A program made the position numbers and the translations under genes. 64,000 nt of DNA from Octopus vulgaris (taxonomy: Eukaryota), in contig OX597822.1 of the NCBI GenBank assembly GCA_951406725.2, positions 99,138,001-99,202,000 on the forward strand. Direction: 5' to 3'. Below the pieces are notes generated by a model. That model was not told the DNA's origin, made no database searches, and saw nothing but the letters and a program-made list of their open reading frames with translations. Shown here one piece after another: positions 1-64,000 of this stretch; the first letter of the stretch is position 1; every line of letters begins with the position of its first letter.

Positions 1-172
1 ACATATATACGACGGGCTTCTTTCAGTTTCCGTCTACCAAATCCACTCACAAGGCTTTGGTCGGCCCGAGGCTATAGTAGAAGACACTTGCCCAAGGTGC
101 TACGCAGCGGGACTGAACCCGGAACCATGTGGTTGGTAAACAAGCTACTTACCACACAGCCACTCCTGCGCC
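1..172 (-). mobile_element. tRNA-derived SINE (family B) head; other copies 2261-2630 (+), 29973-30381 (+), 30792-31188 (-), 32828-33440 (-), 40835-41460 (-), 44868-45245 (-), 46090-46250 (+), 62795-62920 (+)
   Basis: GGCGCAGGAGTGGCTGTGTGGTAAG (A box) ... GGTTCAGTCCC (B box) ... CCTTGGGCAAGTG core; the tail ends in AAAGAGTA repeats. Confidence 0.9.
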
Positions 173-455
173 TATATATATAGATAGATAGATATAGACA
201 CAGACACACTTATATGTCTGTATGTATATACACACTCACACACACACACTCACACACACATACATACACACACACACACATACATACACACACACACATA
301 TATATGAACGCTATGCAAGTGATTTTGCATCCATAAAACACTTAGTTTTATAGATGACTCATCAAACTCTAATAGCCATTAGAGTCTGAGGAGTTGTCTA
401 TAAAGCTAAGCTCTTTATGGATGACTGGATGACTGGACATATATTTAACTGCATG

Positions 456-498
<43 letters not shown>

Positions 499-2628
499 AT
501 GATAAATCTCAGAGCGAGTTATAAACAGTAGCGGTAACACATCGTGACGCATATTTGCCATTTGAATATGGCTCACCCATAAGAGTGGATGCTACTGTAG
601 TTTGTAGCCCCAGGAGGAGATATCTTCCTGGGGCTACAAACTACAGTAGCATCCACCCTTATGGGTGAGCCATATTCAAATGGCAAATATGCGTCACTAT
701 ATATATATATGTATGTTGATATTGATATTGATGTCTGTTTTATGCAAAGTTATATATAAAAATAGTTGAACATTAAATTGAAGGATCACTCAAAAATTTT
801 TTTGTAGAGTATCATATGATTTAGTCTGATGATGGGTACGAACCCAAAACTTCAAATTACTGTCAGACTTTTTCTTGAAATAAGAACTTGGAAATCACTA
901 TCAAACTTTTCAACTTTTCCTTATGAAAATTTAAATGCGCGCACACACACACACACACATTAAAAGCTAAAGTTTCATGCAAATTACATTGAGTTTCACA
1001 TTATAAATTATTCAAATGTTTAATGGAGTGTAACAGTGCAACAATATGTTAGTAAAAAGTTTTGTAAACAGATCAAAGCATGATTAGTTCTTGAGATTTG
1101 TTTGGTTCACATAAAAACATTAAAACATTACAAGACTCACACATTCATCTCTTCAATTGCTATACATAGAGCATGTCATATATTCCTTTATTCATATGCA
1201 AAAACACATATTTTCATGTCTTTCAGTATCACATGTGTAAAACACACAAAATCAAGGAAGATGAATATTGTAATTGAAGTTTCAGGTTGATAAAAATTGA
1301 ATATTTTCTTCAATATGTGAACCTTCTTTAACAGAATAGTGTCCATACTGTGAGAGATAAAACATTTCAGCTACTTGTTAGTTAGACATTTCTCAGTAAA
1401 TATGAATGGTAGTGTCTGCAAGAATTCCCCAATTCTCATCTTTTGTTCAAAATTGCAAAATGTTGTAATAGGATGTAATAGATGTTGGAGAAACCAAGAT
1501 CCCATTTCTGGAGAAATTTATATAGAAGTACATGTTTTGTAAAAGTTGAGTGGATTTTATAATTGTTAATCTTATGGTCTCTTAAACTTCAGATAGATTT
1601 GGATGTCCTTCTGAGTATTTGAATCTAAAAATATATTGAAAAATCTTTTTAAAGGGGTTTTCAGAAAATTTTATATAGCTATTTTCACTGTTGTTTACAA
1701 GGGAGATCTTAGCTTGATAAACTAATGCATTAGAAAGATTACTGTCACTGAGAGGGTATGTATTAGGGTTATTACTATTACATAGAAAAATGTTTTGCAC
1801 ATTCTTATACTGTCTTCAGAAGCAGCAAAGTCTTTGGTGCAACAGCAACTCACCATAATTCTATTTTTGTTAAAGATCTTATGATAACTTTGATTTACTG
1901 AAAAATGCTTCTTTTTAAGGTTAATATCCTAGAAGCATTGGAACAAATATTGACACTGTATTTGGTTTCCCATTTTTGCATTTTTAACTTTAAGTGCTCT
2001 TTTGCATATAATGTAATTCTGTATTTGAATCTATCATATTTTAATGCATTATGGTAATAATGAGCAGGATGGTCAAATGATTCCCTATCAAATGTTAAGC
2101 TGGATATGTGATTACTGATATTATTGCCTAAGTTCATAAAAATTCTGTTGGAGTAGTTGGACTTTCAAGTTAAGAAACTGCAATTTCTCTTCATATTCAG
2201 AGAGAGATAGATAGATAGATAGATTGATATATAGATAGATAGATAGATAGATAGATAGATGGGCGCAGGAGTGGCTGTGTGGTAAGTAGCTTGCTAACCA
2301 ACCACATGGTTCCGGGTTCAGTCCCACTGCGTGGCATCTTGGGCAAGTGTCTTCTGCTATAGCCCCGGGCCGACCAATGCCTTGTGAGTGGATTTGGTAG
2401 ATGGAAACTGAAAGAAGCCTGTCATATATATGTATATATATGTGTGTGTCTGTGTTTGTCTGTATATGGTGGTGTGTTTACGTCCCCGTCATTTAGCGGT
2501 TCGGCAAAAGAGACCGATAGAATAAGTACTGGGCTTACAAAGAATAAGTCCCGGGGTCGATTTGCTCGACTAAAGGCGGTGCCCCAGCATGGCCGCAGTC
2601 AAATGACTGAAACAAGTAAAAGAGTAAA

Positions 2629-2629
<1 letters not shown>

Positions 2630-2688
<59 letters not shown>

Positions 2689-2704
2689 GTAGGTAGGTAG
2701 TTAA

Positions 2705-2787
<83 letters not shown>

Positions 2788-2825
2788 TAGATAGACCGAT
2801 ATAGATAGATAAATATAGATAGATT
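2630..2825. repeat. (TA)n/(TAGA)n microsatellite, one of many microsatellite tracts in the window
   Basis: Seen directly. Confidence 0.95.
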
Positions 2826-4209
2826 TAAAATTATAATTAAGGGTATCTAAGAGATACCACCATGCTAGAAATAGCAACCAAAACTTGACTCTATAACCAC
2901 ATTAAATGAACATTTAATATGGTTTTAGAGTCAAGTTTTTGCTGCTATGTTTAGTATGGTGGTATCTATTAGATACCCTTAATTATAATTTTAATAATAA
3001 TTATTACCTTTGAGGTTTTTATTCCCATGCTAGCCACCTGATAAGGTTGGTATTTTAAATAATGATCTTATCCTTATTTATATAAATTTATATTGATAGC
3101 TTTAGATAGATAGACAGATAGATAGATAAATAGATATATTGATACATTAAATAAAATAATATAATGTATTAGATGTATTATAATATAGGTGATCCATAAG
3201 CAATTAAAACCTAATGCCAAAGTAATAATCAAGGGTACAAAAATAGTACCAGCACTGCTAGAAATAAGAGTCAAAAACGACTCGATAGCCACACAAAACA
3301 CTAACCTCATGAAATAGATGAAAAGTGAGGGAGTGAGCAAAAGCACCTTTCTATGGTGAGATAAATTCACAAAATGAAGCAAACATATTCATATCACATG
3401 ATTTTGAACTTTGATAATAATCTTAGTTCTCATCAGTGGATCTTGCCGATACTCTGGGTTAAAAGGGTAGCCCTCCTTGTGCAACCATTGAAAGCTTGTG
3501 CTAATTCAAAATAGTCAAAGTGTATAGTATAAATAAAATAATAAAATATATTAAATATATTGGAGCCTGGTGCAGCCATCTGGTTCGCCAGTCCTCAGTC
3601 AAATTGTCCAACCCATGCTAGCATGGAAAGCGGATGTTAAACAATGATGATGATATTTGTCACTCTCATGAGGTTAGTACTTTGTGTGGTTATATTGATA
3701 CATATATACTATTTGTTATTGAATGTGAACGAAATCAAGTCTGATAAAAGTGTTTTGATCTTTAAAGGTACAAGATTCCAATGATGGAATATAAATTTTT
3801 TCCAAAATATGTTTACTATTGTTCTGAAGTGAAAGGAAAAGTATATTTTATTTCACTCACTATCATAAAATATTGAGCTGAGAATATCTGTTCCTATTTT
3901 ACATTCGATAAAATAATACTAAATGTAATAATAATAATAAAGATGATGAAGATGATGATGACAGTGAACAAAACTGCAAGTGTTGGTTTCCAGACAGATT
4001 GATGAGATGCCGTTTTATGTTGCATTCAAAGTGAATAAATGAATAGATAAATAAATAAATAAATAAATAAATAAAGCTGTTTATTTCTTTAAATTCTTAC
4101 TAACATGGAAGCTTAAGAATGAGTTCTTTCCTTTGTTTAGAGTGGGAGAGAGGAGAGAGAAGAGAGGAGGTTGGACTTAGTGAGTGAAACAGAGAAATAT
4201 ATATGGATT

Positions 4210-4440
4210 GAGCGGCGAGCTGGCAGAAACGTTAGCACGATGGGCGAAATGCTTAGCGGTATTTTGTCTGCCGTTACGTTCTGAGTTCAAATTCCGCTGA
4301 GGTCGACTTTGCCTTTCATCCTTTCGGGGTCGATAAATAAAGTACCAGTTTCGCACTGGGGTCGATGTAATCGACTTAATCCCTTTGTCTGTCCTTGTTT
4401 GTCCACTCTATGTTTAGCCCCTTGTGGGCAATAAAGAAAT
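4210..4440 (+). mobile_element. tRNA-derived SINE with MetaSINE-like central domain; many copies (11344-11530 -, 13733-13946 -, 28914-29090 +, 29386-29600 +, 29722-29945 +, 30413-30785 +, 42480-42692 -, 46547-46670 +, 48706-48830 +, 56650-56838 -)
   Basis: GGCGAGCTGGCAGAA...GAGTTCAAATTCC (A/B boxes) followed by GCCTTTCATCCTTTCGGGGTCGATAAATAAGTACC. Confidence 0.88.
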
Positions 4441-6679
4441 ATATATGGATAGATAGATAGACAGACAATCAGATAGACAGACAGACAGACAGACAGACAT
4501 ATAGATAGATAGATAGATATTACATAGGTAGTTAATTTCAGAAAATTATCTGTTCTCTTTGAGCATACAAAAGACAAATTTAGCAACCAAATAAGGTAAA
4601 CTTGTGTCTTCAGTTCTCCAGAATTACATTTAAAAAAAACACTCATGTACACCAATATTCAACTTGTCACTCTCTGTGTCACGCTGAATATCCCCGAGAA
4701 CTACGTTAAGGGTACACGTGTCTATGGAGTGCTCAGCCACTTACACGTTAATTTCACGAGCAAGCTGTTCCGTTGGTCGGATCAACCGGAACCCTCGTCG
4801 TCGTAACCGACGGACTGCTTCCATTCCCATAATGTTACACATACAGACGTTTTAATGAGTCTGTTTCAAATGCATATATTAATTTTTTTTCATTGAGAGA
4901 AATAACGACCGCAGATTGAATATGAATATAAATGTACTGCAGCAGGAAAAACAAGAGAACGAAAGTTATTCAGGAGATATTTTTTGAGATTATAATTTCT
5001 CTCTGGATTGTAAATGTAATTAAAAAAACTTGCTTAATCACATTAATCAAAGCTGAGAATTACTTTCAAAACACGTGTCTGTGGAATACTCAATCACTTA
5101 CACGTTTATTTCTCGAGTAGGGATTCAGTTTATTGAAGAGTCTGAATAACACTAACAATCAAAACTGACGGACGACCCTATTTTCGACAAATGAATCGGG
5201 AGTTTGTCATGCGTGCAGACCCCATTTCAGCCAGTCAGAACTTTTTGGTTTATGTGATAATCCTTAAAACCTTCTATCAACGGAGGCCTTAAATACGGCA
5301 GTTTTCAACGTGAAAAAGCAAGGTAAATTCGGACTTCATTGAATTTGGTACCCGGTGGACTCCTCTCTATAGCTATTTTCACAATCTACACTCAATCCAG
5401 CGCGATTACCTAGTAGCTGTTTTTACAGCTCTATACTCAACACGGAGATGGATGATGAATTAACATGACCATACGAATTTGCAGCAATGTGTAAAATCAG
5501 CCTAATTATCAAATTTTTGGTGAAGATCTCCGACATCTGAAAAGTACAATGTTCATATAAGATTAACTCTGCATGTATTGCACGAAACTTTGTAATACGG
5601 TAACAATAGATAATGTATATAAACTAACAAATCTTTTGTCACAACTACACATGTGTATTTAGTAGTGAAAGTATGTGAAGTAAAAATAACTACAAATAGA
5701 ACTGGAAACCAGGTTGTGAACTCCGTTCTTTTCAGGAGCTTCATTACGTTGTTCTTCATATTTATTGAATATGAATGGCAGTGATTAATGTTAAGAGTTT
5801 CTGTTACAGATTCCTTTGTACAGAGCAAAACAAATGATACGTGTGAGAATATGCGAAAGAAAGGAAAACCTGGATAGAAGTATGTATACAGATAAGAAAA
5901 CTGTGAACAAAACTTTGTGATAATAGCAAACAAGTACAAAGAGATATGCTTAATAGCAAATAAGTAGAAAGGGATATATTTAATAGCAAATAAGTAGAGA
6001 AGAGTATGTTTGAAAATGGGAAATGAGAATAGAGGAATGGGAAAAAGATAAGAAATAAATATTGCGAATTCTTATAGATAAAGCGCTTTTATTTTACAAG
6101 GAAAAACTATACAGTCTCTTGTTCTTGCATTATAGAATATAAGAGAATTAAAAAGCTAAGTCCAGCGCCAGTAAGATTTGAACTGAAAATGTCAGCCACC
6201 GAGGTATTTATTGCAATGTATTTAGTTTTTAAAAAATCTGAGACAAAACATATCGGCGTAAATTCTATGAATTATAGAGAGTGGTATTGGTACGATTGTA
6301 AGTAAGAGAAGAAAGCAGACGGCAAAGAAACTGTTCAAAGAATATTAAAAGAAAAAAATGCTGGAGGTTGTGACGAGAGTGACACGTTCATATTAGGAGA
6401 TGCGATGCAAATGAAAGAATGGTATTTCTTTGAATGGAGTTGGGAGAATTGGTTAAGTTGTAAACGCATCGTTATAGCTAGGAATGCACAACAATAGAGA
6501 TGATCGGCGCTAAGAGACACTTAACGAACAGCCAGAAGGTAAATGGTAAGCACCAGAAACCAGTGAAATGATTCAACTACCTGCTAGAATCGTTGTAAGT
6601 GAAGTATGGCAAACATTGAACGAATACGCATGCATGTGCGCAAAACACGTGGACACACGTACTCTCTCTCTCTCTCTCT

Positions 6680-6721
<42 letters not shown>

Positions 6722-6732
6722 TATATATATAT

Positions 6733-6944
6733 CGCCATGTTGATTCGCTAGCTTCTGCACGCATTTTTTTTTTCCTCTCCTTGTTTCTCTCCTTGTTTCT
6801 TTTCTGTGTATCTTTCTGTTGAAGAGCGTAGGCTCGAAACGTAAAAGACTTGTTTTATTTATATTCCTGACCGCCATACTAATACAATTGTTTGTTTATA
6901 TTCCACCTGCCTTCGTCTTTTGTTTATTTTCATAAAGCTTCCCG

Positions 6945-6945
<1 letters not shown>
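6733..6945 (+). mobile_element. Short hammerhead-bearing element, family A (Penelope-like LTR or retrozyme-like); other copies ~9318-9445, ~19957-20060, ~33100-33250, ~56437-56600
   Basis: Copies share GAGCGTAGGCTCGAAACGTNAAAGACTTT...CCTGAGCG...ACTAATACA...CACCTGTCTTCGTC; four of the five end in a (TA)n tract. Confidence 0.7.
6811..6848 (+). ncRNA. Minimal type I hammerhead-ribozyme-like motif, family A (best-preserved copy)
   Basis: TCTTT-CTGTTGA-A-GAGC(GTAG)GCTC-GAA-ACGT-A-AAAGA: stem I TCTTT/AAAGA, 4-bp stem II, palindromic stem III ACGT, GUA cleavage triplet. Confidence 0.65.
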
Positions 6946-6993
<48 letters not shown>

Positions 6994-7478
6994 CACGCGA
7001 GCTTTTCTATGTTCGTATATCGAGGTAGGTGTAAAAGAAGCAACATTTACAATTATAGAAATTCATTCCTTTGGGAATTTCAAAATTCGTTAGCACGATA
7101 TATGCACGTTAAATATCTATATAAGGACATGAAAAAAATATTTATGAACCGTTACGTGCATATTCCTATGCGTGTGTTTGTGTGGAATGCGCTTATGTGA
7201 GTGCGTGTGTGAGCCTGTTTGCTAGTGAGTGTGTATGCGTGCGTGGGTTCATTTGCGCGTATTTTACTTTGTGTGTGTGTGTGTGTGTTTGTGTGTAGTT
7301 AATTAAGCCACGTGAGCAATAGTTTAATTTCCGTTTCATACACAGTTTTTCCCCCACAAAGATACTTTTATGAACGAAGTCATTTAACAAAAAAGAAAAA
7401 GCTGAATGTTTGTAAAGACCACTTCTTTGAATGGATAAATATTGAATCAATCCAGTTTGTTAAACACGCGCGTGCGCG

Positions 7479-7518
<40 letters not shown>

Positions 7519-8065
7519 TATCACCCAATTAATGACGATCATTTGATCAGCAAAGACTATCTAATTTCCTGGTCTCGGCACTTTGAAGAGGATACGATTA
7601 GCTCACCAAGACATATATATACATATATATATATATATATTATGTGTAATTGAAGTATCAAGTGTTATCTATTCTCTAGGTGGTGTTCTGGGGAGTTTTC
7701 TGTGTACGTGTTCATGTGTGTGTGTGTGTGTGTGTGTGCGTGTGTATGTGTATTATGTATGCATGTACATGTATGTGTTTGTGTGTGAAAGAGCGAGATA
7801 AGTATTCACCCAAGGATATGCCAAAGAGTAAGTGTGGTGGCTAAAATGAATATATTTACCGCGAAGACACACTACTTAGTATTCTATTTCGTCTTTCGAG
7901 AAAGTACTCAGGGTTGACCTTGAGGTCGAAAGAAAACTGAAAAGAACCGTAACTAAGTAACATCGAACTCAGCAAAGACGTTTCTTTACAACTGCTGGAC
8001 CTCGTTAGTTTTGTGTCGAATTCGTCAACCACCAGCAAGCCTGCAGTTTGGATTTGACCAAGGCA

Positions 8066-8443
8066 GATGATGGAAGCACACCGTCGGTTCCGACGACGAG
8101 GATTCCGGTTGATCCGAATCAACGGAACAGCCTGCTGCTCGTGAAATTAACGTGTAAGTGGCTGAGCACTCCACAGACACGTGTACCCTTAACGTAGTTC
8201 TCGGGGATATTCAGCGTGACACAGAGAGCGACAAGGCCGGCCCTTTGAAATACAGGTACAACAGAAACAGGAAGTAAGAGTGAGAGAAAGTTGTGGTGAA
8301 AGAGTACAGCAGGGATCACCACCATCCCCTGCCGGAGCCTCGTGGAGCTTTAGGTGTTTTCACTCAATAAACACTCACAACGCCCGGTCTGGGAATCAAA
8401 ACCGCGAGTCCGCTGCCTTAACCACTGGGCCATTGCGCCTCCA
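8066..8443 (-). mobile_element. tRNA-derived SINE (family F); partial copies 4660-4825 (+), 15468-15540 (+)
   Basis: Minus-strand head TGGAGGCGCAATGGCCCAGTGGTTAAGGCAGCGGAC...; tail CTACGTTAAGGGTACACGTGTCTGTGGAGTGCTCAGCC is shared with the other copies. Confidence 0.8.
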
Positions 8444-9497
8444 CCCAAGGCAGATAGACAAAACATGAAAGAGAAAGAGGGAGAGAGGGAAAGAGAGAGA
8501 GTTATTGAAGCAGTTGTTGACATGCATGTAGCATGAAACAAACCACATTCACAAACATTTGCACGCGTTGATATATATGTGTGTATGCATGTGTGATAGA
8601 GAAAAAAACTGTATGGAAGAATAAAAAAAAAGGGAAGGGATGTAAAAACGAGTGTGAGTACTTTTCACTATCACTACTGCCACTAGTGTTACGATTAATA
8701 CCATAATCACATATGTATCCGTCATGCTGTACAATGATGTCACGTTCACCGTAATGATGGTGGGAATGGTGCGGTAGTTGGTGGTATTAGAGGTAGTACG
8801 AAAACATTTATTGGCGCTGAAAGATGTCATATGAAATACAGTCTTTCGATATTGATATATAAGCATGTGCGGAGGACAAAAACGCATGAGAAATGGTTTT
8901 ATTGAGAAAAAGGAAGACGTGATAGACAGAAGTAGAAGAGAAAATGAGAGACATACAACACGGATAGAGGCTTGTTTCTCTAATTACATATAAAGAGCAG
9001 GGTCATAGGTAGCTTGAGACAGCTATAATTGTAGTAGTGAATTTGTATCCCTAAAAATTTAAAAGTTATCCAGGAAAGTAAGGATCGTGTTGGACTTTAC
9101 CGTTGGAGAGCTGACAAATTTAAGTTTTTATGTGCGCTGAACAACCAAAGCCGCACCGGACCGAACCCAGAAACACATGATTATAAAACGAATTTCCTAG
9201 CTATACGACATTGACAGCTCATGTGATAGCATTTTAAATTAAGATTAAGTAATTAAAACATTAATTTACCCGTGAAGATAAAAATTAAATGGACAAAAGT
9301 TCAGTAGAAATATAGATTGTTTATATGAAGAGAATAGGTTCGAAATGTCAAAGACTTTTCTATTTTTCCTGAGCGTCAAACTAATACACTTTATTTGTTG
9401 TTACCTCAGCTGTCTGTCTGTTGTCTTTTTTGTACATTTGCACGATATATATATACACATATACATAGGTGTGTATGTGTTTGTGTGCGTGTGTATG

Positions 9498-9529
<32 letters not shown>

Positions 9530-9994
9530 TGTATGTATGTATGTATGTATGTATGGAGTCAATGATGTGATTGTTTTAAATTGTGAATTCAGAAAATATA
9601 GAAATAGACTTAAATAAGCGCTGGAGTCGATATAGTCGGTCAAAAATAACCTGCAGTGCCTCAAGTAATATAGTTTGAAAATACAGCAGAGTGTTCATAT
9701 TCACCATTAAAAGATAGAATAATAGAGGATACAAATATGTGTGTGTATATGTAAGTGTGTGTGTGTGCATCTTTTTGCTTTTAATCAGAATTCTTTTTGC
9801 AAAGAAGGACTTGGTTTCTAAGAATTTGTAAGAAAGAAATAAAGCTCCGTCGTTGGATAATAACAAAAATAATATTACGTGTTGAACTTTAGAAAAGCTT
9901 GCATATTTTTGCTGTTCCACCTAAAGATTATGTGTAAAGTGCGTGTCTCCTTCTTGATTGAATATACGACCTTTTCCAGATTGTCTTTTAAACA

Positions 9995-10055
<61 letters not shown>

Positions 10056-10598
10056 GATGCAGTACCAGGCAGTGGCTCTCGTGGCTTCTAATCTTAACTG
10101 ATTGGAAGTGTTATCATTGTTTTGTCTTGGTATAAAAGATGGGCTACAGCAAATATTCTGCTCAATACCACAGATTTGCTTGTCAGTTGTTTGACCATAA
10201 CCAGTTGAGCATGTCCCTTAGTGGCTGACGATATGTGCATCTCTGATCACGAGCAGAAGTAGTGGGGGAGCATCATAGCCATGTGTTGAGAGGGATTCTT
10301 TGGGGTTTGAATAGTTCACCTCTGGAAACATGGGTGGTTCTTTCAACATCCTTAAACAACCCTTATTTAGGGACCGTTTGAGCGGGATGGGCTACTCAAC
10401 CTGAAGAAAATTCTAACTAGGCCCCACCTGCAAGGTCATGTGCTGTTTATCTTGATATGAGATCACCACGTCGCGCACATATGGTTGTGATGCATGTGCC
10501 TGGTGTACCTTTATCAGACGGGTAGTCATGATGGGCATTTTGGGCTTCGTATATTTTACCCCAGTGTCACTTTGATGGCATGAACTGCTCTCTCACTC

Positions 10599-10642
<44 letters not shown>

Positions 10643-11083
10643 CACAGATTTGCTTGTCAGTTGTTTGACCTTAACCAGTTGAGTATGTCCCTTAGTGGCT
10701 GACGATATCTACATCTCTGATCACGAGCAGAAGTAATGGGGGAGCATCATAGCCATGTGTTGAGAGGGATTCTTTGGGGGTGGGGTTTGAATTATTCACC
10801 TCTGGAAATATGGGTGTTTTGTTCAACATCCTTAAACAACCCTTGTTCAGGGACCTTTCGAGCGGGGTGGGTTACTCGACCAGAAGAAAATTCTAACTGG
10901 ACCCCACCTGCAAGGTCATGCGCTGTTTATCTTGATATGAGGTCACCATGTCGCGCACATATGGTTGTGATGCATGTGCCTAGTGTACCCTTATCAGACG
11001 GGTAGTCATGATGGGTATACTGGGCTTTGTATATTTTGCCCCAGTGTCTCTTTGATGGCATGCACTGCTCTCTCACTCAATAA
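10056..11083 (+). mobile_element. Two tandem 5'-truncated copies (10056-10600, 10641-11083) of a non-LTR element 3' end lying in (AAT)n; further copies 38885-39375 (-) and 31392-31565 (+)
   Basis: Near-identical ~450-550-bp blocks ending ...CTGCTCTCTCACTCAATAAT, each preceded by (AAT)n. Confidence 0.85.
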
Positions 11084-11539
11084 TAAGAGTAAAGAGGCTG
11101 CAAATTTCGAAGCAGTGATGCATTAATAGTCTCTTGTTTCTACAGAGATTTGCACTAAATGTCAAGACCCTGCAGGATTTAATATTTATAGGGCAGATTT
11201 CCTTTACAGGTCAGTCAAGTATTCCATACGTTGATATCAGTACCAGTTCTACAAATGATTAGTGGGATATTGTTTGGTTGTAAGAGGAAATTTTTAACTG
11301 GTTTATGATAATAACAATGAGTGCCGATGATAATTATAATAATGGTTTCAAATTTTGACACAAAGCCAGCGATTTCGGGCAGGAAATAAGTCGATTACAT
11401 CGATCCCAGTGTTCAACTGGTACTTATTTTATCGACCCTGAAAGGATAAGAGGCAAAGTCTACCTCGGTATAATTTGAATTCAGAACGTGAAGACAGACA
11501 AAATGCCGCTAAGTATTTTGCCTGGTGTGCTTCAGGACT

Positions 11540-13390
11540 CATCTTGTCTCTCATTCAGTTTGAGAAGCACTGGTTTAAGGACGTCTCTTTTCTTTCATTC
11601 TGCCGGAGAACAACTGACATACGAACTTCTCTTTGAGAACCATTTCTCAAGGATTCAGTTTTCTCTCATTCAACTTTAGAACCACTGTCCCATGGGCTCA
11701 TTTTCCCTCTCATTCTTCCTCTCATGGTTCTTATTCCCTCGCAATCAACCTGAAAACCACTGGTCTAAGAACTTCACTGTCTTCGCATTTGATCTGAGAA
11801 TCACTGGCTTCAGGATTCCTCTTTCCTGTTGTGTAACTTGTCAAGAACTGTCCTAAGAACTTCAATTTCCTTTCTTTCGTTCTACTTGACAACTACTGGC
11901 CTCATGATTCCTTTTTCCTGAAAAAATCTTATTCACCTTCAGAACCACAACCCTAAAAACTTCTCCCTCTTGGTAAACTGAGGACCACTGCATTAAAGAT
12001 TTCTCTTTACTCTCGATCAAACTGAGGAACACTGCCCTAATAAGTCCACTTTCCTTCCTCAGAACCAATGGCCTAATGAAACTTTTTCCCCATACAACAT
12101 AAGAAACATTTGCTTAAGGACTCCGCTTCTTGTTCAGTTTGGGAATGGAGGACCAAAAATTCCTCCATCAATCTGTTCAACCTGAAAACTACTGCCCAAA
12201 AGATTCCCCTTTCCTTACATTCAACTTGAGAACCACTGCCTTAAGAACTCCTCTTTTTTTTTTTCGATGAACCTGAGAAATATTGACTTTAGAACTTACC
12301 TTTCCTTTTCGTTCAACCGGAAAACTCTTACCCTAAGGAATCTTCTTTCTTCTTCTTTAACCTGAAAAACGCTGCCCATAGGATTCCTCATTCGTTTCGG
12401 TCAGTCAGAAAGCCATTTGCCTCAGGATTCCAGTCTCTTCTGGTGATAACTGACAAAAACTGCTCTAAACATACAATTTTCTTTCGTTCATTCTGAGGAC
12501 CATCATCCACGGGACCGTTTTCTTCTCGATCAACCCGAGAAAGACACTTTCTTCTCATTCGAATTGTGAACACTACTCTAAGTGTTCTTTCTTTTTCGCT
12601 GTCAAACTGACAATATCTGTTCTAAAGACACCTCTTTCGTCTCATTAGACCCGCAAATCACTCACCTCAGGATACCAATTTCTTCTCGTTCAAACTGAGA
12701 CCCATAAGGTCCAGAACACCACTGTCTTGTTTAATCTGAGAAACCCTACCCTTATTATTCCTTTTTTTCTTTCAGTCAACCGGGACAGCCACTTGCTTCA
12801 TGACTCCTATTTCCTCTCGTTTAAACTGACAGCCACTGCCCTAAGAACAAATTCATCCTCTCAGCAGAACTAGGAACCACGAATTTTCTCTATTCTTGGT
12901 CAAAAGGAAAACTACTGTACTAAGGCCTACTCTTTCAAACTGTGATCCACTGTACCTAGCTTCGGAACTTCTCTTTCTTCTTGTTCAACTTGAGATCCAT
13001 TAGCCGGAAGTTATCGCTTTCCTCCAACTCAATCTGAGACCTAATGACCACAAGAGACCTTTTTCCTCTTGTTCACTTTAAGATCCACTGGCTCCAAGAG
13101 TCCTCTTTCCTTTCGTTTACCATGAGACCCACTGGCTTCAGGTTTCCTGTTTCTGTCATGAAAACTGCCCCTAGAACTTTTCTTTTCTCTCATTCAACCT
13201 AAGAACCTTTGCCCTAAAGATTTTTTTCTTTTGCCTTATCGAAGCTCGGAACAACTGGTTTAAGAATGTCTCTTTCTTCTCGTAGATCCTGAAAACACTG
13301 GCTTAGTTCCCGTCGTTCAGCCTGAGAACCACTAACTTAACGGATTCTCTTACCCTTCGTGTACTCTTATAGGACATTGACCGTAAGTTC
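11540..13390. repeat. Degenerate minisatellite, ~40-bp unit, roughly 45 copies
   Basis: Recurring TGAGAACCACTG..AAGGA(C/T)TCCTCTTT..CTCGTTCAAC units with strong pyrimidine bias on the + strand. Confidence 0.85.
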
Positions 13391-13979
13391 TTCAAATTTA
13401 TAATTAACTGCATTGATTTTTGTTATCACCCTTACAAAATCCAATTATTATCCGCAGACACAACAAAAAATATTTTCAGATTCATACAACATCACTTGAA
13501 TAAATGTATTTTCTGTTTCATTAAATATAGTAGTAAACTTGGTGTTTTATCAATCTACCAGTGTAAAGTTGTAGTGGATGTGTGATAGCAGACGATGTGG
13601 GGAATTGAATTACCCAAGAAAACGAATCGTTAAATAAAACAACCATTCAATATATAGAATAATAAAACTAAACGAATTAATACAATATTATAAAAGAGAA
13701 ACCACCCAATCACAAAATTGGTTATAGTAATAGTTTCAAATTCCAGGACATGACCAGCAATTTTTGAGGAGATAGGAAAGCCAGCTACATCGACCTCAAT
13801 ACTTGACTGGTGCTTATTTTATTGATCCCGGGAGGATAAAAGACGAGGTCGACAGCGGTTGAAATTGAGCTCAGAATGTAAAGCGGGACGAAATGCCACT
13901 AAGAATTTTGTACGGTGTGCTAACGGTTCTGCCAGTTCGCCGCCTTAAAATTGACTATAATAGTGATATACAGCCTGGA

Positions 13980-14565
13980 AGGCGGAGAGTTGGCAGAAAT
14001 GTTAGCACGCCGGGCGAAATGCTTTGCGGTATTTCGTCTGCCGCTACGTTCTGAGTTCAAATTCCGCTGAGGTCGACTTTGCCTTTCATCTTTTCGGGGT
14101 CGATTAAATAAGTACCAGTTACACACTGGGGTCGATATAATCGGCTTAATCCGTTTGTCTGTCCTTGTTTGTCCCCTCTGTGTTTAGCCCCTTGTGGGTA
14201 GTAAAGAAATAGGTATTTCGTCTGCCGTTATGTTCTGAGTTCAAATTCCGCCGCAGTCGACTTTGCCTTTCATTCTTTCGGGGGCGATTAAATAAGTACC
14301 AGTTATACACTGGGGTCGATGAAATCGACTTAATCCGTTTGTCCCCTCTGTGTTTAGTCCCTTGTGGGTAGTAAAGAAATAGGTATTTCGTCTGCCGTTA
14401 TGTTCTGAGTTCAAATTCCGCCGCGGTCGACTTTGCCTTTCATCCTTTCGGAGTCGATTAATAAATACCAGTTACACACTGGGGTCGATATAATCGACTT
14501 AATCCGTTTGTCTGTCTTTGTTTGTCTCCTCTGTGTGTAGCTCCTTGTGGGTAGTAAAGAAATAA
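13980..14565 (+). mobile_element. Meta-type SINE with its body triplicated in tandem (~175-185-bp units)
   Basis: GGTATTTCGTCTGCCG...CCCCTTGTGGGTAGTAAAGAAATA occurs three times. Confidence 0.9.
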
Positions 14566-15084
14566 GAAATATACAGCCTGGAGCACCATAATAGTCAAGG
14601 ATTATTCGATAAACCTTAATATATTCTACCTTTTACTTGTTTCAGTCATTAGACTGTAGCCATGCTGGGGAACAACCTTGAAAAACTGTAGTTGATTGTA
14701 TTGACCCCTGTACTTTATGTTTTTAATCGGTGAATTTTGTTAAGTTTGTTGTAGTATATTAAATACATGGAACGATAATAGGATAAAACTTCTCGAGTTT
14801 TATCGACTCATGCGACTCGTTTTCCAGTTTACCGGTTTCCGTCGCCGCAATACTCATTTTTGCTAGTCGAGTGGACTGGAACACCATGAAATGAAGTGTT
14901 TTTCTGAAGAACACAATGTATCACTCGCTCTAGGAATTGAAACCACAATTTTATTATCATGGGTCCAACACTCTAACCACTAAGCAACGGACCTTTACTC
15001 TGGCGCATTTATAAGGTAACTATAAATATTTATGCAGCGAGGAAAACACAATATTTGTCATCTCTCTCACTCCTTGTCTGTCTG

Positions 15085-15169
<85 letters not shown>

Positions 15170-15203
15170 GTTCCTGCGTATTTAAATGTGCGTGTGTGCG
15201 CGT

Positions 15204-15440
15204 GTGTGGCTTAGCGTTTAGGGTATTGCATTCGTGATGGTAAGATTGTGGTTTCGACACCTGGACCAGGCAAGGCGTTGTAGTATTGAGTAAAACACTT
15301 CATTTCACGTTGCTCCAGTCCACTCAGTGTTAAAAATGAGTAATCCAGTGACGGACCGATGTCCTGTCCCGGGGTAGGGATATATACATTACAGAATGTG
15401 GGAAACCGGCCTTGTGAGCCTATGACTCGGAAAGGACTTT
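15204..15440 (+). mobile_element. tRNA-derived SINE; related copies 39558-39830 (+), 14860-14995 (-), 45370-45505 (-)
   Basis: GTGGCTTAGCGTTTAGGGT...GGTTTCGACACC...TTGAGTAAAACACTTCATTTCACGTTGCTCCAGTCCACTCAG. Confidence 0.75.
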
Positions 15441-15593
15441 TGATCCATTTTTCTTGATATATATATATTAATTTCACGAGCAGGCTGTTCTATTGATCGG
15501 ATCAACTGGAACGCTCGTCGCCGTAACCGACGGAGTGCCAGGAGAAATGGGACTCAAGTGTATATATATATATATATATATGCAGCACGAAGT

Positions 15594-15644
15594 TTTGTCA
15601 GTGAACAGGTCGCGGTCTCAAAGCGACGAAAATATTTTGACAAA
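15594..15644 (+). ncRNA. Hammerhead-like motif with G3-C8 core
   Basis: TTTGTCA-GTGAACA-G-GTCGC(GGTCTCAAA)GCGAC-GAA-AATATT-T-TGACAAA, inside a ~200-bp island between two (TA)n tracts. Confidence 0.55.
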
Positions 15645-15796
15645 TTAAATTTAAATGTTGAAGTGAATCTAACGGTTTTTGTGTGTTTTTAAATGGCTTA
15701 TAAACACCTTCCACGCTGCAATTGTTTTCGTTCCAGCACACGATCTCAGATCAGGTCACTTGCTATGCAAGTACATCTCCGTAATATATATATATG

Positions 15797-15882
<86 letters not shown>

Positions 15883-16108
15883 GTGTGTGTGCGTGCGTGT
15901 GTGAAAGAGAGTTGTGTACGTATGTCAGAAATTACAAAACGACCCATAAAATCGTATATATACTGTTATTCGTCATTAAAATGGAAGAACACACGCAAAG
16001 TGGTAGTGTCAGGAAAAGAAAGATTCAAAACCACGTTTGTTTCAACATAAAACTGTCTTTGTTCCCCTTGCACTCTCTTTTAATCTTTCATTTCTCTCTC
16101 TCTGTCAG

Positions 16109-16163
<55 letters not shown>

Positions 16164-16166
16164 TCT

Positions 16167-17057
16167 GGATCTTTTCATTTTTGAAGCCAGGACCACAGAT
16201 CTTTCTACTTAACTAAATAATCTGAAACTTCGTATGCTGATAGAGTCTAGCAAAACAAGACACAGGTTGGAACTAGTTTATTTGAGAAAAATCTATTTTA
16301 TGACTTTAATCGTAGATTAAAACTGCGAATTTTAACCAATCAGATTGTTTGTTTTCATGTGTAAAACTTGACTGCATTCTATTAGTGTGACGTAGAAAGC
16401 GCTTTTGTGACGTACTAACGTTCGTTTGAAAACTGTAAACAAACACAGAACGTAACGGCAGACGAAATACGGCTACGCATTTCGCCCGGCGTGCTAACGT
16501 TTCTGCCAGCTCTTTGCTTTTTTAATATTAAATTTCTTGCCTTTTGCACAAATAAATACAATAAGTGAAATGAAACGCATTAGCTTAGAAACGAAATCTT
16601 GTTAGAAGCCTCGTCACTGAGATGCCACTTCTTAATAGCAAACGAAAGCAAGTACTAACAGAATGGAAACAATTTCAATTTAATACATGTGGCTTATTAA
16701 CTAGTTTTAAATATTGTTATTAGAAGGTGGCTGACTATAGGATCCTGGAAACATGAGTACGTTAAATAATTAGAAGGAGATTTCACGGAGACATGCGCTT
16801 TGTTTACATTTAAGATGTTTAATACGTCACCAAATTGGTGGTCGAGACGGAGTAAATAAAATAAAGCCGAATGACGGAATATCATTGGTTAAAATTCTAA
16901 TTATTAAACAACGTTAAACTTAGAAGTTACAATTCCGTTTTCATTCTGGTTTACAATTAAGTTTACTTTTGACACATTCTACCAGTATACGAAGTTTCAA
17001 ATTGTTTGGTTCAGTAGGAAAAATTTGAAAAAACTGGCTTCAGAATTGAAAAGATCC
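16167..17057. mobile_element. Non-autonomous TIR transposon (Merlin-like termini) with a SINE fragment inserted
   Basis: Left GGATCTTTTCATTTTTGAAGCCAG and right CTGGCTTCAGAATTGAAAAGATCC form inverted repeats. Confidence 0.7.
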
Positions 17058-18446
17058 GCGATGGATGGCTGTGGTCTGATAATCCATTCAAGTAAACGGT
17101 TCGTTGCAAAAATCTTTTTTCGTGTAAACCCTCAAATCAAACTCTGTTGACTCGAATAATGTTGGATGTCGCAGACAACGCAATGTAGATTTTAAAAAGT
17201 GTGGTAGTCACGATAGGAAAGTCTTTTAACCAAAGTTTGCTCAACCAGAATTGACTTAAGGGCTAAACAACAACAACAACACGTTTCATTAATGTGACGA
17301 AATCTACCAAAGACTCATTCTAGCTGGTGTAAGTGATACTTTTCTGTGGGATGACGTCAGCAGCTGGGGAGCTGACCGGAACTGGGGTTGACCGGAAGGG
17401 GCAGCCATGACGCGCTCGCAGTCTACAAAACTGGGAATAACGGTAGTTAAGAAAGAAATACCATAGCGTTGTTAAAGTAACAGTAACTGGTTATTGGAAG
17501 CCATTTTACTCATTTCATTTGCATTTATCACCTCTTAACAACTTGAAATTATACTGCTGTCTTGGATTCTTGTTGATCGCTAGGAAAACGTATGCAAATC
17601 AAGAGTGTGCTTCTGTTGCAGAACTATTGCTTAGAGGTCAATAATATGTCGTACACTGTCATTAAATAACTTCGTAAATACACAAACCCAATCCCTTCAG
17701 TTTCATTCCACTTCCCTAAGTTGTTATTTCAAGCTGCTTGTTCTAAACTTATTGCTGTACTTTTAATTTATAGCTAATATATTCAGTGTCATTTTCACAC
17801 AGAGAAAACATCCTGTTTGATGAATTGCAACTATATTAATAGTAACAGATACTGTAATGAGGAAAGGAAATTTAGGATCATACATTCGCCCAACTTTGTC
17901 AACGTTGTCCTATCTTCTTAGAATCTGATATCAGGAATTAATTCCTTACTTTTTTCTTAGAATTGTGTTTTTACTCTAACGTGTACAAGACAGTAAGTTT
18001 CCTTAATTAGACCTACAAACTCTTTACAAAACACTTTGTTTTTCGTCTTAGATCCTAAATTACTTAACATCACGTGAATTAAATGACGTTCATATTGTGC
18101 GTAGGAGAGATATCAGAATTCATCATCGACTGCTTTAAATATGGAAACACGCGCCTCATTTTAAAGTAGATCGGTGTAAAGTTTTCAACAAAATAGAATC
18201 TACGATTCACTTTCGATACCTGAGTAAAGACACAATTTCAGAAAGATATTAACGACACACAATTTCATTTCTCTTCCCTTAGACTATATCTTGAAAGCGT
18301 GTAGCCAAGTGGTTAGGCTATTCAACTCACGAACACAAGGTTACGGGTTCAATTCCTGGACCGGACCGGGCTGTGTTGTGTCCTTTAACAAGGCACTTCA
18401 TTCTACGTTATTCCAGGCTACTGAGCTATAATGAATACCTATTTAT

Positions 18447-18853
18447 TTACTACCCACAAGGGGCTAAACACAGAGGGGACAAACAAGGACAGACATAGGT
18501 ATTAAGTCGATTACATCGACCTCAGTGCATAACTGGTACTTAATTTATCGACCCTGAAAAGATGAAAGGCAAAGTCGACCTCGGCGGAATTTGAACTCAA
18601 CGTAACGGCAGACGAAGTACCTATTTTTTTATTACCCACAAGGGGCTAAACATAGAGGGGACAAACAAGGACAGACATAGGTATTAAGTTGATTACATCG
18701 ACCTCAGTGCGTAAGAGGTACTTAATTTATCGATCCCGAAAGGATGAAAGGCAAAGTCGACCACGGCGGAATTTGAATTCACAACGTAGCGGCAGGCGAA
18801 ATACCGCAAAGCATTTCACCCGGCGTGCTAACGTTTCTGCCAGCTCGCCGCCT
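18447..18853 (-). mobile_element. Meta-type SINE with tandem body duplication, inserted into another SINE head (18296-18435)
   Basis: Reverse complement of the 13980-14565 unit, present twice plus the head. Confidence 0.88.
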
Positions 18854-20094
18854 CAGCTCTAATGAATATCGATTTGGCGTAGATGTAACCCTCTGTCCTT
18901 CAAGGTGTTACATTCTGGATATTCCGTTAGAAAATGGCTGAAAGGGCTGAACGAACAAGCTGTCTATGTCTACTTGCGCTGCTTATTAGCAAAAGCATGG
19001 TACACGTCACCATCACAGCTTGCGAATGACATCTGACAGTATTATAATTATCTCTGGCATTAAGCTTATGTCATGGTGGAAGTCTGTTTCATCGGTCAAC
19101 TGGTAGTACCAATGGAGATTCCAATTTTCGTAGGGATTTAGGGAAATAATACAGAGTATTGGCGTCCCCATGTAGTGACTTATTCCAGACGTATTGAACT
19201 TTGCTTGGCATACTAATAAAACATACGACAATGCTATAGTGTTACCGCGACTGAAATACTTACTTATAGTTACCGATTTCTTTATTACCCACGAGGGGCA
19301 CTTACTTATAGTTACCTCACATAGTAGCAGTGATGGATTATATATATATATATTGGGTCGTCTCATAAATAAAGGGGTTTTCTTTTATACTTCTTTTATT
19401 TTTCAAAATTAAGATAAGCAAAGTTCTTTTTAAATCTAAAATATACTCTCCTTTATTTTCTACAATGCTCTGGTAGACTCTTCCAAAAGGCCCCTCTTCC
19501 AAAATTCACTTGTTCGTGACGAAAAATACTCCAGTACTGTTCTGACAATTGTTTACAGAATTCATATTTTTTCCGTCCAAAGCAAAATATGCCGAATTTG
19601 CTCTTTTATCACTTCGATTATAGTTTTGAAAAAAATAACTGTTAAAATCGAACTGCACTCTTCAAAACTTGCACTAAGAATAAGCACAAGGTAAAATTAC
19701 TACCTGATTTTATAGCAATTTGATGCAGTTAGTTTATCCCCTCCCCCTCCGATTTTTAGTTCATGCAATTGAAAAAGCCGCATTATTTAAGGGATGATCC
19801 AACACACACACACACACACACATATACATATATAAGAGTGTATAAGGATTTTTACACAGAGGGATGACCCTGACAGGACGCCTTACATGATAGAAAGGGC
19901 AGTTAAACTCAAACCACGATAAAAAAAGTAATTCCAAAGTGAATGAAAACGAAAATTATTTATAGCTGAAGAGCGCAAGCTCGAAACCTAAAAGACTTTC
20001 TCACTTCCCCGAGCGTCAAACTAATACACCTGCTTGTTGTTCATACACCTGTCTTCGTCATTAACTGCAGCCATCCTGGAACACTACCTACCTA

Positions 20095-20292
20095 CGAGGG
20101 GATGCTGAAATGTTCTTGGCTTTAAGGGCATCGTGAAAGGCCCGGTTGGAGGACCAACTTTCCGAGTTCTTTTACAGTAAGGACTGCTACAATGAGTGTG
20201 TGAGTCTGAGAGGTGAATATGATGAATAAAATCATAACTGATTCTTCTTCTTTTCTTTTATCCAAAACCAGGAACTTTTCAGCACCTCTTCA
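20095..20292 (+). mobile_element. Mariner-derived MITE
   Basis: TA|CGAGGGGATGCTGAAATGTTCTTGG ... CCAGGAACTTTTCAGCACCTCTTCA; internal YNECVSLRGEYDE* resembles a mariner transposase C-terminus. Confidence 0.75.
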
Positions 20293-20696
20293 TGTATGTG
20301 TGTGATTGTAACAGGTCCCTAGTCTTCTCAAAATCATTTTCATACGCTTTACAATGAAGTTATATGTATGTATCAAGTCTCTACCACCAACTTGGTTGAT
20401 AGCTGTTGAATTTTTCCTCTTAAGAAAGAGCTGATTTCTAAGAAAGATACAAATCTCCATCTTTGGAATATAGATAACGAAAACAATGTCACATTTTAAA
20501 CACGAGAAAAGGCTAGCATAGTTTTTCCGTTCTTCTTACTGACTGTATTTGTAATGCACGAATCGTTTGCTTTCTTTTTCTGAAAATACACACTTATCCA
20601 GATTGACAGTTAGGCATTTACTCCCAGAACCAAGTGCTCCAATTATTATTGGTATAACTGTGCATTTGTAATCCGTATGTATGCATGTATGACTTG

Positions 20697-20742
<46 letters not shown>

Positions 20743-21319
20743 ATAATAATATTAGGGAATAAATCCAAACTTTCAGGGAAAAATGAGATTTAGGATTAAA
20801 TCCAATTTTATAGTATAAATATATTATATTATATTATATTATATTAAATTAGAGATAAAACCACTATTAGGCAAATCAAACAGTGAAAAACTTATATTTG
20901 GCTTATATTTTTAACTTTTATATTTTAAATTAATTTTATGTATTGGCTTATGTTTTTCACTGTTTGATTTGCCTAATAGTGGTTTTTATCTCTAATTTAA
21001 TATAATATATATATATGCAAGTATAGCTAATAAAGAATTGCGTAGATCTTTTTTCGTTTTTTTACCCCCCAGCTGTTTGAAGATCTTTCAATTCTCAATG
21101 GATTGTTTTCAAATTTTCAACACAAAAAGGAATCCGTGTCCTCACATGCGGAAATAGAAACTATTTGCTGTCATAATTCTCATGGCAACAAACAGACTGT
21201 CGCTGGAAATGCAATCAAAGCGAACCGTGAAAATTGAATTGTTTTTACTATAAAAGAATTTAACGAAAGTAAACAAACGAAAAGAGAAGTTTTTTTTTTT
21301 ATATATAAAAAAAGAATTT

Positions 21320-21719
21320 GGATCTCTTCGGTTTGAACGGCAGTTTTTAAAAATAATTTCCACGTAACTAAACACTTTTAAACTTCGTATACTGGTAGAA
21401 TGTGTTTATAAAACATCTTTTTCTCTTGGCTTTATTGAGAAAATTCTATAGTTTGTAAGATATTTGTTGTTTTTTTCTTCAATTTCAACCAATCAATGAC
21501 GTCTATTGAGGTAAAAAAAACATTCTGTGCCGTATGAATATGTCCCTCGTTTAAGAAACAGATTGGGTTTATTTACATTTGTGAAGAAAAAAAAGATACC
21601 CTTCCCCCCACCCCTAACCCTAACTAACGCTAAAACAGATTGATACTAGGGTCATAATTATGGGTGACAATTTCATATGACACCGCTAGAAAAAACTGCC
21701 GTTCAAACCGAAAAGATCC
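21320..21719. mobile_element. 400-bp Merlin-type MITE
   Basis: TIRs GGATCTCTTCGGTTTGAACGGCAGTTTT and AAAACTGCCGTTCAAACCGAAAAGATCC; perfect 8-bp target duplication AAGAATTT; internal CCCTAA repeats. Confidence 0.85.
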
Positions 21720-22199
21720 AAGAATTTAATTAAAAAAAACAAAACACACATGAAAAGGATTTGGGGGGTTTCACTTTTCAATTCCTTCAATTTTATTCCA
21801 ATTGATTCCAAATTTGGTGTATTGATCTAATTTTGTATGCTAATTATGAAAATGAAATTATTTTTTGCCATAAATAAAAAATAAAAAGTTAATAGCTTTT
21901 AAAGTTTGTCAATTTTGGGTAATTTTAGCCAATTGAAACCCACAGACACATTGGTGCCTGATTCGATTGTAGCAAGCCAAGCTGTTGTGTAGTCTGCTTA
22001 CTCGTCTGTTGCTTACACGTCCAACCACATGTAGCTTACGTTGTTTTTCCTACATGAACTGCACTAGAATTTATTTTCTCGTAATTTAACGACCTTGCTA
22101 TAAAATATGTATTTTTTTACATGAACTGAATTGCAGTTTATTTTTCTGTAATTTATCATTCAGTTATTGTTTTCGTATCATATGCGTCTTTCAACATTT

Positions 22200-22520
22200 C
22201 ACATGACTTAAAGAAAACTTCCGGCGTTGAATGTTTTGTAGTCGTAATGTTGTATCTCAGGAATACGCGAGTATGTGCGCCAGAGGCCACTGTAAATAGT
22301 TGTTGGCGGCAGAATTGATTGTCGAATGCAATCTGTGAATGTATCACAATCTTGAGAGGGCACAGCGAAAAGAAAATAAAAAACAAATTCTCGAGTCTCG
22401 CGACGCACACCGCCGAAAACCCACAGTTCGATTAACAATTCGAACTCCGGTTGTACTTTCTCCTTGAAAATACAGTTTTGTTTGTTTCAGCAATTCTACC
22501 GAGACCATCATCAATCTTCA
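22200..22520 (-). pseudogene. Merlin/IS1595-family DDE transposase remnant (host element ~21757-22860)
   Basis: Frameshifted translation ...VFSRRKYNR... WVFGGVRRETRE..FLFAVP....CIRQSILPPTTIYSGLWRTY matches the IS1595/Merlin KRKYNRG, WVFGG and PGTTIxSDxWxAY motifs. Confidence 0.85.
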
Positions 22521-23424
22521 TTGGATTGTGAAGCAAATTTTCCGCGCAAATCTCCAGTAAATAATATTTATAGTCTACTGCAAAAATGATACCAGTCTCT
22601 AATTCCTCCTAGTAGATGTCAATCCTGTCACACCTACACCATCATGAGTAAACAACGATACACTGGAGTTGCCAAGATAACAATTTCGACTTCTGCTTAT
22701 GAGGACTCCGGCTTGAAACTCATATGTAAGTTAAATATGAAAATTTAAATGTGTCTATCTTCTTTATTATAAGCTTTCCAAAATAATAACTGCGGTATTC
22801 GCCATCAGCATGCAAAATTACATAAAAAAGTACCTCTGTGTGAAAAGTCTGGCTGCATCCGAAAAAATATATATTATGAACATAAATAAACACAAAAGTT
22901 ATTACACGAATCTGTTACCACCCACGACAGTCAACTATTTGACGCCGAACACGAGTTTGATGTTGAATACATCCACGAGTTTTCCGCTCAGATAGCTCTT
23001 CCCAAGACTGCAAGACGGCTTCGTGTAATTCATGCTTCGTTGTAGGGTTTTTCAGTTCAACTAAAGTTGATAATGATTCGGCTAATTCCACGTGTAAACA
23101 TGTGTTGAATAGAACTCACTGAATAAATCATAATTAATTGTGTTGTCAATTGTATGCACCTGACATATGCTAACGTGTATGAAGCCAAACTTTTCAGACA
23201 GAGGATACATTTTTTGAAAATTTTCAGATTAAGATTTGTGGTTGGATGCGCGAATCGGGGACGTGCGATACAAGTATATATCGTATACAAGTATATATCG
23301 TGCATGCGCCAGTCAGCTCGTAGGATCGACTGCCTACGTCTGGCTAGCGCGGGCGCGCGTGTGCGCAAACCGGGTCCAGTCTACGCTACTAGTACCAAAG
23401 ATCCAATTGCATTTATACTTTTAG

Positions 23425-23591
23425 CAAGCGTGGTCCTAGGAATTTTTGGAAGTGGAGGGGGGGCACAACATCAGAAGGGAATACAATTCCAGGAGAAAAA
23501 GGCGCAATAACATTATTTAGAAGGGCGCATTTCTTTTCTTGAGTGGGGCACGTGCTCCTCAGCCGCCCCCCCCCACCCCGGTCCGCCCATG
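23425..23591. mobile_element. Probable short MITE with GC-rich termini
   Basis: Imperfect TIRs CAAGCGTGGTCCTAGG and CCCCGGTCCGCCCATG with internal poly-G and poly-C runs. Confidence 0.4.
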
Positions 23592-24712
23592 TTTAAGATG
23601 ATAACTTGTTATAAATTGAGTATCTTGTTCCAGTCATCGGCACATTTGTACACCGTTGTAGGATGTCAATATCATAAAACCATCCCCCCCCCCTTCCACG
23701 AATATCAAGCATTTTTTTTGGGGGGGTGGGGTTAACTTGTATTTGGAGATTCCGTGAAAAGATTAGTATCGGGATTGGCAGCCACAGTTTTATATCATGA
23801 AACAATTGTAGCTTTCAAGACATTAAAACAAATAGTTTATTTCTTATTTCAAATTAGTCTCTCTCTCTCCTCACAGAACTTTATGCAACAGACATCATTT
23901 GTTCTAAGAAAGATTTGTTGTTCGAAATGTTACGAAACGTTTCAGACTGGTTTTCAATATTGAAGTAAATAGTTTTCTTGTCTTTTTTTTTATCTTTTCA
24001 TATCAGCAAAATAAACAGATAAGGTAGGAAATAACGCACTGATAGAGCTCGTTCATTGACCTAACCACTCTAAAGAAGTCGAGAAATAAAATATAAAATA
24101 AAATGAAATTTTAAAATAAAATTGAAAAATTAAAGTAAAATAAAATAAGGAACTTAAAAAAGAGAAACGACATATTTCTGTTTGGATGCAGCTGTCACTA
24201 CGAAATATCGATATTAATCGAAGTGAAAATTTATGATTCAAGTTACGGCAAGAGATGCTTTTACAATTTTGCATTAGCATATGTACGAGACAGAAGATAG
24301 GACAATAAATATTTCAGAGAAAAATAACATACGATCATCGTGCAACAATTTAAAAAACTTCCTTTTGGCATTTGGAGTTTTTTTCTTTCGATAGATAAAG
24401 ATTTCTTTGTTGATATAATATATGTTATTGTTTGTTTATTTTACTTACGATAAACAAATAGAACAACCAATGTCTTTTTCTTTTCATTTAAAATTGTTAT
24501 AACAATGTTATATATTTTGAGAATAAGAAAAATAATGAATAATAAATTGCGCTTCATAAACAGGAAGCCATTTTAAAAAGCAAAAACAAAAACTCCCGCC
24601 ATGTCATCGAATTCATCATCGTTTACGTAAACAGGAACATTTACTTTCCCTTGAGATAAAATATTAGCCATTTTGTGATGTTTTCTTTTTCTTTCTCACC
24701 TGCTTATAAACT

Positions 24713-25095
24713 GACAAGGTGACAGTTACATAAGTCAGCCTCTATGAAGTCGTTCGACTGACTAGAAATAGCAGCCAAATGTTAATCAAATCATATCCCA
24801 TCATTTCTTTAAAAAATGACACAATAGATAAGAGAGTCCGGGTTACTTTGTGTCAAGATGACAGTTACACATGTCAGCCTCTATGGGTTGCGCAAACATC
24901 AAGAAATAGCAGTCAAACTTCATCAAATCACATATTACCAATTTTTAAAAAGTGACACAATGAATATGACAAGGCGATAGTTGCACAAGTCAACCTCTAT
25001 ATAGTCTTTCGAACAAGAGGGCCAAATCTTAATAAAATCACTCCTATCATCTTTTAAGAAAAAGGCACATTTAATAATGTAGTCCTAGATACTTT
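24713..25095 (+). repeat. Three diverged tandem copies of a ~125-140-bp unit
   Basis: GACAAGG(T/C)GA(C/T)AGTT(A/G)CA.A(A/T)GTCA(G/A)CCTCTAT...CAAA...TCAAATCA recurs three times. Confidence 0.75.
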
Positions 25096-25912
25096 ATGAT
25101 ATACAAGGTTTCATCTCAAATTTGTCGTTATCAACCTCAAATTCGTCATTGTCAGCTTCAATTTCACCGTCTTCAATCTCAATTACTTTGTCTCCTCTCA
25201 ATTTCATCATCGTTAACTTAAATGTTGTCACTGTAGGTGAAGCAGATTTTTTTGGTGAACAGACATTGACATCTGTGGTTACTTGTTCGCCGAATTGTAA
25301 AAGAATGTAAGCATTAAAAATTTCTCTAAAGAATTACAAGTTTTGTAGAATAAAAATTGCCATGCATTTAAGTACACCAGGTGTACATAAAATTACATAT
25401 TATGCAATGTTCTTTTATTCTTTTACTTGTTTCAGTTAAGTGAATGCGCCCATGTTGGAGCACCGCCTCGAAGGGCTTTAGTCGAATAAATAGCTCCCAG
25501 GACTTATTTCTTAATCCTAATACTTTATTTTATCGGTATCTTTGCCGTACCGCTAAGTTACAGGGATGTAAACACACCAACACCGGTTGTCAAGCGGTTG
25601 GTACAAACACAGACATAAAGACACAGAAACATAGATACACACACACACACACATATATATGCAATAAAGCCTCGATATACGAGTTAATTCATTCCTGGAG
25701 ACAGCTCGTAAAACGAAAACTAGTAAAGCAGAGCAATAATTTCCCATGACAGCAATGTTATAAATTGTAATTCGTACCCAGAAAAAATACTTTACCTATA
25801 AAATTTATAATACTCGTAAATAAATTACAATAAAACATCAGTAGAATGTAAAGAATACTTTATGTAAAGTAAAAAGAATGTCAAGATCATTTATAATAAA
25901 TTATTATAATTA

Positions 25913-26786
25913 TTACTTCCGCCTTAGCGAAGGCGGAGGTATTGTTTTCAGCCATGTTTGTTTGTCTGTGGACAAGATATCTCAAGAACCGCTTGATGGA
26001 TTTGGATGAAACTTTCAGGGATGTTTGGCCTCGTGATTGGCACAAACTGATTAGATTTTGGGATCGATCTGGTACCGGACAAGGATTCTGGATTATTTGT
26101 TATATTTACTGTGGGATGACGTCAGCAGCTGGGGAAGAGGGGGGGGGGCTGACCGGAAGAGGTGGGGCAGGAGTGACGCGCGCGCAGGCAGGGCAGCATT
26201 GGGCCTTTCGATCGATGTAACCGCGGAAGTCAGACATATGAGCTCGTTGTTAAGGTAGGGGAAAAGCAGCTGCTATTTCTAGTGTTCGGGTCGAGCTGTA
26301 TGGAAGAGTGCATTACCACTGAAAGGTCTCCGTCGAGCGAAGAGAAGGTAGGTGTCCTTATTTCAAATCTCTCGCATACACCACATTTACTTCACTTTAC
26401 ATGATTATGATCTTACGTTAACTTTCAAGTGTTTCTCAATTATCTCCCTTTAGGCTGTAACTATTTTAAATGGTGAATTTGTTAACTTTGGCTTGTTGTA
26501 GATAAGGATAAACCATTTATTACTGTTACTAAATTTTCTACAACCACCTTCACATACCATAACTACTATTGGGATCGTTCAGGTACCAGACAAGGATTCT
26601 GGATTATTTTCCCGTCTTTTTTACTTAATTTTGGAGAGCAGTTGGGTTCATTTTTAGTATTCTTGTTTGTGAGAGCAGTCGAGTTTATTTCAGATAGTCT
26701 CATTTTAAAAATCATCTCTGGCTAATCGTTGAGAGGACAGTGGTGTTGCCTTGGTGGACGTTTGCGCTCTCTGAGTGTGCTTTGTT
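25913..26786 (+). mobile_element. Helentron-associated (HINE/DINE-like) non-autonomous element containing an LTR-like insert
   Basis: 5' TTACTTCCGCCTTAGCGAAGGCGGAGG hairpin, GTTT/GTCT microsatellite, GATGGATTTGGATGAAACTTTCAGG core, and 3' GCCTTGGTGGACG..CGCTCTCTGAGTG. Confidence 0.7.
26110..26560 (+). mobile_element. Solo-LTR-like sequence; a related 5' end lies at 17345-~17420
   Basis: Both copies begin TGTGGGATGACGTCAGCAGCTGGGGA...CTGACCGGAA with a GC-rich promoter-like 5' part; the 3' boundary is uncertain. Confidence 0.5.
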
Positions 26787-26812
26787 ATAACTGCTTTTTG
26801 AATCACTTTCAC

Positions 26813-27780
26813 TCACACTAGATTTGCGCATACCATCACTTGTAGACGTGATCGCCTGTTCACTAGCACTCGTTGACAGTCTTGTAGATATTTTTTTAAA
26901 AACGAGTCTAGAAGCTTATTTTGCTCTCTAAAAATGTATCGGTGACATGCAGAAGCATTTGTTATGGTAGTAGAAACTTTTGCACTCCGTTCAAATTTTG
27001 GATCTTGTGCTTGACCGTTTTCCAAGGCTCTATCCAAATGTTGAAATGCTTCCACGAGTCCTTTCAATGTTAATGCATTCGCTGGGGCTTCATCGGCAGC
27101 GTCCTTTTTCTCTTCTATTGTTGCCTGTTCTTGCATTGCAATAAGCTCTTTGTTGATGAGTATGCCACTGTGATTGAAGCAGCTCATCCACGTTACTTGT
27201 TGACATGTTGAGATTCAATTCATTTGCCAGGTTTATAATTTCTTCTGTTTCTTTTTTGGATGTAGAGAAGAAATTTTGAGAATTTAGATGTAGAGAAAAT
27301 AAGAAGAATATTGAACTTATTTGATAACCAGTTGATCTAGCAAGCGGGGCCACATATCAGTGAGTGGGGGCGGGGCGGTGCGCATTGATGCCGCCGAGAG
27401 GTAGGCCCCGAAACGGCGCACATTCTCTCCTGATGAACCCATACACTTGCTGGATTCCGGTATGCGGAAATTTTGACTGGTAGCACTTGCATGTGCAAGT
27501 TGTTTGCAAGACATCATGTACATTTTCTTGTAGTGATTCAAAACCCTCGAAATCATTAAGAAATTGAGGGCAAAAATTTTTCCAAATGCCCTTCATATTC
27601 TTTTGAGTGATGTTATCCCACGCTTTTCCTATGATTTTTACTGTGGTATAAATGTTGTGATTTTCCAGCCGATCCCCCATTTTTGTCTGTTTCTTATTTT
27701 TGTTTTTCTTTGAGAATTGTGCCAACAGTTGACAAGTTAAGTGAAAATTTGTCACAAATGTTTTTCTCAGTTGTACCGCC
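26813..27780 (-). pseudogene. Tigger/pogo (TIGD1-like) transposase C-terminal remnant with frameshifts and an insertion
   Basis: KAWDNITQKNMKGIWKNFCPQFLNDFEGF; EEIINLANELNL..VDELLQS; LTLKGLVEAFQHL..QDPKFERSAKV..YIFREQ..LDSFLKK. Confidence 0.85.
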
Positions 27781-29109
27781 ATCGTGCATTTTTACAAATT
27801 CATAATTCATTTCCAAACGGATGGTTTTGCGTTTCTTTTTGTTCCCATCGGTGTGCGTTGTACACTTTCATGGTACTTGTATCGCAGAGTGGTCCCGGTT
27901 TGCGCACACGTGGATTCGCGCGTGCGCGCTAGCCAGACGTAGGTTTCAAATGACGCCACCCCGCTGGCTAAGCGAGCAGGCCAACAGAAGAAAGAGTGAG
28001 AGAAAGTTGTGGCGAAAGAGTACAGCAGGGATCGCCACCATCCCCTGCCGACTGGCTTCTGTGCCGGTGGCACATAAAAAGCACCATCCGAACATGGCCG
28101 TTGCCAGCGCCGCCTTGGCTGGCTTCCGTGTCGGTGGCACGTTAAAAGCTCCAACCGATCGTGGCCGATGCCGGACCCCCCTGGCACCTGTGCGGGTGGC
28201 ACGTAAAAAGCACCCACTACACTCGCGGAGTAGTTGGCGTTAGGAAGGGCATCCAGCTGTAGAAACTCTGCCAGATCAGACTGGAGCCTGGTGCATCTCC
28301 TGGCTTCCCAGACCCCGGTCGAACCGTCCAACCCGTGCTAGCGCGGAAAACGGACGTTAAACGATGATGATGATGATATATGATGAGCTTCTTTCAATTT
28401 CCATCTATCAAATCCCCTCACAAGGCTTTGGTTGGCCCAAGGCTATCGTAGAAAGCACTTGCCCAAGGCAAGCTTCTTACCACACAGCCACGCCTGCGTA
28501 CACTCACACAACAACAAAGACAAAAGTACTTGGCATAAGTTTAACCTTTTATTCATTATTCCTATTAACTTTCTTAGCATATCCCTAAGAGATCCAACAC
28601 AATCGTCTTTGGTAATCAAAGTCAACAAGGTGCTGATAAATATATGAATCTTTACGTACATAGATATACGTGACAATTGATATTGGGCAAGAAGCTGGGG
28701 TTTTTTTAAGCCAAAGAGTAATAATTCTTAAGCCTTGGGTTTCACAGATAGCTGGTTCGATAGGATGCTTGTTGAAGAAATGATTTCCCAAATATTCTTG
28801 CAGACTATTACTCAAGTGAAGAAGATAAACTTCAAAAAAATTCTTTGGAAACATGTTATGGAGACGCTTCTAGTTATCTGTAGCCATTGCTTACAGAATG
28901 TTCCTATTCGTAAAGGCAGTGAGCTGGCAGAGTTGTTAGCTCACCAGACAAAATGCTTAGCGGTTGAGGTTTGACTTGGCCTTTCATTCTTCTGGAGTCG
29001 ATAAAATAAGTACCAGTTGAGCACCTAGGTCAATGTAATAGACTTAATCTCTCCCTGAAATTGCTGGCCTTGTGTCAAAATTTGAAACCATTGTTATTAT
29101 TACTGTAGT

Positions 29110-29370
29110 ATAAAAAAGTATTATAAAAGGAGAAAGGGGCTCTCTACCCACCTTTTGACCAGGCTCCCGTGGCTTTTATGGGTTTTTCCACGAGTAACCT
29201 TTTGAAGCACCTCCCCCTATTGGGAATTTCAATTGTTATATTTTCTCTGGAATTTTTACATGGTTTTTTTGCAAACAGACAAAACCCTTTGTAACTTTCG
29301 TCCTGTGTTTTGTCCCTTTATGTTTTAATTAATTTTTGTCAGCCCTTGTGGCCAATAAACGAATTAATTA
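29110..29370 (+). mobile_element. Probable LINE 3' UTR fragment
   Basis: Ends TCAGCCCTTGTGGCCAATAAACGAATTAATTATTATT, resembling the tail of the Meta-type SINE. Confidence 0.5.
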
Positions 29371-29972
29371 TTATTATTACTGAAGACGGCGAGCTGGCAG
29401 AATTGTTAGCGCACTGGATGAAATACTTAGTGGTATTTTGCCTGTTGCTACGTTCTGAGTTCAAATTCTGCCGTGGTTGACTTTGCCTTTCATTCTTTTG
29501 CGGTTGATAAATTAAGTACCAGTGAAACACTGGGATTGATGTAATCGACTAGTTCCCTCCCCAGAAATTGGTGGTCTTGTGCCTCCAGTAGAAAGGATTA
29601 TTATTATTATAAACTAATATAAACTAATATAAACTATCGTCGTTGTGATGTAATGACTATCCCCCTCACGCAAATTTCAGGTTAGGTTTTGTGCCTATTG
29701 TAGAAAGGATTATTATTATTAAAGTGGTGAGCTGGCAGAATTGTTAGCACGTCGGACAAAATGCCCAGTAGCATTTCTCCGAGCTTTTTATTTTCCAAGT
29801 TCAAATCCTGCTAAGGTCAACTTTGCTTTTTATCTTTTGGAGTTAATAAAACAAGTACCACTGACACGGAAGTTGGGGTGTGGAGTCAATATAATCAACT
29901 TATCTCTTTACTAAAATTGCTGGCCTTGTGCCAAAATGTGAAACCATCATTTTATTATTATTATTTGTAGTA

Positions 29973-30381
29973 GGCACAGGAGTGGCTGTGTGGTAAGTAG
30001 CTTGCTAACCAGCCACATGGTTCTGGGTTCAGTCCCACTGCGTGGCACCTTGGGTAAGTGTCTTCTGCTATAGCCCCGGGCCGACCAATGCCTTGTGAGT
30101 GGATTTGGTAGACGGAAACTGAAAGAAGCCCATCGTATATATGTGTATATATATGTGTGTGTGTATATGTTTGTGTGTCTGTGTCTGTCTTCCCAACATC
30201 ACTTTACAACCGATGCTGGTGTGTTTACGTCCCCGTAACTTAGCGGTTCGGCAAAAGAGTCCTATAGAATAAGTACTAGGCTTACAAAGAATAAGTCCTG
30301 GGGTCGATTTGCTCGACTAAAGGCGGTGCTCCAGCATGGCCGCAGTCAAATGACTGAAACAAGTAAAAGAGTAAAAGAGAG
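29973..30381 (+). mobile_element. Full-length SINE family B
   Basis: Intact tRNA-like head, internal (TA/TG)n, and 3' tail ...GTCAAATGACTGAAACAAGTAAAAGAGTAAAAG. Confidence 0.9.
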
Positions 30382-33246
30382 TAGTAGTAGTAGTAGTAGT
30401 AGCAAGGCAAATGCGGTGAGTTGGCAGGATTGTTAGCATGTCGGACAAAATGCTTAGCTGCGTTTCATCTGCCTTTCTATTCTGGTTCAAATTCCACAGA
30501 GCTCGACTCTGCCTTTCACCATTTCAGGGTCGATGTAATCAACTAGCCTTTCCTGTAAAATTTAAGGTTTCATGCCAATGGTAGAAAGGCTTTTCAATAA
30601 TAAAGCAGCGAGCTGGCAAAATTGTTACTACACAAAAAAAAAAAAAAAAACAGCACAGTGGCTTGTCTTGCGGCTTTACGTTCTGAATTCAAATTCCACT
30701 AAGGTCAATTATACATTTCATCCTTTCAGTGTTGATAAAATAAAACACCTTCCCCAAATATCAGGCCTTGTGCCAAAATTTGAAATAACACTTTACTCTC
30801 TCTTTTACTTGTTTCAGTCATTTGACTGCGGCCATGCTGGAGCACCGCCTTTAATCGAGCAACTCGACCCTGGGACTTATTCATTGTAAGCCCAGTACTT
30901 ATTCTATCGGTCTCTTTTGCCGAACTGCTAAGTGACGGGGATGTAAATACACCAGCATCGGTTGTCAAGCGATGCTAGGGGGACAAACACAGACACACAA
31001 ATACACACACACATACATATATACGACAGGCTTCTTTCAGTTTCCGTCTACCAAATCCACTCACAAGGCATTGGTCAGCCCGGGGCTATAGCAGAAGACA
31101 CTTGCACAAGATGCCACGCAGTGGGACTGAACCCGGAACCATGTGGTTGGTTAGCAAGCTACTTACCACACAGCCACTCCTACGCCTATAACTTTGTAAC
31201 AAAATCATTATTTTTTTATGTCTTTGGTCAGTAAGTGTTATTTAATATTTGTTTCTATCTAGAAATCAAAGGAAATGACAACTATTCTCTTCAAACTTTG
31301 CTTTTGTGATCTAGACATCAATGTTTTGAAACTAACCTATTTTCCATTACATTTCACACAAATTCAGTGCCGAGTTGCTGAAGCAGAAATATCATTACAG
31401 CAAGTATTCTGCTCAATTGCACAGATTTGCTTGTCAGTTGTTTGACTATAGCCAGTTGAGCATGTCCCTTAGTGGCTGACAATATGTGCATCTCTGATCA
31501 TAGCAGAAATAGTGGGGGATCTTCATAGAAATATGTTGAGAAAGATTTTTTGGGGGTTTGAATAAATGTAACAAAAGCAAAGTCTGTAGGCAATATTAGC
31601 CATTTCTAGGAGTAAGCAAACAGGAAATAACTGTTGCTAACCTGAAGGCAAAAATCGTGTTACACAGCGTAATTAGTATTTTGGAATACTGGCCTTGACT
31701 GGCCTCCGTGCCGGTGGCACGTAAAATACACCAATCCGACCGTGGCCGTTGCCAGCCTCACCTGGCACCTGTGCAGGTGGCACGTAAAAAGGACCCACTA
31801 CACTCACGGAGTGGTTGGCGTTAGGAAGGGCATCCAGCTGTAGAAACATTGCCAGATAAGACTGGAGCCTGGTGCAGCCTTCTGGCTTCCCAGATCCCTG
31901 GTCGAACCGTCCAACCCATGCTAGCATGGAGAACGGACGTTAAACGATGATGATGATGATGATGAATCTAGCTTGGTGTTTTGCTGTGAGATGTTCTTTT
32001 AACAGAATCTTAACCATAAAAAGTGGAACATGCAATTATAAATTACATTTGACGTGCAGACACTTTGTGTTAAGAAATAAGCGAACCTGAAGTCGAGGGG
32101 TTGACAGAATCGAACAGCAGAAATATATGTCAACACTAAAGCAATAAGAGACATGCATTTTGTACACCAGACTGTTAACTAGCAAGTCTGGATAATTGAG
32201 TAATTTTTCATAACATCATATTGCAGAGGCTGCTATATTGGATTAATGGCAGAAATAGCATGTCATATTTATAAATCTCTCAAGACTTACCGATGAAATG
32301 TTCCGACTTAATTGAATTTCTCACAAATGTTGCAGCATTGTATGATAAGTGTCAGCTTATAGTAAGAGTGCATTGTTGGTTAGAGATAAAAATAATAGCG
32401 TTTATTTTTCTCGACACTCCATATTAACAGCTTAATTTAATGTTATATCTTATAAAATGATATACATTTGTAGACATACATTATATATATATATATATAT
32501 ATATGTTCTCTATATGTATTTGATAGCTTTCTTTCCTTGTCTTTCCATGTAGAAAAATGACACAATCAAAATAAATGATAATGTATCAAGATTCTGTATT
32601 GCTTTCCCTTTTTATCTTGGTAAAGACAACAGTTGGGCTTATTTAATTGGAAGTTTTCTGCAGACACAGTGTGATCCAAAAAACAAACAGAAAAACACAC
32701 AAAGAACAAAGCATGATAGATATATTTAATTATCACTTGAGGTATGCATTGAGTGACCTACGCAGATGTGCCCTAGCATGGCCAGCATTTAATGACAGAA
32801 ACAAGGAATGAATATATATATATATATTACTCTTTTACTTGTTTCAGTCATTTGGCTGTGGCCATGTCAAACAAATCAACCCAAGGACTTATTCTTTGTA
32901 AGCCTAGTACTTATTCTATCGGTCTCTTTTGCCAAATCGCTAAGTTACAGGGATATAAACATACCAGCATCAATTGTCAAGCGATATTTTTTTCTTGGTG
33001 GGGAACAAAGACAGACACACAAATACAAACATGTATATATATATATAAAACAACACGAGGACGTGGTACATGTAAAGTAGATGCTCAGGGAAAGAAAAAT
33101 AGTTTTACATTTTGATTGTGTCCCTTTCTGTAGAAGAGCGTAGGCTCGAAACATAAAAGACTTTTTCTATTCCTGAGCGTTATACTAATACATCTGTTTG
33201 TTTTGTACACCACCTGTCTTCGTCTTTTGTTTTTTTCGTAAACTCT

Positions 33247-33284
<38 letters not shown>

Positions 33285-36217
33285 CAGTCTTCTTTCAGTT
33301 TCCATCTACCAAATCCATTCACAAGGCTTTGGTTGATCTAAGGCTATAATAGAAGACACCCAAGGTGCCATGTAGTGGGACTGAACATGGAACCATGTGG
33401 TTGGGAAGCAAGCTTCTTACTACACAGCCACTCCTGTGCTTATGAGCTTTCACCCTTGCAGTACTCAAGAAGATTTGTCTTTCAGAGCAGAAGTGTTAAT
33501 ACTGCTCTCCCTGCTGAAGGGGATAGGTCTGCAAGAGACCTGTGCTAGTGCCATGTAAAAACACCCAACACACTCTGTAAAGTGGTTGGTGCTAGGAAGG
33601 GCATCCAGCCATAGAAACCAAACCAAATCAGGCTGGAACCTAGCGCAGCCCTCCTGCTTGCCAGCTCTGGTCAAACGGTCCAACTCATATCAGTATGGAA
33701 AATGACGGACATTAAAGGAGGAAGATGATGTATGTATATACACTCACATTTATTTCCATATAGAAAATTGATGTATAAACATCATCCACACTAACTGATG
33801 GATGGCAAAATGACATGGCAAGATGAAAGAGACGATACTGTTTCTAAATCATCTCAATGGATAATAGAGCATGAAAATGCAGCCAAGGAAGAACATACAA
33901 GAGCTAGTGTATATGTCCTTAGTGAAAACATTAAATGTAACTATGCAAAGAACCTTTACACAAGGTAAATCTGCACTGCATCTAAGAATAAATCCACAGT
34001 AATTAAGAGCTAAGAGCTCAATGAATAGCAAGCTGTTAAACTTCAACGTGTTTATTACATCATCATTATCATCATCGTTTAACGTCTGCTTTCCATGCTA
34101 GCATGGGTTGGACGATTTTGACTGAGGGCTGGCAAACCAGATGGCTGCACCAAGCTCCAATCTTGATCTGGCAGAGTTTCTACAGCTGGATGCCCTTCCT
34201 AACACCTACCACTCCGAGAGTGTAGTGGGTGCTTATGTGCCACCGACACGGGGGCCAGTCAGGCAGTACTGGCAACGGCCTCGCTCGAATCTTTTTACAC
34301 ATGCTACCGGCACAGGTGCCAGTATGGCGACGCTGGTAACAATCACGCTTGAATGGTGCCCTTTTACGTGCCCACCGGCACAGAAGCTAGTTAGCCACTC
34401 TGGCCCAGTTAGCCACTTGCATGTATGTATATAATCGGCTAAAGTGATTTTTAAGTCATATATTTGGCATAAATTTCGTACTTTGTGTGAATTGTATGAT
34501 CTATATGTGAAATTTGTTTTTCTGCTCCACACAGACACACACACACACATACTACTTCCCAACCATGTGGTGTTGTGCTCAATCCCAATGTCCAGCATGT
34601 GGGCAAGTGAGTTGTCAACCCACATCTGTTTCCAAGAAAGGTAATATTTCCCTATGACCAGACATTTTTTTTTTTTATGGAAGGTTGGAAACAAACGACA
34701 CCACTTGTATGACAGTGGCACTCATTTACAAATATTATGCAATGTCAAAGTAAGGAAGAGCATCCAGCTGTAGAAACACTGCCAGGTCAGACTGGAGCCT
34801 GATGCAGCCTCTGGCTCGCCAGTCCTCAGTCAAATTGTCCAAATCATGCCAGCATGGAAAGTGGGCATTAAATGATGATGATGATGTATATCATCATCAT
34901 CATCATCGTTTAACGTCCGCTTTCCATGCTAGCATGGGTTGGATGATTTTGACAGGTCTGGCGAGCCAGATGGCTGCACCTGGCTCCAATCTTGATCTGG
35001 CAGAGTTTCTACAGCTGGATGCCCTTCCTAACGCCAATCACTCTGAGAGTGTAGTGGGTGCTTTTATGTGCCACTGGCATGAGGTATATATATATATACT
35101 CTTTTACTCTTTTACTTGTTTCAGTCATTTGACTGTGGCCATGCTGGAGCACCGCCTTTAATCGAGCAACTCGACCCCGGCACTTATTCTTTGTAAGCCC
35201 AGTACTTATTCTATCGGTCTCTTTTGCCGAACCGCTATATACATGTATATGTGTGTGTTTTTTTTTTGTGTCAGTGTTTGTTCCCCACCACTGCTTGACA
35301 ACCAGTATTGGTGTATTTATGCCTCTGTGACTTAACAGTTTGGCAAAATGTGACTGATAGAATAAGTACTAAGCTTAAGATAAAATAAGTCCTGTTGTTG
35401 AGTTGTTCAACTAGAATCCTTCAAGGAGGTGCCCCAACATGGCCACCTCCTTGAAGGATTTTAGTTGAACAACTCAATACCAAGACTTATTCTATCTTAA
35501 GCCTAGTGCTTATTCTATGTAGACGTTTGCTGAGCCTTGCGATGTTAAGCCGAAATTAATACGTAGTAGGACAATGGTAGTCAACGGTAGTTTGTACATA
35601 TTTTTTACAACATTTCTTTTATGTTACCCTTAAGTTATTTTTACTTTGTAAATTTTTAATTTCTATCATTTGTATTATTTGTAAATTTTCTTTTTGCATT
35701 TTGTCATTCGTACTATACCTTTTATTCAAAAATATTTGGCATTCTTTAATTTTTATTCAAATATATTTATTTGTCATTGCTTTCATTATTATATCATCAC
35801 AAGTATATATTTCATTTTTATCCCTACATATTATTAATTTTATATGAATGTTTACAGACATAAGTTACATGAGAATTTAGTTTTTGTAAATTTTAAAATT
35901 TTTATTTGTATTTTTTATTTTTATTAAGTTTATTTGAATTAAATTATGGCTTGCACAGTAAGGCCCTGCGAACCTATTTACACATACACATACTTATATG
36001 TTAAAATTAAAATATAGTATTTGGTATAGAACTATGATAAAGTTATTTAGAGGCCTGATGATTGGGGTTGCATTTTAAGAAAAGTTCCTGTAAAACACTG
36101 CGTGCTTAAGGAACCATAAAAGAACCTCAAGAAACACGTGTAGCAGAGAAATGAGTAGTAAGTATTAAATTAAAATTCTTTTATATGGTGGGGTGAAGGG
36201 GACTACTATCTCTAAAT

Positions 36218-36273
<56 letters not shown>

Positions 36274-36303
36274 AATTTTAAAATACCTCAAACTAAGCTT
36301 GTA

Positions 36304-37155
36304 TGAAGTTGTATCAAAAAGTTCCCAAACTAATATTGTAGTGCAACAACAGATGGCAGCACACAGTTGCCTGCACAGTAAGAGCTAGCAGTAACCTTCA
36401 TGAGGCAGTGTGCTGAGTGACATCACTGTGTTTATTTCACAAGTTGTGAAATTTGTGATTTTGTGATCACATGTAAGCTGTTGTCTGTGATTTTTGTCAT
36501 GGAGAGGAAGTTGGAACAAAGAGCAAACATGAAATTTTGCATTAAACTTGGAAAGTCTGCTACAGAGACATCGAGCATACTTCAACAAGCTTACAGTGAC
36601 AAGGTAATGGGGTTATATGCAATGTTTCAAGTGGCATGGGAGCTTCAAAATCAGAAGAACGTCTTCGGAAAATGATGGGCGATCTGGGAGACTGACCACG
36701 AGCAACACCCCTGGAAATGTCGAGAAAATTCCTCAGCTTATGCATGAGAATTGTGGGAGGACAATCAATGATGTTTTGAAGCTTTTGAGGGAGGATATTC
36801 AGCAGAAGCGACAGGATCAGTGGAGTGTGAAGAAACCAATTCTTCCCGATGACAAGGCACCTTGTCACTGAGCTCTCATCACTCAGGAGTTTCTTGCCAA
36901 AAACAACATGGTATTGCTTCTGCACCTGCCCTATTCGCCTGTTGTTTTAACACTGTTATCAAAATTAAGAGCGAATTGCAAAATGTCCTTGACTCACTTA
37001 CAGAAAACAACTTCCAGGCTGGATTCCAAAACTGGCAGGAATGTTGGGGCTGGTGTATTGCTGTGCAAGGTGACTATTTCGAAGATGATGCTAAAACTTA
37101 GGTAAAGAAGTTAATTTTTATTAAACTAGTCTGGGAACTTTTTAATACCACCTCG
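36304..37155 (+). mobile_element. Internally deleted mariner element, ~185 bp past the TRPM stop codon
   Basis: TA-flanked TIRs TGAAGTTGTATCAAAAAGTTCCCAAACTA and TAGTCTGGGAACTTTTTAATACCACCTCG. Broken transposase fragments EQRANMKFCIKLGKSATET, RSGR, DDKAPCH, HLPYSP and WCIAVQGDYFE. Confidence 0.9.
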
Positions 37156-37339
37156 TAATTATATTTTTTCAAAGAAATTAACAGTAGAAAGCAGATGTTT
37201 CCATTTTTTCCCACAATAAAGATACAAAAGAAAAAACAAACTTGTAATCTGTAATTTTGTTTTTATTTGTTTAATGACAAATAGATACATTTTAATAATA
37301 CATGTAAAATAACGAAGCCTCACCTAAAACAGTGAATAA

Positions 37340-38825
37340 TTAACATTGTGGGTCTCGATCACTGTCGCAGCTACTGCCTTTGTCAATGGATGCACGAATG
37401 ACTTTGATTTCGATATTTTTTAAGGATCTATCAACTGAAGAGCTTTTAAAGTCTTTATTCTCTACCGTGACCTGCGGTATACATGCAGGCCTGTTTACAA
37501 GTGTTATGTCCTCTTCGTCGACATCCACTACTGCATCAGGTGGTGTGTGCTTTTGGTTACCTTCCATTTCAGAGACCACAATTTTGGCAATGTCACTAAT
37601 GCTATCGGTATCATCAAGTGAAATCTGACGCAACCGGTTGCGAATGACCCGTTCCATTCGATGGTGTTCGACTTCTTCTGCTTGTTTCAACGCTTTTTCT
37701 TCACTGTTCCAGAAATATTTCTCATCTTGATCGGAAAAAAATATACTACTTGTTGCGGGACTAGATGTGTCCATTAAGTATGATGTATCAATATCATCTG
37801 TAATGGTTGTGTATTCTGGATTCAAAGAAGTTAAAAGAGATGGCATTTGGCCTGCGGAGGTCCCTGCTTGGTATTTTTCATATACACTGAAGGAACCAAA
37901 CGTAACACTACTCGATGGTGAATTTGGGGTGTCAAGAGGGGAAACTGGTGTGTGACCAATGATAGCACCAGATTGGCTTTCAGCATCACGATTAAATTGA
38001 GTATCTTTTGGTTTCAAGAGATCAAGAGTCATAGTTTTGCCAGGAACTAAGGTAGCAGTGCGAGTATCAGACTCAATGGGAGCAGTGCTGTAAACACTTT
38101 TCTCTGGTAATGCCTCATTGAATTTCACTGAAGAAGCATTACACGTGGTTGGTGATAGATTTGGTGGAGAGTTATTGGAATTAAAACAGTCCTCTTGGAT
38201 TTCTTCCGGCCGTAAGTTGACGTGTAGGTTTGCAGTGACGTTACGTCGTTTCTGTAATTTTGACATGTTTAGATTAGAACTAGGTTCACCTGTACAATCT
38301 GTATCATAATTCTGCAAAGACGCTTTCTGCATGGCGTCATGAAACTGGAAAAGAGATGGCCGTTTCATTTGTAAAGGACTGGTGTTGGCAAATTTAGGGC
38401 TACGGCTACAAAGACTCCAAGAACGTTTTAAACCAATAGATGGGCTTCTTTTGCTTAGCAATGAAGGTCGATGATCAGAAAGTCTACCCATACGATTTGA
38501 AACACTACCCCTTTTAGATAAACTCGGTCTAAATAATGAAGGTGCTGCGAGTTGATCTTTCTGAGGGTAAGTGGTTTTTGGACTACTGTTATCTTCTGTT
38601 GGTTGAAGAGATTCATCACTGGTATAGTCTATGTTTGTGTCTGCATCAGAGAAGACTGGATGCCGCTCGGTTGTTATAACTTCCTCTATAACAGCAAGAG
38701 AGTCGCCCATCTGGGCAGCAATTTCTTCTAACCTACTTAATCTATAATCAATGGTTTGATGAGACAGTTTTATTGCATTCTCTTTGGTATACATGTCTTC
38801 CATGCGTGTTGTGATACTATCAACC
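37340..38825 (-). CDS. TRPM: TRPM-like channel terminal coding exon (tetramerisation coiled coil plus long Ser/Pro-rich disordered tail)
   Basis: Acceptor tttgcag|G completes Arg; continues VDSITTRMEDMYTKENAIKLSHQTIDYRLSRLEE... to the TAA stop at 37340-37342. Includes the 487-aa ORF and an EYTTITDDIDT motif resembling the TRPM1/3 tail. Confidence 0.92.
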
Positions 38826-41517
38826 CTGCAAAATAAAATAATAGAAATTAATTTCTGATTTATCTGAGAGGAAAAATATTATTATCAATGAGTGAGAAAG
38901 CAGTTTATGACATCAAAGCGACACTGGGGTATAAACATACAAAGCCCAGTATATCCATCATGACTACCTGTCTGATAAGGGTACACCAGGCACATGCCTC
39001 ACAACCATATGACCTTGCAGGTGGGGCCCAGTTAGAATTTTCTTCACAACGGGTAGCCCATCCTGCTCAAAAGGTTCAAGGATGATGAATGAAACACCCA
39101 TGTTTCCAGGGGTGAATTATTCAAACCCCAAAGAATCACTATCAACACATGGCTATGATGCTCCCACTCTACTTCTGCTTGTGATCAGAGATGCACATAT
39201 TGTCAGCCACTAAGAAACATGCTCAACCGGTTAAGGTCAAGCAGCTGACAAGCAAATCTGTGGTACTGAGCAGAATATTTGCTGTAGCCCATCTTTTATA
39301 CCAAGACAAAACATGTACATGATAACATTTCCAATCAGTTAAGATCAAATGCCATGAGAGCCACCTCGTGGTACTATTATTATTATTATTATTATATTTC
39401 CACCGAGGTTGACTTAGCCTCTCATCCATTCGGGATCGATAAATTAAGTACCAGTGAAATACTGGATTCAATGTAATTGACTAGTCTCCTCCTATCAAAA
39501 TTTCAGACCTTGTATCTTTAGTAGCAAGAATTATTATTATTATTATTATTATGTGAGGGCACATGGCTTAGTGGTTAGGGTGTTGCACTCATGATCGCAA
39601 GACCATGGTTTCAATTCCTAGAATGGATGGCGTGTTGTGTTCTTGAGCAAAACACTTCATCTCACATTGCTCTGCGATCAGTTCAACACCTGACTTGTGG
39701 TACACCATGCACCTGTTCAGACAATGTCGATTTGATGGAGTGAGTGAGCTAATGTGCAACATGAACATTTGATCACTACAACCAAATCATTTTGTACATG
39801 TCGTTCAGCAAAAGCTTATCACTCATATATCATCTTTGATGGGAGAGTCCATCATCATCATTTAGCGTCCGCTTTCCATGCTAGTATCGGTTGGACGGTT
39901 CAACTGGGGTCTGGGAAGCCAGAAGGCTGCACCAGGCCCAGTTTGATCTGGCAATGTTTCTACGGCTGGATGCCCTTCCTAACGCCAACCACTCCGTGAG
40001 TATAGTGAGTGCTTTTTATGTGCCACCGGCACGGGGACCAGGCGAGGCTGGCATATTTTTGACATGCCGATAACAACAACATTGATAACCACTACTATCA
40101 TCAATTTTAAGGTCCACTGTGCTAGCATAGGTCAGACTAGATTTGTTATGGGAAATCTTTTTTTATAACTTGATGCTCTTCCTGTCACCAACCATCATAC
40201 GTTTCCAGTAGCAACCCAGGGGGGTTGCTGCTATTTCCCTTGGGCTTGGCTTTCAAATGACAAGCAACTCAATGACTGAACCTGTTTTGGAGACAGATGT
40301 AAACAAAAACACTGTTGTTTGTTCGCATAGTGCCACGACAGCTAGACATGCCTTTTGTGGCAGACTCAAGCAATGGTATAGTGTACACAATGTGCAAACA
40401 ATGCCAGGACAATGGGAAGACACAAACACATACGCATGGAAGATGGACTTTAAATGATGATGATGATGATGATGTAGGTTTTCTCAGAAAAGTATGGCTG
40501 TAGGACTAAAGAAAGTATAGGGTTACGAGAGGACCCTCTAGTCCTGTCTCACCAAGGACAGTTAGTTCAACCTCTGTAGCATTAGTGCAATGACAAAAAT
40601 GAACCCTGTACACTCTGTAAAGTAGTTGGTATTAGGAAGGGCATCCAACCATAGAAATCAAACCAAATGTTGTGTAGGAGCACTTAAACTTAAGGAGCAA
40701 TAAGCTTCCAATAGGAGACCGACTTGAACCAAGACAAGCTATCCAACTCATGCCAGCATAGAAAGGAGATATGATGATGGTGGTGATAGTGGTAGTGGTA
40801 ATGGTAACGATGATGGTGTGATGATCATGTACTCTCTCTCTCTTTACTCTTACTTGTTTCAGTCATTTGACTGCGGCCATGCTGGAGCACCGCCTTTAGT
40901 CGAGCAAATCGACCCCGGGACTTATTCTTTGTAAGCCCAGTACTTATTCTATTGGTCTCTTTTTGCCGAACTGCTAAGTGACGGGGACGTAAACACACCA
41001 GCATCGGTTGTCAAGCAATGCTAGGGGGACAAACACACATACACAAACATATACACACACACACATACATATCGTGGCCGTTGCCAGCCTCGCCTGGCAC
41101 CTGTGCAGGTGGCACGTAAAAAGCACCCACTACACTCACGGAGTGGTTGGCGTTAGGAAGGGCATCCAGCTGTAGAAACACTGCCAGATAAGACTGGAGC
41201 CTGGTGCAGCCTTCTGGCTTTCCGGATCCCCGGTCGAACCGTCCAACCCATGCTAGCATGGAGAACGGACGTTAAACGATGATATATACATATATACGAC
41301 AGGCTTCTTTCAGTTTCCGTCTACCAAATCCACTCACAAGGCATTGGTTGGCCCGGGGCTATAGCAGAAGACACTTGCTCAAGGTGCCACACAGTCGGAC
41401 TGAACCCGGAACCATGTGGTTGGTAAGCAAGCTACTTACCACACAGCCACTCCTGTGCCTTTGATTTTTTGAAAAAATTTCTTCCACCCAAAAACACATA
41501 GTTAAAATACCACTCAC

Positions 41518-41650
41518 CTATCGCTTATTACTCGAATACGTTCGTCTGTACTAGACTGAAATTTGCTGTCTTTTTCTCTAAAGTAATCTTCAACATTCTC
41601 TTCTTCAAAGGCATGTAATTTTTCAGTATCCTCATGTGATAAGAATAGTT
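41518..41650 (-). CDS. TRPM: TRPM-like channel exon (rib helix/start of coiled coil)
   Basis: Acceptor tacag|AA and donor AG|gtgagt; 133 nt, phase 1-2. (K)LFLSHEDTEKLHAFEEENVEDYFREKDSKFQSSTDERIRVISD(R) matches the TRPM1/3/6/7 KLFL..LHxFEE..YFREK..DERIRV region. Confidence 0.95.
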
Positions 41651-43984
41651 CTGTATAATAAATACACAAAAAAGAAAAAAGTAGTAATTTTCTTTCAGGT
41701 TTAGAAACACAATATATTAAAACAAATATACACATAAAATACTTTACAATTTATTGTAATACAAAATGTTTTCTTTGAAATCTTTCTTTTAATAATTATC
41801 AATTTTTTTTAATTAGTTGATAATTTTGAGTTGGACATTTTAAAAATTTATACTTATTTTCTTTCCAAACAAACAAACCTGGATATTTATTAGAACAGTT
41901 TTATGTAATGGAGGGGGAGAGTTGAGGATGGTCAATTGATGAAGCAAGTATTTTGGAATATGGTGAAGATTTCCTAGTTTCCAATTTATCAACTGATATA
42001 TATATGTGTGTGAGTATATATATATATATATATATATATATGGTGAGACGGTGGGGAAAAAAGTAAAAAGCAAAAAAGCTTTTAATTGCCATAGATTATT
42101 CTTTGATGCTTATAAATTCTCTCTCTCTACACACACCCACACACACATATATACTAACACACACACACACGTATCTCTGTTTCATAGGCAAGCATTACAT
42201 AGTAACTCAGTGGCCGAGAGTTTCACTTGGGGTGGTTACTTTTATATAGACTAACTGAAGTGAACACACACATATACACATATTTACATATAGCTGCAAT
42301 CAACATTAAAAATAGGTAATTAAAAGTACTTTTATCTAAATTACAAAAACGTTTATATCGGTTCTCTTTTTTTTTTTACCAACAACTAATTACTTCTTCA
42401 TTATCATAATTGAGTAGTTAACTGTGAAAATTTCAAAAGAAAATATTTCAGACAATTATATCATATGTAGCAAAATATTGATTTCAAATTTTGGCACAAA
42501 GCCAGCAATTTCGGAAGAGGAGGTAAGTTGATTACATTGACTTCAGTTCTCAACAAGTGCTTATTTTATTGACCCTGGGAAGATGAAAGGCATGGATGAC
42601 CTTGGCAGAATTTCAACTAAGGACATAAAGATGGATGTAATGCAGCCAAGGCATTTTGTCAAGCATGCTTGCAACTCTGCCAGCTCGCTGCCTTCCTATA
42701 GCAAAATATCGTTAATAATATTTATTTCATTTTTTAGCATTTATCATATTGGTCTTCTAGGCCAGAGATGTTGATGCTGTGTTCTTATACAACACACGGC
42801 TGTCAAGCTCAAATACTGAATATATTTTATGATAGAATATGTATTTATTTTCATCCCTGAATGTTTTTCGTTGTACTTCTGGCTTGCCAATGCTGCCACA
42901 ATAATTTGATGCTAATCGGTTGCTCTATTTTAATAACCATTTTTTGCCAGCTGGTTGGATTGTCATGAGCCTTAGGACTCAAGGCCAGAGCGTACCAAAG
43001 TTTCCATGGCATATAAATAACTTAGATTACAACGTTCTCTCCTGAACAGGATGCTAGTCCATCACAGGGTTAACTTCCCTTCCATTGCTGGAACTCATTT
43101 GTAGTTGAGTGGGAATGAAACAATGAGGAATGGAGTGTTTTGATCAAGAACACTATGCAACAGATTAATGCCTAACCATCAGATCAATGTGAAGTAAAGT
43201 GCTTTGCCCAAGGACACAATGCATTTACTGGACTGGAAATTGAACCCATGACCTTATGATCAAGAACCCAGTTGCTCAACTGCTAGGTCACACATCTTAG
43301 ATATAATTTACTATCCCACCTTTCTTTCTCTCTCTCTAAAAAAAAAAAAACAAAACCAACAGATTTTGTAAACTTGTAAAATGACCTATCAAATGATAAT
43401 TGTAAATATAGAAAAGTATGAAAAAAAAATGGTGGGGTGGGGCTGCAGAATCACAAAGTACTATTAAAGCATTTGTATGTGCTTTTATTATTTAAATACC
43501 AAATGAAATTACAAGTCCAAAGAGAAAAGAGTTATTCTCCATGTACTTTTGTTTGTTTGTTTGTAAACATAACTGTATTGAAACGGTGCAACTATTGGAA
43601 GGTTGTACAAAATATGAGAAATGTTATTAAAACAATAATAAATTTCTTATACTTTGTATTACTTGAGTTTAATGTCTATAAAATAGATTTCTTCATTTTA
43701 TTTAAAGGTGAATTTCTAAGGAAAAAAAAAAGAAAAAGAACATCACAAAACACTTTTGGTGAAAGATTATTAAACTATATATAAATTGGTTAGTAAATAT
43801 TATTATCAAATTGTGCCAGCAATGACCAAAAAATTATGTTTCTGCTTTTGTCTACCTCCAAATACTAAAATGAAAATCTTTTCATAACAATGTGACTAAA
43901 CTCATATCATTATACCAAGCAATATTTTCTGTATACAACTATTTTAAAGATAGTTAAAAGGGTAGCAAGGATAGAGTAAGATAA

Positions 43985-44501
43985 TCTATATATATAAAAC
44001 TGTAGTTGTGTGAGTGTCTGTCTCCTACGATTTAGATTCCTAACTCCTCCCACATTTTGCGGTGCAGTTTAACCAAATTCGGGTATCTTATAGTCGTGAT
44101 TAATATCAAGCCCGTCTGGCTATTAGCGCGCGTCTACGATGAGTCTACGATTTTAAAAATAATTTAACATCATTTTTTTATTCCATTTTAATGCATAATT
44201 TTTCGTGTGTCGATGGCGGCGGAGTTGGCGTCCACGCTCAAACACCTGCACCTGTGTTTGCTTCTCCCCCTTCTTCCCTCCCTCGTGAAGCTGTGGGGAA
44301 GGGAGTTTAAGGAAATCAACGTCGTAAGCGTTGTCAAGGAGACCAGCGTTCTTTTAGAACGACGACTTCATGGCTTGAAGACACCAAAACAGAAATGGCT
44401 AAGAAAGCCCGAATTGGCATCTATAAAGGAAGTAACTCTCTAAAAATGCTTATATAGTTATTTCCCTTACAAACCCAAGCAACGCCGGGCGATACTGCTA
44501 G
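43985..44501 (+). mobile_element. Non-autonomous Helitron
   Basis: A|TC 5' end; 3' hairpin CCC..GCAACGC.GGG then CTAG|T. Confidence 0.85.
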
Positions 44502-47278
44502 TTCTTTATAAAGCAAGTTAGTTGTTAGATTTGCAATGGGCCCTAGGACACGAGGCCGGAGATTAACTCAGTTTTGATGGTGTATAAGTGACTGAGATTA
44601 TAACAACAGTATTCCTGAACAGGATAGTGGTTTGTCACAGGGTTAGCTTCCCAGCTGTTGTTGGAACTCATCTACAGCTAAGATAACTGAAGTAACATGA
44701 AATGAAGTGTTTTGCTCAATAATATAACACATCACTCAGTTTGGGAATCAAAACCATGATCTTATGATCTTGAATGCAATACCTTCAATTAACTGGGACC
44801 CTGTTATGGCAACATGGATTCCAGTTGTTCTGCTCAATGGAACAGCCTGCTTTTTTTTTTTTTCTTTCTTTTACTTGTTTCAGTCATTTAACTGTGGCCA
44901 TGCTGGAGCACCGCCTTTAGTCGAACATATCGACCCCAGGACTTATTCCTTTTAAGCCTAGTACTTAATCTATCGGTCTCTTTTTGCCGAACCGCTAAGT
45001 TACGGGGACGTAAACACACCAGTATTGGTTGTCAAGTGATGTTGGGAGGACAAACATATACATATGTATACATATATATGACGGGCTTCTTTCAGTTTCC
45101 GTCTACCAAATCCACTCACAAGGCTTTGGTCGGCCCTAGACTATATAGTAGAAGACATTTGCCCAAGGTGCCACGCAGTGGGACTGAACCCGGAACCATG
45201 TGGTTGGTAAGCAAGCTACTTACCACACAGCCACTCCTGTGCCTATATTTAGTAAACATGTTAGTGACTGAGCACTCTACAGATACGCATGCTTTTATCA
45301 TAGTTCTTGGAAAACCAGTGTGGCACAGAATGTGGCAAGGTTGGCCCTTTGAAATACAGGTACTACTCATTTTTGCAAGCTGAATGGACTGGAGCAACAA
45401 GAAATAAAGTGTTTTGCTCAAGGATACAATGCACCAGTAGGAATCGAACTCATGGCTTTATGACAATGAGCTGAATACCCTAACCACTAAGCTATGTGCC
45501 TTCACAGTGCAATACCTTAAACATGAGACTATGCATCTTCACCTGTTACTTGTAACAAAAGAAAAAAAAAGGAAAATGGGAAAAGAAAAGATTACGTGGA
45601 CAAAAAATTAACTGAAATCTGAGCAAAATAAGCAAATATAAGCTAAAAGTAAACAATATTGAATGCACATTTGAAATTCTAAGAGAATAATTAGTTTGGT
45701 ACATTTCCCTTAAGCTAAAAATGATATAATTCTTAAACACTTGTTCAAGAGTATACTAAGAATAGCCATGCGATATCTAATTCCAAAACATAACAATCAC
45801 ACTGCAGTTATTTATTCTTGACGACAGCAAATCATTTGAAAGCATTTATTTTCCTCTTAACTAAAATGGTTTTAAGCAAAGAAACATTTCCATGATGACA
45901 CACATTAAATTTTGGTGAAGAACTACTGGCATTAACAGAGCAAATGGATTGTCTTCTAATGCTATCAGCTCAGCTGTGAACATAAAGTGCTCCCTATTTT
46001 CAATAAACCTGACCAAGGTTAAGGTAGTGAAAGGTGACTTAATGGAAAGACATTTGCTGTAAAGTTGATTAAATTATTGGTAATGTACAGCTGTGTGGTT
46101 AGGAAGTTTGCTTCCTAACTACATGGCTTTGGGTTCAGTCCCACTGCATGGCACCATGAGCAAGTGTCTTCTACTATAATCCCAGCCTAACCAAAGTCTT
46201 GTGAGTGAATTTGGTAAATGGAAACTGAAATCAATTCATCTTGTATATAAGTATGTAAATGTGTGTGTATGTAAGTGTATAACACACACACACATACTTG
46301 ATGAGCTTCTTTGTGTATGTTTGTGTGTGTGTCTCTCTCTCTCTCTCTCTTGGCATCATGTGATAATTGTAAATGATTGTCACTGTTATATAAGCAGTGT
46401 CATTCATTTTCAATATTCTGCAAAGAGATTCTTGGCCATAGAAAATTTACCACATGGAAAAGTGGATGTTAAAGCATTACTGATGTATAAAAGGGCCAAA
46501 ATAGATTTTCTTTTTCTTTGTACAGAAAAAAATATTTTTATGACATAGTGGTGAACTGGCACAATCATTAAAGCATCAAACAGACTGCTTCATGGCAGTT
46601 GTTCCAACTCACTGTACTCTGAGTTCAAATTCAACCGAGGTTCACGTTGCCATTTATCCTTTCAGGGCAGATGAAAAAACAAAGTATTAATCTAAGATGG
46701 TTTATTATACATTAACCACCTTCACTGTGGAAAGTTATCATAAGAATCAAAATATATTTTAGCAATGGAACTAAAACTAAGTAAATATGATTATATTCTG
46801 CTGTTATATATTCTTCAAGTTATTCCAGCAACTGTGCAAAAACAAAAAAAATGTTCCTGCTTTTGTCCAGCTCCAAACACTAAACTGAAAACTCTTATTT
46901 GACATCATAGCAAAACTCTGTCTCATCATTTTACAGATAATCACAAATTAAGAATCTATAAGATTAATTGATAATTTTTAATGGAAAAACTGAATATGAT
47001 TGATATTTAACCCTTTAATATTCAACCCAGCCATATCCAGCCTCTCACAGCTACCCTCAATATCTTTCTAAAAATAAACAATCACATCATTGAAAAATCG
47101 AAGTTATAAGACAATGCATGATTAATTCAAAACAATGAGAAATACTAAGCATAATATTTGATAGAGTAATCCGAATGCAATAAGGCAAAACTATTAATGA
47201 GTAAGGTTCAATGAGAGAAACAGAAACATAAGCATAGCTTATTTGAAAGGTTTGATATAGTTTGGTAATTATACTTAC

Positions 47279-47469
47279 TTAGGCCATTATCAAAATAATC
47301 TCGTTTTCCCTGACACCTTCGTTTGATAAACTTTAAAGTAAGGAATAAATGGCTGAGTAGGATGAGAGGTGGAGGTAAAAGGGGTCGTAGCTCATATACA
47401 ATAATGAGCTGATATCGTTGGAATTTCCAAATTTCTCTGGAATTAGCATTATTGCGAATGAATGTTGCA
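47279..47469 (-). CDS. TRPM: TRPM-like channel exon (TRP helix/TRP box)
   Basis: Acceptor ttttcag|T and donor A|gtaagt; 191 nt, phase 2-1. ATFIRNNANSREIWKFQRYQLIIVYELRPLLPPPLILLSHLFLTLKFIKRRCQGKRDYFDNGL contains the TRP box WKFQR and LPPP. Confidence 0.95.
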
Positions 47470-48347
47470 CTGAAAAATTGAAAAAAGAAAAAAAGAAATT
47501 CTGTTAAATATGATTTTTTTTTTTTTCAAATTGTAAAAAGCAATAATTCAGAAAATTAACAAATGAACAATTTTAATTAACCCTTTTGATACCAATCTGT
47601 CTGAGACGGCCCCTACTTCCCTTTTTAAAGTGATCTAAATAAGTGGTTCTCAACTGGAGTATATATAAGATCTTTGAGGTCCACATGACAAATTGTATTT
47701 TAAGGGCCCCTAAGAAAATTTTGCTTTGGATGTATATATTAGTATGTACTGCAAGAAACAGCTTAGATTTTCTTCTCATTGTTCAACCTGCACAAGGCAA
47801 TGTGTGAAAAACAAAATAGGAATTTTGAAAGAAGTATCTTTGAACATTGAATGGCTGTGGGGGTCCACCAGAAAAAAATAGCAATCAAAGGAGTCCAAAG
47901 GTAAAAAGTGGTCGAGAACCCCAGATCTAAATTAAAAACCTTGTAACAAAATTTCATGTTTATGTTCAGAACACTAATTTAATAGGGACAAAGTTATTTT
48001 ACTAAACTCTTCATATTTTCGAAATTTATTGAAATATAGGACAATATATTTCAATTGAAATTTTGGTAACAAAAGAATTAAAACATGTTTTAAGTGTGGC
48101 TATAACACTGAAATCAGAAATATGGAATATAGAAATATACAAGTTAAAGGATAAATAAAACTCAATAGAAGATCATTTATATAGATCTACTTTAATGAGC
48201 TGCAATGAAAGAAATGTGTGTGCGAAAGAGAAATTTTTAATTGATAGTAAAGAAACAATTCCTCAACTGACAGATGCAAGAAAAAAATTTACCATTTGCA
48301 AACTACAATTGGATTGAGTGATAAAGAATTCATAAAATTATTTTTAA

Positions 48348-48567
48348 CCTTTTTGTTACCAACCCGGCTGAAACAGGCTCTGGCGCTGAGTACAAATGTC
48401 TTGTTTTCAAAAGTTTTGAATTAAAATCTTTCATCAAACCTTAGTCACAATTTATGTTCCTAATACTAGCTGAATGGTAACCAAGTCATTTTACGAAATT
48501 CTTTGTTATATTTATAGTAATTGAAAGAAGCACAAAGCATCTTAAAATAAATACAGTAACAAAAGGG
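48348..48567. mobile_element. piggyBac-type MITE; related copies 63288-63502, 63547-63754, 47581-48078, 61846-61989, and a second family at 50348-50568 and 47011-47180
   Basis: TTAA|CC(C)TTT..TTAC ... GTAAC.AAAGGG|TTAA termini. Confidence 0.85.
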
Positions 48568-49345
48568 TTAAACAGAAATGCAAGAACATAAAAACAGAAA
48601 TTTAGAGGAGATTTTTTACCAGAAGGCAAATTTGCAAAATTTCTAAAGCCAAGATAAATATATTTTTTTTTCTTTTGAATGAGAAGAATATATTTTTATC
48701 ATATAGTAGTGAATTAGCACAATCATTAGCGCATTGAACAGAGTGCTTCATGGCAGTTGTTCCAACTCTCAGTACTCTGAGTTCAAATTCAACTGCGGTC
48801 AACTCTGCTTTTATCCTTTCTGGGCAGATGAAGAATGAAGTATCAATCTAAGATGGTGGAGTAGTGGAACTGTAAGAATATCAGACCAGATACTTTGTAT
48901 TTGTCCTGGCTCCTTGCATTCTGAGTTCTACCCAATTAAACACCACCACCTAGCAGCTTGTGTGCCTTTAACAGATACCATTTTGTTGCAAGCATGCAGA
49001 CCAGGTTCCTGGTTTGAGGATACCCCGTCCCTCCCACAAGTCTTGGAGGCCCAATAAACAATCAATAGCAACCACAACAACCAGAATTAGAAATTCCATG
49101 TAATGATTTGATTCTAAGTGGTAGAATAACTTCAACTGAAAATGGTTCCATGAAAAAAAAAACACCGTTTCATTGGGACCATCAATTCTGGTAATTTCCT
49201 TCTTTACTAAACTGACTTCTTTATCAATTAAAAAGATCTTGCACAAATCGTGCAGTAATAGGTTAAAACCAATTTTCACTCTAGAGTTTGAAGATTGTGT
49301 AGTTTATAACAGATATGTTATCATAAGGAATTAAAATAAACTTAC

Positions 49346-49463
49346 TTGAATCTTGCAATAAGTAGGTTAACTAACAAAATGTTAGCTACGAGCAAATATA
49401 CACACATGAGAGCAGGAGCAACCCAGGCACCATAGGAGCATTCCATATCAGGATTGGTACAAG
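49346..49463 (-). CDS. TRPM: TRPM-like channel exon (outer pore loop and S6)
   Basis: Acceptor tttgcag|CT and donor AA|gtaagt; 118 nt, phase 1-2. In a frame not shown by the ORF track it reads (P)[38 protein letters not shown](N). Confidence 0.93.
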
Positions 49464-49638
49464 CTGCAAAAAAAAGAACAAATGAAACTTATGGATATAT
49501 AAAAATAGAATATATATATATATATTATAGTGGAGAGCAAAGGTTGTGATATTCTTCAAGAAAAATTCAATATGACTTCTGGCTATCAAGTACAGCTTTT
49601 GAATATTCAAGCTAGCAACTTTCTTTTATATCATTCAA

Positions 49639-49985
49639 CTAGCAGTATCGCCCGGCGTTGCTCGAGAGAGTTATAGCCAAAAAATAGCAAAAAGATGGAA
49701 AAAAATGATGGTAAATTTTTTTTTTAGTTAAAAAAGGTGGAGTTGCGTCCCTTAGACAGTTTGCGGTTTGTGTTTCTGATTCTCGACCCCATGTCGAATT
49801 TATCGATTTTTTCAGAACTGGGGGAACTTTTCAAAATTTTCGCTACGTTAGTTTTGAATTATGACATTGGGCTATGTGTGTGTCAAGTTTCATCAGAATC
49901 GGTTGAAAGCCGTGGTCAGGGTGAGGGTACAAGAAAACAGACACACAGAAACATGCACAGACAAACTGCCGTTTATATATAGAGA
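49639..49985 (-). mobile_element. Non-autonomous Helitron with the same 3' end but a different 5' half
   Basis: The + strand CTAGCAGTATCGCCCGGCGTTGCTCG is the reverse complement of the shared 3' terminus; minus-strand 5' end TCTCTATATATAAAC. Confidence 0.8.
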
Positions 49986-50079
49986 GAAGAGAAGAGAAGA
50001 GATGATTTCTTTCTAAGACAGTTCTTCCACAGAATTCTTAAACATTTATCAATTGAAATAACAACTGGCAGAACGATAT

Positions 50080-51357
50080 GCAGACATTATGAACAAAGAA
50101 CTGAAAAGCAACCTGTGGTTGGTGACATGACAGCCTAGACCTATAGAACGATACCATAACACAAGACATGACACTACTTCGTGAGAATGTACTCACAACA
50201 TCATATTCTTCGTAATGTGCATTTTGATGACATACATCAGTGATCTATGTTGGACAAATCACATCTCTAAGACTGTCAAGAAGGCCGAGGGTGTCTTAGC
50301 ATCACCCAGTAAAACCTTTGTCAGCTGCTCTCCAGCTATCTATTTAACCCTTTAGTGTTTGCATTATTCTGCCAAAATGAATCCTTTTTCATCCAAATTG
50401 TTTTGAACTAATCATGCATTATCTTGTAGCTATGAGATTCTGATGAGGTAGCTGTTAATTTTTAAAACAATATTGAAGGGCTGGTGTGAGAGACCAGATC
50501 TGGCCAGTTTGAACATAAAACAGGCAGAATACTTTTGGCCGGATATGGCCGGTTTAAATGCTAAAGGGTTAAAGTTGTACATGACTATGGTATGTCCACA
50601 CAGAATTTGCATCACCGTCAAATATCTATCATACTTTGAATGTCTTGCTTTCCTGGGCAAGGACACATTAAAGCTCTGATCTCTGGCAACTGAGCTTGTA
50701 AGTGTGGTGTGACGGAATGGAGGGGAGCGGAAGTGGGGCTTGCAGGTCTTGCAGGGCGCATGCGCCGGCGGAAGCGGAAGTGATAGACAGAATGCACGTG
50801 CGGCATCGACGAGTTGCGACAGACCCCAGCAAGGCACGAAGATGACAAGACGTGAGCAAGTTGGCTGAAGGCCATCCGACTTCATCCCCGGTCAGGTAAG
50901 ACCTAATTGCACTTCTATTTCCTTTTCCTGTTGTGCTCCTTTCATCATCCCTACTACAGTAAGCACCCACAAGATTATCCATCATCTTTCCAACAACAAC
51001 CACAGGCACCTTTTTGAATTCCATACATCTAATATTCATGGACATGCTTACAAATTCAAAAAACAACACAACACCCATGACGTTTGGAAACATTTTTTTA
51101 TGCTCAGAATTACTGAAGCATGGAATAAACTAACTGCATCAGTTAACTGTTGAGACATTATATTCTTCAAAACTTTCATGCTTCCTGAAATTCACCAACA
51201 GTACACCTGATACCCCACACCTCTATTTCTTCTTCCTTTTTTGTTTAAGACTTTTGTTCACTTCCTGTGCATATTCTATGAACTGTTCATGCAGTTTTGG
51301 TTACTTTTTCTAATGAGTTGTAGTGCACCCGAGCACTGTATACAATAAGTTCATTAT
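50080..51357 (+). mobile_element. Degenerate CR1/L2-type LINE 3' end, interrupted by a piggyBac MITE and an LTR-like insert
   Basis: Remnant translation HGHAYKFKKQHNTHDVWKHFFMLRITEAWNKL resembles the CR1 RT C-terminal RGHxxKL..R.FF..R.V..WNxL motif. Confidence 0.7.
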
Positions 51358-51364
51358 ATATATA

Positions 51365-51766
51365 TCTTTATATATAAAAGAGAGGTTGTGTGTCTGTCTC
51401 CTACGATTTAGATTCCTAACTACTCCCACATTTTGCGGTGCAGTTTAACCAAAACCGGGTATCTTATAGTCGTGATTCATATCGAGCCCTTCTGGGTATT
51501 AGCGCGCGTCTACGATGAGTCTACGATTTAAAAAAAAAATTTACCATCATTTTTTCCCATTTTAATGCATTTTTTTCGCTATTATATAAGGGAAGTAACT
51601 CTCTAAAAATGTCTACGATGAGTCAACGATTTAAAAAAAAATTTACCATAATTTTTTTTTTCATTTTTAATGCATTTTTTTGCTATTTTTTTGGCTATAA
51701 CTCTCTAAAAATGCTTATATAGTTATTTCCCTTACAAACCCGAGCAATGCCGGGCGATACTGCTAG
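51365..51766 (+). mobile_element. Non-autonomous Helitron, same family as 43985-44501
   Basis: A|TC...CCCGAGCAATGCCGGGCGATACTGCTAG|T; near-identical 5' region. Confidence 0.85.
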
Positions 51767-53952
51767 TTATATATATTTAAATAAGTGTTTTTTTTTTCAT
51801 CACTAAACTTAAGCTAACTCTACACAAAATCTCAAATATAATTTATATCAGAATATGATTTAAACTTTGGAATATTGCTCCTACCACTCATTATAATACT
51901 CAAACAACAATAAATTTTGCTTTGCTGAAGTTGGTGAAAATTCCATTTGCAGCACACCACCACACAAACCTGTTTAAACCTCCCTGTCACACAAATACAC
52001 AAAATTTTAATCTCTGGTGCCTATGCCAAACACTAAAACTCAGTCAAACCATCAGCCCTTCTTCTTAAAAAGCTGACACCTTTGGATTTTACCTCCTGCC
52101 TGATCATGTTTACTTTCAATGACTGACTTTGAAATACTTAATTTAAGCATTAACTACACTAACCCATCTTCCAAACAAAGACAGTTTTAAAATGATTTTG
52201 GACGACATCCTTTTCTTCAACTAAAAAAAATAATTTAAAGCATGATATAATGATATCAGAATATAGCTAAATCAAGTTATTTTCAAGGTATGTAAACCAC
52301 ATTATTCTGACAGACAACAGAGGTAAAAAAATATGCAACTATAATGTTGTTTTTTTTAAAAAGAGATATCTATTCAATATAAGATTCATATAAGGTTATA
52401 GCATAACAAACTGATCATGTGTTTATACACACATTAAAAAAAAATTCCTAATATCAATGTTTATTTTCTAAATGTTTAATGTGATAGAATACAAGCAGAA
52501 GTGTAAATAAACAAGTTTTCATTTTAATTGTTGCAGCTGCAAAACTAATATAAAGCTGACAGAGTCAGCACTGAAACCCTTTCACAGCATTGAAATCCTT
52601 ACAAAGTTGACAATAGAAACTGCTTCTACTGCAACACCTTTTAACATCAATTGCGTAATATTCTGACCAAAATAGCTCTGATTATTTATTGGAACATATA
52701 TACAGGTGTAATAGGTATGGCTTTCTGCTTAAGAAACTGCAGAGTAGTTTGGGTGAGGGTCATCTGACATAATACCATTTGATTAATAGTGGAATTTAAC
52801 AGAGAGATAGAAACCATGCATATGCCTTATATATATATATATCAGATACACAGACACCTAGATATCTGCATACACACACACACACACAAGCGCGCATACT
52901 TGTATATTATACACACACATTCATGCAAATGTACATCCATATAAAGTCAAGAAGTACAAAAGGTGAATATATTCATTTAACTACAGGATAATGAGCCCTT
53001 CACAGTCTTCTTCATGTAATAATAATTTCAGTGTATAATGAATCATGTTTACATGCTTGCACTAATATGCAGGATATGTATTGTACAATACATATTATAC
53101 ATCATCATCATCATCGTTTACCGTCCACTTTCCATGCTAGCATGGGTTGGACGGTTTTGACTGAGGGCTGGCGAACCAGATGGCTGCACCAGGCTCCAAT
53201 CTTGATCTGGCAGAGTTTCTACAGCTGGATGCCCTTCCTAACGCCAACCACTCCGAGAGTGTAGTGGGTGCTTTTTATGTGCCACCGGCATGGGGGCCAG
53301 TCAAGCGGTGCTGGCAACGAACTCACTCGAATCTTTTTACACATGCCACCGGCACAGGTGCCAGTAAGGCGACGCTGGTAACGATCATGCTCAAATGGTG
53401 CCTTTTATGTGCCACCGGCACAGAAGCCAGTTAGCCGCTCTGGCAACAATCATGCTCGGATGGTGCTCTTAGCACATGCAATACATGTATTGTAGAATCA
53501 TGATTTAACCCAGAGTAGAACCAGTGCAACCACGATATTCTGGTGATATATCTGATGACCCAGCTTTCATTATCTGCATTAATTTGTAAACATACAGTTG
53601 TAGTGTATAATGCATATTAGTGGAGACATGTAAGCATAATTCATTATACACTGAAATTATTATTACAAGAAGATGGGTCCTGTGGTTAAATGGATATATT
53701 CACCTTCCATACCTCCTGACATTTTATGGTTTATATATATGCCTCATGAAATAATTTCATTGATCAGATTACTTAGATTTCAGCTGCTTGGAACTCTGCA
53801 TTATACTCGTCTGTACTGGATTACTACGTGATCTGCTGGATGGGTCCACTGGAGGAGATTTCTGTGGTAGCCACACTATTCTATGAATCCATATATTACA
53901 CTACACACACACACACACATATATATATATCTCAACCATATACACACATTTT

Positions 53953-54648
53953 GCCGTGCGTGAGAAGACCCGGCAAGCCAAATGAGACCATAATCCCGTG
54001 GCCTCTGCCAGGGGCGTAACCAGCCCACTTATGTGTACCCTTTTCCTTCTTTGGACACTAAAACTCTGCTTGCGAAGACCTGTTGAAGCAAGTGAAATCA
54101 AAAATCAAAATCAAAATCGATGACTGGTGTCCGTGCTAGCAGGGTGCAAAGAGCACCATATGAGTGTGATCATTGACAGAGCGGCTAACTGGCTTCAGTG
54201 CCAGTGGCACTTAAAAGGCTCCATTCGAGTGTGATCATTACCAGCATCGCCTTACTGGCACTCGAGCCCCGTGCTAGTAGGGTATTAAGAGCATCATCTG
54301 AGCGTGATTGATGTCAGAGCGGCTATCTGGCCTCCGTGCCGGTGGCACGTAAAAGACACCATTCAAGCGTGATCGTTATCAGTATCGCCTTACTGGCACC
54401 TGTGCCAGTGGTATGTGTAAAAGATTTAAGCATGGTTGTTGCCAGTACCGCCTGACTGGCCCCGTGCTGGTGGCACGTAAAAAGCACCGACTACACTCTC
54501 AGAGTGGTTGGCATTAGGAAGGGCATCCAGCTGTAGAAACTCTGCCAGATCATGATTGAAGCCTGGTGCAGCCATCTGGTTCGCCAGCCCTCAGTCATTC
54601 GTCCAACCCATGCTAGCATGGAAAGCGGACATTAAAAGATGATGATGA
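53953..54648 (+). mobile_element. RTE-type LINE 3' end with ~60-bp tandem units and a (GAT)n tail; truncated copies 3563-3652, 27990-28376, 31690-31964, 33500-33730, 34060-34400 (-), 34752-34886, 34890-35080 (-), 39850-40052 (-), 41073-41283, 53099-53470 (-), 54728-54987, 56888-57211, 59363-59550 (-), 59800-60070
   Basis: Putative ORF end AVREKTRQAK*, repeated GTGCCGGTGGCACGTAAAAAGCACC units, GGAAGGGCATCCAGCTGTAGAAAC, tail AACCCATGCTAGCATGGAAAGCGGACGTTAAACGATGATG, and variable 5' truncation. The clade assignment is inferred. Confidence 0.75.
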
Positions 54649-56597
54649 TATATATATATAAACTAATTATGCTGTATAATTAACTGTAATATGCAGATGT
54701 ACCAATCTCAGTATTCATCATAAATGTCTTGGCACCTGTGTCGGTGTCACGTAAAAAACATCATCCGAGCGTGGCTCTTCGCCAGCCTCGTCTGGCACCT
54801 GTGTCGGTGGCACATAAAAAGCACACACTACACTCACAGAGTGGTTGGCGTTAGGAAGGGCATCCAGCTGTAGAAACACTGCCAGATCTGACTGGCCTGG
54901 TGCAGCCTTCGGGCTTCCCAGACCCCAGTTGAACCGTCCAACCCATGCTAGCATGAAAAGCGGACGTTAAACGATGATGATGATGATGTATAATATGGAC
55001 ATTCTACAAGATTATTCAAAGAAATCTTTCATCTTAAAGACAATGTTTTGTAACTAATTCAATTTGTTTATCTTTTAAATAGTCAGTTGTTATGTTGCTT
55101 TAGGTGTTCCATTTTTTAGTTTAACCTTGTATGTACTTTAGATTATTGGAATGGTATAAAAGGAAAGTTGTTCCTGAATTTCTTTGATAGTATTTTTAGA
55201 GTTTATTTGTTTTAAATTCTTTTATACATTCTTTTAAACTTTGCTAATTTTGTCTTACGCTTAATGATTTGTAAAATCTTATGCGCATCACGTATATATA
55301 TATATACATACACAAACACACAAATATATACACACACCTAAGTACATCTACATACATATAAATATATATACATACATACAAACACATATACATACAAATA
55401 CATATACATACATATGCACACACACCCATGTGTGTATGCATATGTATACACACGCAAATATCTGTATGTGCGCACATTAGGCATGTGTATATTTTTCATT
55501 GATATATATCAGTGAAAGATATAAACATATAAACACCAAAAGAAACGTGGAAAGCTGGCGGTTTAGTAACTAAGTTCCCTCTGTTATTAATACTCTTTTG
55601 TTACTCTCACTAGTTCACTGCTGTCAGGAATATGTACAGTAAACCAGTGATAGGCCTATTGGAAACCTATAAACCAAGAATGCTATTGTTCACAGTTTGA
55701 GATACATAAATAAAATACACATCTGTGCTTTTAACTACGGCCAAAAATATCTGCCTCCATGTATGCAATAAGAAGTGACATTTAGATAGCATATGTAAAT
55801 AGAAGCAATAAATACAGACATTGATTTGGACAGAAAAAAAAAGTAAGTTATCTTCTGACTTGGAATTAATTCAAAAAAGTTCAACACAGCAAATTTAAGT
55901 CATTGGTAGAAGTATTGATACAAACTGGTTAAACAATTGCCAGTCATTTGAGAGTATGTCAAATCATAGTTTGTAGTTCAAATTAATTTTTTTTGTTCCC
56001 GTTCTCTTCCATCGGGACACTTTTAACTCTTTTGATACCAACCTACTTGAGACCAATGTGCCTGATTCTATGGGACCAACTTTCTGCTTAAGTGTTTTAA
56101 ATTACAACCTTCCTTCAAAATTCTGTGTTAATCACCGACTTAATAAATGACCTCATTATTTTATCAAATTTTTAATTGTTTTCAAAATTAATTGATACAA
56201 AGCAGTATATTTTTTTTAAAAATGGTAATTAGGTTCACTAATGATTCAATGCTTTTAATATACTGCTTTGTTTCAATTAATTTTGAAAACAATTAAAAAT
56301 TTGATAAAACAGTGAGGTCATTTATTAAGTTGGTGTTTGGAACATAAATTAACACAGAATTTTGAAGGAAGGTTGTAATTTAAAACACTTACAGGCAGAA
56401 AGTTTGTTTCATAGAATCAGGCACATTGGTCTCATGATAGATCGCTAGCCACTACACATTTTTTATTTTCTCTCCTTGTTTCTTTCTGTGGAAGAACATA
56501 GGCTCGAAATGTTAAAGACTTTTTCACTTCCTGAGCCTTATACTAATACATCTGTTTGTTGTCTACACCATCTGTCTTTGTCTTTTGTGAATTCTCC

Positions 56598-56647
<50 letters not shown>

Positions 56648-56842
56648 TTTACTACCCACAAGGGGCTAAACACAGAGGGAACAAACAAGGACAGACAAAG
56701 GGACTAAGTCGATTACATTGACCCCAGTGCGTAACTGGTACTTAATTTATCGACCCCGAAAGGATGAAAGGCGAAGTCGACCTCGGCGGAATTATGAACT
56801 CGGAACGTAATGACAGATGGAATACGGCTAAGTATTTCATAA

Positions 56843-56884
<42 letters not shown>

Positions 56885-57217
56885 CCTATGCTGGTGGCAT
56901 GTAATAAGCACCATTTGAGCATGGGTTGATGCTAGTGCCACCTGACTGGCTTCCCATGCCAGTGGCACATAAAAAGCATCATCCGAATATAGTCGATGCC
57001 AGTGCCTCCTGACTGGCTCCCATGCCAGTGGCATGTAAAAAGCACCCACTACACTGTTGGAGTGGTTGGCATTAGGAAAGGCATCCAACTGTAGAAACCT
57101 TACCAGATCAGATTGGAGCCTGGTGCAGCCTACTGGCTTGCCAGTCCTCAGTCAAATCGTCTAACCCATGCCAGTATGGAAAACGAATGTTAGATGACGA
57201 TGATGATGATGATATAT

Positions 57218-57278
<61 letters not shown>

Positions 57279-57288
57279 CATACATACA

Positions 57289-57324
<36 letters not shown>

Positions 57325-57340
57325 CACACACACACATACA

Positions 57341-57376
<36 letters not shown>

Positions 57377-57409
57377 TATGTATATATATGCAAAATTTAG
57401 GTTAGTTAA

Positions 57410-58493
57410 CCCTTTCGTTAACAAACCGCCTGAAACCGGCCAAAAAAAATTTTGGTTAATGTGACCAAGAGCCCAAAACCGTCCAAATTTACCTATTCAT
57501 ATTTAAATGAGAATATCAGAGCAAATCTCTTTAGTACATTCGTGAAAATACGTATTATACTTCGTAAAGAGTTCAACTACAGTTTTGAACAATAATTGAA
57601 GTGTAATCTTAATTCCGTGAATTTTGGGAGATTTTTTTCCGAAATTTGTTCCTATTGTGTTTTCAAAATTTGTAATTCTGACAAAAAAATGGATACTAAT
57701 TTCATTATATCAAGCAGCGAGTCAGAATTCGAAGGATTTTCTACTGAAGACCTTCATAAATCTAACTCTATGACTGAAAAAAAAAAGCATGTGATATTTG
57801 ATAATGAATCTGATGTTTCATTTTCTGAAAGTGAAAACAGTGAATCTGAGATCTCCGACAGCGATAAAGAAAATGAATTGGCACCTGAATGGAGTGAAAA
57901 TTTAAAAACTTTCTTTCGGTGATTTTTCTGAAGAAACTGGACCAAGCCACAGACTTTCCCAGAAGAGTAAAGCCTTAGACTATTTCTTTTTACTTTTTCG
58001 AATGAGCCTATTTGAAATCATTACGGCGGAAACGAACGGTTACGCTAAATGTAAACAAAACGAAAGAAAGGATAATTAGTGGTTTTCCATAACCTTAAAT
58101 GAGATTAAGACTATTTTGCCATAAATATTATTATGGATATCAGAAAGTTACCCAGAATAACAAATTCTATCGTAAAATTTTGTTGTATACCCAATTGAAT
58201 ATTAGCTAATAACCCATTTTCTATAGCGATGTTTGAACAAAATTTTAATAATTTTATATTTTGTTGAATTTACCTGTATCTACCTGCAATTAGAGTCACT
58301 TTGTGACAAAAATTATAGTATAGAATTGGTTGAGAACATTTCATTAAATTATCTTCCAAAATTCACGTTAATATATTGATAAATAAAAAAGTTATAGTTG
58401 TTTAATGAAACCAGACTAAATTTATGATTACGTTAGAAATTAATTGAAACACATAAGGGGTGTATTTTGGTCAGAAATATAGTAACGAAAGGG
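57410..58493 (+). mobile_element. Internally deleted piggyBac element with PGBD-type transposase N-terminal remnant
   Basis: TTAA|CCCTTTCGTTA ... TAACGAAAGGG|TTAA; acidic N-terminus followed by ALDYFFLLF..SLFEIITAETNGYA...W..ITLNEIK..IRKLPRI. Confidence 0.9.
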
Positions 58494-58961
58494 TTAAAAT
58501 ATGTTTGTGACATATTCACTACAGTTACTGTGGAGAAAATATCCCTCTTATGGTAAAAAGGTGTGAAAACACTTGGTTTGTTCCGTGTCACCATCTATCA
58601 GGAACCCTAAACATTGATGAGCTGAGATTTTGACTCTTGAATATAGATATGTGTGTGTGTGTGTGTGTGTGTGTATAAGTCACTTTGAAAAGAAGCCCAT
58701 CCAATGTCAATACACAAACACACTCATGCATATTAATGGATTTTTTACGTAAAGCTATATATAAAGCAGCCAAATGTTAAACTGAAAGATCACTCTATAT
58801 ATTTTCAGTAGAGTAGCATAGTTATTTATTTATTTTACAAGGAAAGGTTGACAGTGATTTTCAAGTTTCGGCTTACTTACTGTCATTACATAGTTGAAGA
58901 TGCTATTAATATTTTCCTTGTGCATCTAAATACATACGTAGCTATATATGTATGCATATGT

Positions 58962-59011
<50 letters not shown>

Positions 59012-59015
59012 TATA

Positions 59016-59232
59016 CTTTATTTAAAAGCAGCAGAAATTCAACAAAACCTGTTACTCGGAGTTTCACATTCCCGTTCGTTGGACAAACAAAACTGTCCGA
59101 CGAATGGGAACGTGAAACTCCGAGTAACAGGTTTTGCTGAATTTCTGCTGCTTTTAAATAAAGCATATTACTCTACCCCTGGTATTTGAGTACTCTTTTT
59201 CCACCTTGTTTCACATTTATGTGTTTACTCCG
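59016..59232 (+). mobile_element. Short Penelope-like terminal fragment with inverted partial copy, between (TA)n tracts
   Basis: Arm 59016-59085 is the reverse complement of 59094-59163; it contains the hammerhead-like core and is flanked by TA repeats. Confidence 0.55.
59093..59130 (+). ncRNA. Type I hammerhead-like motif with CCGACGA core
   Basis: CTGT-CCGACGA-ATG(GGAA)CGT-GAA-ACTC-C-GAGT-A-ACAG, with an inverted copy at ~59048-59085. Confidence 0.6.
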
Positions 59233-59233
59233 G

Positions 59234-59269
<36 letters not shown>

Positions 59270-59284
59270 TGTACAGCTATATCA

Positions 59285-59316
<32 letters not shown>

Positions 59317-60841
59317 ATATAAACACAAACACAACATTTATACATTCATACACACACACACACATCATCATCATCACTTAACATCTGTTTTTCATGCTGG
59401 CATGTATTGGGCGGATTGATAGGAGCAGCTAAGGAAGAGCAAACTCTACCTGCCTGTTTTGGCATGGTTTCTACAGCTGGATGCTCATCCTAATGCCAAC
59501 CACTTTACAGAGGGTATTGAATGCTTTTTATGTGGCATTGGCACCAGTGCTTTTCACATGGCATCAGCGCCAAGCAATATGCAAGACAAAAATGATTGGC
59601 TGGGAATGGGGGAATAGCATTGTGGCAGGTGTCTTCCTGTAGAGTGGATACACAGATAGATAGAACAAGTTAGAGAGTAAGATAAGGAGAGCAGGTGAGT
59701 GAGAGAGTAAGATAGAGTGAGCAATAGTGAAAGAGATGGAGGTAAAGGTGTGCTGGGACATATCCATGAAATATAGGAAAGACATGAGAGTGGGGGTTTT
59801 GGTAAAAAGCACCATTCGAGCATGGTCATTGCCAGTGCCACCTGACTGGCTCCTGTGCCGATGGGACGTGAAAAGCACCATTTTAGCATAGTCGATGTCA
59901 GTGCCACCTGACTGGCTCCTGTGCTAGTGACACGTAAAAAGTACCCTCTACACTCTCAGTGGTTGGCTTTAGGAAGGGCATTCAGCTGTAGAAACCTTGC
60001 CAGTCCTCAGTTAAACCATTCAACCCATGCCAGCATGGAAAGCGGATGTTAAACGACAATGATGATGATGATATATATGTGTGTGTGTGAGTATACATAC
60101 ATAGTCAGATATATATATATATATATATATACACATATGTAATTATGTATGCATGGGTGTTTGTGTCTTCTTGCCTTGACATTCTATAGTAATTGTAAAA
60201 GTTGTCACTCTCATAGAAGCAGTGTTTGCTAAAAACATGTCCAGCCATTGTATTTATATTTGAAGGTTTGGGGGGAAAATAGTAACTAGCTTGGAAACCG
60301 GAAGGGCATCCGGCCAGAGAAAATCTCCTGCAATGAATTTCATCTGACCCATGCAAGCATGGAAAAGTAGATGTTGAAATGATGATGTCGATAATGATGA
60401 CAACTTTTATCTACTTATTCTACTTATTTCCAAGATAATTAATATCTGCATAATTTTTAATCCAAAAAGAAACTGTCTCCTCAAAAAACAATTAATCAAT
60501 ACTAAACCAATAGTCAAAAAAATTATCAAATAGCATGTTTCTGAAAAGTGATCATTAATTGAGAACAATTCAGAACTACCACTTATAACTTCTAACATAC
60601 TGTTGTTTCACTCATCTAATCAAAGTTCAGGAGAAGAGTAAAAAAAAAAAAAAACAACACTTCTCTGTATAATAAAGTGTGGTACTTGATTTTAAAGCAT
60701 TATGTATTTGATGTAGCTTTGAAACTATTAGTAGTAAGTTTTAGAATTCATTAAGAAAAAATAATCTAACTAAAACTGAGATAATGTAAGCTGAGCAAGA
60801 GAAAATTTTAAAAATAGGTTTAAAAAATTTTGCTAACTTAC

Positions 60842-61016
60842 GATCTATTTCTTCAGCAAACAATTCCCCATAGATCATCCAGTATGGATAAAAGAAGACA
60901 TTGCGTGCAATGTGCCAGGAAGGATCTTCATGTTGATAGTGTACAGCTTGTCGCACTATTCCAAAACTGATTAAAACTATGAATAAGATGATGATGAAAT
61001 ATGACATATCTCTCAG
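60842..61016 (-). CDS. TRPM: TRPM-like channel exon (S5, pore helix, selectivity filter)
   Basis: Acceptor tttcag|CTG and donor GATC|gtaagt; 175 nt, phase 0-1. LRDMSYFIIILFIVLISFGIVRQAVHYQHEDPSWHIARNVFFYPYWMIYGELFAEEID matches the TRPM PYWMIYGE pore signature. Confidence 0.95.
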
Positions 61017-62172
61017 CTGAAATAGAAACGAAAATAAATATATTAATAAATTAGATTTCATATTCTGTAATTATTATTATTATTATTATTATTATTTTTT
61101 TTTTTTTTTTTTTTAGAAAATCAGTGACAAAAATTATTCAAGTTCTATACTTATAGTTTTTCCTAAAAAAAAAAAAAAAAATCTATTCCATGTTTTGCTA
61201 GAATTGAAAGCTGCCTGCAAAAATTCTAGTATTTACCTGTTCTGAAAAGTCTTATGCAACTGAATGTATTCTATGGCTCAAATCACCAAAATCATAGCAG
61301 AACGCTAACAATTGTCTCTGATGACCAACACTAAATATCAAGTAGAATACTGTGGTGCCTGGTTGTAGAACAATATAATAACCATGACAAAAACTTCGAA
61401 TCTGCTGAGACTAAAATCTTCAACCACATAACATTTAGTTGGGTTTCACAATATGAATAAAATAAATTATTCCATATGTTGTGTGAAAAATAATCCAAAT
61501 GCTAGTCAATAGACCTAGACAAAACTATTGCTAAAATGTCTGAAAAAAAAAATCCTTTTTGTAGAAGCAGTTTTGAAATGTAAATGTGCATAGAAAATAC
61601 TCCAAAATCAATTCACTTTGTTACCAAAACAAATGTTTTGTTAAAAAAAGTTTTCTCTTTATTGATTGATTGCTTTCTTTCAACTAAGCCAATTTTTGTA
61701 GTTGATTGAATGAACTTCAGTGAAATTTGAACACAGAATACAGAAGAGCGGATTAAGCTTAAAATTCACATCATAAAGTAACAGTGAAAGACAGTTTTGT
61801 AATTTCAATCTATTTTTTTTCTTTGCATAATTTAACAATTTCTCAGTAACTCTTTTGATACCAGCCCACCTGTAACTGTTCTATGATACAAACTTCAGCT
61901 TAATAATGACAAAGTAATTTTATTAAATTCTTCAAAATTAATTGAAACAAAACGCAGTGTATTTCAAAAGAAATATGGTAACTAAAGGGTTAAAGTAATC
62001 TAAGTTAACACCTTCCATCAAAATTCCCTGTTAATTTATGTTCTAAACAACAACTTACTAATGACAAAGTAATTTTATTAAATTCTTCATTTTCAAAATT
62101 AATTAAAACAAAATGCAGAAATCTGGTAAACAAAAATGTTAAAGTTATACTAATTTTGTTACAGATACTTAC

Positions 62173-62421
62173 CAGCTTGCAAATGATCTTCAAATATGGC
62201 CCAAGGTATTTATTAACACTGAGCACTTCAAGAATACGAATGTACCACAAAACAACATCTACGATATAAACAAGACGAGAGGCTTGTAAAGTGTCTTTGT
62301 TGAAACGCAAACACACTCCTAATGAAAAAAACAAGATGGCGCATGTGTCCCAGATATTCCAGATGTTTGCCAAATAAACTCTCAGCTTCATTAACAGTTG
62401 AACAGGTTCAGCAGCAATAAC
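62173..62421 (-). CDS. TRPM: TRPM1/3-like cation channel, internal exon (end of S2, S3, S4, S4-S5 linker)
   Basis: Acceptor ttctag|GTT and donor CTG|gtaagt; 249 nt, phase 0-0. Translates VIAAEPVQLLMKLRVYLANIWNIWDTCAILFF...WYIRILEVLSVNKYLGPYLKIICKL, with the TRPM WNxxD and NKYLGPY motifs. Confidence 0.95.
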
Positions 62422-64000
62422 CTAGAATAAACAGATGAAAATTGACCGATTGTTACTGAAAGAATAAACATGGAATTGTCCAATATGTCTCTGTTTTAAT
62501 GTTATTTTCTATAATGAAAACATGACAAAATGTCGAATAACAAACATTTTCTTTTGTTATAAACTAACTACAGAAATACATACATTATTCAACTGAGAAT
62601 TACTACACAAGAGATAGGAACAAATATTGGTTTGCACTCCCATTTAATAAGGTTATGAGACATCCATCAAAACAGTATATAAATCAACAATTTTGATGCC
62701 AGAAAAATATACGATTGTCTTTCAATTTACACGGTACTTAGCTTGTTTGGATCAATGTTTTATTTTCTTTAATTTAACATGTACAAGGTACAAGCAAGGC
62801 TGTATGGTTAAGAAGTTTGCCTCACAACCACATGGTTTTGTGTTCAGTCCCACTGTATGGCAAGTGTCTTCTATTATAGCCCTGGACTGAGTGAATATGA
62901 TAGACTGAAACTGAAAGAAGCTTACTGTGTGTATGTGTGTATTTACATATATGTGTGTGTTAATGTCTCCTTGTCTTGACACCATGTTATAGTTATAAAT
63001 GACTGTCACTGTCATATAAGCGACATCCTTCATTTTCAGTCTTCCACAAAACCATATCTGGCCATAAGGAAATATTTTGCTTGAAAACAGGTGAGGGTGG
63101 GTCATCAACTCTCTACAAATTCCACCCAAACCATGTGAACTTGGATAAGTGGATGTTTAAAAAATAGATGATGATGATGAAAATTATCACTTCAACATTC
63201 CCATTTTGCTCTTTCCATTAGCTTACATTTTACTTTCACTTCACTTCTTCAGTAGTGAGGGAGACCGCACTCTAAACTAATGTTTAACCCTTTCGTTACC
63301 ATATTTATTTTGAGATTCTCTGTGTTTCTTTCAATTACTTTTAAATCTAACAAAGGATTTAATAAAATAACTTAGTTTTCATTAAGCTAGTGTTAGGAAC
63401 ATAAATTGTGACTAAGATTTGGTGGAAGATTTTAATTCAAAACTTATGAAAACAAGACGTTTGTACTCAGAGCCAGTTTCAGCTGGGTTGTTAGTGAAAA
63501 GGTTAAGCTGGAACTTAAACAAAAATTTTTTTTATAAATATTTTAACCCTTTTGTTACCAAACCGGCTCTGGCTCTGAGTACAAATGTCTTGTTTTCATA
63601 AGTTTTGAATTAAAATCTTCCACCAAATCTTAGTCACAATTTATGTTCCTAACACTGGCTTAATGATAACCAAGTAATTTTTCTAAATTCTTTGTTATAT
63701 TTAAAGTAATTCAAAGAAACAGAGCATCTCAAAATAAATACGGTAACGAAAAGGTTATAGTATTTTATGACTGAATAATAAAGTTTTGAATGTCAAAGAA
63801 GTCAATTTTTGTAGAAATGATAATACATTCCATCAATTTCAAAATGGAAAGGGTTCAAAAGAAACTACAAAACCAGTTTAATATAAATGAATTGTTAGCA
63901 TAAGATAAAAAAAAAAAAAAATCAGTGCCAGTAGAATAACTGCTTCATCAATAACTTCCCATTATGGAAACAATAGGAAAAAGTATTATTTTGGATAGTA

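Follow-up and report, generated by a model that had tools for sequence, protein, structure and literature searches.

The question raised by this stretch of the Octopus vulgaris genome, 64,000 nucleotides long and called the window here, is whether a short repeat found in it five times carries a hammerhead ribozyme with an altered core, what kind of element left the copies behind, and whether such a ribozyme could still cut. We put the probability of the following answer at roughly 0.55: the copies are 5'-truncated members of an octopus repeat of very high abundance, which is likely to be the 3' terminal repeat of a Penelope-like element (PLE) or of a non-autonomous derivative, and the minimal hammerhead motif that they carry is of the Penelope type but has U where the core normally has A6, so that little or no self-cleavage is predicted.

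Five truncated copies and their surroundings

The original prediction described five copies, and all five are present where it had placed them, homologous and on the plus strand. A covariance-type model built from these copies detected no sixth full copy in the window; a related inverted fragment beside copy 4, overlooked in the original prediction, was detected with it (cmsearch E 5e-05). The features are listed below.

6733..6945, + strand: copy 1 element, the longest (213 bp), between two (TA)n tracts at 6682-6732 and 6946-6990
6811..6848, + strand: copy 1 motif; stem I TCTTT/AAAGA, core CTGTTGA plus an extra A, stem II GAGC/GCTC, 3' part GAAA-CG-T-A; U6 at 6819, predicted cut after 6843
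9326..9447, + strand: copy 2, 5'-truncated near G8, without the CUG core; stem II broken; short TA/AC run on the 3' side
19967..20062, + strand: copy 3, without the CUG core; stem II intact with loop GCAA; stem III ACCT; 3' end outside (TA)n; sub-lineage type shared with copy 2
33050..33115, - strand: inverted fragment, diverged, shorter and related, head-to-head with copy 4; starts near C11.1/G12 of the motif and finishes in a TA run
33117..33249, + strand: copy 4, motif at 33123-33160; core CTGTAGA plus A, U6 at 33131; stem III ACAT; majority sequence type; 3' end in (TA)n within another repeat
37340..38827, - strand: terminal coding exon of a TRPM3-like gene (context); copies 1-4 lie past its stop codon
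56434..56600, + strand: copy 5, motif at 56481-56518; core CTGTGGA plus A; one mismatch in stem II; stem III ATGT; U17; antisense in an intron of the TRPM3-like gene; 3' end in (TA)n

With 99% identity to O. vulgaris TRPM3-like, the TRPM3-like gene of the window marks the host as of the O. vulgaris type. The repeat units measure approximately 100-210 bp (up to 213 bp), with unequal 5' lengths, and are larger than the hammerhead motif that they contain. They are non-coding and low in GC, and the 5' flank of the family is present in copy 1. By a rough estimate, a genome of the O. vulgaris type holds about 10^5 copies. Between the inverted fragment and copy 4, arms of 33 nt are 76% complementary, and the alignment score of 39 was above that of all 300 shuffles (maximum 27).

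A short, non-coding, low-GC repeat would also suit a non-LTR retrozyme, spreading via small circular RNAs cut from tandem repeats, and the original prediction had allowed for such a family. Retrozymes exist in molluscs, and a go-back joint occurs in a few contigs from public sequence runs. However, all five copies are solitary, their 5' ends lie at different points and their hammerhead is of the minimal type; the animal retrozymes described consist of tandemly repeated units of 150-450 bp and have canonical type I hammerheads. Since the copies are not in tandem, the retrozyme assignment is unsupported, and we consider this origin very improbable.

The presence of all five copies on the plus strand could be read as selection against cleavage within introns. 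This was rejected because copy 5 alone is intronic and three other repeats lean toward the plus strand as well (27 of 42 hits).

The hammerhead motif and its core

PLE minimal hammerheads, which lie in the pseudo-LTRs of metazoan elements, follow the published consensus U-rich NNN CUGANGAH G..C GAAAN palindrome NU H NNN AU-rich (Cervera and De la Pena, 2014, PMC4209133). Judged from sequence, the octopus motif matches this ribozyme in every tested feature except position 6. It shares the type I topology, a short stem I, an extra H between positions 9 and 10.1, G10.1-C11.1, GAAA with a palindromic CG and UH, the U-rich 5' and AU-rich 3' flanks, and copies that are mostly solitary and truncated. 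Unlike the published set, where A6 is found in all 56 representatives (the main descriptor having demanded A6), the octopus repeat has U6; its stem II of 4 bp is at the short end of the range, and it has no ORF linkage in the window. The extra A between A9 and G10.1, present in 5/5 copies, had been put forward as non-canonical; it is the H of CUGANGAH, listed as conserved and found in 54 of the 56 published representatives (PMC4209133).

Stem I has 5 bp in copies 1 and 5 and 4 bp in copy 4, within the 3-7 bp of type I motifs. Stem II, for which 3-7 bp and a loop of 3-10 nt are published, is intact at 4 bp in three of the five copies, as had been claimed for GAGC/GCTC, and is disrupted without compensation in copies 2 and 5. 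The pairs G10.1-C11.1, A10.2-U11.2 and A15.1-U16.1 are formed in every copy.

The 38-nt consensus of the original prediction stands in part. The copies at 6811-6848, 33123-33160 and 56481-56518 match it with 0, 2 and 3 mismatches, and three matches arose in 0 of 100 shuffles. However, its core comes from copies 1, 4 and 5, as copies 2 and 3 are without CUG and become homologous to the other three only from about G8. The motif is flawless in one copy: GAAA-N-N-U-H with palindromic 15.2/16.2 is intact in copy 1, and a descriptor with position 6 left free matched two of the five copies, with a palindromic stem III in copy 1 alone. All three CUG-bearing copies have U6, so neither the canonical CUGANGA nor the accepted U3-A8 alternative is found in them. 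A canonical CUGAAGA register in copy 3 was set aside; it leaves a stem II of only 2 bp and was not called by the descriptor. A splice acceptor in copy 4 (pyrimidine tract plus CTGTAG) was also rejected, because the AG occurs in one of three copies only and a U-rich flank belongs to the published consensus.

The claim that variation among the copies follows hammerhead rules proved too strong. Across five copies, a small sample, none of the 11 stem pairs has changed on both sides, and 87% of the 54 pair cells are able to pair; added to this are the two broken forms of stem II and the ACCT of copy 3. ACAT and ATGT are CpG-decay forms, as proposed, but such decay is neutral and gives no sign of constraint; the CpG at 33139/33140 of copy 4 is mutated in copies 2 and 5. 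Position 7 varies as freely as predicted (T, A and G in the CUG-bearing copies), and of the 107 columns only one other has three states, a post hoc observation with a chance of about 2%. The absence of G at position 17 is likewise borne out, with A, C, A, A and T in the five copies. Copies 1, 4 and 5 are 80-88% identical and differ in family-level variants; the ten core bases other than 7 and 17 are invariant among them, which at this divergence has a chance probability of 0.10.

The family beyond the window was compared with copy 4 in 4 of 24 public sequence runs, in which variant rows (threshold 3% of depth) start at 33147, so that coverage extends from the 3' part of the motif onward. Position 17 varies to U only, at 3-20% of depth, and no row for G17 appears at the 3% threshold in any of the four runs. 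G makes up 81-95% of depth at position 16.2, and T 4-11% at position 15.2; at 33159, T accounts for 5-13%. A13, A14, A15.1 and U16.1 have no variant row, which compared with the downstream part is not significant (p 0.57). The three states of position 7 and the behaviour of position 17 hint that constraint may persist.

The original prediction also held that CUGANGA searches would miss this motif. This is the case, since the published descriptor requires cuganga, and no Rfam hammerhead match was obtained in the window, in 6740-6940, or in the metagenome contigs L005 and L007. These two, AT-rich and animal-like, were among 8 loci from a metagenome search, none of them octopus, and have their own stem I and palindrome; the other 6 are chance-like. 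Viral contigs gave 0, 9 and 0 loci, with the CUG core in none of the 9, and prokaryote genomes gave 0 and then 1 locus, chance-like. Spurious translations of the motif yielded no candidates in protein databases, only two unrelated repetitive proteins.

A probable Penelope-like origin

That the repeat carries a cephalopod Penelope-type minimal hammerhead, as originally predicted, is well supported by comparison of sequences: the host gene is octopus, the architecture fits the published consensus, and the insertions bear PLE hallmarks. The copies are truncated at differing points on the 5' side but share their 3' end, as is typical of PLEs, and the predicted cut site lies 87-102 nt from the 3' end in four of the five copies; copy 3 ends sooner. 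Long (TA)n stands at the 3' end of three of the five copies and on both sides of copy 1, and (TA)n is given as the target of Naiad and Hydra PLEs from octopus. In all four runs, loose ends past 33236 continue into CTCTCCC(TA)n. One of the five copies, copy 4, has an inverted truncated partner at its 5' end, a PLE structure already described, and 31 PLE families of O. vulgaris have been active recently. What is observed directly is the sequence with its architecture, the shared 3' end, the flanking (TA)n, one inverted partner and the high abundance; the repeat itself is likely the tail of a Penelope-like element or of its non-autonomous derivative.

Two known elements are close enough for comparison. 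Hydra-1_Obim, a Hydra-clade PLE of O. bimaculoides (Craig et al., 2021, PMC8557442), also comes from an octopus, targets (TA)n and has a hammerhead close to its 3' end, but it is another sequence family and has a canonical CUGAAGA core, a 7-bp stem II and a 4-bp stem III. Six 10-12-nt probes specific to the present repeat were not found in the supplement of that paper, where line breaks could mask a match. PAc, a Poseidon PLE of Anolis carolinensis (Frangieh et al., 2024, PMC11167929), has AT-rich targets and a hammerhead about 90 nt 5' of the 3' end of the insertion; the distance from cut to RT start is 85-92 nt, derived from positions counted from the start codon, 26 nt for the cut and 111-118 nt for the RT start, and is thus similar to the 87-102 nt of the octopus copies. 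In contrast to the octopus repeat, PAc has an active hammerhead, whose catalysis is dispensable for insertion in vitro, and an intact ORF.

No RT or GIY-YIG ORF was found among the 149 window frames scanned (of 224 filtered frames). This would also suit an ordinary SINE or LINE tail with a hammerhead likeness that arose by chance, as would the missing Rfam match, the absence of covariation in five copies and the folding z-scores of the five motifs, which are unremarkable (-1.15 to +0.40). We consider such a tail quite improbable, because descriptor matches with a palindromic stem III and at least 4 pairs in stem II occur at only 0.017 per shuffled window (60 shuffles), and because a PLE would account for the inverted partner, for the distance between cut site and 3' end and for the (TA)n tracts that flank copy 1. 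ARAGORN finds no tRNA gene either, although decayed heads would escape it.

A uridine at position 6

With U6 present in three copies from three different sub-lineages, the substitution is most likely fixed in the source elements; independent decay would give U6 in all three at p of about 1e-4. It is quite improbable, in our judgment, that most of the family has the canonical A6, which would make the motif an ordinary PLE minimal hammerhead, and that U6 is limited to some branches that happen to be sampled here. In that direction points contig L007, which has two motifs of this architecture, one with U6 and the other with canonical A6, so that elsewhere U6 can differ from copy to copy. In copy 2 the aligned base is A, but it lies within a non-homologous TA-rich flank, and the variant rows of the runs begin 3' of position 6. 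Against this, U6 is found in every informative copy (3/3), across three variant types that include the majority type.

Both folding models and analogy lean against efficient cleavage, and U6 is predicted to weaken or stop it. U6 would permit the core to collapse into a hairpin, the predicted open-core share being 0.012 with U6 versus 0.34 with A6 in copy 1, and 0.018 versus 0.18 in copy 4; these energies disregard dimers in context, metals and proteins. According to the text of a hammerhead mutational scan, made on a type III ribozyme and not on the PLE type, every CUGA single mutant is low in activity. The hammerhead of phage Bcep176 (Perreault et al., 2011, PMC3088659; Naghdi et al., 2020, PMC7151607) also has a natural substitution at position 6, but there the base is C, not U, and the motif occurs singly in a phage instead of throughout a high-copy retroelement family. 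The activity of the phage ribozyme was measured, being poor and slow in Mg2+ and better in Mn2+, whereas the octopus motif is known from sequence. We found no report of a natural A6U hammerhead in the literature.

The same PLE origin would hold if U6 were a working, selected core variant, with a dimer that cleaves at a useful rate, perhaps with a protein or Mn2+, and a U6-favoured hairpin that holds monomers off. This is possible but doubtful. It would account for changes at the free positions 7 and 17 beside ten invariant bases, for the missing G17 and for the retention of U6 across at least three sub-lineages, and the A6C hammerhead is active, with Mn2+ preferred. However, chance could also produce the ten-base invariance, compensatory pairs amount to zero, the single mutants of the scan speak for low activity, and even canonical PLE minimal hammerheads are poor cleavers in vitro (PMC4209133). 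Taken to its full extent, it would mean an octopus PLE lineage of about 10^5 copies with an active hammerhead and the first natural A6U core, its monomer silenced by the U6-dependent hairpin and activated by dimer, protein or Mn2+, and position-6 families missed by all CUGANGA searches; we regard this as unlikely.

The best reading is instead that the family amplified on a large scale with a PLE hammerhead that was already crippled. The RT/GIY-YIG protein of the element would nick AT-rich DNA, and reverse transcription would begin some 90-100 nt 3' of the hammerhead on uncleaved RNA and mostly halt early, leaving stubs of 100-210 bp. A6 would have changed to U in the source lineage prior to the split into sub-lineages, and would have been tolerated because insertion may not need cleavage. 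In vitro, the anole PLE inserts normally even when mutation has inactivated its hammerhead (PMC11167929), and Naiads spread without canonical hammerheads. For any residual cutting, two motifs would have to pair via the ACGU palindrome.

Minimal hammerheads in PLEs are already well known, one octopus family included, and the kind is not new. The extra A is normal for the PLE group; what stays unusual is the U at position 6. The purpose of PLE minimal hammerheads is an open question of the field, and a very high copy number together with a changed core base amounts to a natural experiment. If the U6 RNA proves inactive and an A6 control cuts, a living lineage would have amplified without needing catalysis; so far, such dispensability has been seen in vitro only and for one element. 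If the U6 RNA cuts, the hammerhead core would tolerate this substitution, and motif censuses would undercount.

The repeat copies and their hammerhead motif

All five copies of the repeat are present where they were predicted, each on the + strand, and in every copy the element extends beyond the hammerhead motif.

Copies of the repeat in the window
6733-6945, + strand: copy 1, motif at 6811-6848
9326-9447, + strand: copy 2, motif at 9318-9354
19967-20062, + strand: copy 3, motif at 19957-19994
33117-33249, + strand: copy 4, motif at 33123-33160
56434-56600, + strand: copy 5, motif at 56481-56518

The proposed consensus fits three copies (0, 2 and 3 mismatches; three matches occurred in 0/100 shuffles) and does not hold for copies 2 and 3, which lack CUG and lose homology to the other copies at about G8. 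Two readings fit: truncation of both copies at one shared core position, in AT-rich targets of a similar kind, or a subfamily whose core has been destroyed. A TTTATA-like stretch directly precedes the start of homology in both (9316-9325 and 19955-19966), and they also share downstream variants. With position 6 left free, a hammerhead descriptor called two of the five copies, with a palindromic stem III in copy 1 only; shuffled sequence (60 shuffles) averaged 0.18 hits overall and 0.017 hits as good as that of copy 1. The original prediction saw variation obeying hammerhead rules. Across the five motifs, 87% of 54 cells are paired and 0/11 pairs are altered on both sides; the motif is therefore real, and decay, not covariation, is on display. 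As anticipated, CUGANGA-based searches overlook it: the published descriptor demanded cuganga, and Rfam gave no hammerhead match.

A gene for a TRPM3-like channel runs along the - strand, and its terminal exon shares 99% identity with a protein of O. vulgaris. Copies 1-4 lie past its stop codon, while copy 5 is intronic and antisense.

Host gene
37340-62421, - strand: TRPM3-like channel gene, six exons, 1.5-kb terminal exon at 37340-38827

The window is otherwise rich in repeats. Self-BLAST shows long imperfect, MITE-like palindromes at 541-700, 2825-2994, 20830-21015, 35357-35518, 56048-56434, 59009-59170 and 63285-63757. It also contains at least three further high-copy SINE-like families, each hit 11-17 times by BLAST (e.g., 1-180, 3559-3654, 4212-4441), and copy 4 lies within the TA tract at the centre of one such repeat. 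A 480-bp near-tandem duplication (1.9 copies, 91%) occupies 10164-11086, with a related copy near 38877-39395. Frames at 26816-27791 (-), 50671-51150 and 57596-57919 (+) had no Pfam match; they resemble decayed pogo/Tigger-, CR1- and piggyBac-type remnants.

Relation to Penelope-like elements

The octopus motif fits the published minimal hammerhead of Penelope-like elements (PLEs), with its CUGANGAH core and extra H (Cervera and De la Pena, 2014; PMC4209133), everywhere but at position 6, where U replaces A (U6). The extra A, originally considered non-canonical, is a known feature of this class. A6 is universal among the 56 published representatives, but cuganga was a requirement of the descriptor (PMC4209133), and this therefore gives no proof that U6 is absent in nature. 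Since the octopus motif departs from CUGANGA, it is not filed as a plain PLE minimal hammerhead; it derives from one and is built like one, as a variant.

Several features point to a PLE. Three copies end in a long (TA)n, which flanks copy 1 on both sides, and the Naiad and Hydra PLEs of octopus have (TA)n listed as their target (PMC8557442, excerpt). From predicted cut to 3' end, four copies measure 102, 98, 94 and 87 nt, comparable to the 85-92 nt derived for PAc, the Poseidon PLE of Anolis carolinensis (Frangieh et al., 2024; PMC11167929, excerpt). Copy 4 has an inverted, diverged and truncated partner at 33050-33115 with a TA run at its end (E 5e-05), whose alignment beats 300/300 shuffles against copies 4 and 5; against copy 1, 20/300 shuffles do as well. 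Such partners are a described PLE structure (PMC8557442, excerpt); copies 1, 2, 3 and 5 have none. In O. vulgaris, 31 PLE families were recently active (PMC13282606, excerpt). We infer a PLE origin, with a probability of about 0.85, and go no further because the defining ORF link is missing: Pfam matched neither RT nor GIY-YIG in the 149 window frames scanned, drawn from 224 filtered frames of at least 55 aa.

The literature already includes one octopus PLE with a canonical hammerhead, the Hydra-clade Hydra-1_Obim of Octopus bimaculoides (Craig et al., 2021; PMC8557442, excerpt), which is a different family from the present repeat. The giant squid has 235 Rfam hammerhead-1 hits (PMC6962438, excerpt; see also PMC6155905, PMC8967140 and PMC7229834, excerpts). 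Neither a natural A6U hammerhead nor this family turned up in the literature searched; the most pertinent study, by Luense et al. (RNA Biol 14:1499) on small PLE hammerhead variants, may list position-6 variants, and Repbase, Dfam or the Zenodo library may already contain the repeat.

Abundance and sub-lineages

With copy 4 as reference against 4 of 24 listed public runs (X7 is RNA by guess only), 22,607, 16,394, 7,971 and 4,171 contigs matched. Summed depth over the shared part of copy 4 is ~10^5 times that of its copy-specific junction (5-7 million vs 77 in run X11), a ratio that does not equal copy number; scaling five copies per 64 kb to 2.8 Gb gives ~2 x 10^5 copies, the same order. At 33050-33078, in the 3' portion of the inverted arm, depth in X11 is ~500x single-locus (38,000 vs 77), and this segment is therefore probably part of a second related subfamily of shorter elements.

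Variant rows against copy 4 start at 33147, leaving hammerhead positions 3-11 outside. From there onward, G12 and 15.2/16.2 show CpG-type changes, A13, A14, A15.1 and U16.1 have no variant row at 3%, the cleavage-site base (position 17) changes solely to T (3.2, 19.8, 16.6 and 17.5% in the four runs), and one stem I base changes from G to T at 5-13%. Invariance of the core relative to the downstream part is not significant (p 0.57). Copy 1, copy 5 and copies 2/3 carry family-level variants, copy 4 being the majority type.

Origin and predicted effect of U6

All three informative copies have U6; they share 80-88% identity and differ in variant type. As independent decay would produce this with p about 1e-4, U6 was most likely present in the source elements. 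The same architecture, with U6 and its own stem I, was found in two AT-rich, animal-like metagenome contigs (2/8 hits).

Minimal hammerhead architecture in metagenome contigs
L007, 72-98 and about 1043-1072: one U6 and one A6 copy
L005, 2468-2494, - strand

The canonical A6 sibling on L007 indicates that, outside the octopus family, U6 can be a copy-level change.

We lean slightly toward a motif crippled by U6. A pairwise mutagenesis scan gave low activity for all CUGA single mutants (PMC9901934, excerpt), and natural A6C is slow in Mg2+ and fair in Mn2+ (PMC3088659, PMC7151607, excerpts). U6 would also allow UGUU-AACG pairing, which lowers the predicted open-core share to 0.012 in copy 1 (0.34 with A6) and to 0.018 in copy 4 (0.18 with A6). 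A working variant, which we regard as rather unlikely, would suit the freedom of position 7 (N7), one of just 2 three-state columns of 107 (about 2%, post hoc), the avoidance of G at position 17, and the constancy of the remaining ten core bases across three copies (chance 0.10). Yet canonical PLE motifs are themselves weak and dimer-dependent (PMC4209133; review PMC6765202; excerpts), catalytically dead hammerheads leave PAc insertion in vitro unimpaired, and the same study detected no RNA ends at the PAc cut site (PMC11167929, excerpt).

Beyond the observed anatomy, flanks and abundance of the repeat, the PLE literature suggests how a family with a crippled motif may have spread. The target would be nicked in AT-rich DNA, and reverse transcription would start on uncleaved RNA from an internal site ~90-100 nt beyond the motif. 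Stubs would result where it ended early, and inverted partners would arise now and then. On our own analysis, U6 would have been fixed prior to the split of the sub-lineages and tolerated thereafter.
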